Assembly (NCBI RefSeq): GCF_011745625.1
Contig: NW_027191465.1
Span: forward strand, 496,001-560,000
Length of the DNA: 64,000 nucleotides
Direction: 5' to 3'
Origin: Cladosporium halotolerans
Taxonomy: Eukaryota
The translations under genes and the position numbers were made by a program. The notes beneath the pieces are model-generated. The model was not told the DNA's origin, did not search any database, and was given only the letters and a program-made list of their open reading frames with translations. Below are positions 1 to 64,000 of this stretch, piece by piece. Numbering within the stretch: position 1 is the first letter of the stretch; each line of letters starts with the position of its first letter.

Positions 1-129
1 TAGCCGGTAGCAGAGGATTTTATATCAGACAGTTCCGAATGTCAAGCGCCGAAACCATATGAACACTCATCACAGCTTCAATTATATTCCAGCATCGAGT
101 GGAAACTCATCAGTTTGTGGCGTGTCGCC

Positions 130-3100
130 ATGAAGAACTCCACCGCAGTGGCCTTGAGCCTCTGCCTATGTTTCAACATCGCCAACGCCCGCATCCCGCA
201 TTCGTACCGACAGCTGCAGGAAAGAAACGATGAGGTCACATCTCATGAGAGCTTCTTAGCCTGGGCCAGTCGGCTTTTCAAGAGGCAAAACGAAGCACAG
301 GGTACAAGTCAGGACGTTTGCCTCCAAGATGAATACTATGTCTTCGTAACGAACAGCTCCTTCGGTGAAAACTTTTGCGAACTTCTCGGGATCGACTACC
401 CCAACCGCACAGTCGTCGTTGATTATACACCTGTGGTGTAGGTATTGGTTTACCTAGCCGCCTTGAAAAACATCTGACATGCCCTAGTACGATGACCGAT
501 TTGAGAACTGTCGTCGAGACAGAGACGGACCTTGTGCGCACAACACCGGTCACTGTCGTCACGACTACCGTCACCCCGGAAGGAATAGAAGAGCGCGACG
601 CCCGGATCACTCCAATGCCTCGCAACGCATGGTTCATGGCAAAGAGTGATTATATCAATCTGTTCCGCAGGCAGGCGGAAAATTCGACAGCTCTACCCGA
701 GGATGACAACGAGATCGCGTTATCATTAAGCAGCGCATGCTCGTGTCAAGGCTACGTCGAGACCACAATCACTGAAACATACACCAACTTGCCCAACGTA
801 AGTCTTCCACTAATATCGCTGATCTCGAGGGATGCCATACTAATTCAACCAAGTTCGTCACGCTTTTTGGTTTCGTTCAAACGACAACTACTGTGTTCAG
901 TACACGCGTCGAGCGTGAAATCACGTCCACTGTTACCGTCACAGCTTCTCCGATAACCGCACAGCCTCCATCTGCAACTGGTAATGGCCTAAGCTCGTCA
1001 TATGTGAACGCCAATTCTTCCGTCATCAAGCCGTCAAGCGCCAGTCAGGGGCTTCCTGTAACTGAAGGGCTCCCCGGTTACAGCAGCTTTTTCGTCCAAA
1101 CTACCGGAGTACCTCAAGGGACGCCAAGCCTGGATCTACCCACTTCAACTAATGGTACCACGCCCTCCGGCCCGGATCCGACTGCGCCACCATTCACTTG
1201 TCCTGAAGACGATGCCGAAATGATCAGTCAAATGCTTGGTAACGAGCGATTTGATTATGACGTCTTTTGCGACACTGACTTGCCAGATGCGCCTGAACTC
1301 TCTCCCGAGCTCAAGCTGACATACGACACATTTGCGGAGTGCGTCGCCTCTTGCTCCTATGCGAACGCCCAATTTGATCAACCGGTATGCCAAGGTGTTT
1401 CTTACTTTGGAAGGAGTTCAGAGGACGGAAACTGCTTTTTGAAGTCTGCTGCGAACGAAAGCGAGAGCGTGACAACCGACGGCGTTGCCGTTGCCATACT
1501 GCGAAGCATTGCTGTCGGCCATGATAACGGAAATGGCACCACCACTGAACTAGTGTCATTCAGCACTGAGACGCCAACTATGGACCCGGCGGAGATGGGG
1601 TCGATGATCGCTTCCACGATGGGCAGCAGCGTGTCAACTATGCCCATCATAACACCGCCTCCAGGCCCCATACTCAGTGGTCGTCCAGCGCTCAACGGCG
1701 TCACCGCGTATTCAACGTACGTTGCGAACGGAACCACCTTCTCGACCGGCTCAGCCTTTTCTACAAATGTGTCTAGCAATGGGGGCTGGTATTATACCTA
1801 CTACTCCTCTTTCTCTCTCGCATGGGTCAACTCAGCTACGGTTTATGCAGTTGGTGAGACGGCGGTACCCATCGCGTACAATAGCTCTGGAGTCACTGAG
1901 CAGCACGACGGCGCAGATGGTCAGTATAGTGTCCTAAGCTTCAGCAATTACACCGAGATATCGTATGAGCCGGATCAGACAGTCTACAAAACGACCGAGC
2001 TGATTGGAAATGACACTTTTGCGGCAAATGGTACAGAGCTCTTTGCAACCACCACCACGAACTACTACACCTACACCGAGGCCTCTAACAACGGCGTTTC
2101 TGGTGGAGCTGGTAGTGGCGATGCACGCAATCTCACTTCGACATCAATCTCATCGTTCTCAACGCAGACTGTCATCATCAGTTCGGGGAACATACAAGGC
2201 GCCACTGGCAACCAAGCATCCGGCGTCTTTGCGACCCCAGGACCAACGGCCGCAACTACATCAGCATTCAGCACTCAAAGTATCATCCTCAACTCGGGAG
2301 CAATCTCAGGTGGAGAAGGAGCCGAGGCCAGCGGAGCCGCCGGTTTTACGGGACCTGCTGGCCCGCTTACATCAACCAGTACCATCAGAACCCAAACAGT
2401 CATTCTCAATTCTGGGGCAGCCTCAGGTGCTGTGAGTGGCGTAGGCAGCGGACTTTTTGGCTCAACGGGACCTGCAGGGACTACTACGTCAATCAGTTCT
2501 TTCAGCACCCAAACAGTCATAATCAGCTCCGGGGGCTCTCAAGGTGTCGTAGGTGGTGTGGCTAGTGGAGCAGGTGGTTCAACTTTCCCGGAAGGCAGCT
2601 CAGTCTCTGTCAGCACGCAGGCCATTCCAATTTCAATTGGCGTTTCTAGCAACGGCGTTTCAGGCGCCACAGGGTTGGCAGGGTCTGGCGTCGTCTCGTC
2701 CACAGCCGTACCCGGAGCCCCTCCTTCGGTCACGGATACTCTCGTTGACATTTCCACCGTGCTCACATCTGGAGGCACAGGAGGTGTTTTCAGTACTGCC
2801 GCCTCCGGTGCGAACTCGGACGGCGAGACATCCGGGGCGACAAGTACAGCTGCTTCCGGGGCCACCACGCCCTCTCCGACTGGAACATTTACCAACTCCC
2901 GAGATCTGAGGAATCGTACTGAATCTGGCAGTACGACGTTGTCGCTGCCTACGTCCATTCAATCTGTTCCGACCGTTCCGAGCCTCAATCAGACAACTTC
3001 TCTCGCAACTGGGATCAGTAGCGACGACTTCAGTAATTCGAACAAGCCGCGGACAGGCACAGTGACTACGAGCTTCCCTTCTGGTACGAATCCACTGTCA

Positions 3101-3655
3101 TCTCCGCCGCTCAGCACAGAGTCGCCTTCCAACGTTACTGTCACAGTTGCCACAGGGACGGTTCCCCTCAACCTTACCGTTTCGGAGTTAAGTAGCGCGG
3201 ACACAGCTAGCTTCAGTAACAGGCCACGCTCCGGTACGTTCAGTACGACCGCCACCAGGCCTCAGTTTGTACCCTTCGTTCAGACTCTGGCGCCGCCTGT
3301 CGAGCCTTCAAGCACTGGTGGCAATACATCTTTCGCTACCAGTGGCCAAACTATACCATTGTCTACAAGTCCGCCCTTGAACGTGACATCTCCGCCTTTC
3401 CCGACTGCGCCTCCGGCAACCTCTTGTCTATCTTACAACGTCAGCACCACTACCCTATGGATGACAACTACCCTCCTTGGCTGTTTCGAGCAGTGTCCTC
3501 CGGGTGGCAATGGTGTCTATGGCTTCAAAAGTGACGGATACGGGAGCGGGCCTCAATCTTTTGGCCCTCCTGTCGGAATCTTTGCCCCATCGCTTGCTGG
3601 CAACCCAACACCGGAACCCACACCTACGTCTCCTTCCTCGACGACGGAGAGATAG
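130..3655 (+). CDS. Secreted Ser/Thr/Gly-rich cell-surface protein with PAN/Apple-like Cys domain and internal repeats; exons 130-437, 488-797, 854-3655
   Basis: ATG at 130 starts a signal peptide (MKNSTAVALSLCLCFNIANA). Introns 438-487 (GTAGGT..CTGAC..TAG) and 798-853 (GTAAGT..CTAAT..AAG) join three ORFs in frame. Cys pattern C..FCDTD..FAECVASC..CQGVSY..CFLKS is typical of fungal PAN/Apple domains. Confidence 0.8.
2130..2830 (+). repeat. 5-6 degenerate ~37-39 aa coding tandem repeats (consensus approx. TTSxSxFSTQTVIIxSGxxxGxxGxxASGxxGxTGP)
   Basis: TQ anchor codons at 2162, 2273, 2390, 2507 and 2615 (period 108-117 nt), plus a weaker sixth unit near 2750. Confidence 0.8.
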
Positions 3656-4435
3656 AGAAATGGCATCTCTCTACGAAGTAACGACTGAGACGTGTTTGCA
3701 TTCATGATTCGTTGATTACAAGGCGGGCGGCAGACTGTGAGGGACGAATGTTCATGCGTGTCCATGATTCTAGGCTTTTACCGGCGTTCATAGATTCTGC
3801 CTAAATCTTAATATGACTTCCAATCCGATTGAGACTCCCACCTGCCAATTTTGGTGCTTGATGATTCTGGAATTTGCCGCTCGCGAGGTCGCTTGAGGGT
3901 CGATTATCGTTTTCGAAGTAGTAACCATTAACGTCACATAGCTCAGTGATCAATAACAGACGTTTCGTAATCGCTCACTTCAAATCCTGCTCGGCGTTTG
4001 AAACGCTGGGTCTGTTTAGCTCAAGTGAAAGTGGGTGTCGTGGTCGAAGCCCACCTCTGAGCTGTGTTCTTTGGCGCCGGCTTGCAAGCCATCCGACAGC
4101 GGATTGGCTGGCTTCACGACTTCAAGCCTCGCTACTGAGCGCGCCGCAATGATGGAATGACGAGTATGTGACAATGAGATAATTCCATAAGTCTGTTATC
4201 TGGAACCAACATTACCTGAAACCGGAAGAGCGACCCGAAACACGCCAGCACAAACGCCCCAAATGTCGCACCTGTCAAAAAAGAAACAAGCATTCTGAGG
4301 TGGTCCCACTTCGACCGACCTGTGATCGAAACGACTGCCGCTAGTCCAGAGCGACTGGACATCATTCAACCTTTCCAAGCATTCCAGAGGGTGCCCGTCA
4401 AGCAGCTGCAGCAGCTCAAGCCATCTCCTCGTCGC

Positions 4436-4780
4436 TCAACGACGAGCCCCAAAAGCCCTCGAGCGATCGGCCTTCTCGGCCTTGAGCTGGCCAATCTCGT
4501 TCTCGAGAGACTTGATGTCGCCGAGAGCCTTCTCAATCGAAGCGCTGTAGCGGCGTGGTTCCCGGCGCCAGCGGTTGTAGTCGTCGATGTGCTTCGCCTT
4601 GCGGCGTTCCTTGGCATCGATCTTGAGGCACAGCTTGCACTTCTCCTGGAGGCCGAAGGTTTGGAAAACGAACTTGGAGCCGCAGGTCTCGCCTGTGCGG
4701 TATTCGGCTTGGCAGTGCTGACGGAAGTTGCCCCACTTCCAGTCGCTGCACTGGTAGAGGAACTGCTCGTAGAAGCACAT
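4436..4780 (-). CDS. Small (114 aa) Cys-rich, basic hypothetical protein; putative Zn-binding N-terminus plus C-terminal coiled coil
   Basis: ATG-started ORF with strong C/G-ending codon bias. Six Cys (MC, QC, HC, TC, CKLC). Upstream TATAAA and a 5' UTR intron are present. Confidence 0.8.
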   Translation of the reverse strand: MCFYEQFLYQCSDWKWGNFRQHCQAEYRTGETCGSKFVFQTFGLQEKCKLCLKIDAKERRKAKHIDDYNRWRREPRRYSASIEKALGDIKSLENEIGQLKAEKADRSRAFGARR

Positions 4781-4914
4781 GGTTGCTGGTGGCGTCTGGG
4801 CGGTCTGTATCAGCTAGTGACCTAGTGACTATCGTGTGGGTTTGGAAGGTCTTCGTACTGGTGATGTGGGGGTGGGCTAATGGTGTGGAGCGAAATCGAT
4901 TGGAATGTGAGGTC

Positions 4915-5049
4915 CTGTTGAAATAGGGTTTAGTCAATGGCATTGAACGATGGACGTCGGGCATTGCGGCGTTGGATAAGGTTTGTTTTGACTGGGGGGT
5001 GTTGTGATCATAGTTGTGTTTGAGGAGTGATGGGATAAGGGAAGCATAC
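4915..5049 (-). other. Predicted 5' UTR intron of the 114-aa gene
   Basis: Minus-strand donor GTATGC at 5049, branch TGACTAA near 4930-4936, acceptor AACAG ending at 4915. Removing it deletes all four upstream ATGs in the leader. Confidence 0.6.
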
Positions 5050-5175
5050 GAGGAAAGGATGTGACGATTGGTCTCTTTGGTCAGAGTTCGTTTGCTTTGA
5101 GCTCGAGCTGCTTCTGAAGTGGATGCTGCTGATGATGAGAGAAAGGAAGACGGTTCCTCCTCGATATCCACCCCA

Positions 5176-5182
5176 TATTTAT
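5176..5182 (-). promoter_or_regulatory. TATA box (TATAAAT) of the 114-aa gene
   Basis: Plus-strand ATTTATA, followed on the minus strand by a pyrimidine-rich initiation-like region. Confidence 0.5.
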
Positions 5183-7917
5183 ACCCTCTCCATTGACTCT
5201 CGATGTTCATGCCAACGCATCGTCGACCCTCAACTCCATTCCGCTCACGCATCGGCCGGGTCCTCCGTCCCTGCCGTTGAGCGATGCCTCGCTTGCATCG
5301 AGCCAACAGGACGCGGCGGAGACGACGGTACCCTCCGTTTTGAGCTAGAGTACCATCTACCGCAGATGCAATGCCACCCGAGCGTCGTCGGCCATGCCTA
5401 GCCTGCACCTTCAATATTGATCCTGGCAGGATCATCGTCGTCGTGGCTGCGTCTCCGCCTATTCTTGCTAGCTCGGAGCATGTGTGCTGATGTACGTGTC
5501 TCCTCTCTTCACTCCACCGGGCCAATTTAGCTTCCAGGCTTGAGTTCGGTGGTGTACCGGTGGTGGAGGTATATCGTGGTAGAGGTGAAGTGAAGCTCAA
5601 GTCACGTGCCGTCCCGGTGCTGCGTATGCACGGGTCATGTATCTTGCTCAAAGCAGTGTATGCTATTGGGCATCCCGGAGGCTCGTTCTGTGCCTCAAGA
5701 TATTGTTAGAGAGCCATTGACACCAACGGCTTCGGCCAATCAGCAGCAATGGCCCTCGATGACGGGAGCCGTTGGCCTGAGGCAGGCGGCCTCATGTGAC
5801 GGCACGTTGCCGTTTCAATCTCGACCAGTGTTAGATAACACTTACGCGAGGCCGCGGCGAGATGCGTCCGACTTTCCCGCAGAAATTGATGCGAGTCGCG
5901 TATAGTTTCGATCGTTGCCTCATCGATATGGCCGAGGAATGCAGAGTTACTCCCGAGTCCACGGCAGGGATGGACACGGCCGGAGCATCCTTGCCATGAG
6001 CTGATGACACTATCGCGATGTACAGCGTGGTTGACGTTGCCCGCCAGTAATCGTGTTCGATGAGATGCATTAGCAGGCATGTCAGACCACCAGGAGGGTC
6101 GAGAGGGTATGCTCGTGCAGACGGGACGCGTGGGATTGCCCGCCCTTGATGCTCATGTGACCGTCTCCCGCCTCTTCGCTACTGCAGCACGCCGTGGAAG
6201 GGTCGAATCGACCACTGGTTTGCCCGCATGGCATGCAAGAGTGGTTAGGTTGGACGGGGATACGAACGGGCCCTAGGGAGGGACGCAGCCTGGGCAAGCC
6301 TCTTGCGGCAGGATGCTACTCGTCTCGATAGCATGACTGCGCTAGATTCGACCAGGCTTTCTCCGCTCTGTGACGTGGCAGACGTAGTATGGTGGGTTGG
6401 GAAAAGCCTAATTGTGCGTTGAAATGAGAGAGGGTCAGCACCGCGGCCCTCGAAGTATGAGTACATACCGAAAAGTCCACCTTAGCTCCAAGGCTTTGCC
6501 AATGACGCCTTCTGCTCACCGGTCTCTCATTGAGCCTTACTATTTGGCTCTGAGCAGCTTCTGGAAGGTTTCATAACGTTTGGAGGAGCTTGGTTGTCAA
6601 ACAATGAGTCGCGGCAAACGGCTTCGCAACAAAACAACATATATGCATGGTACTTTGCCCTAGCGACCCAGACAGGTTTGAGATCGGCCGCCCTAGGCAA
6701 ACCAGCTGCATCCCTCGGCCATTTCGAAGGCAAACACCGCAAGAATTGGGCATTGAGACTGGCCCGCCTAAATTGCGGTGCATATCTGGTTTCAAGGAGG
6801 CTGGGAGGTTCGTGCACTGACGTCTGCACGAGCGCAGCATCAGCAGGCGCGGTGGCTGCGATTAGTCGCCTGGAGCGTCATGGCTGCGCATCAAAGGCCG
6901 CTGACCACGATGGCATGACATTAGCACCTGAGATAGGCAGTTGGGAGCGCCGGACGGTGTCTCTGCGTTCCGTGGTGGCCGTAATGTGCCCATGGAGTAG
7001 AGAATCTCGTTTCAGCTGACGTCGAAATTTACCTTCTGCAAGTGCGTGGCCAGCACCAAAGCTCGGTCATGTGAATGTAAGGCGACGCTGGGGCACAAGC
7101 GACGGAGCAAGGGCCGCCCGTTCACACATCGACCGCTCGTCTGCTGAGAGCGAAGAGCTGCGAGGCGGCGGAGCCACATTCGGGGGGGCTCATTGGTGCG
7201 CTGGCATGGGCGTCTGCAGCCGAAGAAGCCTAGTCTCATGGAAGGCGGAGCTCAATAATTGGTGCGGCGAGCCTGCCTGTGCAGGTACAGGGCTTGCACG
7301 TGTAAACGCAGTAGCCGACTAGCCGTACATGTGTATTTTGCAGTGTTCCAGAACGACGGGTACGCTTGTAGAATGAGATTCTTGAGAAAAGTTGCGGGCA
7401 AGGGACGGCTAGACCGCCAGTTGGCCTGCCTTGCCCTCCGTAGTATCCGCAGATGTGTTGTTCCTTGGCAGGCTAGAATTCAAAAGGCTCAAACTGTCGT
7501 TTCTAGCAGCAAGGCTACTACGCAGTGGATTCCGATAGCCGGTGTACCTGTGGTGGACTGGTGGGTGTGGCTCGCCTTAGGCCATCTTGCCTCAAACTAA
7601 TGCACACAACAGCGGGAAAAGGGTTGGCACTTTGATTTTGCACAGAGGCCTGGCGGCTCCCGTCATTAACTGGCTAATCACTTCGTAGAGTCCTTGTGTT
7701 GAAACTGTGTTGAGACACGGCGCCTCGAGCGCGTCGATGAGAAGACGTCCTGCACAAGTGTCCATGCTCCCAGCTGGTGTGAAACTCTCGCGATGCCGGC
7801 GCTTGCGCCAGGAGCCGAAGCTGGTGACGTTACATTCCACGCTGGAGCTCTCGCGGTCCACTTCACGCCACGATCTTCCTAAGGATTCCCTTGACGTTCA
7901 GAAGAACTAAGACCATA

Positions 7918-8680
7918 ATGTCGGGTCCGTCGGTGTCGAGGCTTTTATCTATGCCGGTGGAGCTTCTGCTCCGTATTCTTTGCTTTGTGGACGTGCCAGA
8001 ACTGCTGGCGACCTCCCGAGTAGGCAGGCAACGATTGCGTGATAACCACGCTGTGCTAACGAAACACCTAATAGACATGCCGTCGTCTTCGCAATCTGTC
8101 ACTGGACCCCCTTCTGCATCATTTACGGCTTAGAAATGCCCACGAGCGTATGGAATACTTGTTGCTCCGCAGGCCAAATCTGCAGGCGCTCTCACCGCCT
8201 GCGGCCGGAATTTACCTGACACGAACACACCAGGCTGCTCGCCGTCTGCACTGGTCACTCGTTAGCATCCGGCTAAACCGTTCGCTCCAAGGGCGACCCA
8301 ATATCTCCACACTGCTGTCTGCGAACATCTTACCGAAGGAATGCTGTAGGATCGATCGACGCTCAGGTGATATCGTGTGGGGCGTAGGTGTAGCCGGACC
8401 GCTGGTCGAGCGCAAGCGTCGCTTAGAGCGAGAAAGCCTGAAAGAAGGTTTGAGGGCTCGGTTAGAACGCAAAGCCTTCGAAATCAAGGAGAGGCGGAGA
8501 GAGACTACCGGTGTTGGCATCCTCATCTGGCGATTCAGTAGACGCCTGCGACTAAGTGGTGTCACTGAAAGGCGCGAACAGCATCCTCGTGAAGAATGGC
8601 CAAACAGAGGAAAGGTCAATGGCCTGAGAAGATTCTGGGAGGGACTCGGGGGCGTAGGTCCTGTTGTTGCCGATGAATGA
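7918..8680 (+). CDS. F-box protein with RPEL-like motifs; exons 7918-8019, 8075-8680
   Basis: F-box LLSMPVELLLRILCFVDVPELLATSR|TCRRLRNL is restored by intron 8020-8074 (GTAGGC..GCTAAC..TAG). RLNRSLQGRPNISTLLSANILP resembles the RPEL consensus. Confidence 0.8.
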
Positions 8681-9111
8681 TACATTCTGCTTCGTAACAT
8701 TCATGAAATTGATGAAACTGTTATGCATCAAAACGAGGTCTACTGCACACTTGACCATCGTACAGATAAGCATCAGGGTAACTTTCACACCTCAAATTTG
8801 TAGCGAAGCCTGAGGGATAACGCTGAGGAAGTCGCGCCAAGACAAGCTTACTTGAACGTCACCTCTTACCGCAAGCCCAGATATGCGAGCGCCTGAAGTG
8901 TAATAGCTTTAGATTGTAGAGCAGTAGTCCGCGAGACTAATGTAACGCTCTAGTATACATGTCTTGAATGGCTGCATTGTAATCGCGCCCTCTGGCCTCT
9001 TGCCAATCCTAAACTCCTAATCCATGAAAACGCCGGTTCGCCAACTTGTGTCGCCGCCCATTCATCTCATCGTAAATCATCTCGCCACGCAAGCGGCACT
9101 CAACCACAACT

Positions 9112-10021
9112 TCAAGCCAAGTCGTTAGCCCTTGCTGGGCCTGAGGCTGAGGCAACGCCATTGCTCTCGCCAGGCTTCTTGCCCTTGCCCTGGCCGCCGG
9201 TGCTTGCGGCTCCATCCTCGTCGTACAGATTGTTGGCCTCGATATACTGAACAACGGGCTCCGGGACCAGGTAACGGATGGACATGTCTCTGCGGCGGAA
9301 AAGGCGGATTTTGGTGGATGAAATGTCGTTCTGCACAAGCTGCTGAATAACCCAGATATTGTCCTTCCACGGCTGAAGTGTGGAGAGGGCTTCGTCGATG
9401 TCTGTGCCCATGCGCTAATCAAGATGTTAGTGATTGAGCTTCGGTATACTGGAATGGACCAAGACATACCTCAACGATAAACGCTCCGAAGTTCCTCAAG
9501 ATGTAATCGATATCCTTCGGCGCCCATACACCCGGTGTGCTCATTGTCTGGATAAGATCGGCGCCAGCCAACAGCGCAATCCTGCACTTCTTCCTGCCAT
9601 TCGGCGTCTCGACGCCATCCAATACACCGTTGATCTCATGCTCAAAGTGGTCTAGCACCTTAGCCGTCTCCAAATATTCGCCGTGAAGTGCCTCCCAGGG
9701 ATCCACAGAGATCCAGCTACTCTGGCTGACTGCAGACGAACACATGTTTATCCTATGCTCGGCCTTCACCAGGCCGGTCTTTTTGTACGCGTCGCCGACG
9801 CAGGAGAGATAAGCACCAACCACCTCGAAGTTGGAGTTGAAACGAGCGTAATCGGCTGCCATCTCGAACATGCGCAAGTGGAGGAATGTGATCGGGGAGA
9901 AGGAGCCGCAGGCAATCAGGACCAGAGGGGTGCGCTCGCTGTCTTCGATTCTGCGACGCAGGCGGCTGGTCGGGAACTTGTACTCGTCCATAGTCATATC
10001 GCCGCGAACGTCGTCGGACAT
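9112..10021 (-). CDS. NMA1: Nicotinamide/nicotinate mononucleotide adenylyltransferase (NMNAT); exons 10021-9470, 9414-9112
   Basis: Motifs ACGSFSPITFLHLRMFE, WISVDPWE, LAGADLIQTM and NDISSTKIRL. Intron 9415-9469 (GTATGT..CTAAC..TAG). Confidence 0.95.
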
Positions 10022-10699
10022 CGTTGTGATTTGTGGTCGGGGTTTCGGAGGGGGGTTCAACGGGAGGAGATTGTGAAGGACCGGCTTGTCGGAGTATCGA
10101 GATTTCTGGATAACAGAACCCGCGTGTGATGTCGCCAGCCAAGGCAGACAGGTCGCGAACGGTGGCCTGGGAGGAACCGAGGTGCGCAAGGGCTGTGCAA
10201 GGCGTGCGACAGCGAGCGCCGGTGTCGGGCGGAAAGGCAGTGTGGCGACAGTGAAGTGTTGTGCTGGGTTGGTCAGGACCGTGCTGTTCGGAGTCAATTG
10301 CAGAAGGTGTTGATGTCGCAAGACCACGATATGTAATAGCTGATCCGGTATTACAAACAAGCCTTCCTGCAGGTCGCGGACGGATGTTGCTTTTGGGACC
10401 AAGCGGAGTCAGGGACGGGTAGGTTTGCGTTTGCAGTGTTGAATCCGCCGGCGCGGCGCGGGGTGGCCGGCAGTGGTCGAGACAAGGAAGCCGATCACGT
10501 GCCGTGCTCAAAGAGCCATTATGGTGCTCTCCGTTCAATGAAGTCCCTCTCAGACAGCGATATACCACCTTTTGTTCGCTGCAACACAGACATCAACTGC
10601 CAGTTTTTCTGTACATTCATTGTTACGCATGATGATCTCTACCCGTTTATGCACGTATGCTCTAGCCGCCGCAAGTGCAGAGCCCCGCCTTTCGCGGTT

Positions 10700-10707
10700 T
10701 TACGTCA
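10700..10707. promoter_or_regulatory. CRE/ATF-type site TTACGTCA in the NMNAT/GLO1 divergent promoter
   Basis: Exact match to the Atf1/Sko1-type element TGACGTAA, about 110 bp upstream of the GLO1 ATG. Function is inferred. Confidence 0.4.
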
Positions 10708-10818
10708 TGGATGAGCTCCGGGCGTATGGCTACGGATGGCCTGTGTGAGGCATGGGAATCGCAGGACCCAAAAAAGCCCAATGCCACCTGATATCACTTT
10801 GCACACAGAAATCTCCAT

Positions 10819-11940
10819 ATGTACTCCCGTGCCACCACTGCAGCATCTCGTCTCACCAATTTGAGCACACAGATCTCCAAACCTAGAACTTTAGCAACCA
10901 CCAGCACAGCCGCCACAATGACCGACACCTCCAAGTACAAGTTTAACCACTCGATGCTGCGGGTGAAAGACCCCAAGGCCAGCGTCAAGTTCTACGAGCA
11001 CCTGGGCATGTCCATCGTGGAGCAGAAGAAGTTCCCCGACAACAAGTTCGACCTTTACTTCCTTGCCTACAACTCGCCCAAAGCCGCCTCGGCGGGCAAT
11101 CACTGGAGCGACCGCGAGGGCATCATCGAGCTGACGCACAACTACGGCACCGAGGACGACCCCAACTACAAGGTCGCCAACGGCAACAAGGAGCCCGGCA
11201 AGGGCTTCGGCCATGTGTGCATCAGCGTCGACAACATCCAGGCCGCGTGCAAGCGCATCAGCGACGCGGGCTACAAGTTCCAGAAGCGGCTTGAGGACGG
11301 CCGCATGCGCAGCATTGCCTTCGCGCTCGACCCGGACGAGTACTGGGTTGAAATTATTGCGCAGAATCCCGTCAGCGAAACGGAGAATGTGACGACGACT
11401 GACGTCGGCACCTACCGCATGAACCACACCATGATTCGCGTCAAGGACAAGGATGTCTCCGTCAAGTTCTACGAAGACGTCATGGGCATGAACCTCAAGC
11501 GTGTTTCTGAGAACAAGGACGCCCAGTTCAACCTCTACTTCTTTGGCTACGGCCCGCCCGCGCCTGAGCAGAGCGCTAACGGCGTCAACCCGGTGGCGGA
11601 CCGTGAGGGTCTGCTGGAGCTGACCTGGAACTACGGCACTGAGAAGGAAGAGGGCCAGGTCTACCACAACGGCAACACCGAGCCTCAGGGCTTCGGCCAC
11701 ATCTGTGTGTCGGTCGACAACCTCGAGGCGGCTTGCAAGAGGTTCGAGGAGAAGGGTGTGCAGTGGAAGAAGAAGCTGACAGACGGAAGGATGAAGAACG
11801 TTGCTTTTGTTCTGGGTAAGACATATTTCACAGGCATAGCCATAGGCCCACATGTACTAACAAAGTTCGCAGACCCCGACAACTACTGGATTGAGGTCAT
11901 CCAGAACGAGAAGTACGGCGCGCCCCCGGGTGACTACTAA
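10819..11940 (+). CDS. GLO1: Lactoylglutathione lyase (glyoxalase I, two-domain); exons 10819-11815, 11873-11940; second in-frame ATG at 10918
   Basis: Duplicated NHSMLRVKD/NHTMIRVKD, ELTHNYGTE/ELTWNYGTE, GFGHxCxSVDN and DPDxYWxE motifs. Intron 11816-11872 (GTAAGA..CTAAC..CAG). Confidence 0.97.
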   Translation: MYSRATTAASRLTNLSTQISKPRTLATTSTAATMTDTSKYKFNHSMLRVKDPKASVKFYEHLGMSIVEQKKFPDNKFDLYFLAYNSPKAASAGNHWSDREGIIELTHNYGTEDDPNYKVANGNKEPGKGFGHVCISVDNIQAACKRISDAGYKFQKRLEDGRMRSIAFALDPDEYWVEIIAQNPVSETENVTTTDVGTYRMNHTMIRVKDKDVSVKFYEDVMGMNLKRVSENKDAQFNLYFFGYGPPAPEQSANGVNPVADREGLLELTWNYGTEKEEGQVYHNGNTEPQGFGHICVSVDNLEAACKRFEEKGVQWKKKLTDGRMKNVAFVLGKTYFTGIAIGPHVLTKFADPDNYWIEVIQNEKYGAPPGDY

Positions 11941-12057
11941 GAATGCTACGAAATCATGCACAACACTCAAAAGCGACGCTTGATTGATTCATAACCCCGT
12001 ACATAATGTCAAATCATTCATCGTCCAGATCGTCTATCGCTTATTGCTCTTAAAGCA

Positions 12058-13291
12058 TCATCTGCGTGCGTAGATATCCGCAGACTCTTGTGGTCCACCG
12101 CCGTTGGAGTACGGTCCGAAGTCAGGCTTGCCACCAAGGGTGCCGTAGATGCTAGAACCAGGGTCAGCGCAATCCCTCTTAACAGATTCAGTTCTCAGCC
12201 ACATCAACTTACTCTCCAATATAGTTCGTAGCATTCACGCCCTGCGCGAAAGTAGAGTTCCAGCCGTCCAAAATCCCCTCAATCACCTTGATGCCCGCAC
12301 GGTAGATGTTCTCCACCGCCGGCGCGAAACCGCCTTGCTCAGCATAGAACAAGTTCGTCGTCGCCGAGCCCCCAATCGAAGGACGATCGAAATTCGACCC
12401 AGTACGCATGACAATCACGCGAGCGAAATCAACGATCTTCGAGCCCGCGGCTCGCAGCAGCGCCTCGAGCACGGCGTTATCCTCCTGCGCCGTCGTGCAG
12501 TAGACGCCGGTGCCGTTCGTGACAAGGCTGGTGTAGTTGTCGAATGCCTCGCCGAGCAAGCGGCCGCTGTAGTAGACGTCGGAGGTGGCGACGTCGCACT
12601 CGAAGACGGCAGGCGTCTGGCGGGCGGCGGCGTAGAGTTCGGAGACGTAGTTCGCGCGGTAGGAGACGGCTTGCGAGCTGTCGTTCAGGGAGGCGCTGCG
12701 GGCGAAGTTGGCGGCGAGCTTTTGGAGGGGTTGGGAGATTTCGAAGACTTCGGTACCGTAGATTGATTGAGGGTACTCGGTGGGAGAGGTGCTCCCGATC
12801 GGAATGTAGCCTGTGCTATAGTTGCCGGGCAGGTCGCGGATGTCAAACTCGTGCTGTAGAGCGACTTGGATGGCGTAGCGGGCGAAGGTGACGGAGCCGA
12901 TTGTTGCGACTTCGGGGTTGATGCCCGCGATTCCGGCGGTGAGGAAGTAGGTCTGCGAGAGGTCGAAGCGAGAGCTGTGCATCAACGAGCCGACGGTGAG
13001 GGCAGAGTTGATCTCGCCCATTGAGGTCGTGAGCTGGCAGATCTCTCCATCGGCCGTGCAATGAGCATCCGGGAATTGAGCGCTGAATCCAGGCACCGTG
13101 ACGTTCATGGCCAAAAGGTCGAATTCCGGGATGCCATACCAGACCGCCGCTTCAGGCGCGAAGAGCGAGATGATGAATACCTTCGGTTTGATCACACATT
13201 CCAAAGTCCTCTCTTGAACCGAAGAAGCAGGCACCAGAGCCGCAGCAGCCATTGAGGCGAGCCCGAGCGCGGCCGGAAGAAGAAACGGCAT
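12058..13291 (-). CDS. NUP ('purine nucleoside permease') family protein with signal peptide; exons 13291-12213, 12151-12058
   Basis: Motifs PKVFIISLFAPEA, YFLTAGIAGINP, YCTTAQEDNA, MRTGSNFDRP and NYIGD-IYGTLGG. Intron 12152-12212 (GTAAGT..CTGAC..TAG). Confidence 0.9.
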
Positions 13292-14020
13292 GTTGACGAT
13301 CTCACTTAACAGCAGAAGGAGGAAAGATGAGAAGATGGACTGTATACTCACCGTTCAAAACTACCATACTTCTTATATGTACACTATCAACGACTGCCCG
13401 TGCTTGTAGTGGCTTGGGAAGCTCCAAACTCAATCTTTGCGGTATCCAAAGTCGTTGTCGGCTGCCGCCTGAAGCTCGGATGAAGAGATAAAAGCATCCA
13501 CAATTGCTTGTGCAAGTGTCCGTGCACTTTTGTCATACCTCCAATAACTGTGACCAAGCGAGAGATATCGGTAAGGAAAAGCTTGGATGGCCAAGGCATG
13601 GCCAAGCACGTATTGCCGGCTTGTTGCATAAGATTTCATTTCGTGTATGATAGCTCATGCCTGGCTCGTGGTTGTTGTGGGTTATGCTTCTGTGTAGCCA
13701 GAGAGATTGTTGAGGGCCTTGGCAATATCAACGAGGATGACTGAGGGTATGCCAAGTCGGTTGTTCGGTTGCATTGCTTGTATGCAACTTCACGAAGGAT
13801 TGTGTTTCGATTTCTAGGATAGATGCAATTCCATGACGCCTGACGGAACGCCATGCAGTGACATAGTTGCGAACCCAATGCTGGGGACTTTTGAAGATGT
13901 GTACACCGAGAGCAAAACGATGCATCCGCTTGATGGACCGCTGGACGATGTACAAAACCAGCAAAAGGGTATAAACAAAAGACACGCAGCCAACCAAGCA
14001 ACCCTTACGCCATCAATTCA

Positions 14021-16190
14021 TCAATCATACCCGCCCCAAGTGAGACTTTTCCCCTCGCAAAGAACGCCCCGCTGCCTAGCCAAAAACACAATCACAAAAT
14101 GCAGCCCCAACAGCATCCAAGAACGCTGCCAATGAAACGGCAAGATCCCCATATCGAGGGCCGCCAAAGCGAGAAGAGGATAGAGGAACCAGGCGCTCGC
14201 GGCGAAAGGCGCGCAAGGGAGGAAGAGCGCCGTGAGTTTTGCAAAGAAGAGGGCGGCGCGGAATGACGGCGCTGTTGCGGGGTGGTGGAGGGTGTGATGG
14301 AGGTAGTGGGCGAGTCGCATTGCGAGAGATTGGTTAGGGATTGGTGGTGGGAGCATAAGTCGAGGGCTTTGCTGCGGTGATGCGACTTCGGGGCGTGGAG
14401 TTGGTAGGTCGATATGTTTGGGTCGAACGACCACGGCCGAGTCGGCGCTGCCGGGACGGCCGCTCTCTTTGCCGTTGTAAGTTGTTTGTCGCTTGACTGG
14501 TGATGGTGAACGAGCGACTTGCTTGTCGCTTGAGCTGGACTGCCGGTGACGTAGATTCGACAGGCCGGGTCTGCTGAGTATTGCTGAAGGGCGGCGTGGA
14601 GAGGGTGTTGCGCGTGGTGAATCAATGGGCGATACTCGCGAGGTGCCTTCTCCTGCCATACCGGGAAAGATGTCGTTTGACACGCCACCTGCCTGGATCG
14701 ATGCTAGGATCTCTTCCGTGCTGGGTCGTTCATGCGGGTCGACAGAAAGGAGTCGCCTCAAGTATTTGTACAGTCTTTCAGGTAGGTCAGGTCGCATGCG
14801 AGTCTCGTCGCTGAAGCCAGGCCATGCAGTGATCTCCGCCCGCAGTAGATCCAAATCTTCGTTGTCCTCGTCAATGCCGTCAGCGTTAGTGTATGGCAAT
14901 CGACCAAAGCACATGAAATACACGATCATGCCCAAAGAGAAGATGTCGCTTTTTGTGGTGAAGTCTCCAAACACTCCATCCGCCTCATTGTGCCGGAGCA
15001 CTTCAGGAGCGCAGTAAGAAATTGTTCCAGTTGCACCTGTGTTTCCTCGCTTCGACCCAGTGATTTGCATCTCGCCGAAATCTGAGATCATGGCCTTGGT
15101 CCTAGTGCCATCACCTTGCAAAAGACAATTAGACGGCTTCAGATCTCGGTGAATGTACCCCTTCGAATGGAGATGATGCAGTCCAGAAGTGATGTCCCGG
15201 AAGAACGAGAAGATCTCGTCGAAAGTAAGCTTGCTGGGTCCTCTCAACCCTCTAGGCGGTGACGCATCGCCTCGCGAACGCCTCCGCATGCGCTCTTTCA
15301 GCTTCTCCTTGGAGTCCGACCGCTCTTTGGGTCCAAGAACGTAGTTGTGCAAATCGCCTCCGTTACAGTACTCCTGCAGAATCCACAAGCAAGGCACCGG
15401 CGGGCCGAAAGTCGTCGGGTGGTGATCCTCCAGCCAGACCCAGTAGCACGGCACCAGATTCGGATGCGACGTCTGCCGCAGCAGATTGACCTCGATGAGC
15501 ACCTTCTCCAACCAGGCGTGGTCGTTTCCCACAGGAACCCGTTTGCAAGCAAAATGCCCCAGCCCAACATCGTCCATGATGTGCTCAACGAGCAGCACCA
15601 CGCCATTACCCCCACGCCCAAGAACCCCCTGCTCGCGGAAATGCTGCTTGAAGTAACCCGGGTTGAAAGCCGAACTACTGATGCCCCTCCCCCTCGCAGG
15701 CGTCGGCTCGCTAGCGACAAACTCCGCCCCCGAAGGCGGGCCCCCAGCACCGCTCACGTCCCTCGACCGGCCAGAGCGCAAAGCCGCTCGGCGCGCAGTC
15801 GGCGTCCCTGGCTCCGAGCTCGCGGGCGAAGGCCTCGTGCTCGCGGCCAGCATGGCGAAGTAGTTGGGGTCGAGAGACGGGCGCTCTTCGCCGCCGAAAC
15901 CCGTGCCGTACGCATGGTGCCCGTCGTCGGTGTCAGGGTCGCTACGCTCGTAGTCGCGGCCGTAAGGGCGGCGGCAATAGGGGCATTCGTGGAGGTCTAT
16001 GGGCGTCTCGGGCGGCGCGTCGCGGAGCATGAGCTCGCGCGAGGTGTTGTCGTAGACCACGACGGCATTGCCTCGGCGTCTGGGAGGAGGTGAGTTAGCA
16101 TACTGACGGGCTCAAGTACATTTGCAGCAACGGCTGAGCGTACAGAACGATATCTCTGTTCTCATCGTTGGTGTATGGGATCAGTGACAT
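14021..16190 (-). CDS. IKS1: IKS1-like Ser/Thr protein kinase with C-terminal hydrophobic helices; exons 16190-16144, 16079-14021
   Basis: Motifs LGRGGNGVV, FACKRVPVG, HRDLKPSN, SDFGE and GTISYCAPE. N-terminus MSLIPY..DIVLRRGNAVVVYD is formed by intron 16080-16143. Confidence 0.9.
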
Positions 16191-16866
16191 TTGGCGTTGT
16201 GGCGTGTGGTCAGCCATGCTTGCTTATAAGGTATGCGCATGCTCCAGTGGCGGTGAGCAGGGCAAACACGACAGCAGGGGTTGATGTGTTTGTTTTATGA
16301 AGAACGATCTGATGTGGCATGGATCGGTTCTGCGAGTATCATCGCGTTTTACAAAAAACAATGTGGCTTCGTTGATTGTTTGTTGCTCTTGCACAAGCGT
16401 AGCGTTTGTCAGGCAGGCAATGTCTCGGGTTGATGTTTGGAGGTCACACAGCTGTCCCGCTCAAGTCGTGCCCGCACTTGGTTGCTGAAGCTGGGGCGAA
16501 CCAAATTTGGGGCAGTCAGCTCGTGGATATGTGAAGACACCAGATACTGAACAATTTGACGGAGGCGAGATGCACCATCAACTGAGAAGTCATTAAGCCT
16601 TTTTGAAATATATGTACACGTACACGAAGCCCGCCGATCTGCCACGGCAGCAGCCCCAGGTCTAGTCTGTGAGTTTCTATGACCATGTTTCCTGCCAAAG
16701 AGGAGAGAGCCAGAAGAATGCGCAACCCGAGGTGTTCCCTCGCGCAAAACAGAAAGCCACGCCCGCTATGCATCGCACCCCGTATCAATACAAAACAACA
16801 TGCTATGCCACGCATGGCGAGCAGCACCGGCCAAAACCAAGCGGCCAGAAAGCGACGTCCACCGCT

Positions 16867-17492
16867 CTACGCCGCGGCAGGCAGACGTCCCTCGCTGCCC
16901 TCACTGGGAGGAGGCGGGGGCATCTCGAGCTTCGTGTTCTCGGCCATCATCCTCTGGAAACCGATACCGACACCCTCAATGACGGCCAGCAGGACGGCGC
17001 AGCCGATGGCACCGTTGCGAATGGCTTTGGGACCGCCACGGACGGCGAGGGCACCACCGGTGAAGAAGCCGGCGATGATGGCGTTCCAGGGATCCTCCTT
17101 CTTGCGCATGCCCTTGACCGCGCAGTCGAATGTGCTGAACATGCCGCCCCAGACGCCGAAGTTGCCGCCGAGCACGGGTGCGCGTGCCTTGATGGCTGTG
17201 ATGGCTGCAGAGACGCATTAGTATCGCGGAATACAGTCATCATCGCACCCATTCTCCGGTTGACGTACCTCCTATTCTCCTCTCGCCGTACGGGCTGTTT
17301 CTGTATCCCTTAACACCGTGCCATACTGCTCCGCCGATTGCCTGTCGCATATGTCAGATGTCTGTCTCCTTTTTCCCTTCAATCGCATCCAGGTGTTCAA
17401 CATACGCCCATGCAAAAAGCACCACCGAAATCTGAAAGCGCGACCCAAGGGCAGGGATCTCTCGAGTGGTCCAGACCGTGTCCCTCGGCCAT
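16867..17492 (-). CDS. TIM17: Mitochondrial import translocase subunit Tim17; exons 17492-17406, 17341-17269, 17204-16867
   Basis: Motifs [36 protein letters not shown] and [25 protein letters not shown]. Two canonical 64-nt introns. Confidence 0.97.
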
Positions 17493-17918
17493 TGTGAAGT
17501 GTGTATCGTAAAAAGTAGGTGTGGGCGGGTCAGGTGTCGCTAATCGGAGTCGCAACTATCCAAGATCCAGACAGAGCGAGGAGGTCGTGTGCGCGGCGAT
17601 GGAAGGCGAGATGGGGAAGATGAAGCAGGAATGGCGGGGCGGAGAGAGGGTTTCGTTGGTTTTTCCTACACACGAGACTGGATGATGATCGCATGCATCC
17701 CGACTTGCGCCCCCAGAGCAAAGCAACCTTTGCACTTTGCGCTGCTTCCGCGCTCGGGCCAGTCAGCCACCAGCGAGCCCGCTTCCCGACCTTCTCCGCA
17801 ACTCTAACCAGTCGCCGGCCTGCCATTCGTCCACCGCGCGACAATACCGCCGGCCCAGACATACCGACCGCCAACACCCCTCGCCACGATCCCCAACCCG
17901 GCCTGCAGCGAGACGAAC

Positions 17919-19103
17919 ATGTCTCGCGCCGCGCAGTCGAAGCCCGCGCCGGCCGTCAAACGCCCTGGCGGCGGCGGCGGCAGCGGCGGCGACGCAGCAG
18001 ACGGCGGGCGACTGCACGACGACCTGTCGTCGCTGCGCGTCGCCGACCCGGCGACAGAGTCCTGCCCGGTGTGCAAGAGCTCGCGCTACCTGAACGCCAA
18101 CCTGCGCTTCCTCGTCAACCCGGAATGCTACCACAAGATGTGCGAGTCCTGCGTGGACCGCATCTTCTCGCACGGGCCGGCGCAGTGTCCGCTGCCAGGT
18201 TGCAAGCGGACGCTGCGCAAGCATAGGTTCCGCGTGCAGACGTTCGAGGACATCAAGGTCGAGCGCGAGGTGGACATCCGGAAGAGGGTGGCGCTGGTGT
18301 TCAACAAGCGGGAGGAGGACTTTGAGGACTTGAGGGCGTACAACGACTACTTGAACGATGTGGAGGACATCACTTTCAACTTGGTGGAGGGGATCGATGT
18401 GGAGAAGTCGAATCAGCGCCTGGAGTCTTACCGGTCGCTTCATGCGGACGAGATCGCGGCGAATCAGCACTTGGCTCAGGAAGAGAAGATGTCATACAAG
18501 GAGCTGCAGAAGCAGGAGAGGCAACAGGCAAAGCTACGGCGCGAGGCGGCCCACAGGGAAGAAGAGGAGGAACGACGAGAGGCTGCGGAGACCAAGCGCG
18601 ATATGCTGAACCGCCTCGCTATGGGCACAGAGGACGCCGAGACTGTTGCGAAGGAGGGCCAGCAGGTGCAACTAAAGCGTCGCATGGACCGCCAGGCCGC
18701 AGCGGAGCGCCAGAGACAACTACAGGCAGCATCGGACATGAACAACGGCAGCTCAAACTTGGTCATTAAAGGTCTCAAGTCGCGCAAAGCGCCAGAGCCC
18801 GAGGCGCCCATCGATCCTTTTGGCGGCCTCAGCTTCGAAGGACGGCAGTACTACAACTTGCAAGACGAATACACTTGGGAGGTCATTCAGAACCCGAAGA
18901 AGGACAAGGTCGTCCGCGCCGGTGGCTACGATGTCATGGAACAGTTTGGCGGCCGAGCACTGTGCGAAGCCTTCTCTGGACTGGGTGTCTTCGTGGCAGA
19001 CGAGACTTCAGAGGGTGTGAAGGGCGAGCAGGATGAGCGCGTGGCAGGCACCCGACGGGCAGAGGTAGGCGCCAAAGATGTGAAGATGGAAGACCCGTTC
19101 TGA
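17919..19103 (+). CDS. TFB3: TFIIH/CAK assembly factor MAT1 (RING)
   Basis: RING motif CPVCKSSRYLN..ECYHKMCESCVDRIF..CP..C, followed by FEDIKVEREVDIRKRV and YNDYL. Confidence 0.95.
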   Translation: MSRAAQSKPAPAVKRPGGGGGSGGDAADGGRLHDDLSSLRVADPATESCPVCKSSRYLNANLRFLVNPECYHKMCESCVDRIFSHGPAQCPLPGCKRTLRKHRFRVQTFEDIKVEREVDIRKRVALVFNKREEDFEDLRAYNDYLNDVEDITFNLVEGIDVEKSNQRLESYRSLHADEIAANQHLAQEEKMSYKELQKQERQQAKLRREAAHREEEEERREAAETKRDMLNRLAMGTEDAETVAKEGQQVQLKRRMDRQAAAERQRQLQAASDMNNGSSNLVIKGLKSRKAPEPEAPIDPFGGLSFEGRQYYNLQDEYTWEVIQNPKKDKVVRAGGYDVMEQFGGRALCEAFSGLGVFVADETSEGVKGEQDERVAGTRRAEVGAKDVKMEDPF

Positions 19104-20068
19104 TGACGGAGTCGGAACGTTGTGATTATTAGCGGCATTTTGTTTGGCGTTCTAGGGACGATACCCGCGGGTTGTACGATTAGGGCAGCGGTGCTTGAGC
19201 TTGAGATGCATAAGCATCAGCATAAATCTGGATAGAGAGAGAAAAGCAGCCGATACATGTATAAGAATAGCATGGAGCCAATCGTTGCTGCATGTTTGCA
19301 AAGCACGATCTGCATAAGTATCAGATTCTCTTCGATTCTCGATTCCTCGCGGTCACGGCGCCACCACGGCCACCTGTGTAAGGCTGTGCCTCTCGGGCGG
19401 TACTCAACCCGATTCTGCCTGCGTCATGTTTGTCCGCCCTAAAGCCCTGCCGTCTCTCCAACCGTGAATTTGTAACAGGGTTGACAGGCAGGTCATAGTC
19501 TCCACATGCACAGTTGCAGAAACGGTTGGTCGGTTCGCTCCGGCGGCTGGATAGAGACCGAGCGGATGGAATCTGGCTGCGGCAGTGGCGCAGCGGATCC
19601 TCCGAGCCGAGCAATCCTTGGCCGCGATACAGCCCTGTCATTGGGTCTTGTCGCGTGCTCCTCTGATGGAGCTCCTAATTTCGCAGGGAATGTTGCGACC
19701 TTGACCGAAGAGGCAGCGTCTGACATGGAGAGTTTGCCTTGCAGTGGTCGCAGCACCGATCATGCCACGGTGGTCACGCCAGAGCGGGGTGACAGTCGTG
19801 ACAACCGTTGGTCCCCAAAGTGATCGCCAGGCACGGGGCGATCGTGGAGCCAGTCTCGGTGCCAAAACAAACTTGCCGTTTGGCGTCATAGCATCCGCTC
19901 GTATCCGTGAGTGCCACTGAGAGCAGGCCGAGTCGCGTGAGGGCGAAGCATAATTAGGGCGGGCGATGCACCTGGCGCTCCTTTGGCGCATCCTTCAATC
20001 ACTCTTCTTAATATCAGCCTCGCCCGCAGGCTTTCTCCTTGTGTTACGGGTATCATAATTCTCTCACT

Positions 20069-22185
20069 ATGAAGCATCAGACTCTGCTCTCAGGGGCTGC
20101 CGTGCTGGGTTCGGCCTCGGGTATGTTTTGTGATCACGGAAACCAGGAGGTTCTGTGCCACAGCTGACATTCGCGAAACAGCGTCGCCTGCGTACCACCC
20201 TAGTGTTCAGGACGGAATCGCGTTCGCCGCCTCAGGCCTCGTGGAGCGCGCATTGCCCGCCAACGCGCCACACGGATATGTCCCGCAGACAAACCCGTGC
20301 CCCTCCAACACACCTTCTATTCGCAATGCGACAGACCTCTCATCCCAGGAGAAGGACTGGCTCGAAGTGCGACGCAACGCGACTGTGCAGCCCATGCGCG
20401 ATCTCCTTGGGCGCATGAACATCACCGGTCTTGACACCAACAGATACATCGACGACAACCAGAACAATGCCAGCGCACTCCCCAACATCGGCATCGCATT
20501 TTCCGGTGGCGGCTACCGCGCCATGTTGAACGGCGCCGGCCACGTGCAAGCCTGGGACAGCAGGACCGAGAACTCGACGAACAGTGGACAGTTGGGTGGC
20601 TTGCTGCAGTCAAGCACCTACATCGCCGGTCTCTCGGGTGGCAGCTGGCTGGTCGGCTCGTTGTACACGAACAACTTTTCTTCCGTCTCCGACATTCTTT
20701 CCTACAGCGGTGACGGCTCTTCTTTGTGGCAATTTGAGAACTCTATCTTCGAAGGCCCTGACTCTGGATCCATTCAGATTCTTGACTCTGTGGACTACTA
20801 CAGTAGCATCCGAGACTCTGTGGAAAACAAGCAGGATGCTGGCTTTGACACGACCCTCACCGACTACTGGGGTCGTGCTCTGTCCTACCAGCTGATCAAC
20901 GCCACTGGTGGAGGCCCTGAATACACCTTCTCTAGCATTGCCCGCCAGCAATGGTTCCAGGACGGCGAGGCGCCGCTGCCCCTCATCGTCGCCGACGGCA
21001 GGGCTCCCGGTGAGCTCCTGATCGCTTCCAACACCACCGTTTACACCTTCAACCCATGGGAGATGGGCTCCCACGACCCGACCGTGTTCGGCTTCGCACC
21101 CCTGCAGTATGTCGGCACAAACTTCTCTGCTGGTTCTCCCATCGACAATGACAGGTGTGTCACCGGCTTCGACAGCGCCAGCTTCGTTATGGGAACTAGC
21201 AGTTCCCTCTTCAACCAAGGCCTGCTCCTGGTCAACAACTCCGAGACTAGCGGTGCCTTCCAAGACGCTCTGCAGTCCGTCCTTGAATCCGCCCTCTCAG
21301 CCGTCGGCGAAGCAGACAACGATATCGCTGACTGGGTCAATCCGTTCTACCACTACAATAATGACACGAACCCCAACGCCGAGAGCCGCCAACTCACTCT
21401 CGTCGACGGCGGAGAGGTATGTCTCCTCACACTTCACTTTCCACCCTTCAAAATTCAGACACTAACAACTCTACCAGGACCTTCAAAACATTCCCCTCAA
21501 CCCGCTCATCCAACCTGAGCGCGCCATCGACGTAATCTTCGCCATCGACTCCTCCGCTGATACAAACGAAACATGGCCTACTGCCGACTCAGGTTCCGGA
21601 TGGCCCAATGGCGCATCCCTCGAAGCCACCTACCGGCGCTCCCTCAACCCCATCCAAAACGACACCGCCTTCCCCAGCATTCCCAGCGTAACCACCTTCG
21701 CCAACCTCGGGCTGAACTCCCGCCCGACCTTCTTCGGCTGCGACTCCAGCAACTTCACCAACGCCTCCAACATCCCGCCGCTGATCGTCTACCTCCCCAA
21801 CGCGCCCTACGTCTACAACTCCAACGTCAGCACCTTCGACCCGGCCTACAACGTCACCGAGCGCGACGCCATCGTCCTCAACGGCTACTACTCTGCCACA
21901 CAGGCCAACGGCACGCTCGGCGACAACAGCTGGCCCACGTGCGTCGGCTGCGCGATCCTGTCGCGCTCGCTGGACAGGACGGGCACGGAGGTCCCGGAGG
22001 TGTGCAGTCAGTGTTTCCAGGAGTACTGCTGGGATGGCACCATCGCACAGGGGCCGCTGAGCGATTACGACCCGACTTACAAGGTGCCTGACGAGGAGGT
22101 GAGCGTTACTGGTGGCGCGGGCAGGCTGGGGGCTTATGGTGCGGTGGTTGTTGGCTTGGTTGTGGGAATTGTGAACTTGATCTAA
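20069..22185 (+). CDS. PLB1: Lysophospholipase / phospholipase B, secreted and probably GPI-anchored; exons 20069-20120, 20182-21416, 21478-22185
   Basis: Signal peptide, catalytic motifs [13 protein letters not shown] and LVDGGE|DLQNIP, and a hydrophobic C-terminus. Two 61-nt GT-AG introns. Confidence 0.95.
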
Positions 22186-22598
22186 GCGTGTCTTCTTCGA
22201 AGTTTGTTTCTTTTATCTTTTCTTGTTAATTTAGGATAACCAAGCTTTGCTTTTCTGTCCAGCGTTTGTCCTTTGCGTTGAGTTTCCAGCAGCGTCATGC
22301 TTAAATCCTTATATCGGGCCAAGCTATATCGTTATGATGATGCTGCGTTTTTCTTGTGCATGCAGGCTCGCCTTGGTGGGCGTCAAATTCGTATTCGGCA
22401 AGCGAGCTGATACAAGAAACCAAAACTGACATGCTGTACCATCTGGCCGATACTCATTGTTTAGTGGAGAATACCGTACTTCTATGCCTATGCCGAAAAC
22501 GCTTTTCCCGTATGCCATCCCATCCAATCCCATCTCTCGTCAGTCATTACTCAGAACCTCATGAGCCCTCCTTCTCTCCTTCGGCTCAAATCTACTCA

Positions 22599-23817
<1,219 letters not shown>

Positions 23818-24185
23818 TCAGTTTGAGGACGAGGTGGGATGTGTTTTGGTGTTTTGTCAGGGTCCTTGCCTGATGACGTGCATGCAGATCACTTCAAACG
23901 CCGATTGAGAGCTGGACACCCAGAACGAATAGACATATCTGGATAATTACAGCACCGGCGACAATGAAGTTCTTATGATATTACGTTTTTCAACAAAATC
24001 TGCGATACTTCATTGCCCGCCTTATCTGGAGCAGAAGCAATTGGAGGTGAAACTCTAAGCATTCAGCTAGCAGAGCATGGTCTATCTGAAAGGTCTTTAT
24101 GTAAATAAAGTGGTATCCATTGATCCCATCATTCATCATACGCTCACACCTTTACACGCGTCCCTTGCACATTTGATATTTCCCT

Positions 24186-25043
24186 CTATTTTTCCGTCAT
24201 CTTCTTCGCATACGTATCCGTCCACACCTTCATTCCGTCCTCATTGAGATACTCCGACTGCGGCGGCCTCTCCGGCGACGGGTGCCAGATAAGGTCCTGC
24301 AGATTCCCCTCAATAATCTCGCCGTTCTTGCCAGTCTGCACCCAATCATCCTTCTCCACATCTTCAAAGTGCGAGATCGCGTCAAAGCAGCGCATGATCG
24401 TGCTCATGGGCGTGATCTGCTCGGGTGGGAACAGCTCCAGGAAGCCCGGCTCAGGGAGGTTGGTCGCGACCATCGCCGGCGCGATCGCGTTGATGCGGAT
24501 ATCCTTGCCCTGCGAGACTGGCGCGAGACTGCGCGTGAGGCCGACGAGAGCGTGCTTTGTCGCAGAGTAGATGGGCACAGCGGAGATGGGGAAGATGCCA
24601 CTGCCGCTGGCGGTTATGGCTATCTTGCCACCGGTCCGCTTCTTGCCTGCTGCGGTGCTGTCGAGGCTCATGTAGTGTGCTGCGAGCTTGATGCCGTAGT
24701 ACTGGCCGGTGAAGTTGACGTCGATGGTCTTCATATTCGGCTCTGTAGGCGGCTTCGAAGGGTCGCCGGAGATGTTGTAGAAGATGTCGTCTTTATCTGA
24801 GATACCTGCGTTGAGGCCGCAGAAGTCGAGACGGCCTTGCGCATCGTATGCTTTCTGGAACAGAGCTGCTTGTTCGGACCAGGAAGAGATATCGGTGCGG
24901 ATGAAGGTCGTGTTCTCAAGGGTCTCAGGGGGCGGGTTGATGTCTGCCATGAACACATACCACTTGAGAGCCAGAAGATGCTTTGTCAGTGCCAGGCCAA
25001 TGCCTGAGCAGGCGCCTGTGACAATAGCTGTAGGGGGAGCCAT
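24186..25043 (-). CDS. Classical short-chain dehydrogenase/reductase (15-PGDH-like)
   Basis: Rossmann motif TGACSGIG, NAG, and catalytic YSATK. Intronless ORF. Confidence 0.92.
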   Translation of the reverse strand: MAPPTAIVTGACSGIGLALTKHLLALKWYVFMADINPPPETLENTTFIRTDISSWSEQAALFQKAYDAQGRLDFCGLNAGISDKDDIFYNISGDPSKPPTEPNMKTIDVNFTGQYYGIKLAAHYMSLDSTAAGKKRTGGKIAITASGSGIFPISAVPIYSATKHALVGLTRSLAPVSQGKDIRINAIAPAMVATNLPEPGFLELFPPEQITPMSTIMRCFDAISHFEDVEKDDWVQTGKNGEIIEGNLQDLIWHPSPERPPQSEYLNEDGMKVWTDTYAKKMTEK

Positions 25044-26106
25044 GATTGCTGTGAGTGAAGGCTGATATGGGTGTAGAGAAGACGTAGGAGAAGATAGTCG
25101 TAACCTACCGTTTCGTTATACTAAAGACATTGGTAGGGTTTTGTTACAGCCGGCAGAAATGCCCACTTCTCCTCACTGCCCTGCAAAGGGAGTGGTATCG
25201 GCAGTCAAGATTGTCGGCCCTACTGGGTAGGTGTTCCGCAGGCGAGAGGGGGGCAGCCTTCAGCAAGCCGAGCAGACGAAGTCAAACAAGCGGGGCAACG
25301 GCGCCTTCCGGACGGTCACGCCGAGATGCATAAATTAATAATGCAGCGCAAGGTGATGGCTCCTGTTATGCATTATTACCTGCAGTGTCAAGTGTGACCT
25401 GAGGTTGCACTACCACCGTTGTGCTTTGCTCGCTAAGGATCTACATGTGCCAGACGTGTGGTGTGCTCACCTGACGAAAACGTCCAGGTCGACAGTGTGA
25501 ACACACCCCATCGCCTGACCCCCTGTGGCTTTCAGCTACAGCGTCACCCTTCACACCGAGTACCTCTCGTACAATTCATTGTCCCTTGCCAGCCACTGTA
25601 GCACCTTGATGCGTGGCTTGTCATCATGGAGCGATGCCATGTTTAGCGAAGACAATTAAAAGTACAGGCTGGCTTGGAGGCTTGTACGGATAGTGATGGC
25701 GAGGACAGCCCATTACCCAACAGGTATCGCGTACCTCGACTAGCCAACGGCGACGTGTGATGTCCTCGTGGCGATTTCTCTCGGCTGGCTGTCTGCTAAG
25801 GCCTTCCCCTACCACTATCCGTCCTTTTACACCGTCACGTTCGGAGGGCCACACCCAGTCGGAGAATTATAGCATTTGGCGGCGGTGTGCTTCGACTCCA
25901 CATATGGCGCTGCTGACACCCATTATATCGAAGGATTGGCGTCTTGGTGTTTCTGCTTGTTGCGCGCCTGCACGCCTGACTGCGATGATCTCGAAGGTAA
26001 GAGGTTATAAACTCGCCCCTTCCTGGACCGTTGCCGTGGACGAGCTGTCGTTCCTCCTCGAGGTTTTGATTCGGTTACAAGTGAGAGAAAGCCACATCAG
26101 CCAGTC

Positions 26107-27604
26107 ATGGCTCCTTCTCAATCCGTTTGGTCCCGCATCAGGGGTATGATCAAGCGCATAACATCAAGGCGTCGTACCAAATCGTCCACCACCGAGCAAC
26201 CCGCTGCCCTACCCAACAAAGCATCTTCACCTGAGGAGCCGCAGGCGGCATCTCAACAGCCTAATAAACCTCAGGGCCAGTCCGAAGTAAGGGCTGCGAC
26301 CACTATGCCAACGTTGCAGATTGCTTTGCAGAACCAGACAAGCTCCAGTCAAGTCTATGCCTACATCAGTAAGATTTCGAGGGATACGCGAAAAAAAGTG
26401 CTCTCTACTGACATCACGCAGCGGGCCAGGCCATCGACAACAACAGCGCTCTATTTTTATTGTCCGCCGATGCCAAGACAGCCTACTATCCACCGTCGCC
26501 ATCATCGACGGGTCAGCCACTGGGCCAGGATGTGTCGATCCAACTAGGCGCACCAGGAAGTACCGTCACTGCAACGATTCCACGAATCGCTGGTGGCCGC
26601 ATCTGGTTCTCTGTGGGCAAACCACTGCAGTTCTTTGTCAATCCAGGCCCAGGCCTCGTGGAGCCCTCGATCTTCAACCCATCCGACCCTAACGTCGATA
26701 CAAACTTTGGATTCTGCGAATTTACGTACAACAGCTGGGAGTTGTTCATCAACATCAGCTACGTTGATTTCGTCTCCGCGGTGCCAATCGCTTTGACGCT
26801 CAAGAATGAGTCCGGGGCCACCTCGCACGTGTCAGGAATGAAGCCTGACGGTCTTGAGCAAATCTGCAAGGGTCTGCAGAATCAGACCGCCAAAGACGGC
26901 CGCAGGTGGAGTTCTTTAATCGTCAAATCGAAGAGTGGTCAGAATCTCCGTGCGCTCAGCCCAAACTCTGGTATCTTGCTTAACCCTTCGTGGTTCAAGA
27001 CCTACTGGGACGATTACGTGAATCAAGGTGAGTCAGGTCACTGACATCGGCGAGCATCAACGTCTTACTGACAACAACAGTCTGGTCACGCTACACGACA
27101 CAGCCGCTCACCATCAACACCCAAGCGTCTTTCGGCAACGTCAACGGCCAAGTGACCAACAACGCCTTGACCTACGCAAACGGCACCATTACGTTCCAGA
27201 AGCCAACCGCTAGGGATATCTTCGGCTGCTCGACGGGCCCCTTTCAGACCGGCGGCAACCAACAGACGAACGCCATCATTCCTCGCCTGGCCGCAGCGTT
27301 CAATCGCAGCACCTTGTTGTTGGCCAGTGAGCACCCGAACAAAGTCGGCCCGGCGCAGTATTATCAGAATGCTGTGACGAACGTGAGTCTTACCCGGTTT
27401 ATCTCGCGAGATTACAAGTTAACAACTATCTATCAGCATTACTCTCGACTTGTTCATGCCGCGAACATCGACGGAAAAGGCTACGCTTTCCCGTACGACG
27501 ATGTCACCCCAGACGGAGGAGTTGGACAAGAGGGAGCGATGAGCAGCCCGAACCCTGCTTTGCTTACCGTTACCGTGGGTGGTCTCAATGCTTACGTGGC
27601 TTGA
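26107..27604 (+). CDS. GH64 beta-1,3-glucanase; exons 26107 (or 26305)-26368, 26422-27027, 27081-27382, 27437-27604
   Basis: Motifs IAGGRIWFS, LVEPS, FCEFTYN, NISYVDFV, RLAAAFNRST, NHYSR and GYAFPYDDV. Three canonical introns. TATAAA near 26007. Confidence 0.9.
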
Positions 27605-27829
27605 GAAGGAAGGGTAAAGAAATGAGGAAGATGCAGAGTGCTAGAACATGTTGTACAGCACGTTCCTATCGTTAGATATCTTGTTTTGCAAGATCTTGTT
27701 CTCCTGATACGAATTGGACATTGACACTCTTCCCACGTAGCACAAAAACTTGAAAAAATGCTCTTGACATACAGTACAGTAAGTATCCCAAGCCAGGGCA
27801 AGATCCAATTGACCAGACCATTCTCGAAA

Positions 27830-28579
27830 TCACACCGAATCGCTCCTCCGCTCCAGCGTCTTTGAATCAACCGACCGTCTTGCCGGCCATGCAGAACTCG
27901 GCCTCGCTCTCTCCTGCGACCGGTGCATCTCATCAACATCAATAAACCACCTCTTCTCATCGCGCCCCTGATGCGAATTATGCGCGACAAAATTCACCCC
28001 ATCATCCGGCATCGGCGAGCTCCCATCCGCCTCCTCGTCATCATTCTGGAATGGAAAATAACTTATCTTGCCCGTCTCATGCTCAACGGCAAACCCCTGC
28101 GCTTCCTCGTTCACCTCCACGTCCTGCCTCCCGAGAAAAGCCTTTATCCCATCAACAATATACCACCCTGTCAAAAATGCGCCGTGCTCCGGATGTCTCA
28201 GTAGCGGACAAACAACAACCACCTCCTCGATGTCCGCCACTTCCGGCCACCTCGACGCCACACTCTCATCCATGAGCTTCACATAAGTTTGGTCGCGCAC
28301 GTACACCCCTTCCCCGGGCGTCACGAGGCGCATGTCCTGCGAAGTGTCGTGCTGCGTGACGAAATCCAGATGCCCGGCGTTAATGTGCGCCACGAAACAG
28401 GTGGTGTCTGAGAGTTTAAAGTAGACACCCACGCAAGTGTGGCAGCCGTGGGTGCCGATGGCTGGGAGGGCGGCGGGGTCGAAGGTGAGGATGTCGGAGG
28501 CGTTCGCGGGCCGGTGGGTATAGGTGCCGCCGTGAGAGTCGGTGATGCAGCGCCAGTGGAGGGCGGTGGGGGAGATCAT
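27830..28579 (-). CDS. Intronless hypothetical protein (249 aa) with a CheD/NTAN1-like Cys...His motif
   Basis: ATG at 28579 in an ACCATG context starts an ORF with globular composition. Motif IGTHGCHTCVGVYF..CFVAHIN. The family assignment is inference. Confidence 0.7.
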   Translation of the reverse strand: MISPTALHWRCITDSHGGTYTHRPANASDILTFDPAALPAIGTHGCHTCVGVYFKLSDTTCFVAHINAGHLDFVTQHDTSQDMRLVTPGEGVYVRDQTYVKLMDESVASRWPEVADIEEVVVVCPLLRHPEHGAFLTGWYIVDGIKAFLGRQDVEVNEEAQGFAVEHETGKISYFPFQNDDEEADGSSPMPDDGVNFVAHNSHQGRDEKRWFIDVDEMHRSQERARPSSAWPARRSVDSKTLERRSDSV

Positions 28580-28910
28580 GGTGAGGATTTGGGGGGTGCT
28601 GGTTGCTGGATGTAGGATGGTGGATGTGCATGGTTGGCGGAGGGGGTATTTATTGGGTGTGCAGGAGTGAAACGTGAATGTTTGCTTGATGAGAGTGAAG
28701 TCTGCGAGCGGTGAATAGAGGTGGTCTTCGCGATCAAGACTGCAGTGCGGAGCTATTGAAGGTTTCAAGCAGCGATCCATTGTCTTGCCACATGATGTGA
28801 GACCGTTCGTCATGGGGTATCAAGCAAACCTCAACGCAGACCATAGAATGACACGATCAATGTCGCCTTCGCGATGGCAGCACCAAAGGCGCCATCAAGC
28901 AAACGATCGA

Positions 28911-29948
28911 TCAGTCGAACATCTGCCTGACGTTCAAATTGATTCTCTTCCTTTCCATCCATCCCTTCCATTCTTCGTATTCATCTCCTGGCCAATTCTG
29001 CATCCATTCCGGGCAGGTCCCTTCAAGTACTTTCGGCACACTATGCCAAGCGTATCTGCTTTCGCCGCTCATCAAGACCGCATCCCCGGATCTGAGCCTC
29101 AAAGTGGCAACTTTGGGAATGCCATCTTGCTCCTCTCCATCAAGCCCGATCGTGAAGATGCCGTCACAGCCCAGTGATATTGATACCAGCGGCTGATTGC
29201 ATTCTTCGCTGACGTCGCGATGCAGGGAAAGTGTGTCGCCGGGCGAATACAGATTCACGATTGCCGCCTCAGCTTTCATCGGGAAGATGTCTTCAATCAG
29301 GCGCTTAATATCCGGAGGGAAAGGAGGTGGAGGACCATCGGGATATACTTTGTTAGTCCAGTCGTACTGTCCACCAAGGGTCATCCAGCGGAGCTTTTTG
29401 GTAAGGTACTGTTGGGTTGTGATCGATTTGTGAACAGTAGGATCTCTAGGCTCAAAGCTGAGGTTCTTGGCCTGTTCGTCGAAATATGACCTATGACCAG
29501 GAGGATACGTGACGCCGTGAAACATATGCACGTTCGTCTGGTGGTCCTCGTTGGATAGGTCGCGATGGAATGACTTTGCAAGGATTTGAAGCTGGACTTC
29601 CTGTGGGAATAGAGAAGGGTAGACAAAGAGCCCTATTGACTCACCTCAGATCAATGCTCTGCCAATGTTGAGATTGGCAGACTTACCAGGAACAGCATTG
29701 ATGCTGTAAATCTGAGGGACGTCTGCTTGATCGATCTGACAACCAGCAAATCCTGCGAAGGTCTGTCTGATCTCTGCTGACAGATGCAGTAGGCTCGAAG
29801 GCGTGGCATGTGAGCTGTTTTGCAGGTTCAAGGTGTCTATAACCCCATCGTCCTGATCAACAGCACGAGGGTTCAGTTTCTGATAGTGCTTGTAGACCTG
29901 CCTGATGAAGTCGGGAGGCTTGGCGTGAGCATCCAGTGGCCCGGCCAT
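28911..29948 (-). CDS. AlkB-family (ALKBH1-like) 2OG-Fe(II) dioxygenase; exons 29948-29687, 29632-28911
   Basis: Motifs KLRWMTLGGQYDW, EAAIVNLY, LSLHRDVSE (HxD), LRSGD, WHSVP and RINLNVRQ. Intron 29633-29686. Confidence 0.93.
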
Positions 29949-30088
29949 ATTGGAGGTATCAATGAGACGGATTGAACGCCCCAACAGGCTCTGGCACAGT
30001 CAAGTTGACTTTTTGATCAAGACATGAAGATGTGGTTGTGCTCCAAACGTTTGCTCGATGCGTTCGTTCCCCAGAAATAAAATCGCAA

Positions 30089-30147
30089 ATCGCGTCATGC
30101 CAAGCCCGACGTCCTGCTTGTCGCGTCTTCCAGCTCCTTCACGCGTC
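30089..30147. promoter_or_regulatory. Three MCB-like CGCGTC elements, one a perfect ACGCGT, in a ~300 bp divergent promoter
   Basis: TCGCGTC at 30090, TCGCGTC at 30121 and ACGCGTC at 30141. Confidence 0.45.
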
Positions 30148-30255
30148 TGGCTGGCTGCATCGAAGTCGACACATTCTTAGACGCACTAATAATCATGCAA
30201 CATCTGATCTGAGATCTCACACACGCCTGTCGAATGCCTTCTCGACCGGCTCAAG

Positions 30256-32226
30256 ATGCCTGCTTCAGGGATCAAGAAACAAAAGAAATTCGGCCACCGT
30301 CGACACATTGCTAAGCCAAGGGCTTCGCTGGCTTCCATCGAGAAAGAGAAACGCCAGTCTTCGTTGACACAGTTGGACTTCGTCAGCACACCACATACTT
30401 CCACCGAGATCATATCCATACCGAGTAGCTATGAGGACGAGCATGACTTTGCGGTAGAGCAGCCTAGGAAAAGGCGACGGGTATCTGGCGGAGATGATGA
30501 TAATGGGGAGGACGATTGGACTCCTAAAGCAAGGGCCATATCCAATGCTAGGCGTCGGTCAGGAAAGATCAAGCAGGAACATGAGTTGGAGAAAGGGCAG
30601 CAGACTATGACGCAAATGGATTTTGTGCCTTCGTCGTTCGGGCGCCGGACGATCGACGATATTGTGGATGACAGCGAGGGCGAGGACGATCTGGACCACG
30701 GACCGGCGAGAAGGGATGTTCCTGATGTCTCGCGAGAGTCAAAAACGAAGAGAAGGTTGCCATGGTTGGGGCACATAGATGATGGTGTTGTGAATAAATC
30801 TGCATCCAGGCGGGCGGTTTCACCTGCGAAGGAGTCGAGACGACTGAGCCCTCGGAAGGAGGATCCGGTCCCCCAGGAGCTCGCACTTCACAGCATTGCT
30901 ACTCATGATTTCACTACTCCGAAGAAATCAGCTCGACATCTGGAAATACCATCATCGCAGACGCCTCCTAGCATCAAAATGTCTCCAACCCGCTCGCAGA
31001 GGTCAGAGCGACGACTGAATCCAGAACAGTCACCATCAAAGCTCAAGACCATGCGAAGGTCTCCATTAAAGGAGAAAAGCACAAATGTTCCGCCGCCCCG
31101 ATGGCAACAGGAATCACAAGAAAGTCAAAACCCAACAATGAAAATGCTGCAGCAAGTGCGTATGCGCACAAAGATGGGCAAGGCGCCTTTGCATGAAGAA
31201 GCTCCCATGCCACCGCCGAGAAGACCTCATCGGCCAGTACTAGTCGAAGCTACGCAAGCCAGCGAGCAATCTGCGCCAAAGCCAGCATCGCCTCGGAAAC
31301 TGAAGAGAACTACCACCATCCAAGATTCCCAAGTCTCAGATGAGAATATCATGACCCAGGCACCTCCAGCACTGCATCGGACCTTGACTGTGCAAGACTC
31401 GCAGCAGGAAGATCTCGACTTGTCAAGCCAGCTCTACCGCAGTCTGTCTGACCGCGAGAATATCAAAGACTCCCAAGCATATAACGAAACTCACGACGAT
31501 CACGACTATGACGATCCAGGTCCACATACATTCGACCCAGTAAGCGCTGCTCTGGACAGAGACGCCGCCCGTTACGCCTGGACACAGACCCAGGCGCCAC
31601 GCACGCAGCACTCGAAGACTCTCATCGCGGACAGCGAAGCCGAAAGCGACGAAGAGGAAACCTACGAGGACGACCTCGACCGCGGCATCGGCCCAGCCTC
31701 AGACCACGAAGATGAAGACGAAGTGATCATGCTTCCGAATCCCAAAGAAGGGCCTTCGCAGGAACTCTGCAGCGACGACCTGCCCGCTCCCATCGGCGAG
31801 CAGGACAAGACACCCATGCAGCCTACCCCACTCGCCAAAGAATCCCACTCGAACTCTAGATCTCCACCATCCTCTCCCCCTCTTCCCCGACCTAGCCGGG
31901 CCGGCAAAATTACGCCGACGCAGTCCTCGCCGCGCCACGACTTCGCTTCCAAGCAAGACGCTGTACAACAAGAAGGCGACCTTTCACCGCCGAGCTCACC
32001 CAGTCGCCCCATCAGCCCAGTCGAGAAACCCCTTCCGGAGACTCAGGCGTTGACTATCTCGAGCTCGCCCCTGCCGCTGCCGCCCTGGAACTCGTCGGGC
32101 GATGCGGGTTCAAGGTTCTACGCGCAGCAGAAGCGGGAGGAAGGAAGAGAAGAGCCAGAGAGCCTGGTCGATTTCAGCTTACCGCCGCCACCGCCGTTGG
32201 GAATGACTTCGTCGCCTTGGAGGTGA
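30256..32226 (+). CDS. Intrinsically disordered, SQ/TQ-rich putative nuclear protein (656 aa)
   Basis: Long ATG-started ORF with basic NLS-like patches (PRKRRR) and 18 SQ/TQ dipeptides. No recognisable globular domain. Confidence 0.8.
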   Translation: MPASGIKKQKKFGHRRHIAKPRASLASIEKEKRQSSLTQLDFVSTPHTSTEIISIPSSYEDEHDFAVEQPRKRRRVSGGDDDNGEDDWTPKARAISNARRRSGKIKQEHELEKGQQTMTQMDFVPSSFGRRTIDDIVDDSEGEDDLDHGPARRDVPDVSRESKTKRRLPWLGHIDDGVVNKSASRRAVSPAKESRRLSPRKEDPVPQELALHSIATHDFTTPKKSARHLEIPSSQTPPSIKMSPTRSQRSERRLNPEQSPSKLKTMRRSPLKEKSTNVPPPRWQQESQESQNPTMKMLQQVRMRTKMGKAPLHEEAPMPPPRRPHRPVLVEATQASEQSAPKPASPRKLKRTTTIQDSQVSDENIMTQAPPALHRTLTVQDSQQEDLDLSSQLYRSLSDRENIKDSQAYNETHDDHDYDDPGPHTFDPVSAALDRDAARYAWTQTQAPRTQHSKTLIADSEAESDEEETYEDDLDRGIGPASDHEDEDEVIMLPNPKEGPSQELCSDDLPAPIGEQDKTPMQPTPLAKESHSNSRSPPSSPPLPRPSRAGKITPTQSSPRHDFASKQDAVQQEGDLSPPSSPSRPISPVEKPLPETQALTISSSPLPLPPWNSSGDAGSRFYAQQKREEGREEPESLVDFSLPPPPPLGMTSSPWR

Positions 32227-32555
32227 CGAGTGCTAGGCTGCTGTATATCACTTTTCTAGAACACGAGCACTTAATGAGAGTTGGAAACCGGAACACTTCC
32301 GTCCGTTCAGATATATCGATTTTTTCAAACAGAAAACGTTACCTACGTACGCCTAATTTCCCCTATTCGTGATCCTGAGTCGCTTCGCTACCTCCCTGCC
32401 ATGCACACATGCCTTTCAAGGCGGGTCGTCTTGATGTCCTTGCCGATTTGCCCTCCGTCGTAATCAGTGGAATCCTTCTGACCCATGGGAGAAAGACTCC
32501 TCGTCAAAGAAATAACAACTTCGTCGCGACGTGTTCACACCATGCGTTTATGCGC

Positions 32556-34790
32556 TTAAGAGGCAATAGCATCGGCCTCAGCCTTGGCATCGGCCGCCTT
32601 GGCCTCGCCAACGGGGTCGGTGATCAGCCTGGTGATCTTGCCGATGGCGATGGTCTGGCCCTGGTCACGGAGGGTGAAGCGGCCCATCTGAGGGTAGTCC
32701 TCGAAACGCTCAACGCAAACGTTGCTAACGGCGCCGGTGATCTCGAGGCGGGCAATGATGTTCATGCCCTGCTTGGCGAATCCAGGGGGCTTCTTGCTCT
32801 TGCGGTTGGTCTTGGGCTCGAGCTTGTGCAGCAGGGCGGAGAAGGTGACCTCTTCGGTGGCGGAGTGGACGTGCAGCACGCAGTTGAAACCGGCGGACAG
32901 GATGGACTTGAGCTCCAGCAGGCGGATCTGCGCCTCGAAGGCCGTCACGCAGTGCACGGGGCGGCGCGGGGAGCAGAGCACGAAGCCGGGCATGATGTCT
33001 TCTTCTTCGACACCCTTGATGCGGATGCGGACCTGCTCACCGCAGGCGGCCATGGGGATTTCGTCCTCAGTTTCGCCGAAGAGGGCGGAGATGGTGATCT
33101 CCGCTCTGCTGGGCATGAGGATGTACTTGGCGTCCTTCTTGATGACACCGGCCTCGATCTTGCCTTCAATCATGGTGCCGAGGTCGCGGTACTTGGCGGC
33201 GATGGGCATCATGAAAGGCGCGTTCACCTTGCGCTCCAATGTCTGCATGTTGTCGAGGTATTCGAGAAGGGAGGGCGCGTCGTTCCAGGGAGCGACTTCC
33301 TTGGGCACGCGATCCTTGATACCGAGGGTTTGCTGCGCGGCGACGGGCATGAAAGTCAGGTCGGTCTTGGGGTTGTATCCCAAGCCCTTCAAGAAGATTG
33401 TGAGCTTAGCAAGACACTCGTTGTAGCGATCCTGCGACCATTCAACAGTTGCGTCGTCCATCTTGTTGACGACAACGATGAGCTTGTTGATACCCTGAGT
33501 CTTTGCAAGGACGGCGTGCTCACGAGTCTGACCGCCCTTTTCGAAACCGGTCTCGTACTCGCCCTTGCGGGCCGAGATAACCAGCACACCAACGTCGGCC
33601 TGGGAAGCACCAGAAACCATGTTGGGGACGTACGTCTTGTGACCGGGGGCGTCGAGGATGGAGTAGCGGCGCTTCTCAGTCTCGAAGAAACCCCTACCGA
33701 CCTCAACAGTCTTACCCTTGGAGCGTTCTTCTTTGGTCTGGTCAAGCGCCCATGACAGGTACCATGATTCTCTGCCCAATTCCTTGGATTCTCTCTTGTA
33801 CTTTTCCATTGTTCGCTCATCGACCATGCCGGAGGCGTAGAGGATGCTACCACCGAGGGTACTCTTTCCAGCATCGACGTGTCCCAAGAAGATAACGTTC
33901 ACGTGCTCCTTGCCGTACATCTCCTCGATGAGCTCGTCCCCGACCTCGGCTGCCTGCTCCTGCGCAACAAGATCGGCTCGTCGCTGCTCGGCCTTCTGCT
34001 CAGCCTTCGACGGTGTGGGGGATTGACGGCCAGAGGCGGTAGGGGAAGTGTTGCCGCTGGCGGTGGCCGACTCGCCGGTCTTCTCGACAGCCTTGGCCGC
34101 AGTGACTGCCTTGCCGGCACCAGGAGCGTCGCTGGCCTTGTCTTTTGCGGAAGGAGCTGGCGATGCGGCGGGTGAGGGAACGCCCAGAGAGAGGACCTTG
34201 GTGCCGCCGACCTTCTCGGCCTTTGGCTTTGCTCCAGTGTCATCCGCGCTCAAGGAGAGGGTCTTCGCAGGTGCCTTAGCACCAGTATCTTGTGCACTCA
34301 GTGAGAGCGTCTTTACGGGAGCTGCACCAGCAGGCTTGGGTGCCGCAGCAGGCTTTGGCTGTGAAGCAGTAGGGAGTGCCTCGCCGCGCTTAGCAAGCAT
34401 AGGCGCCTGCTGTCGCTGCTGGGGAGGGACGTATGATTGCTGAGACTGCTGGTACTGTCCGTAGCCCTGCTGTCCGTAGTTCTGTCCGTAACCCTGTTGT
34501 CCGTATTGCTGGTAGGCCTGCTGGCCATATCCACCTCCATACTGGCCGTACTGGGGGTAGCCATACTGCTGACCGTATCCACCGCCGTACTGGCTGAAGT
34601 TGCCGGGCTGAAAGGATGCGGCGCCAGGAGTGAAGCTAGAAGCACCAGGTGTGAAAGTGCTCGCGCCGGGAACGAAGGTGTTGGGGCCCTGCTGCTGCTG
34701 TTGCTGGAAATTCAGGCTCTGCTGGGTCTGCTGGGACAGATCCTCGTCGCGCATCTGGTCTTCCCAGCTGTCGGGGGCGCCGTTGGCCAT
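32556..34790 (-). CDS. SUP35: Translation release factor eRF3 with Q/G/Y-rich prion-like N domain
   Basis: Motifs KEHVNVIFLGHVDAGKST, RESWYLSWALD, DAPGH, NKMD and GRFTLRDQGQTIAIGK. Intronless. Confidence 0.98.
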   Translation of the reverse strand: MANGAPDSWEDQMRDEDLSQQTQQSLNFQQQQQQGPNTFVPGASTFTPGASSFTPGAASFQPGNFSQYGGGYGQQYGYPQYGQYGGGYGQQAYQQYGQQGYGQNYGQQGYGQYQQSQQSYVPPQQRQQAPMLAKRGEALPTASQPKPAAAPKPAGAAPVKTLSLSAQDTGAKAPAKTLSLSADDTGAKPKAEKVGGTKVLSLGVPSPAASPAPSAKDKASDAPGAGKAVTAAKAVEKTGESATASGNTSPTASGRQSPTPSKAEQKAEQRRADLVAQEQAAEVGDELIEEMYGKEHVNVIFLGHVDAGKSTLGGSILYASGMVDERTMEKYKRESKELGRESWYLSWALDQTKEERSKGKTVEVGRGFFETEKRRYSILDAPGHKTYVPNMVSGASQADVGVLVISARKGEYETGFEKGGQTREHAVLAKTQGINKLIVVVNKMDDATVEWSQDRYNECLAKLTIFLKGLGYNPKTDLTFMPVAAQQTLGIKDRVPKEVAPWNDAPSLLEYLDNMQTLERKVNAPFMMPIAAKYRDLGTMIEGKIEAGVIKKDAKYILMPSRAEITISALFGETEDEIPMAACGEQVRIRIKGVEEEDIMPGFVLCSPRRPVHCVTAFEAQIRLLELKSILSAGFNCVLHVHSATEEVTFSALLHKLEPKTNRKSKKPPGFAKQGMNIIARLEITGAVSNVCVERFEDYPQMGRFTLRDQGQTIAIGKITRLITDPVGEAKAADAKAEADAIAS

Positions 34791-35375
34791 TTTGTGTGAA
34801 ATCCCGGTATGTGTAATGTCCCCGGTCGTGTGTGTAGTCGATTTTGGGGAGTGGCCGAGCGAGTGAGGTTAAAAGAAGATTAGGCGTAAATGGTCGCGGG
34901 CGGTATGAGTGGGCGGGCTGCGCAGTGCGCCGGCCAGTTTTTGGCGGGGCTGCTGCGATTTGGGCTCCCACCCTGCCCCAAATTTTCGCGTCCTCAGGCT
35001 TGCACTCTGGTTTGGGCTGTGACGATGATTGGCTCGTGCTCACGTCCGCATGCGTTAAACGTATGAGGACCATCTCCATCAAATGCAGAGGCATACACAT
35101 TACGAAAGATATATACATCCAGCTTCTTTGTAACTTTCAAGACCTTGGATCGTAGTCTTCATCCCGGAAATCAACAACACGCCTGCCTCTCTTCTTCCAT
35201 CTCCTCAAGGGGAAAGTTGTAGCGGTATCGACCATGCCTGCCTGAGGATAGGAAACCTTTACGTCCGGTTCTAGCGCGAGTGGACCGTTTGTGATGGCGG
35301 TCTCCTAATCAGTTGGTTCACTGTATCATTAAAAGGTGCGAATTTCGGATTCGCACGCCACCGACACACGCTGCC

Positions 35376-38240
35376 ATGGAGAACAGCGTTACTCAGGCAG
35401 CAGAATCGACAGTAGACGCCGCCGGCTCCTCATCAGGAGCGAGTAGCGTCTACGCTGACGACATGTCCATTGACTGGGACGCCATAATCAAGGAATATGA
35501 CGATGAATTTGATCAGGAAGTGGGTCACATTAGGCGCCTGATGCCCAGGTACGTGAAGCGCCGACTGAAGGGTGCCCGAATTGACTGACAAGAGTAAGAC
35601 TGGTCGGACAACTTGTGCTCGGGTGCGGTGACTCCAAGTGCAAGAAATCTCAGTGTGCCACTGGCGCGAGGAATGCTACAAGGGCACCGACTCGGAACTA
35701 TAGTCCACGATCCGCCAGGATTGTCGCCTTTGCCTTGCTCAGTCGACCAGACCCCGACGCTTACCTCTGCGAGTACTATGAGGCGCGGATGCAAAGTGAT
35801 TCAACAGAGTCTGGCGAAAGACCTGAGCCTGAAGAGGGCCCCAAAGATCCGACTTCTCTCACTCAGCTAATGGCAGACACCGATTGTTTCAAACGTCTAG
35901 CTAGGGGCGAGCATGTCGAGAGCTTGACCAGACAATCCGTCGACCCAATCTCTCTTCGAGTCGCAGCTATCACTAGAAAACTGCAAAAATACCACGAGCG
36001 ACCTTTCCTTGATGATCAGACAGTCAACCCCCGCTTCGCGAGGAATCAAGAAGTGGCGGATGTATTGGCAGCCGCTCTCAGTCTGTTTTACGACATGCTC
36101 CCAGATAATGACCATCCTTCCGACTGGCAGACACTTGCATATTACGTTAATCACGGCCGCGCCACGCCTTCGCAGGGTCATGAAGCAGGACCCGGTCTCG
36201 CTGACGTGGACGCTCTATTGCGCGCGTTCGACTCTGACCAAAATGTTCGCTTGTGCTCCGAAATCTGCAAGGTCGTCGCTCTTCGCACACAGGTGGAAGA
36301 CGTCATGGTCAAGCCCAGAAGACATTCTTTGGGCACTGGCGGACTCTTGACGTATGTTGCCAATCATGTGGACAAAATTGCGCGCGCCCGAACAGCAGAC
36401 AAGCTTTCGAAGAGAACGGATGAGACCACTCCATGGGTTCCATGGCCTTATCCGCTCTGGTTCAAAAAGGCATTCATCAGGGACTGGGATGGATCACCAA
36501 TCGTCAAGCGCGGCTCGATCGCGTGCGGTGCTCTAGAGCTTTTGGAGATGCAACAGTGGATATGGAATCGCTGGCATCCAACCCGGACATCAGATGCAAA
36601 CCTGTTGCCTTATGTCTTTAAAAAGATGAACTTGACCGAGGCCATGCGGAGCTGGGCAACACAAAACCCTCCGTTGACTACAATGTCAAGGCATCTGCTC
36701 TCGTTTCCTTTCCTCTTCACAGCGAGTCAAATTCTCTTGTACTTTCGAATGCAGAATCACTTGCGGATGAGGTATGTTCTACGCCTGTTTCCTTGGATGA
36801 TTACATGGTTGACTTAAATTGCTCCAGGGAAGCGAACAAGCAAGCTCATGTCCATGAGGACATTTTTGATCGCCATGTGGCGACCAGCGATGCTGCGAGT
36901 GTAGAATGGGATGCGCGCTCTACTGAGGTCCAGCACCTGCGCGACTTTTACCTACTAGTGACCATCCGGAGGGAAAGAATCATTCAAGACGCCTTTGATC
37001 AGCTCTGGCAGCGCCGCAAGTGCGAGCTGGTCAAGCCACTCAGGGTCCGTCTTGGAGAAATGGAAGGCCATGAGGTCGGTCAGGACTTGGGAGGTGTTCA
37101 AATTGAGTTTTTCAACTTGATATGTACTGCAATTTTTGCCGAGGACAACGGTAACGTGATCACATACTCGAAGGCCACAATTACACCGCTAACAATGAGC
37201 CAGGAATGTTCTCTACAGACGCCATCACAGGCCTTTCCACAATCCGCCCCGGCAGCTTACAGCCTCTCTACATGTTCGAGTTATTCGGCTTGATACTCGC
37301 CCTCGCCTTGCACAACGGCATACCAATCCCCGTCAACTTCCCCCTGGTCTTCTACAAACAACTCCTCAACCAACCCTACGGAAGTCTCGACGACCTCGAA
37401 GAAGCCTGGCCCACCGTCACCCGCTCACTCCGCGCCATCAACGAAGGCGCCCACGAAGGCCTTGACTGCGAATTCCCCCTCGAAGCCAACGGCCTCCGCA
37501 TAAGCGTCGACGAACACACCATCGCAGACCTCCAAAGCCAACTCGCTCTCCAGCAACACACCGACAAACCCCAGCCCTTCACCCTCCAAACAACCGAAAC
37601 AACCCCCCTCGCCAACCCCACCAGCAACCCCCCACCCTCCCCCCTCTCCTGGCCCGGCTGGACCGTCCTCCCCCCCTCCCCATCCACCCCTCCACCAACC
37701 CCTCTCACCCCCCAAAACACCCCCGCCTACACCCGCGACTACGCCCTCTGGCTCACCACCCTCTCCGTCCTCCCCCAACTCCTCGCCCTCACCCGCGGCC
37801 TCCACACCCTCCTCCCCCCCTCCACCCTCGCCCTCCATACCCCCTCCACCCTCCGCTCCACCCTCCAAGGAACCCCCCACCTCTCGCTCCCCGCCCTCCG
37901 CTCCGCAACCCACTACGAGCACTACGCCCCCAGCGACCCCTACATCGCCTCTTTCTGGCGGATCCTCGCGCGCTGGGACGAGAAGGACCAGCGGGCCTTG
38001 CTCAAATTCGTGACGGCGGCGGAGCGCATCCCGATCACGGGCGCGGGCGCGCTGACGTTCAAGATCGCGGGCGCGGAGCGGCTGTGGGGCGCGCGGGAGG
38101 AGGACGAGAACGAGCTGCTGCCGACGAGCTCGACGTGTTTTGGCACGCTTTATTTGCCAAGGTACAGGGATGAGGAGACGCTGGAAAGGAGGTTGAGGGT
38201 TGCGGTTGAGTTTGGGGGGGTGGGGTTTGGGGTTGCTTGA
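35376..38240 (+). CDS. HECT E3 ubiquitin ligase (HUL4/E6AP-like, N-terminal AZUL-like Cys cluster); exons 35376-35548, 35599-36771, 36828-37150, 37204-38240
   Basis: Motifs QLVLGCGDSKCKKSQC, EVGQDLGGVQIEFF, LLKFVTAAERIP and LPTSSTCFGTLYLPRY (catalytic Cys). Three in-phase introns. Confidence 0.88.
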
Positions 38241-38800
38241 GGCGGTGTTGGTGTTTGGGATCGAGCGTGGGTGCGGAGGGCAGGGGAGGAGGGCGTTGGA
38301 GGCGGAGGGTTGGGGGACGATGGCTGGGGCGGACGCGCGGGGGAGGATTGGAGCGTGAGGCGAGAAGATGAAGTGGACATGAGGTGAGAAAGATTCTGAG
38401 CCTTGCATACTATCTTTCATGATCAAAAAGTCAAAACAAATCAAACAAACAAGCGAGCGTGGTAGTGCGCCGCAGAGCGGGTTCCCGGGCCATCGTTTGG
38501 TACATTGCACGTAGCAAAGCAAAATCCCCCATCCAGTGGTAATAGTAGTAGTAGTAGAAAACTCCGATCACAAAAATTCATACTTGCCAACGGCACCAAT
38601 GGTTCGTTTCCCTTTTCGGAGTCATTTTCCGTTGTTCGCCGAATATCGCCGTTCCCGCGCTTCCCAATCTGCGTATTTTGTCGTATCGTTAAAAGGCCCG
38701 CCGCTTGCTACCTAGTAGCAGCGGCAACCATCTTGTCCCTGCAACAGCAGTGGCCACTCGAAATCGTCTACTCGCACAATGCAATCGGAAATCGCATCGC

Positions 38801-41275
38801 CTAAGACGACTTCTGCGAGCCACCCAGCTTCTTCAGCACGCGCTCCCAGCTGTCCTGCTCAAACAGGAGGTGGCCCTTGCCCTCCGGCTCAGGCGGACCC
38901 GCGTTGTCGCGCTCGTTCTCTTCCTTGGTGCGGCCGAGCTTCTTGAGGGCCTTGTCGACGTGGTCCTGGTCGACCATGACGCCGGACTCGGAGCAGCGGG
39001 CTTTGGCGCGGAGTTCGGAGCAGAGCCCGTCGAGGTCGAACTTGCCGTCTTGGAAGTCTTGGTTGGATTGCAGTTGGGACCTAGAAAGGTTGTTAGAAGC
39101 GAGCATCTGGAAGGAGAGTGGAGGAATTAGAGCGTACCATATGCTGTTGCAGCTGATGAGCTTGCCGGAGCTGTCCTTCTTCATGTTTGTAGGGGTGCTG
39201 GCTTGGCCGTTGTATTGCTGCTGTTGCTGTGACTGGATACCTTGTTGAGGCTGCGTGTTGGGCAGACCGTAGTCGTCGTCTCCGCCGTCTCTGGTCTTGT
39301 CGATTTCGGCCATGAGGTTGCGGCTCGGAGCCGGGGTTGACTGCTGGCTCGGCTGCGGCAGATTTTGCAGGATGCCGAAAAGATTGCTGGGCGAGGAGTA
39401 GTCAACGGGTCCTGTGTTGAGGGCATCGTCGAAGAAGCCTCCGCTGAAGTCATTGCTGAAGATGTTGTCTTGGCTGGTATCTCTGTAGTCTCCAAAGAGC
39501 ACAGGGTCGAAGGAGTCGAGCTGGGGCACGTTGTAGGTTGGGTTTGCATTGTTCATGTCGAAAGCACCAAGATTGTTGTTCGCATACTGAGAAGACATGA
39601 AAGCATTGTTCGTATTCGCGGTCGCATTCGCATTGTAGGTGTTCTGGAGATTCGTCTTGTCGTAGCTCTCGGCCGACTTGTCCTTGTTTTGCGGGCTCTC
39701 ATGGGAAGGCTCGGGCGATGTACCACAAGAACTATTTGTGGTACCGTTGGCATTCCACTGACTGAGAGAGCTCGCACTCGGCGAAGCACTGTCGCTGGTG
39801 TTGCTGGTGCTGTTGAAGCGGAAGACGCGGTTGTCTGGGATGCCAGCTGTCGTGTCGCCACCATTATTGTTGTTGTTCTGGCCATTCCGATTGTTGAAGT
39901 AACCATTGTTGGACTGATTGACCGTCTTAAGTATGCTGGGGCTGAAGAGGTCGCCGAAAGGATCATTTCCGTTGCCACCCATCTGAGGAAGAGTCGTGGC
40001 GAAGCCGTGCATGTTGTCGTTCGTGCTGTACGGGGCGAAGTTGTAGTTGACGGCTCCGTTTAGAGATGCGGAGTTGGCAGGGCTGCCAGTGTTCGAACCG
40101 TTGCTCTGCAAGCTGCTGGGACTCTGGCTGTTAATTTGGCTGTTGCTGTTGCTGTTGGCACGGTTGAGCATCGGCTGCTGAGCTTGTGTTCCGTATGCAA
40201 CATTGGCACCAGGTGACTGGTTTGGGACTGGAGGCGTGACGCTACCACGCTGGCTGTTGTCGGCGCTTCCGCTCTGAGAGCCATTGGGGAACATCTGGCT
40301 GCCTGGAAGGGCGCCAAACTTGGGAAAATCGAACTGGAAGTTGTTCTGATAGTTTATCGAGCCATTGCCGGCTCTAGAGTGCCCACCATAGGTCGATGAC
40401 GGTGGCGAGCCTCGACCGGTTGTGCCATTGAGGGAGAGGCGTTTTCGGTAATCCTTGAGCTCTGTCTGGAGACGGTCGACCTGAGCTTTCAGCAGGCCAT
40501 TCTCATGTTGATCGGCCTCACGAGCTTTGGCAAGCTCCTCCACTCTGGTCTCCAAGTCTTTCAAATGCTTCTCCTTGCGCTCTCGGAAAGCGCGCTGCGC
40601 AGCGCGATTTTGTGCTTTTCGCTTCTGCGTGGGCAGTCAGCAAGTGCAGGTTTACGGGGCAACTCTGGTCGATGAAAAATGAAGGAATCAAATTGTGAGA
40701 CGGGAAAGAGGCTCGGGTGCGCAGTGTAGTGCAAAAGAGGTACAGAGATGACATTGTTCGTGCAAAGAGTGCGATCTTACCGTCGTGGGCTCGTTTGTGA
40801 GAGGCTTCCTACCAGGCTTCTTCGAGCCCTTTTCACCCTCCTGCAACTCTTGACGCTTCGCATCGCCTTCTTCTGGCGATGCATTCTCATCGGGGCTTTT
40901 GCGCTTGTCGTGCTGCTCGGGCTGGCCGTTGGCATCTAGGCCGGGAAGCGCGCCGATCATCTCACCACCCAGATCGGCATTGTCAAAATCGAAGCTGGCG
41001 TCGCCGTCGAGGTAGTCGAGGTCGGGAGTGAAGTCGGTAATGAGAGCGTCCATGTTGGCTGGACTCTGGTACAAAGCGCCGCCGCTCATGGGTTTGGAGT
41101 CGCGTTGCACAGCAGCGGAGCTAGTGGGATTTGTAAGGCCGGTATCGCCGACTGAAGGGTTTGCGCGCGGTTTCTTTGTCGCTTGAGAGTTGAGAGCGGC
41201 GACGAGAAGGTCTTGCTGGTTGGGAGACAGATATGGGTTGAATTGCTGGGTCTGTTTGGGTGGCTGACTGGCCAT
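38801..41275 (-). CDS. YAP1: AP-1-like redox bZIP transcription factor; exons 41275-40781, 40624-39138, 39080-38801
   Basis: LSPNQQDLLVAALNS, bZIP KKPGRKP..T|KRKAQNRAAQRAFRERKEKHLKDLE, and c-CRD CNSIW|SQLQ..DLDGLCSELRAKARCSE. Confidence 0.96.
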
Positions 41276-41315
41276 TGACTGGTGGTGTGCGCTGCGCTCG
41301 AGATTGATGGACGGT

Positions 41316-41591
41316 CTACTCAGAGTGAGGTCATCAGCGCCGACGTTCGACTCCAGACTGATGAGCAGCGGGCTGGGGACGGCGATGATGTCAAAGGGTG
41401 GTGGTGGTAGGAAATTGAAACAAGTGAGAGTAGGACTGAGGATGTAAGACGAGCGAGATGGCCTCAGCCGCAGGCGGCGCAAGAACGCGACGGGGGTGTG
41501 TGCACTGTGTGGTGTGGTGTGAAGGCGGGGTCGGCGAGCCAGAGAGGAAAGGCGTGGGCGTGGGCGGAGGCGGACGAAGGCGGAAGCTCAC
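41316..41591 (-). other. Predicted 5' UTR intron of YAP1
   Basis: Minus-strand AAG|GTGAGC donor at 41591, GCTGAT branch, and TAG acceptor ending at 41316, 40 nt before the ATG. Confidence 0.55.
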
Positions 41592-43271
41592 CTTGCGAAT
41601 GCGCAGCCGTCTGGCACGTGTATGGCTCGCCTGGAGGGACGATTGGGGTCGGGACAGGCAGCGGCGGCGGTGGTATGATGGGAGCGTGGGTGGAGGTGGA
41701 GGAGGAGACGTCAGAGAGGAAGAGCGGCTACGACACGAAGTGAGCAGGCCGGGGCGCGGCGAGGAGGGTCTGCGGTCTGCGGGTTGGTGCACGCAAAGAT
41801 CCTGCAACGAGGGCAGGGCCTGAGGGCGCGGTGGAATGGCCCTCCGGCTAGAAGTCTGGCACGCGCGGTGATTGGAGAGGCAGCAGGGTGTTTCGTGGGG
41901 TTCTCGACCTTCAGCGTGGATTACCAATCCTCCCAGCCTGCTCTGAGACTAGAGACGTCGCCGGCCTTCCATCCGCGTCGGCCTGGCGCGGAAAGGCGAC
42001 TAGAAGCCGCTGGCCGGACCCTGCGCCGCGCTTTGTGCTCCCTTGCCCTCAAAGAGACCAATTGCGAGTCAGTTGCCTCGTCCTTGTTCGTCACCGCCTG
42101 TCTGGTGTGCGCAGTATAGGGTACAGTATGTACATTCGTATGTGCAGTAGAGCCTTATCATGCCGGTCTGATGTCCTTGGCTGCTTGACTTCAAGTACAA
42201 CGTAGGAGGAGCTGGTGGTAAACGCATGCCTCGCATGCCAGGCTCCGGGACCGAGAATCCGGGTTCAACAGTCCAGCATCCAATTGCAGACTTGAACTCA
42301 ATTCGAAGTGACAACACAACTTCAATCTCCCCTACCGAGCAGTGTACCAGTCTGTCTCCGAAGACATCATTCGCCCTAGAGAGGTCTTTCACCTGGAACC
42401 ACCGTCCCTCCCATGCTGTTGTCTGTGGAAGGCGCGCGAATTGGGTGGGAGAGGATTGAGGTATTCTTTGCCCGCTCTGATCGCTCTGTTCTACAGTTGT
42501 ATCGACATGTACAATGAACAGGATCATTAAGAACCAGATTGGCATCCAGAAAGCGATCTTTCGTCTGCATTCAGTGGCTCGTGTGGCTCGTGCTGGTGCG
42601 GCAGATGAGAAAATACAGGTAAACACTCCTTTCCTCGCTGACGTCTGTAGTACAGCGGATCGGAATAAAGTGGATTGGCGTTGTCTTTGTGTTCCATCTG
42701 AGGGATTGATCAAGAAAAGACAACGGTGTTTGTGGGTGTATTGGTCAATGCCATGTTGCGGCGGCGGACATCGTCCCGTGTTCGCAGTCTGATATACGAG
42801 CTGAAAGTATGTGGCGTCGCATGATCAGAGCCAGTATGGATAATGGGAGGCTCGAGTCTGAGGGTAATGATAAGAAGCTGTTTGGCTATTTCGATCATTT
42901 TGAGAACATCAAGGGTCAAGATGTATGATCGTCAGCTCCAAGATTGATAAGCAATTTCTGCTAATGAGCGAGAAGTGAGGTGCAAGCCACAAACTTTTGG
43001 TGAGAGGCATTCACGCGCCCCGCGTTTTGTTCGCCCTTCCGCGCGTGCCTTCCTCGTCGCATCACGAGCGTTGCTCACAACTTCGCAACGACACTCTTTC
43101 ATTCGATTCACACACCACCATCCTCCTGTCACTACATCTGCATCCTCACCGCGCGGCCGTGCTCCGCAAAACGCGCTCACCACAACAAGAACGCCGAGGC
43201 GAAAGGAAGAAGAAGCGTAACGTACTTGAATCAGCCTCTACTTCCACTTGTGTACGGCTACTAAAGTCACG

Positions 43272-44174
43272 ATGAGCCAAACCGCCAATCTCGACCAGCT
43301 TCAGGAGGAGCTGTCCTCCCACTACGAACTCCTCGCACAATATGACGAGCTCCTCACTCTCGCGCCAGACGACGCCGAAGTCCTGAGCGAGAGAGCCAAC
43401 GCCCAGTCCGAGATCGCAACCCTCGAAAAGCGCATCGCAGCCGCCAAACAACCCAGCAGCCAGGCCGACGCGACCCCTCCGCCGCCCAAATGGGATCCCA
43501 CAAAGCACCCTAAGTTCCGCAAGGCCTCGCCCGAGGCGCCGCCTCCCCCACCCCCCGCCGACGACACGCCCACCGTCTTCAACGCCAAAGACCTCGTGCT
43601 CGCCAAGTGGAGCGGCGACAAGCAATTCTATGAAGCGACCATCATCACCAAGACCGGCAGCTCCGCAGACCCGGTGTACACCGTCAGCTTCAAGATCGAC
43701 AACTCGACCGAGACGAAGCGCAAGCACGAGGTGCGCGCGATGCCCGGCAAGAAGCGCAAGGCGGACGCCGCAGCGCCCGCCGCGCCCTCGATCCCGCCGC
43801 CGCCTGCGCCGGCCGAGCCGGGCACCATCTCCGCGCCGCCCGTCATCGACAGGGCCGCCGCGCAGCGCAAGGAGCCCAGCATGGTCAGCGACGGGCCGAC
43901 GCGCATGCAGCCGGAGAAGAAGAAGCTGAAGGGCGGCAAGGTGATGGAGAACAAGAAGGCCAACTGGCAGAGTTTCATGCAGAACGGGCCGAAGAAGGCG
44001 AGCGCCGCTTCGGGGCTGTCGAAGCCGAAGCAGTCGATGTTCCGCACGCCGGATGCGCCGAACGCGAAGGTTGGGGTTGTTGGGTCTGGCGCGCCGATGC
44101 AGAAGGATCAAGGGAGGGCGAAGTGGGGAGGTGGAGGTGCTAATGGGCGCTGGGAGGGCGCTGAGGAGGATTGA
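43272..44174 (+). CDS. SPF30: Tudor-domain splicing factor SPF30/SMNDC1-like
   Basis: N-terminal coiled coil, Tudor-like VLAKWSGDKQFYEATI..YTVSF, and C-terminal KANWQSF..SMFRTPD..KVGVVGSG. Confidence 0.85.
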   Translation: MSQTANLDQLQEELSSHYELLAQYDELLTLAPDDAEVLSERANAQSEIATLEKRIAAAKQPSSQADATPPPPKWDPTKHPKFRKASPEAPPPPPPADDTPTVFNAKDLVLAKWSGDKQFYEATIITKTGSSADPVYTVSFKIDNSTETKRKHEVRAMPGKKRKADAAAPAAPSIPPPPAPAEPGTISAPPVIDRAAAQRKEPSMVSDGPTRMQPEKKKLKGGKVMENKKANWQSFMQNGPKKASAASGLSKPKQSMFRTPDAPNAKVGVVGSGAPMQKDQGRAKWGGGGANGRWEGAEED

Positions 44175-45609
44175 GGTGGGATAGGAGGATTGGAGCAAAC
44201 ACGACACTAATGATGAGGCTGTACGCGAGAGGTCGGTTTTACGGGGGTTGCAGTCCTCTGGGGAGTTGCAGTCCTCTCCAAGCGCTCAACCACCTGAGCA
44301 GCTGTATGCGGCAGTGCAGATACACTGGCGCTACCACGGGGACGGAGGTCATCTTATCCCTCGCCACGGGCACATGAGAAGTATCCATATATCCAGTTCT
44401 ATTCGAATACATGCTGAGTCAAACGCGCAGTTCTCGCTTCTTCTCCATGTGATGTCAGCTTGTTGTCTCGCGCGAGTATTAGCTGCATTCTCCCTCTTCT
44501 CTTCCTCTTGTCCGGCATTGTAGAGCTGGGTAGGAGGGCAGCACGAGTTTGCGTAGTGTATGAGGGGTAAATTGTAGTAGTTGTTGCTTCAAATGTGGTC
44601 CGTCATGGTCGATCACAACATTCGATAAGTTGTTGTAGCTTTTAACCGATATCAGCTACACGTTGCACACACGCTTTTTCCCAATGTAGGTCCATTTCTG
44701 AGTTCCTGGTGAATATGGTGGTAAGTCATGATCGATCGCAACGTACGAGATGTTAGTTCTTCGTCAGCCAGGATGGAGACGCAAGGCCGCAGTCATGTCG
44801 TACTCGGGGTCTCAAAGCACAGTGACCTACTCAAGTGGGGGCAATTGTAAAACGATCGAAATCAGCACCAGAATCACCTTCCCTCACATATCGGACGCTG
44901 TAGCATGTTTCTGAATTATTGGTCGTCTCACTGAATGTCAAAAGCTCATGACAAATTGTCGTTCACTGGTTGGCAATTGGGAAATATATCCCGTGAGACT
45001 CAGTTCACCACTACCCCAACGCTAACCCTTGTAAATCCATCGCTCGCGGTTTCCGACACCTCTAGCTCGCCTATCCACCGCGTGATATTTCCAATCTCGA
45101 TAAAGACCTGCAATCTATAGCTACGGGAAGAATCACGGTAAATGCTCGAACAAATAGCATTCAGCAATGTGTCTAGGTATGTCTCCCACTGTGGATCACT
45201 CCCACCACGACCCCGCGCACATCCCCCACATGGCTTCGTGGCTTCGTCTGCCGTTGCCCTAAGCCGCCTCCAATTCCGCTCTTGACCTCATCTCTTCTAC
45301 TACCGAACAGCCCCGCCCGAGGCTGGTCTTGGGGAGGAGGAGGCTCGTAAAGCAAAGGTAGGAGGTATTGTTTCCGCTGTTTCCTTTGTCTTCATTCCGC
45401 ACCCATCAACATAAAAAGGCGAGGTCTTCTTTGCTTTCGCACTCGGAAAGACACTCGCATCTTGTACACGACGCAATTGCTGTCTCGCTGAGTCTCTCGT
45501 GACGATCTCCTGTCTATAGCCTCGTCTTACACCACGGCGTATCTACATCTACCTGTCGTCGTTTAATCCAAAGAATCAACTCCACGCAACTCCTATCCCT
45601 CTCTTCACA

Positions 45610-46744
45610 ATGCCTCACGCCACAGAGTTCACCCCGAACGACTACCCTCCCTTCCCCAACGACCCCTCCCTGAAGACCGTCGAACTCCAAACCATCTCCT
45701 TGACCAAACTCCTCTCCGAAGATGCCTCCGAGCAAGACCGCGTCTTCGAAGCCTGCAAGACCCGAGGCTTCTTCTACCTCGAGCTCGCCGGGTGCGAGAG
45801 CGGCGAGACGATCCTCAAGGGTGCCGACGAGATCTGCGCCATGGCCGAGGAATTCTTTAAACTGCCCATGGAGCAAAAGGAGGAGCAAAGGATGAAAGAA
45901 GGGCAACTGGACGGGTAAGTCCTCCTCTTCCCCCCCGCCAACCCCATCCCTAAAGACATCACACTAAAACAGACCCAGCTACAAACGCGTCGGCGCCACC
46001 GTAACCGACTCCTCCGGAACAAAAGACACCGCCGAATTCTTCAACATCGCCAAAAACGACCTCACCCTCCCCGCCTCGCAGTCCGACAAAATGTCCCGTT
46101 CCTGGCCGCCCCTCATCATGTCCCACCAGCCGCTCCTCAACGCCTACATGCGCGCCGCGCACGCCACAGGCCTGCACATCCTGGCCCTCCTCGCGGCCCG
46201 CCTCGGCATCCAGCCCGAGGACATCACCTCGCGCCACCGCCTCGAGCACCGCTCCGGCGACCTCGTGCGCCTGACCCGCGGCCCGCCGCGCGCGGACCCC
46301 AAGATGCCCGAGATCCAGACGCCGTCGCACACGGACTTCGGCAGCATCACGGTGCTGATGAACTGGCTGGGCGGGCTGCAGGTGTGGAGCGAGAGCGCAC
46401 GCAAAGCTGGGCCGCTCGAGCCGGACTCCGAGGGCGAGTGGCTGTGGGTGAAGCCGAAGAGGGGGCATGCGGTGGTGAATCTGGGGGATGCGATGGTGAG
46501 GTTTACGAATGGCGCGGTGTGCTCGGGGAGGCATAGGGTCGTGCCGGCGCCGGGCGAGCAGGGGACTTGGCCGCGGTTTAGCGTGGTCTACTTTGTGAGG
46601 CCGGAGGATGAGTGTATTCTTGGGAGACTGGAGGGCGAAGGGGTGCCGCCTTTGCCAGAGGGGGAGGTGGATGAGGGCTTGACGGCGAGGGAGTGGATTA
46701 TGAGGCAGGCGAAGGGGTTGGGGACGCAGTTTACTGATAACTGA
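45610..46744 (+). CDS. 2-oxoglutarate/Fe(II) oxygenase (DIOX_N + 2OG-FeII_Oxy); exons 45610-45914, 45979-46744
   Basis: Motifs ACKTRGFFYL, EFFKLPMEQK, HTDFGSIT, GGLQV, NLGDAM, HRVV and RFSVVYFVRP. Intron 45915-45978. Confidence 0.92.
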
Positions 46745-46880
46745 GAAAGGGAGAACGGGATTGGATCATGGCGTTCGTTGTGTATTTTTTCTCTAGTATG
46801 CAGGGTATCTTGCTTTTTCCGTCCCATGATGTCGTGTATATGCCGTCGTATCTTTTATCTCTTCAGGCCCAGCAGACCCT

Positions 46881-49472
46881 CTACCCGACGAGTCCACGCC
46901 CAACCGTCTCACCACCAGACCTAAGGACAACGCCACTCCCCTTCTCAACAGCAACGCCCTCCTCAACCACAACCTTCACCTTCACAACCTGCCCCGGCAT
47001 AACAACCCTCGGCTTCCTCTTCACGACCTCCCCACCCCGCTTCTCCCTCAACTCCGCCATCCCCGCGATCCGTCCAGGCACATGCAAGCGCCCAACATGC
47101 ACATCGACCGCGCTCGGCAACAGCGTCCCGATCGCATCGACCTCGACTTCAAACTCCTTGAGAACACTAACAGGCCTCCTCGCATCGCAAAGCGTATCGC
47201 CCGCCTTCAGATTTCTCTCAAGAGACTCCATGTCCCCGCTGTCGAGGTGCAGCGTCGCCAGCTGGCCGGCGACGGCGTAATCGCGCGCCTCGTTGGCGAC
47301 TTCGACGCTCTTGACGACGGCCTGCTCGCCGCGCGGGAGGACCACGATGCTGTCGCCCGCTTGCACGGCGCCGGTCGCCAGCCGGCCGGAGACGGAGAAG
47401 GGGTTTTGCACGCCGCCGCGGAAGATGTCTGTGATCTGCATGCGCAGAGGTTTTCTGACGTCCTCCTCGCCAGTGTGGACCGTAGCAGCCATAGACTCCA
47501 AAGCGCTGGTAAGCGTTTCGCAGCCCTCCGCGACCCATGACGAAGCGGGGGAAGCAGGCGCTTTGGCGACATTGTCGCCGCTGAGGCCAGAGCAAGGGAT
47601 GACCTTGATCTTCTCGTCCTCGAATCCCGTCTCCGCGAGCAGCTTCCTCACCTCCCCGCCGACCTGCTCGAACAAGCCCCTATCCCACTCCGGCGTCGAG
47701 CCGTCCATCTTGTTAACAGCGACAATCATCCTCTCCAACCCCACCGCGCGCGCAAGCAGCACGTGCTCCCTCGTCTGGCCCTTAAGCCCGCTCTCCAACT
47801 GATTCGCGTCCACAACCAAAACACCCAAATCCGCCATCGCCGCACCACCAATCATATTCGGCACGAAATCCCTATGCCCCGGCGCATCGAGGATCGCAAA
47901 ATCCGCTTTCTCCGTCGAAAAGAAATGCTGCGCGATATCGACCGTGACGCCGCGCTCGCGCTCGTCGGAACTCGTGTCCATGACCCACGCGAGCGCGAAA
48001 GACCCCTTGCCCTTCTCGGCGGCCTCTTTGCGGTACTTGTCGATGTCGCGCTGGGGCACGGCGCCGGTATCGAGGAGCAGGCGGCCCATGAGGGTCGATT
48101 TGCCGTGGTCGACGTGGCCGATGACGACGAAGGCGGCGGAGGGTTTGAGAGAGGAGGCGGAGGCGGACCAGAGGGTGGGGATGTCGAGGTTTTTGGACTT
48201 GATTTTGGGTTGTGTGGGTGCGGGTGCTGTGGCGGAGTTCGAGTTGAGGGAGAGGTTTTCGGCTTTCTTCGCTAGGTTGTTGGCGGGGGATTTGGTTTGT
48301 TTGGGAGTGTTGGTTCCGGAGGCTTCAACGTGTCGTTAGCTAGGTGTCTTTCCCTCACTTGTTTAGACCTTTGCTTCCGCCCTGCGCGCGGGAGACGACG
48401 TCGTCTGGAGAGGGATTGAGAAAGGCGTCTGGGGCTGTCGTCGAGCCAAGCATATCGCTGACGGTCATTGACTTGCTGAGGGCTCCACTATGAGGGCAGG
48501 TAGATATCGCCCGACCAAAGGCTGTAGGAGGCGCCCTCAAATCCGGCAACTGCTCTCGTTCCGGCTCAGGCTCAGGCTCAGGCTCCGCAGGCGGCGGCGT
48601 AGGCTCCCTCTTCTTCCTCGCCGGATACTTGCGCGGCTCTGGCGGCGGCGCAGCTTGTTCCCTCCCTCCCTGCTCCGCAGCCTTGCCCAGCGTCAAGCGA
48701 TCCAGCGCACTCGTCGCCTTCCCCGTCTCCGCCTCCACCGGCAAGCCCTGCTTCGCCGCCTCTGCCTTCTTCCTCCTCTCCTCCGCGAGTTTGGCCAGCT
48801 TGCTCGACCCGCCTAGCAGCTTCGGCGCAGGCCTCTTTGATCCTGTCGGCACCAGATCCCCAGCCATGTCGCTCGGCACGCAGTTCCAGGAAACGTTCGC
48901 GAACCAGCCTCTGGCCGGCGTCGTCGTCGTCAAGGCATCCAGAGGCGGGCTACGGTCTTCTTCCCTCGCAGACAAGTCAGTCGACCGACCCGCTTGCTCG
49001 CAGCCCCGCCAGTACAGCAGCCCTGCCTCCAGACCCCTGTCGCAGGAAAAGAAGTAGAGAATCCCAGGGGTCCAGCTAGTAGCTCCCGCGCGGCAGCAGC
49101 AAAGACAATCACAAGGAAAAAGAAAAACTCACCTCCAGCCTTCTCCTGCGCCTGATCGAACTTGCTCTTCGCCTTCTCCTTCTTCTCCACCTTCGGCTGC
49201 TGCTTCGGCTGCTTCGCGTTCTTCAGGTACGCCACGCTCTTGCCCACGTCCCAGAAATAGTGCCACAGCGCGTCTTCGATTTCCTTGGTGGTGGTGGGGA
49301 TGCCGGCCTCGTCGAGCTCGGCGCGCACGACGGGCGTGAGGGAGGCGAAGTTCTGGCGGTCTTCGTCCGTGAGGCCGTCGTCGCCCGCATTGTTGCCGTA
49401 CTCGTCTTCGGAGCCGGAGTAGAGGTCGTCGTCGTCGTAGTCGATGTCTTTGACGCGCTTGTGGCCGGACAT
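46881..49472 (-). CDS. HBS1: Hbs1 translational GTPase (ribosome rescue); predicted exons 49472-49133 and 48322-46881
   Basis: HBS1_N domain (IEDALWHYFWDVGKSVAYL) and GTPase motifs GHVDHGKST, ERERGVTVD, DAPGH and NKMD. The phase-1 donor at 49132 matches the phase-1 acceptor (GCTAAC..AAG) at 48323. Confidence 0.9.
48355..48959 (-). CDS. SKI7: Alternative Ski7-like exon of the HBS1 locus, ending in its own stop
   Basis: Motifs SKLAKLAEERRKK, APPTAFG and AFLNPSPDDVVSRAQ, then KGLNK*. CTGAC branch at 48976-48980 with in-frame AAG acceptors at 48960/48957. Confidence 0.7.
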
Positions 49473-50173
49473 GTTGACTGTGCTGAGTGGGGAAACACCC
49501 ACGAATCGCGGAGTCGCAAAAGGAGCCTTTTGGAAGAGTTTGTAGGGTTTGGAGAGAAGATAGAGTGAACAGGAGGTTATTTGCTTCAGAGGAAAGTCAA
49601 CAATCAATGCTCGTGAAGTTGATCAACGAGACGACTCACAAAAGTCGGTCACGTCACACAGCCCACCAAACCCCCACCAGGCGCGCTGACCGCCAAGAGG
49701 GAGCGCCTCAGGGCGCCCGCCAGCGAAGGACGGACTTCTTTCTGCCCAACCAACCACGCTTGACGCGCTTACCAGCACTTGGCTGCATTCACAAATCGAG
49801 GAATTGCGAAGCAACATCTGATCGACTCGCACCAAGCAGCTATGGAGCTACTTGTATGGCTTACCAACAATCATCATCGCACATTGCCATGTGCTCAGAA
49901 TGGATGACTTTTAGCGACATACAATACACCTGACGCCAGAGAGTAAAACAGTGCGATCGATCTTACGAAGAACCAGGCACTCGGAGGTTGTGAACAAAGT
50001 ATTTCTCTCTCTCGAGTATCCGAAGATACAAAAGCAAGCAATCTTCCAAACCACTTCGACCCATCTCGACCTCACCCTATCTCTCCCTCGTCTCGATAAA
50101 CATGAAACATAAATAATCATAAAGGTATCTCACATCAGAAACTCCACCATCAAGGTTTTTGTGAGAAAAAAGC

Positions 50174-50191
50174 AAAAAAAAAAAAAAAAAA
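50174..50191. repeat. Mononucleotide run A18, read as poly-T downstream of the minus-strand GPI gene
   Basis: Directly visible. Confidence 0.9.
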
Positions 50192-50268
50192 GAAGGCCAA
50201 AAGCCCAAACCATCGATCAAACAAGACCTCCTCATCAACAAAACCCGACCTCCCTCGACATCGAGCCC

Positions 50269-50628
50269 TCACAGCGCCAAAAACCCAACAACACCAACAC
50301 CTACCAGCAACCCAACTCCCTCCAACCCCATTCTCCCAGCGCCCGAATCCGGCAACCCCGTCGCCTCACTCACTCCTCCACTCGACGGCCCCGCGCCAGT
50401 GCCCAGCACCGTCGCCGTCCCGTTCCCGTACGGCGTCGCGCTGACGCTCGCCATGGTCGTGGTGGTGTGCGTGTGCGTGTCGTTGACCGGGCGCGTGGCG
50501 GTGACGGTCGCGACGACGCGCTGGACGGTGCGGGTTAGGGTCCAGGTTGTTGAGGCGGTGTTGGTGTCGGTCGCGGAGGCGAGGGTGAGGAGGAGGGGGG
50601 TTAGGAGGGCTGTGGTTGAGAGGCGCAT
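50269..50628 (-). CDS. Small Thr-rich secreted, probably GPI-anchored protein (119 aa)
   Basis: Signal peptide MRLSTTALLTPLLLTLASA, Thr-rich body, and omega-like SGAG followed by a hydrophobic tail. Confidence 0.85.
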   Translation of the reverse strand: MRLSTTALLTPLLLTLASATDTNTASTTWTLTRTVQRVVATVTATRPVNDTHTHTTTTMASVSATPYGNGTATVLGTGAGPSSGGVSEATGLPDSGAGRMGLEGVGLLVGVGVVGFLAL

Positions 50629-51971
50629 GGTTGATTTGGTGGGTTGGTTGATTGATGATCTGGTTGGAATGCTTCGATGGGTTGGACCCTGAGGTTCTGG
50701 AATGGCTTTGCTGTTCCGATGATTTGGGTGCTGGGTTCGATGGATGACGCTGGTGTGGAATGTGAAAATTGGTTTGTTTGTTTGTTGATGGGCTTCGATG
50801 GAAATTGCGCAGAGATTGTGCGATTGCGATTGCTGTGGTAGTCCGGTAGGTACGAGATTGGTGAGTGCGAGAGCAATGGTCGACTTTGTCGGTTGTTGAG
50901 AGCGCTGATATGGTGAAACGACAGGCGTCTGAGACTTGTTTGCGCGCTGTCAAGCGAGTGTCGCGGCGCAAGTCAGTGTGTCAAGAATAGACTGCGACGG
51001 CGGCAAAAGTTCTTGTTGTAACGAGCGACGATTGTAAAGACTGTGTAAGCGGATCGTAGGTCAAACGATCGCGGCGTGCTTGTCCAGCAGCAATGGGTGT
51101 TCAAAGAGCGTGGGTGGGGCGTCAGGTATACCAGAATATCGCAGAGACGAAGAAAAACCTGCGCGCTGGGGCGCCAACACTGACCTCGGGAATATAAGGT
51201 GTGCAGCCATCTGCCAACAGTACCGGCAGTGGGCGCAAAACCTTGACCGAATCTGCATGGTCGGTTAAGGTTTTGCCCTTCCAAGCAACGAGTACCGGCG
51301 ATTCATTGGAATCCGGTGGTGACTATTGATTGCGGTATTCGATGACACGACATTAGCTATCCGAAGCGACGGGAAATTGGGCGGCGACGCAAGCGAATCA
51401 AGCCACCCGGTCTGGCGGTGTTCGCTGTGCTGGTCACATGGTCACACCACCGCGATGGAGTCGTCTCTGCCTCTCGCTAGCCGCCGGCTGTCGCTGCTTA
51501 GGGCTGGAATGTCTCAACTGCGCATCGGGCCTTGGCCGCAGTGCAGCAGTGCACGGTTGTCTTGTCTGCGGTGTTTGCTGGCCTGATCTTGTGAGCCGTA
51601 ACATATTGCGACTCTTCGCCGCGATTGCTCTTGCAACACCATCGCGTGCACAACGCCCGTACGCGAACAGCAATCAACCAACGCGCTCGCCCACGGGCCC
51701 GGAGCGTTCGTCCCGGCCGGCCATAGCGAGATCAGAAAGAACAGGCGAAATTGGGTGAAACGGTTCCTGCGCTAGCGCCCGAAGGCCCGCGCCTCAACCC
51801 CAGGTACGCACGACCGGGGGCGTGTCAAACACCCGCAGGGCAGGGAGGAACAACAACGTGGCCGCCGTCAGCGACGACCACGTCGAGCGAAAAAACTGGG
51901 TCGCATGGGCTGTCGGCATTGCTACCGAACCTTTGTCGATTGCAAGCTGACTGCATGACTTCTGATGACTG

Positions 51972-51991
51972 TTACCTTACCTTACCTTACC
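51972..51991. repeat. (TTACC)4 pentanucleotide microsatellite
   Basis: The sequence ttaccttaccttaccttacc is directly visible. Confidence 0.8.
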
Positions 51992-52913
51992 CTATGCTCC
52001 TCAGTCAGCATGCCCAATCGCTCTCTCGTCATCTCGCCTCCCCCTTCCCACGTTCGCTTGCTCGCCAAGGCCCTGTCTCTCATCTCCCCAACTCGCCAGC
52101 CCCCTCATCCCCTCCCTCCTAGCCCCAATGGCTACGCCCCCTTGGAGCGTTTTCGCTAGCCTGGGCGACACTCGGGACGGTGAGCCGGGAGTCGTCCGTC
52201 ACAGGTCCAAGCAGTGGACATTCGGACACGTCGCGTGATGCCAGCGCCATTGACACTACCGTAGCGACCGGCGCAAATTGACTCGTTGGCGAGAGTAAGC
52301 GGGTGCCAGGACGACACGCTTGCCCAGCTGGGTGCGGAGCTTGACTTGATTTTCTTACACTTGGGCTGGACGAGGAGTCCCAAATTCTTGTGAGAGCGAC
52401 GAGCCCAAAGCACCGCGCATTTTCATGCCAGTGGCTTCTACTAGACGTTTGTCGTGGTGAGCTAGTGCGGCTGGAAGGCTGGTGCCCTTGTCGATGTCGC
52501 CAAGAGTAATACAGTTGCCGGTGTTTGCTGCGTGGTGTCGTATGACAAGGTCAGGACAGGTGTCATTTCGTGTTCACGCGAAATGAGGAATGACAAACGC
52601 TGTGTAGCCGATTGACTATACTGAGGTTACGACATGCTCGATTCGACTGAGCGGCTCGCCAATGGTACTGCAAGGCAAGTACCTGCAAGCAGTGGTATTT
52701 CCATCTGCGACTAAGCCCACGTATACTCCCGTGAACACGTCCCGCGCAGCGTCCTCCATTCGACTCCTCCTAGACCTCGTCTCCAGGGTAGGTGTCCGTC
52801 ACGGAAAGCACAGATTTGCGATGACGATACAGGTGTACTATCGAGCATCTCACTACTCAAAAAACTGGCCGACTGAAGCCTTCAACAGCCAGGTTCCCGC
52901 AAACTTGCCGCCC

Positions 52914-55761
52914 TTACACATTCTCGCCATAATCGGCATAACTCGGCGGCTGAATCGTCACCGGCACCGTAAACTCATACTCCTCCCTCGGCCTCGGCAG
53001 CGTCTCCACGACCGCCGCCTTGCCCTTCAACTCAAACTCCACCACCGCGCGCGCGTCATTGTCAAGCGCCAACTTGTACTTCCCCGGGTAGATGACCATA
53101 TCCCCATTATCATCCGCGCGCGCCAACGAGCCCAGCGAAAGCGGCAGATCGACCGTCTGCTTGCCGCCGCGCGGGCGGAGATCGTGCGCGCGGGCGTACG
53201 AGACGAGGCGTTTGAGGGGCCGCGGGGCGGGGCCGGCGTTGGGGCTCGAGAGGAAGAGGAGGGCGGTGTAGTCGCTTGTGTGGCGCCGGCCGGTGTTGGT
53301 GATGTGGGCGCGGAGGGTTGTGAAGGGGATTGTGTCGGGGAGGAGGTGGGGTGACGTAGAGGAGGAGTGGGCGGCGTGGAGGAGTTGTTGGATGTTGTAG
53401 GATTTGCGCGGGGGGTGGGTGAGTTTGGTGGCGAAGGTGGTGTAGTGCAGGCCGTAGGCGAAGGGGAAGACGGGCTTGCCGGTGTACCATTGGTAGGTGC
53501 GGCCGGGGTAAGTGGCGTTGGGACGGAGGTTGATGTCGTAGATGCTGACTTCGTCGTTGTATGCGGCGGGATACTGCGTGATGGGTAGGCGGCCGGCGGG
53601 GGATTTCTTGCCGGTGAGAATGTCGAGGATGGCGGTGCCGCCGCTTTGGCTGGGGTATCCGACCCAGAGGAGGGCTTTGACGTTTTTGTTGCGGACGAGG
53701 GCGGTGTCGTCGACTTGTCCGCCGCCAAATTGGCAGACTACCACGGGCTTGCCGGTGCCTGCGAGCCGTTCGATGAGGTCGAGCTGGTTTCCGGGCCATT
53801 CGAGCGTCTCCCTGTCGTTTGTCTCGCGCTCGAGAGTGTTGTCCAGACCGCCCATAAAGATCACCACGTCAGCGTCCTTGGCTGCAGACACCGCAGCATC
53901 GAAGTCCTCGGTGCTGTTGGAGTTGATACCAGTGCCCTCTTCGTAAGTGACGTCCCACATGCCGTAGCCATTGAGAGCCTCCAACGGGCTGACAATATGC
54001 CTCGGAGTGCCAGAGTAAGCGCCCTGCATCTGCTCCGTCGCATTGCCGTAAGGTCCAATAAGCGCGACCTTCCGCTTCCGATCACCATCCAGAGGCAAGA
54101 TGTCCTTGGTGTTCTTCAGAAGCGTAATGCCCGCCACAGCGGCTTCATAAGCCAGCGCGTCGGCCTCAGGCGTGGCGACATCAGACCAGCCTACTTCGGC
54201 ATACTTGCCGCCATCGAAGAAACCAACAGTGAAAAGAGCGTTGTAAAGCCTCGTCAGTGCCTCGTCCACTCGAGCGACAGTGGTCGTATTGGCGGCGAGA
54301 GATTCGTTGAGTCGGACGTATGTGTTACCGCAGTCAAGATCTGTTCCAGCATTGAGAGCCACGGATGCCGCGTCCTCAGCGGTTTCGGTGAAATTGTGCC
54401 AGTCAGTGATGTCGCCAACAGCACCGCAGTCGCCGACAACGTAATGGTAGTCGGCGGTGAAGTTCCAGTGGTCCCTCAACACCTCTTCGAGCAGATATTC
54501 GCTGGCACAGGAAGGGATACCGAGTACGGCGTTGTAAGAACACATCACGCTACCGACATGTGCCTCCTGGATGCAAGTCTTGAAGGGTGCAAGGTAGTAG
54601 TCGGCAAGATCCTGCTGCGTAGGGTCATAGTTGTTGCCATACCGGCCAGTCTCGATGTCATAGACGGCATAGTGCTTGCAGGTGGCGATGATCTGCTTGT
54701 TGTCGAGGTCGTCGCCCTGCAGAGCCGGGACGAAGTTGCGGATGTAGTTCTGCACGTGCAGCACGTCTTCGCCGGGCGTCTCTTGGCCTCTGCCCCAGCG
54801 TGGGTCGCGGAAGTTGTTCATCTGGAGTAATTGTCAGTCAAGATCAGCGGCATATAAACCACCTCCACAACTTACGTTCGGCGCCCAGTAATCAAAGCCC
54901 GCATACCCATTATTTCCAAATGCCCTACCCTCCCTCCCAACAACCTCCCCAATAGCCTTAATAAGCTCATCATCAAACGCAGCCGCGTAGTGAATCGGCG
55001 AAGGGAAACTCGTAGCATAGCTGAAATTGTACCCCTTTGGAGTAAACTGCACGCCCGGCGCCGAGCCAACGCCATGCGTCGCCTCGCTCCACCACTCGTA
55101 CGAGGGCAGACCGATCCTGCGCGCGCCGGCGGAGGCATCCACGAGGTTGAGGATCTTCTCCTCCAGCGTCAGATCGCCGACGAGCGAAGCGACGCGCTCG
55201 GCGACGCTCAAGCTCGCATCGCAGATGCCGCGCGAGCACAGGGGGCTCGTCTGGCACGCCGGCGTGAACAGGTCCGCGCCGATGCTGGCGTTGCCCTGCG
55301 GGTTGTCGACTTGCAGGAGCGTCATGCTATCCGATCCATCCGATCAGCTTTCTATCCCAGGACCCAAGGGCAGGAAAAACTCACATATAGCCCCCACCGC
55401 ACTTATTCCCCGGGTCCGTGACGCACGGCTGGCACCTGCTCTCGTCGATCTCGTTCGCATTGCCGAAATCCGGCTCATTATCGCAAAAGCACTGCGTGCC
55501 GAAATTGATCCCGCCGTAGGCATACCCACGCTCGCCGCACCAGCTCGCGCAGTACGAGGGCGTCATGGCGATTGTGCTGAGTTTCGCGGCCGACAGGATG
55601 CTGACGCTGCTGTCGTTATAGCAGCCTAGGGTGGTGAAAGTGGCGTTGTAAGCTGCGGAGGAGCTGGAGGAACACTGCGAGGCATCATTTTGGGCGTGGG
55701 CGAAGGGCGCGAGAAGGAGAGGTGCTAGAGACCAGGGGAGGAGGTGTTTTGGGGGGGCCAT
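52914..55761 (-). CDS. Secreted GH3 beta-xylosidase-type glycosidase with N-terminal WSC domain; exons 55761-55385, 55326-54876, 54821-52914
   Basis: Signal peptide and WSC (LGCYND..MTPSYCASWC..YGGINFGTQCFC..CGGG). GH3 motifs WWSEATHGV, FRDPRWGRGQETPGED, CKHY, MCSYN and GDCGAV. Two in-phase introns. Confidence 0.93.
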
Positions 55762-56181
55762 GGTGGTGGACGCCTTGGAGGTTTGGAGCAGCGTTGGGGC
55801 GTGAGTTGTTGCTGGAAGAGGGGAGCCATTGTAATATATTGAGAGCCGGTGTGGCCAGTCCTGACGATGTCTTGCATTTTACCGCACTCTGGGAGCACCT
55901 CCTCATCGCTTGGCCACGCTAGAGAGCATAGTTCAATCCATCGATGCATTGACGACGGACCTCCAGCAGGGAGCCGTCGAGACTTGTCGTCATTACGTCT
56001 TACCTCCTGCAGCAAAGCAGTCTAAACATCAGGCTGAATGCCCTAAGTGCAGCTCGGGCTATGCCGTGCGATCGCCATCAAGCGAGAGAGGAAGCATGAA
56101 GTCAAAAAACGCTCTGGTTGTAGAAGGAGGAGGAAGCGTTCCCCGCATGAGACCCAGTTTTCCGTCGATCGCGGCGTGAGA

Positions 56182-56189
56182 TTTAGCCG
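56182..56189 (-). promoter_or_regulatory. XlnR-type site CGGCTAAA upstream of the GH3 xylosidase
   Basis: Plus-strand TTTAGCCG equals the GGCTAAA/CGGNTAAW consensus, about 420 bp upstream of the ATG. A second GGCTGA lies near 56032. Confidence 0.45.
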
Positions 56190-56568
56190 ACTTCACTTCA
56201 TCGACCAGGGTCGCCGTTTATAAGAGGAGATACGGCTTGGCGGTTATGACTGTGTTAGAGTTCACTCAATTGCGATCTCCAAAATACAGTACCCATCGTA
56301 AATATCAATGATCCAACGTATCATACACACTGTCCTGTCTTGATATAGTGACAATAACGAGTTCGCAACATCCCTATCCCCATCCTTCGCATGCACCATC
56401 GTCAAAGCCCTGAGGCCCGGAGTAAAACAGAGGACTAAAATTATCAGAAGACCGAATAAACCCAACGCCTCGCTAAAAGGAAAGAAATAAAGAAAAATTC
56501 AACCCCTCAGAAAAACCAACCAAACCACCCAACAAAACCGAATTCCCAACATCAATAACCCTCCCCCT

Positions 56569-58914
56569 TCAAGCCCCAACCCCCCCAACATCCCCCCAAA
56601 GCCTCCTCGCCACAGCCTCCACACTCTCCTCCTCCCCTCTCTCCTCCTCATCCCGCCCCTCGCCCCCAACAAACGACACCCCCCTCTGCGGGCCCCTCCT
56701 CCCCTGCCCCTGCACATTGACCGAGCTCCTCGAACTCTGCAGCCCGGCCGGTGCACCCACCGGCCCGCCCTTGAGCGGACTCCCGCTCAGCCCCTTCTCC
56801 GCCGCCGCGCCGCTCACGGCGCGCGAGTGCAGGCCCTTCTTGCCCCCCGCCGCAGCCGGCAGCGAGACGGCGCTCTTGCTGGTCCGCAGAGCCGCCGCGT
56901 GCACTTTCTGCGGCGAGCGGCTGAGCCTGCTGCCCTTGCAGGCGCGCAGGCGGGTGAGGGACTCCGCGAGCGGGTCGCGGAACTTCTGCACGACGCGGAG
57001 TTCCGTGTGCACGGCCTTGAAGCGGCCCTGGAAGATCTCCGGGCCGAGGGAGAGGTTGGTCGAGGCGGAGTTGGCGAGCGTGTTGGTGCCGGTGGGCGTG
57101 ACGGAGCCGCCGTTGGTGGCGGCGGCGGCGTTGCTGAGGGCGGCGAGGTTGAGGTAGGATTTGAGGGATTCGTTGCGGCGGTCGTAGACGTGGGCGGGGA
57201 TGAAGGGGTTGCGGTCGACGGCGGAGTGGATGTCGGCCATGGCTTTTTCTTGTAGCATTTTGAGCTCGGTGCGCGAGCGGCCGAGGGCTGGGGTGGCGGT
57301 GCCGGAGGAGCCGGAGATGGTCGAGTTGCCGGGGCTGATGGGCTCGGGGTGCTGTTGGGAGGTGTGGCGGGAGTGGTTTTTGTTGTGGCGGTGCATAGAG
57401 CTGTCTGCTTCAGGAGTGTGGAAGGAGGACATCTTGGGTGTATTTTGGGTGGTGGTTGGGTTGCTGCCGGTGTATGGATGTGACGTGCTGGGGATGAAGC
57501 GAGAGACGAGCTCTTGTTGCTCGGCGTCTCCTGCTGAGGCGGAGCCAGTTGACAGCGTTGATGTAGCGGGCGACCCGCGAACGCTATGTGAGCTGTCCAG
57601 GGCGTTCACGTTGCTCGTCATCGCTGGTGCAGGTAGAGTGCCGCTAGCATTCCTCAGATATGGCATGGTCGGGTTGGGGTGCTCCCTCGCCGCATGGAGC
57701 GGACTCCTCGGGGGTTGAGAGATCTTCGGAGGCTGCTGTCTTTCTGATATCGGCTGCTTAGGTAGCTGCAGTTCTTGCGGCTGCTGTCGCTGCTCTTGCG
57801 CAGGCTGTGAAGTAGGTCCTGCAGCCTGTGGTCTCGGCTTGACAGTGCTGCGAGGGCTGGGCGTCTCGTCGTCCTCCTCAGTCTCGGTCTCAGTCTTCTC
57901 CTCGTCTTCGTCATTCTCCTCAACACTCGACTGATGACCCTCCTGCTGCACCTCCGGACGCTCCACCTGCACCAGCCTCTCCGGCAGCAACGCCCCCTTC
58001 CCAACCACAACCGGCACCCTCTCAGCCGACCTGTCCTGCACCACACTCTCCCTCCGCGAATTATTCGCCGTGTTCTGCCTCGTGCTATACGGGCTCGCGC
58101 TCGTGCTCTCCTCTGTCCAATCACCCTCCTCCATCCCGTGCCCATCCATATCGACCGCCTCCTCGTCAGCACTGTCGCCCGAACTCCCGACCGCAAAACC
58201 AACCTTCTTCGGCCCTCCGCCGCGCTCCCTCTTCTCCGCCAGCCGCTGCGCCAGCTCGACCTCCTGCTCGTGCAGGTCCTTCTCCAGCGCCCACTTGCTC
58301 ATGTCGGCGCTCTTGGGCCGCTTGCTGCGGCCCTTGAGCCCCGGCGAGGGCGGCGCCTTGCCGCTGCCGCCCAGCGCGGCCAGGTTGCCGCGCGAGTTGA
58401 GCCGCTGCAGCGCGCCGTGCGAGTGGTTCTTCTTCAGCTTCGTGTGCGACTGGTTCCGCGAGAGGTGGTAAGACGTCATGTTACGGCGCATCGCGGGGCG
58501 CTGCTGCTGCTGCATCTGCTGCTGGAGGACGGGCGTGCTCTCGTCCAGGCTGCCGGGGAGCCGGATCTCGGTGTCGTTCTCGTGGCTGCGGTTGCGGCCG
58601 TGGTGGTTCTGCGGCTGCTGGTGCTGGCGCTGGGCGGCGGCCTCGTGCGCGCGGCCCATCTTGGCCAGGTTGCGGCCGCTGGAGTGGTTGCGCGGCAGGA
58701 CGATGCGGGCGTGCTTGCCGCTGCGCACCGGGTGCCGCAGGGCCTGCTGGCCCTCGGGGTGCGAGCCGGGCGAGACGGCGTCGCGGACGGCTTGCCTCGT
58801 CTGCCCGGAGGTGGAATGGCTGGAGTGGCGCTTGGGCAGGCCGGGGCGCGCTGAGCCCGTGGAGGCTTTGGGCGACGAGGGCATGGCGGGCGCGGGCGAG
58901 GAGGCGCTCGGCAT
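56569..58914 (-). CDS. Disordered protein resembling TORC1 subunit Tco89
   Basis: ATG at 58914 in a GCCATG context. RSRTELKMLQEKA, TELRVVQKFRDPLAESLTRL and C-terminal ARRLW resemble Tco89-family blocks as I recall them, not searched. Confidence 0.65.
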   Translation of the reverse strand: MPSASSPAPAMPSSPKASTGSARPGLPKRHSSHSTSGQTRQAVRDAVSPGSHPEGQQALRHPVRSGKHARIVLPRNHSSGRNLAKMGRAHEAAAQRQHQQPQNHHGRNRSHENDTEIRLPGSLDESTPVLQQQMQQQQRPAMRRNMTSYHLSRNQSHTKLKKNHSHGALQRLNSRGNLAALGGSGKAPPSPGLKGRSKRPKSADMSKWALEKDLHEQEVELAQRLAEKRERGGGPKKVGFAVGSSGDSADEEAVDMDGHGMEEGDWTEESTSASPYSTRQNTANNSRRESVVQDRSAERVPVVVGKGALLPERLVQVERPEVQQEGHQSSVEENDEDEEKTETETEEDDETPSPRSTVKPRPQAAGPTSQPAQEQRQQPQELQLPKQPISERQQPPKISQPPRSPLHAAREHPNPTMPYLRNASGTLPAPAMTSNVNALDSSHSVRGSPATSTLSTGSASAGDAEQQELVSRFIPSTSHPYTGSNPTTTQNTPKMSSFHTPEADSSMHRHNKNHSRHTSQQHPEPISPGNSTISGSSGTATPALGRSRTELKMLQEKAMADIHSAVDRNPFIPAHVYDRRNESLKSYLNLAALSNAAAATNGGSVTPTGTNTLANSASTNLSLGPEIFQGRFKAVHTELRVVQKFRDPLAESLTRLRACKGSRLSRSPQKVHAAALRTSKSAVSLPAAAGGKKGLHSRAVSGAAAEKGLSGSPLKGGPVGAPAGLQSSRSSVNVQGQGRRGPQRGVSFVGGEGRDEEERGEEESVEAVARRLWGDVGGVGA

Positions 58915-59751
58915 GGCGGCGGTGGTGTGCTGTCGCGATGGAGGTCCGCCTCGCGGGCGCGGGTGTGCGGCCTCTTCAGGGTGTGTCGTCGCGCGGCCAA
59001 CGGACGGGCGGGCAGTGCGCAGATGGAGTGCGGCAGCAGTCCCCGGTCGGCGAGGCTTGTCCGAGCGGCTCGTGGGTGCTGCAGGCGGAAACGTGGGCGG
59101 CGCGCAGTCTCGCGTGGGCGTGGGCGAAGGGAGGGCGGCGGTGACGGGCGTGTGCGACGTGCGAGGCGTGGCGTGAGGCGGCGGCGCGGTGTTGGTGTGA
59201 TGCAATGCTGCGTGAGGGTGAAACCGCGTGCGTGGTATAGAATGGGTGTTATTAGTAGAAGCTCGGCGGTGTTGGGTGTCGTGGGTGTTTCCTCGCTCTT
59301 GCGCTCCCTGGCATGGACGGAGGTCTTGGAGCAGTGCGAGTGGCCCGCGGCGTCTCTTTCTCTGGGGATGATGGGTGAACGACCGACCGCGGCCGCCCGC
59401 CCGCCCGCCAGCTCGGTGGGTGGGTCTGCCACTCTGCCGTGGAGAGCGGGCGGGCAGCCTTATTTTCTCACCCGCTTGGTGGGCTTGCAGCTGCCACCTC
59501 CATCGGGCAGGTCCACACCGCGAGTGTGTCTGTCATGTGGGATGGCGTCCAGTGGTATACCTACAAATACGTAAAACAGGATCTCTGATTTGCAAATATG
59601 GAATCCTCCGCAGCCAGCTGATTTCATAAGATAAACGACAATACAGCTGTATACATGTTCGGCATCTCTATCATATGGCTGTACTAGTTCCAGCCCAGTA
59701 TCAGCATCAAAACCAGCATCAATAATAATTACACCCTCCTCTTCTCGTCAA

Positions 59752-62700
59752 TCAACTCTTCTGCGTCTGCGCCTGTCCTCTCCCCTGACTCTGTCCCCGC
59801 CCACCAGCCTGCTGCCCTCCTCTCCCCCTCCCCCTCCCACCACCACCACCACCACCACCACCCCTCTTCCTCCCCTGTCCCTTCCTCCCCGCACCCCCCT
59901 TCGCACTATCCCTCCTCCCGCTCCCGCCCCCCATCTCCTCTTCCTGCACCCTCCGACTCTCCCTCTCCCACCACTCTTGAAACTCCTGCTCGGCCTGGAT
60001 TTCTCCCAGATCGCGCTTCGCGACCGCCTCCTGCAGCAGCTCCTTCTGCCTGCGCTCCTGCGCCACGATGTCGTCGATGCTGAGCTGCAGCGAGGGCTCC
60101 GCGGGCGCGGGCGAGTGGCGGATGCTCTGGGGGATGGGCTTTGAGTTGGAAGTGCTCTGAGCGATTGGGCGCGGGGCGTGGTTTTCGGGTAAGCTGTGGC
60201 GGGCGCTGGGGCTGGCGATGATGGGTTTTGGCTGAGCTTGTGGCGGTGGGGGAGCGGGTTTGGGGTTCGCGACGGTTTGGCGCATGGTTAGGTGTGGAGT
60301 TGAGGCGCGGTGCGTTGGCGGCGGAGGAGCGGAGGACTGGGTGTCGATGACGTCTTTCAGCGAGGGCACTTTCTGCGCGGAGACGGTTTGCCAGGGCGAG
60401 CCGCGTGCGGTGGAGGAGTTGAGTTTGCTCTCGTTGAGTCGCGCGGCGGATTGGGCGCTGGCGGCCTGTTGCTGCTGGAGCATCTTTTTGCGCTCCTTTT
60501 GCGAAAGTTTGGGCGCTGGGAGGCTGAATGGAGAGGCGCTGGGTTTCTCTGCGGCGGCCTTTTGCGATGCTAGGCCCTGGGACAGGGATGATGTCCTGCT
60601 GGAGGAGGCCTGCGCCATGATGTCCTTGAGGCCTGTCTTAGACGATCCTGCCAGCGGTGTGGCGGTCCAAGGCACGCCGCCACTGGGAGGAGTCCTGCCG
60701 TTGAGCAAAGGCGACTTTGGCGTGCGAGGCGTCATCGAACCCGGGATGGACGACTGCTGCGGCCTGAGAACCGGAGACGCAATCGCCTTGCCTCGCGAAT
60801 CAAGCCATCCTTCATCAGCAGGCGAGCCCGCAGGGATCGAGTCCAGCTTGGGCGTCGACATGGGCTTGATCGCGGGAGAAGGGCCAGGCGAGCGATACGA
60901 CGAGCTCATCTCTTCGTCCATAGAAAACATCATATCCTTCGAAGAAGCCTTCGCTTTGAGCGAAGGTCGGTCGTCATCCGCTTTGCTAGCGATCGCCGAA
61001 CCGCGTCTGGGCTTCTGCGAAGGCGAGTGAGTGCCGTCATCGCCGACAGAGCCGGGCGCGAAGAAGTCAACGTCTTGGTACTTGGAGCGAAGCCTGACAG
61101 AGTCAACCTTAGCCTTGCGGTTGCGCTCAAGAATAGCGGCAAGCTCCGGATGTCGCTCGTGCAAGTCTTCCTCGGCGCGGCCGCTCTTGGCGAAAGGCAT
61201 GCAAGCAAGCTGATTTGCTTGGACGACTTCATCGAGTTCTTCCAGGAGATCTTCGTCAAGTTCATTGAGATGGTGACCTTGCAGCATAGCCTCCAAGCTC
61301 AAGCACAGGTACTCCAAGCTGGCGTGCTTGAACTCGTGCACAGAGCTGGGGGAGATGGCGTTCAGCAGCCAGCAAACGTTGCGCGCGTTGACGTAGCGGC
61401 CTATCACAGATTGGCAGATCTGCGACAAGCGTTCGAGCATCAGCTCGTTAGCTGCGCTGAGGACATCCAGGACCACATCAAGGAACTCATCGAGATCAGT
61501 GCTCGTGATACCATCGAAGAGCTCAGCTCCTGTATCGGCGTAGATGTGGCGGAGCACAAGGTTGAAGGTGTCCATCGTGATGTGCGAAAGATCGACCGTG
61601 ACGTCTTCTTCATCTCGCCCAGCAAGCCAACGCCCACCAGCACGACCCATGAAGAGGCCCTCGAAGAACGGACAGCGAGTGCAGAGAGGCACGCTGTGTG
61701 CTCGGACCTCGCCGTCTTCCAGCTGAACGATGAGATCGGTGTCTTGGAAGAACGAAGAGTCTTTGTAAGCTGATTCAAAGTCCATGTCCATACAAGCCCG
61801 CGGCTCGATCATCTGGCGAACGGCGGGCTCCAGTTTGACGAGCTCTAGCTTGGCAGAGAGCTTCATCAGCTCGGTGCGAACCTGGCGATACCTATATGAC
61901 ATCTGCTGCGCGTTGCGGATGTGCCAGAACTCGATGATCTGATCGATGTAGAGGTACAATGCCAGGTCGACGAGTGACAAGATGTCAAAGCCCTGGAAAG
62001 TGAGGACGGTGCGGCCCTCGCCATCAATCTCGACGGAAGCAGCGTCAGGAATAGCCCATACTTGGCCTTGTTCAGTCACATCCGAGAGACCTCGTCGTAG
62101 CACCTTACTCCTGCCAGTGAGGAGAAAGCGGTGTACCGGGATGCGCAGCTCGGAACTCGACGTAGCCAGAACCGCATCGTACTTCGCGGCAGAGTCATTC
62201 ATGGCCCGCTCGCAGATATCAGCAAGATCCTTCTCCAGATCCTTGCTCTCTAGAATCGCGCGTCTGAGCGTCTGCATCTCATCGGGCTTCCGGTTCCCCT
62301 GCCAGAAGCGCGGCCTATCCTCAGCGTTCATCTCCGCTTGCTCCAACCGCAAAGCCAGCGGTCTCAGAGCGAAAAGCGGAAGGTACTGCTTCCACAGCGT
62401 TTGGTCCTCCACCACAATCTGCGTCTTCGTAACGTCGCAGTCTCGCCTGACCGCAGCGTAGGCGCCGTGCGCCGAAGCTCGAACAGCCAGCACGCGGGTC
62501 AAACCCGGAATGCGAGAGAACTTGTAGTCCTTCGGCTTGTACTCACCCGTGCCAGATGCAGTGGCGTCCTTGATCTTCGCGCGCTTTGTGCGCTTCCAGA
62601 CACTACCTTCCTCGGTGGTGAGGAGGATCGAGCCGTCTGCGTCAACACCGACGTCGCGGGCCGCCATATTGCCCGTCTTGAGGGACCAGATACACACAGG

Positions 62701-64000
62701 CTGGCTGACGGCGCCGCGGATTTTGGTCGGGTTTGTGGTGGATGAGGCCTGGTTGCCACCCCTGTGTGCGACCGAAAGTGTGAAGATCTCACCCCTGCTT
62801 GAAAGTGCGCATACAGTATCGCCGCCGGATGTGACTTTGACGATCCTGTTTGGGGCGGTGTCGTAGGTTGTGACAAGAAAGCTCTGCTTCAGGAAATGGT
62901 TCGAGAAGCCTTCCAGAGGGAACGATACCTTGGCGTACCCGAAGTTTGCGAAGACGTAGACGTCGTGATTTTCGAGCAGGCAGACTGTGGCCTTGTCGAC
63001 TGCGGAGACACTTGCGATAGGCGACGTGAAGAGAGAGGCTGCCACTTTGCGAGGTGTGACCTGGATTTCCAGTGACCGCGCGTCAGAGTCGACGATGCCG
63101 AGCTGACCTTCGTTCTTGCCAAACGTAAATAGTGATGCGCCGGTAAAAGCGACAGAGTGGATGCGAGACGAAGCGATGCCCGCAATGGATTCTCGCTTCA
63201 ACGGTCCAAATATCTGCTGAGGAACCGTGCTGATTGGGTCTTCGTCGTTCCTGGTCTTTGGTAGACTGTAGCCAAGCTGACCAAACCCGTTGTTGCCCCA
63301 GCTGTATATCTCACCGTCGGTGGAAATAGCAAGTGTGTGATTTTGTCCAAGCGCGACAGTTGCGATCTTCTTTCCGGCCAGAGCACCTCCTTCAACACAA
63401 ACAAAATTGTACCGTGTGCGCTCGTCGCCGACACCCAATCTACCACCTTGTCCGTGCCCGCACATGTAAAGGTTCGACTCTGGGTCTGTGGTGAGCACGG
63501 CCGTGTGTAGCTTAGCCATTAGTACATCCTGGATAATCAACGGCTTGGTCCTGACAATCCAAGGAATCTTCTCAACAGGCGTGCTTTTGGCAAGTCTGAC
63601 TTGAGACTCGTGAGTAGCGTCATGAGCAGACAAAGTCTTGTCTTGCTGCTTGAGGTGCTCGCGGTAAAAGCGTCGCAGAAGATGCTCTGGTCGGCGCAGA
63701 ACGATGCGCTCGGGAAATTGCCTGTCGTCCTCATCGCCAAATCCAAGAGACACATTTCTGTTGCTGCCGAATGTGTACACTTCGTCGCCGTTGACCTGTG
63801 TGTATGCTACGTTGTGATACCTCTTGTATTCATCGTCGTCGTCGGCATCCATTCGACCGTCTTCCTCATCGCTGCCATCAGCTTCTTCGTGAATTTGATC
63901 GCTCGTTTCTGGTCGAAGAGTGCGATCCTTGATTGTGGCGGCGTATAGATCGAATGGGCCATGGCCTTCGCGATCCTTGATCTTGACCAGCCCGACAGTC
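59752..64000 (-). CDS. Ankyrin-RCC1-BTB protein (IBTK/Btb1-like Cul3 adaptor); 5' end lies outside the window
   Basis: Frame stays open to the window edge (..KIKDREGHGPFDL, an ankyrin end). RCC1 repeats (YTFGSN..LG, YSWGNNGFGQLG), two BTB domains (IPVHRFLL, VRAHSVPLC..FF) and an RGG tail. Confidence 0.92.
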   Translation of the reverse strand, partial: TVGLVKIKDREGHGPFDLYAATIKDRTLRPETSDQIHEEADGSDEEDGRMDADDDDEYKRYHNVAYTQVNGDEVYTFGSNRNVSLGFGDEDDRQFPERIVLRRPEHLLRRFYREHLKQQDKTLSAHDATHESQVRLAKSTPVEKIPWIVRTKPLIIQDVLMAKLHTAVLTTDPESNLYMCGHGQGGRLGVGDERTRYNFVCVEGGALAGKKIATVALGQNHTLAISTDGEIYSWGNNGFGQLGYSLPKTRNDEDPISTVPQQIFGPLKRESIAGIASSRIHSVAFTGASLFTFGKNEGQLGIVDSDARSLEIQVTPRKVAASLFTSPIASVSAVDKATVCLLENHDVYVFANFGYAKVSFPLEGFSNHFLKQSFLVTTYDTAPNRIVKVTSGGDTVCALSSRGEIFTLSVAHRGGNQASSTTNPTKIRGAVSQPVCIWSLKTGNMAARDVGVDADGSILLTTEEGSVWKRTKRAKIKDATASGTGEYKPKDYKFSRIPGLTRVLAVRASAHGAYAAVRRDCDVTKTQIVVEDQTLWKQYLPLFALRPLALRLEQAEMNAEDRPRFWQGNRKPDEMQTLRRAILESKDLEKDLADICERAMNDSAAKYDAVLATSSSELRIPVHRFLLTGRSKVLRRGLSDVTEQGQVWAIPDAASVEIDGEGRTVLTFQGFDILSLVDLALYLYIDQIIEFWHIRNAQQMSYRYRQVRTELMKLSAKLELVKLEPAVRQMIEPRACMDMDFESAYKDSSFFQDTDLIVQLEDGEVRAHSVPLCTRCPFFEGLFMGRAGGRWLAGRDEEDVTVDLSHITMDTFNLVLRHIYADTGAELFDGITSTDLDEFLDVVLDVLSAANELMLERLSQICQSVIGRYVNARNVCWLLNAISPSSVHEFKHASLEYLCLSLEAMLQGHHLNELDEDLLEELDEVVQANQLACMPFAKSGRAEEDLHERHPELAAILERNRKAKVDSVRLRSKYQDVDFFAPGSVGDDGTHSPSQKPRRGSAIASKADDDRPSLKAKASSKDMMFSMDEEMSSSYRSPGPSPAIKPMSTPKLDSIPAGSPADEGWLDSRGKAIASPVLRPQQSSIPGSMTPRTPKSPLLNGRTPPSGGVPWTATPLAGSSKTGLKDIMAQASSSRTSSLSQGLASQKAAAEKPSASPFSLPAPKLSQKERKKMLQQQQAASAQSAARLNESKLNSSTARGSPWQTVSAQKVPSLKDVIDTQSSAPPPPTHRASTPHLTMRQTVANPKPAPPPPQAQPKPIIASPSARHSLPENHAPRPIAQSTSNSKPIPQSIRHSPAPAEPSLQLSIDDIVAQERRQKELLQEAVAKRDLGEIQAEQEFQEWWERESRRVQEEEMGGGSGRRDSAKGGAGRKGQGRKRGGGGGGGGGRGRGRGGQQAGGRGQSQGRGQAQTQKS

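Follow-up and report, generated by a model that had tools for sequence, protein, structure and literature searches.

The + strand of the window, by which we mean the whole 64-kb stretch of DNA analyzed here, passes repeatedly from a C-rich stretch through a CG-rich core into a G-rich stretch, which raises the question whether these units are footprints of replication, of recombination, of selection on nucleic acid structure or of the genes in which they lie. The DNA is nuclear and fungal.

Composition of the units

The recurrence of C-rich-to-G-rich blocks is confirmed. All 15 units listed in an earlier note on this DNA fit the description: the left third is C-rich (+ strand GC skew -0.17 to -0.68), the middle third has a GC content of 0.57-0.72 with a CpG obs/exp of 1.05-1.48, and the skew of the right third amounts to +0.29 to +0.56 in 14 units, the exception being 46870-47480 at +0.03. 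That the arms are "nearly G-free" or "nearly C-free" holds for the strongest units only (37400, 46870, 50200, 56500 and 59750, where the lowest G content per 100 bp is 3-8%); in the remaining listed units the minimum lies at 9-20%.

The standard deviation of the skew in 200-bp bins is 0.239 in the window versus 0.133 (maximum 0.140) in 200 shuffles that retained the regional composition at a scale of 2 kb. If a strong switch is taken to require one 300-bp arm with a skew below -0.25 next to another above +0.25, the window contains 12 upward (C-to-G) and 6 downward (G-to-C) switches, as compared to 0.22 and 0.05, respectively, expected from the shuffles. Upward switches coincide with peaks of GC content (mean 0.676) and downward ones with troughs (0.511; Mann-Whitney p=0.0012). 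GC and CpG are maximal at the cores (GC 0.68 vs. 0.52-0.58 in the flanks), GC3 reaches 0.9-1.0 there, and the skew is highest beside the cores and falls off within ~500 bp. The units are not an assembly artifact because a single DNA contig of a relative (~97% identical, 320 differing letters, 28 gaps) spans positions 45064-55741 unbroken.

In composition, the two arms complement each other, and predicted folds contain 56-157 arm-to-arm pairs per 600 nt, as might be expected if long C-arm/G-arm RNA fold-backs had been selected, and the unit with its switch at 50427 beats shuffles preserving composition in 50-nt blocks (z=-3.9). Over the 10 units folded in this way, however, the mean z is just -1.0, arm-to-arm pairs are not in excess over the same shuffles, and whole-sequence shuffles fold roughly equally well. 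G4 motifs, which the earlier note had also offered as an object of selection, are rarer than composition predicts (17 vs. 30.3 +/- 4.7). Folding at shuffle level and the G4 deficit thus leave selection for fold-backs or G-quadruplexes with next to no probability.

Anchoring to gene ends

The units are tied to gene ends and mostly lie a few hundred bases before a stop codon (Table 1). When 20 stop codons are aligned, the coding-strand skew is -0.21 to -0.25 over positions -800 to -300, changes sign near -250, rises to +0.22 in the penultimate and +0.35 in the last 100 bp before the stop and still amounts to +0.26 in the first 100 bp of the 3'UTR. It is negative at -800 to -500 in 17 of the 20 genes, positive in the last 100 bp in 17 and positive just past the stop in 18, and an annotation-free choice of ORFs reproduces the profile (19 ORFs). 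Nine of the 12 strong upward switches are located 150-600 bp before one of the 20 pre-listed stops (P=3.2e-6); with a 21st stop, recognized afterwards, this applies to ten, at distances of 158-563 bp. All 12 reside inside gene bodies, and 5 of the 6 strong downward switches are found in intergenic spacers. When the + strand skew is predicted from a stop-anchored template built by leave-one-out, r amounts to 0.625 for covered bins and to 0.474 overall; 1000 random template placements give an r of 0.221 at most. Within the covered zone, 56 of 61 extreme 100-bp bins carry the predicted sign. At 5' ends, the skew is -0.27 over the 100 bp preceding the first ATG and negative in 15 of 17 genes.

These findings contradict the earlier view that the units are independent of gene orientation. 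A unit is its own reverse complement, so that any rule bound to transcriptional direction yields equal + strand polarity in + and - genes and the shared polarity is uninformative on independence from genes. On the other hand, distance from transcript ends accounts for the skew in part only, since the stop-anchored zone leaves out 35 of 96 extreme 100-bp bins and truly internal units exist. Two of the 12 strong switches, at 48026 and 49284, are internal to the HBS1-like gene, and weaker internal couplets occur in the 987-codon ORF, a kinase gene and the RCC1-BTB gene. The couplet at 48026 is missing from orthologues sharing 81-82% amino acid identity. In agreement with the earlier description, units cross the CDS/UTR boundary, with the G arm extending ~100 bp beyond the stop, and repeat within single genes (HBS1, 987-codon ORF, GH3, kinase); they are also largely absent from long-gene interiors, the weak internal couplets of the RCC1-BTB gene excepted.

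Table 1. Couplets in the window and the genes in which they lie (fourfold skew, skew at fourfold-degenerate sites)
Unit	Strand	Gene and couplet	Basis	Switch	Skew and further observations
37400..38380	+	HECT E3 ligase, 3'-terminal; last ORF 37155-38240	Pfam HECT 2.5e-55	37967, 273 bp before stop 38240	Last ORF, fourfold skew per 50 codons: -1.0, -0.9, -1.0, -1.0, -0.9, +0.3, +0.9; G arm continues into 3'UTR
43300..44200	+	Short gene, single couplet; exons 43106-43221, 43277-44174	Weak Tudor_3 match	~300 bp before stop 44174	Fourfold skew: -0.4, -0.4, -0.1, +0.3, +0.6; GT..AG joint 43221/43277 in RNA contigs
45600..46760	+	2OG-Fe(II) oxygenase, single couplet over 45610-45913, 45978-46744	Pfam	46345, 399 bp before stop	Fourfold skew: -0.8, -0.4, +0.3, +0.7, +0.8; RNA contig intron joint 45913/45978
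46870..47480	-	HBS1-like GTPase, 3'-terminal; stop 46881	Pfam GTP_EFTU, HBS1_N		Coding-strand G arm strong (+0.3, +0.6, +0.6, last 300 bp), C arm weak
47650..48320	-	HBS1-like, internal, in conserved GTPase domain		48026, 1145 bp before stop	Exon fourfold skew: -0.8, -1.0, -0.5, +0.2, +0.7, +0.2, -0.5, -0.6, -0.4, +0.4, +0.6, +0.3; not accounted for by gene ends
48500..49500	-	HBS1-like, 5' couplet; absent from earlier list	Switch call	49284	Overlaps alternatively spliced sequence; RNA contig joints 48959/49133, 48322/49133
50200..50830	-	Small gene, putatively secreted and GPI-anchor-like, single couplet; ~50269-50628	Translation with signal-peptide-like start, S/T-rich body, hydrophobic tail; no family match for product	50427, 158 bp before stop 50269	
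52960..53720	-	GH3 beta-glucosidase, 3'-terminal; stop 52914	Pfam GH3	53172, 258 bp before stop	Fourfold skew, final values: -0.8, -0.9, -0.9, -0.7, 0.0, +0.6
54850..55820	-	GH3, 5' couplet; first ATG of 5'-most ORF 55761	5'-anchored skew		Includes introns 54822-54875, 55327-55384 (coding-strand skew +0.25, +0.33)
56500..57500	-	987-codon ORF, 3'-terminal; stop 56569	No family match	56857, 288 bp before stop	
57900..59400	-	987-codon ORF, second, upstream couplet			GC3 up to 1.0; upstream half, fourfold skew: -0.5, +0.2, +0.1, +0.6, +1.0; RNA contigs bridge 57418-58341 and 56786-58708
59750..60600	-	RCC1/BTB gene, 3'-terminal; stop 59752; ORF leaves window	Pfam RCC1, BTB	60066, 314 bp before stop	Terminal fourfold skew: -0.5, -0.2, +0.5, +1.0
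27850..28680	-	329-codon ORF, spanned by the couplet; stop 27830	No family match	28393, 563 bp before stop	
21500..22180	+	Lysophospholipase (PLA2_B), 3'-terminal; stop 22185	Pfam	21938, 247 bp before stop	
22600..23000	-	Aldose 1-epimerase, 3'-terminal; stop 22599; absent from earlier list	Pfam	22772, 173 bp before stop	
17800..18500	+	MAT1, 5' couplet; first ATG 17919	Pfam MAT1		C-rich near start, G-rich from ~+300
12200..12960	-	Purine nucleoside permease, 3'-terminal; stop 12209	Pfam NUP 1.6e-130	12472, 263 bp before stop	

A switch from C/A-rich to G/T-rich on the + strand has the sign of a replication origin with bacterial-type leading/lagging-strand skew, as had been pointed out earlier. 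Fungal origins are spaced by tens of kb, however, and 11 units in 23 kb or 12 strong switches in 64 kb are too dense; moreover, the skew is gone within ~500 bp instead of filling a replicon, and the switches are bound to stop codons. Unit density, short range of the skew and gene anchoring therefore render origins exceedingly improbable. Hotspots of recombination or breakage that have their midpoint in the CG-rich core, where conversion would be GC-biased, would fit the peak of GC and CpG, the high GC3 at the cores and the tract-like width of ~1 kb. At human hotspots, the forward strand carries C>N and A>N changes to the left of breaks and complementary ones to the right (PMC7615360). The + strand left of the core should accordingly be depleted of C and A, yet it is C/A-rich; a repair bias specific for T:G on the invading strand would likewise give the wrong sign. 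With this reversed polarity, and with upward switches in gene bodies close to stops rather than in open spacers, hotspots at the cores are very unlikely.

The G arm is maximal at the stop codon and gone ~100 nt later, while RNA contigs extend ~200-330 nt past stops, contig ends being weak evidence in this respect. The G arm thus ends well before the contigs do and is not located on the termination zone, a mismatch that was also raised in a survey of fungal genes published in 2011 (PMC3315797). This bears on the idea, to which we attach a low probability, that the couplets have been selected to act, between closely neighboring genes, as an insulator or as a brake in both directions. Near the 3' end, sense RNA:DNA hybrids would be favored by the G-rich coding strand, and hybrids of antisense or read-through transcripts by the C-rich stretch with its G-rich template. 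Of 26 coding-strand G clusters in the range of -1000 to +500 scanned around stops, 21 indeed lie at -200 to +100, and of 39 template-strand G clusters 25 lie at -700 to -300; genes are densely packed with spacers of 137-808 bp, and one RNA contig covers both convergent genes, 2OG and HBS1. GC skew at human 3' ends is said to have been tied to R-loops and termination by Ginno in 2013, which would suit a brake. In plants, the coding strand is described as C-rich at the TSS (PMC555766) and antisense R-loops as occurring chiefly around it (PMC8327920), which would suit it likewise. However, the G arm is centered on the stop codon and not at or after RNA ends, it is lacking in a few genes including the eRF3-like and glyoxalase ones, couplets also occur deep within genes, and hybrid-prone regions of budding yeast are reported to be without a GC-skew pattern (PMC4911931).

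Synonymous sites and a possible cause

The skew is greatest at fourfold-degenerate sites, reaching -1.0 and then +0.9 inside one exon. In the 8 long ORFs taken alone, GC4 climbs from 0.54-0.59 to 0.72-0.79 and the fourfold skew is -0.5, followed by +0.37 in the last 40 codons; GC4 is elevated within ~250 codons of stops, long genes included. GC skew and AT skew at fourfold sites are anticorrelated (r=-0.95 over 10 distance bins), indicating an asymmetry of G+T versus C+A as transitions on one strand would give. The first 50 nt of the 3'UTR have a skew of +0.39, and introns follow their surroundings (three in G arms at +0.19 to +0.33, four in C arms at -0.12 to -0.66). The skew thus persists at synonymous and non-coding sites, in support of the earlier notion of a local, strand-asymmetric footprint. 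Amino acid usage changes as well: comparing the last 80 codons with those 160-300 codons upstream, Gly amounts to 12.4% vs. 5.7%, Val to 8.3% vs. 4.9% and Thr to 4.9% vs. 8.6%. The acting force targets the DNA or RNA sequence and not the protein. The last fourfold window is clearly positive in 13 of 19 terminal ORFs and zero or negative in 5, including those of the eRF3-like (-0.8) and the glyoxalase (-0.4) gene; in these and like exceptions codon selection may override the bias.

Taken together, we consider it probable that the units represent, at the level of this locus, gene-anchored fungal GC skew caused by mutation or repair. On the coding strand, a transcription unit is C(+A)-rich around the start codon, contains a strongly C-rich stretch in its last 0.3-0.9 kb followed by third positions that are nearly all G or C, and becomes G(+T)-rich at the gene end, i.e., in the last ~80 codons plus ~100 nt of 3'UTR. 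Such a profile equals its own reverse complement and therefore looks alike on the + strand whichever way a gene is oriented. A short gene corresponds to one unit; long genes possess a unit at the 3' end, in many cases another at the 5' end, and an interior that is flat or weakly rippled. The most likely cause would be a strand-asymmetric, transition-type bias of mutation or repair, by which A>G and C>T would build up on the strand that ends up G/T-rich. This bias would be linked to transcriptional phases at gene ends, among which antisense transcription entering from the 3' end may be counted; a GC-favoring force near gene ends would be layered under the bias, and selection for C-ending codons would override it in a few genes. 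The sign flip within one transcript goes beyond a single transcription-linked asymmetry alone.

Considerably less probable are meiotic double-strand breaks in AT-rich, nucleosome-free spacers, i.e., at the boundaries of the units and not at their cores. Resection would expose the + strand left and the - strand right of the break. If the exposed strand lost C and A, G/T would become enriched in the left flank and C/A in the right one, and GC-biased conversion would lift GC3 within the conversion tract, so that the gene-end skews would be a footprint of recombination and not of transcription. The polarity of human hotspots, G/T-rich, break, C/A-rich, is that of the downward switches (PMC7615360), whose mostly intergenic position on GC troughs is as predicted. 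Of 12 spacers, 11 have a G-rich left flank and 8 a C-rich right flank, whatever the orientation of the genes, and the rise of GC4 toward stops even in long genes, the dwindling of skew toward their interiors and the type of asymmetry (G+T vs. A+C) also fit. The weak published correlation of skew with expression (R ~0.07-0.10 in C. albicans; PMC3315797) is easier to understand in this way as well. However, breaks in spacers predict one sign per flank, while in long genes the flank left of a 3' spacer exhibits a G arm followed, at 300-900 bp into the gene, by an even stronger C arm; flanks with both signs are seen in HECT, GH3, RCC1-BTB and the 987-codon ORF and would require unflagged one-sided intragenic hotspots. 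Tight C-to-G switches are twice as numerous as tight G-to-C ones (12 vs. 6), with the skew peaking beside the cores, and no significant correlation links the amplitudes on either side of a spacer (rho 0.34, p=0.28, n=12). Furthermore, the strongest skews border convergent, terminator-only spacers (2OG/HBS1: +0.49/-0.50), which are not known to be break hotspots in budding yeast.

Relation to gene-end skew in other fungi

Gene-anchored skew is not peculiar to this locus. In the fungal survey, which covers many filamentous ascomycetes, genes are described as having opposite GC skews at their 5' and 3' ends, the coding strand being C-biased at the former and G-biased at the latter with a maximum at the stop codon, and the skew as reaching UTRs and fourfold sites and altering amino acid use (PMC3315797). 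In related fungi whose HBS1 shares 81-82% amino acid identity, the stop-anchored skew takes the same course, with -0.31 and then +0.27 (15 ORFs, some of them non-independent). The units of the window are an unusually strong instance of this known fungal pattern and not replication origins. A difference concerns AT skew, which is flat and positively correlated with GC skew in the published fungi (PMC3315797), whereas the two are anticorrelated in the window. With regard to GC skew, the profile of the window is that published for fungal gene ends, alike in sign and in its peak at the stop codon (PMC3315797).

Skew couplets and gene ends

The window is nuclear DNA of a fungus. Pfam families were matched by 21 of the 34 long ORFs submitted, including PAP1/bZIP, HBS1_N together with an EF-Tu-type GTPase, MAT1, purine nucleoside permease, GH3, GH64, HECT, RCC1/BTB and lysophospholipase, and RNA-like contigs from three public runs contain short GT..AG or CT..AC joints of 54-64 nt as well as a few of greater length. 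Judged by gene content and by its sparse, short introns, the fungus is probably an ascomycete. Since a single DNA contig of a relative with about 97% identity spans positions 45064-55741 without interruption, the composition is not an artefact of assembly. The whole analysis covers 64 kb and about 21 genes.

The couplets proposed for this DNA in the earlier note, i.e., blocks of about 1 kb that lead on the + strand from a C-rich (C/A) arm through a GC-rich core into a G-rich (G/T) arm, are real and striking. All 15 units listed there pass from a C-rich left third through a GC- and CpG-rich middle to a G-rich right third, save for 46870-47480, where GC skew in the right third is just +0.03. The description of the arms as nearly free of G holds true for the five strongest units, at 3-8% G per 100 bp, and goes too far for the rest. 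The standard deviation of GC skew in 200-bp windows amounts to 0.239 vs. 0.133 in shuffles that preserve regional composition. With arms of 300 bp and skew beyond +/-0.25, 12 upward (C-to-G) switches, which form the cores of couplets, and six downward (G-to-C) switches, which form the boundaries between them, were called, compared with 0.22 and 0.05 expected from the shuffles. GC content peaks at the upward switches (0.676) and has its troughs at the downward ones (0.511; p=0.0012). Averaged over the 12 upward switches, skew is maximal 200-300 bp from the centre, a shape partly favoured by the arm length chosen for calling, and has vanished by about 500-600 bp.

With regard to their position, the couplets are anchored to gene ends. 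When the coding strands of long ORFs, most of them with family support, were aligned at 20 stop codons, mean GC skew was -0.21 to -0.25 at -800 to -300, about 0 at -300 to -200, +0.22 and +0.35 in the final 200 bp of the coding sequence and +0.26 over the first 100 bp past the stop, beyond which it was about 0. Skew was negative at -800 to -500 in 17 of the 20 genes, positive in the last 100 bp in 17 and positive just past the stop in 18, and coding-strand AT skew, about +0.2 in the C arm, had dropped to -0.11 past the stop. The same curve emerged from 19 ORFs picked solely by length and third-position GC periodicity.

Of the 12 strong upward switches, nine are located 150-600 bp upstream of a stop codon listed beforehand (P=3.2e-6), a zone that for the 20 stops makes up 14.1% of the window. 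A tenth, at 50427, precedes by 158 bp the stop of a small - strand gene recognised only afterwards, while the exceptions, 48026 and 49284, both reside within the HBS1-like gene. Strong downward switches fall into intergenic spacers in five cases out of six, the sixth being situated in alternatively spliced HBS1 sequence. A leave-one-out template of the stop-anchored profile correlated with + strand skew at r=0.625 in the 226 bins that it covers and at 0.474 in all 640 bins, compared with 0.221 for the best of 1000 random placements; 61 of the 96 bins with |skew| >= 0.4 lie in the covered zone, and 56 of these 61 carry the predicted sign. Around gene starts the coding strand is rich in C, with a skew of -0.27 at -100 to 0 of the first in-frame ATG, taken as approximate start codon, and negative values in 15 of 17 genes. 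Among the 15 units of the earlier note, 11 represent 3'-terminal couplets or whole short genes, two represent 5' ends of long genes (MAT1 and GH3) and two are internal to genes (HBS1 and the 987-codon ORF).

The units had been considered independent of gene orientation, and this reading is not supported. A couplet is its own reverse complement, so that it must look alike on the + strand in + and - genes; equal polarity in both would follow from a rule tied to transcriptional direction and cannot demonstrate independence. On the coding strand the order is C-rich upstream and G-rich downstream in either orientation. The same consideration corrects the tempting inference of transcription independence from any self-reverse-complementary profile. 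Read-through from a convergent neighbour was rejected as the sole cause, because by our own reading strong couplets adjoin convergent and tandem neighbours alike.

Synonymous sites, introns and protein termini

The skew acts at synonymous and non-coding sites, as the earlier note had required; it is strongest at fourfold-degenerate sites and is shared by introns and 3'UTRs. Read in steps of 50 codons, the last HECT ORF has fourfold skews of -1.0, -0.9, -1.0, -1.0, -0.9, +0.3 and +0.9. Over 20 genes fourfold skew changed from -0.50 at 160-250 codons before the stop to +0.41 over the final 40 codons; the share of C at these sites was 0.55-0.59 at 120-250 codons upstream of the stop vs. 0.33-0.39 further in, that of G was 0.45-0.46 in the last 80 codons, and GC4 climbed to 0.75-0.80 before dropping to 0.64 in the last 40 codons. 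The profile is not a mixture of different genes, because it was reproduced within eight long ORFs alone. In the first 50 nt of the 3'UTR skew was +0.39. Seven introns match the skew of their surroundings, three of them in G arms at +0.19 to +0.33, and such positive values are unusual for fungal introns. At fourfold sites AT skew falls as GC skew rises (r=-0.95 over 10 bins), i.e., the arms are rich in C+A and in G+T, respectively, as transitions on one strand would make them.

The last fourfold-site window was clearly positive in 13 of 19 terminal ORFs and not positive in five of the 19, namely eRF3-like (-0.8), glyoxalase (-0.4), PAP1 (-0.1), a 959-codon ORF (-0.1) and MAT1 (0.0). In some of these five, selection for C-ending codons may override the skewing force.

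Protein sequences follow the arms: C-termini turn rich in Gly, Val, Arg and Glu, and the segments upstream of them in Pro, Thr and Ser. In the last 80 codons compared with those 160-300 codons upstream, Gly (12.4% vs. 5.7%), Val (8.3% vs. 4.9%), Trp and Glu are enriched, and Thr (4.9% vs. 8.6%), His, Asn and Ser are depleted. The HECT domain match extends over 347 residues for 296 profile positions, so that a conserved domain appears to have acquired an insertion of low-complexity sequence driven by the skew. Opposite to real genes, long frames stay open because the nearly G-free or C-free arms contain few stop codons; they translate to low-complexity sequence, could be mis-annotated and, as spurious long ORFs, can mislead gene callers.

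The cytosines left on the G-rich strand were inspected in all 121 bins of 100 bp with |skew| >= 0.35. TC and CC contexts, CCG excepted, are about 15-40% rarer than in unskewed DNA, with observed/expected ratios in skewed vs. unskewed DNA of 0.77 vs. 1.24 for TCA and 0.62 vs. 0.92 for CCT, and residual C is retained in GC and CG contexts. This may be the signature of dipyrimidine- or TC-targeted loss, codon structure being a confounding factor in the comparison.

Relatives and individual loci

Gene-end skew is also present in relatives. With an HBS1 exon as query, fungal loci with 78-87% amino acid identity (L001-L011) were retrieved from metagenome contigs. These contigs show the same sawtooth at smaller amplitude (standard deviation 0.12-0.20), with 0-5% of windows beyond 0.4 vs. 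10% here, and their stop-anchored profile passes from -0.31 to +0.27 (15 ORFs, some orthologous to each other).

The strong internal oscillation of synonymous sites in the HBS1-like gene was not seen in the six orthologous exons compared, the codons of which mostly end in C. Three of these exons share 81-82% amino acid identity with the window; fourfold-site identity is 0.27-0.32, i.e., saturated, GC3 is lower (0.5-0.7 vs. 0.7-0.9 here), and correlations of skew profiles with that of the window (rho 0.11-0.49) were in no case significant. The internal HBS1 couplets are therefore lineage-specific or much weaker elsewhere. For the relatives of about 97% identity, represented by contigs from public runs X5 and X15 with 726 differences from the window, substitution counts pooled across arms were symmetric and uninformative. 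A four-taxon alignment of relatives supported its topology by 115 sites vs. 36 and 27; at compositional equilibrium, mutation and fixation bias cannot be separated in it.

A number of individual loci deserve mention in their own right (see table). The block ahead of the PAP1-like gene, G-rich on the + strand, probably represents a long 5' leader of that gene which is rich in C and contains introns. Two intergenic stretches are hypervariable spacers, exchanged in the relatives of about 97% identity for unrelated sequence of similar length while the flanking genes are otherwise collinear. In the HBS1-like gene, RNA contigs support competing joints, the longer of which would take out 637 nt of the form made by the shorter, and the loose ends of the odd contigs found there had no match anywhere in the window. 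The small - strand gene with the switch at 50427 had no family match.

Features of individual loci, in coordinates of the whole window
Coordinates	Strand	Feature	Observation
37425-38567	-	Open frame opposite a gene	One of four long frames of 175-380 codons
43146-44285	-	Open frame opposite a gene	As above
45959-46765	-	Open frame opposite a gene	As above
50165-50692	+	Open frame opposite a gene	As above
37540-37720	+	C arm within HECT domain	Encodes a Pro/Thr/Ser/Leu-rich stretch
41200-42000	-	Block upstream of PAP1-like gene	+ strand G-rich, skew +0.26 to +0.41
40625-40780	-	Intron	Upstream of bZIP ORF
41316-41591	-	Intron	Upstream of bZIP ORF
42891-43016		Hypervariable spacer	121 or 86 letters for 124 or 87
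44447-45064		Hypervariable spacer	704 letters for 616
47655-48641		RNA contig	Depth about 8 times that of neighbours in public run X2; matching depth bin also raised in X15
48322-49165	-	Part of HBS1-like gene	Contains the joints below
48959/49133	-	Joint, CT..AC	173 nt
48322/49133	-	Joint, CT..AC	810 nt
48599/49165	-	Odd joint, TA..TG	Present in 3 of 3 RNA runs
50269-50628	-	Small gene	Signal-peptide-like N-terminus, Ser/Thr-rich body, hydrophobic GPI-signal-like tail

Possible causes and comparison with known systems

From the position of the couplets and the G+T vs. A+C character of their arms, we infer a strand-asymmetric bias of mutation or repair that would be linked to the ends of transcription units and would lie atop a force favouring GC. 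Such a bias leaves unexplained the sign flip that makes the couplet, the intragenic couplets and the intensity specific to this lineage.

The earlier note had put forward processes of a different kind. An orientation-independent process resembling a replication origin is not supported: the sign of the switch would fit, but there are 12 strong switches in 64 kb, skew reaches about 500 bp, and switch position depends on gene structure, with nine of 12 at stops, unlike what origins would lead one to expect. Recombination or break hotspots at the core would account for the GC peak there (0.67-0.68 vs. 0.52-0.58 in the flanks), but the polarity of the flanks is the wrong way round. In human hotspots, the asymmetry is likewise dyad-symmetric and of kb scale, concerns C and A on the exposed strand, and consists in a loss of C and A from the forward strand left of the break (Hinch et al., 2023; PMC7615360). 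This yields G/T-rich sequence, break and C/A-rich sequence in that order, whereas the left arm of the couplets, where the core-hotspot model expects these two bases to be lost, is C/A-rich on the + strand.

This human polarity does agree with the boundaries of the units, i.e., with breaks in the AT-rich intergenic spacers, and breaks at spacers constitute the main rival to the transcription-linked reading. According to this rival, which we judge unlikely, fungal gene-end skews are not a footprint of transcription but the accumulated trace left by the repair of meiotic breaks in the nucleosome-free spacers flanking genes, through loss of C and A from the resection strand together with GC-biased conversion; in this lineage the process would be intense enough to drive fourfold sites to -1 and +1 and to rewrite protein tails. 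It would cover C bias at 5' ends, G bias at 3' ends and elevated GC3 near gene ends as well as the flat gene interiors without recourse to transcription. On the other hand, it does not account for the still stronger C arm that long genes carry beyond the G arm, at 300-900 bp from the 3' spacer, nor for the ratio of 12 tight C-to-G to six tight G-to-C switches, and break-linked mutagenesis as in human hotspots predicts no change of sign within a flank (PMC7615360). Amplitudes correlated neither significantly across spacers (flank to flank, rho 0.34, n=12) nor within genes (5' to 3', rho -0.13, n=13). Our literature search found no tie between GC skew and Spo11 or meiotic recombination for fungi. 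Were breaks at spacers the cause, the couplets would provide a map of recombination initiation readable from sequence, on which the internal couplets of the HBS1 GTPase domain, the 987-codon ORF and RCC1-BTB would mark intragenic initiation sites.

Selection on nucleic acid structure had also been suggested. For ten units compared with shuffles of 50-nt blocks, RNA folding gave neither surplus stability (mean z -1.0) nor an excess of arm-to-arm pairs, which speaks against fold-backs; the sole 600-nt unit folding clearly better than its shuffles is unit 50427 in the small - strand gene (z=-3.9). G4 motifs are fewer (17) than predicted by composition (30.3 +/- 4.7), which argues against selection for them. 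G clusters are placed on the coding strand at -200 to +100 of stops (21 of 26 in the scanned range) and on the template strand at -700 to -300 (25 of 39), such that G arms would be suited to sense and C arms to antisense hybrids. Judged by this placement, the arms are of the type predicted to favour sense and antisense RNA:DNA hybrids, respectively. An R-loop reading would be in line with plant studies, which describe antisense R-loops mainly around the TSS (PMC8327920) and a C-rich coding strand in the same region (PMC555766). The G arm is, however, centred on the stop codon and probably not on RNA ends: it terminates about 100 nt past the stop, and RNA contigs, the ends of which are poor markers of RNA ends, reach about 200-330 nt past stops. 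Furthermore, the budding-yeast hybrid maps lack a skew signal (PMC4911931). Our literature search yielded no work tying fungal gene-end GC skew to R-loops or termination in filamentous fungi.

Owing to its amplitude of skew, the maximum of GC3 at the switch, the contrast of G+T with A+C and the repeats inside genes, this lineage is well suited to settling whether gene-end skew originates from transcription-linked mutation, recombination at gene-flanking spacers or selection on RNA:DNA hybrids. Single loci illustrate how strong fungal gene-end skew can become, with synonymous sites changing from all C to all G within one exon.

Among known systems, replication-linked GC skew, as in bacteria and eukaryotic skew domains, extends over tens of kb to Mb and is independent of gene ends; the window resembles it in the sign of the switch and in the G+T vs. 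A+C asymmetry and differs from it by a scale of about 1 kb and the tie to gene ends. Human GC-skewed R-loop terminators reportedly show positive non-template skew near the 3' ends of closely packed genes (work of 2012 and 2013), with the 3' skew said to lie beyond the poly(A) site and the 5' skew to be opposite in sign to that of the window. Positive non-template skew near 3' ends and G clusters in the skewed zones are shared, while the G arm in the window is centred on the stop codon.

Closer parallels come from fungi themselves. Fujimori et al. (2005; PMC555766) described an excess of C over G around the TSS on the coding strand in plants and fungi, and gene starts in the window agree with this (-0.27 just upstream of the ATG); that work is confined to the TSS, while the dominant signal here is the 3'-terminal couplet. 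The closest match is the skew described by McLean and Tirosh (2011; PMC3315797), whose species list includes many filamentous ascomycetes. In their account, C predominates over G on the coding strand from the 5' end through much of the gene, and G over C at the 3' end; this G bias is most pronounced at the stop codon and reaches into the UTR. Fourfold sites show the skew as well, amino acid use at protein termini shifts with it, and its correlation with expression is only weak; its cause, phase-dependent mutation or CTP economy, was left open. In agreement with this, the window exhibits C bias around the start, G bias at the stop and in the 3'UTR, skew at fourfold sites and a shift in C-terminal amino acids. 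It differs by its larger amplitude, with fourfold skew changing from -1.0 to +0.9 within one exon at single loci, by the tight couplet, in which C bias is sharpest just upstream of the switch, at the GC3 peak, by the recurrence of couplets inside some genes, and by an AT skew that opposes GC skew, whereas AT skews in that study are flat along genes and positively correlated with GC skew (PMC3315797). The units in the window are an extreme, local version of the gene-end GC skew already known from fungal genes.
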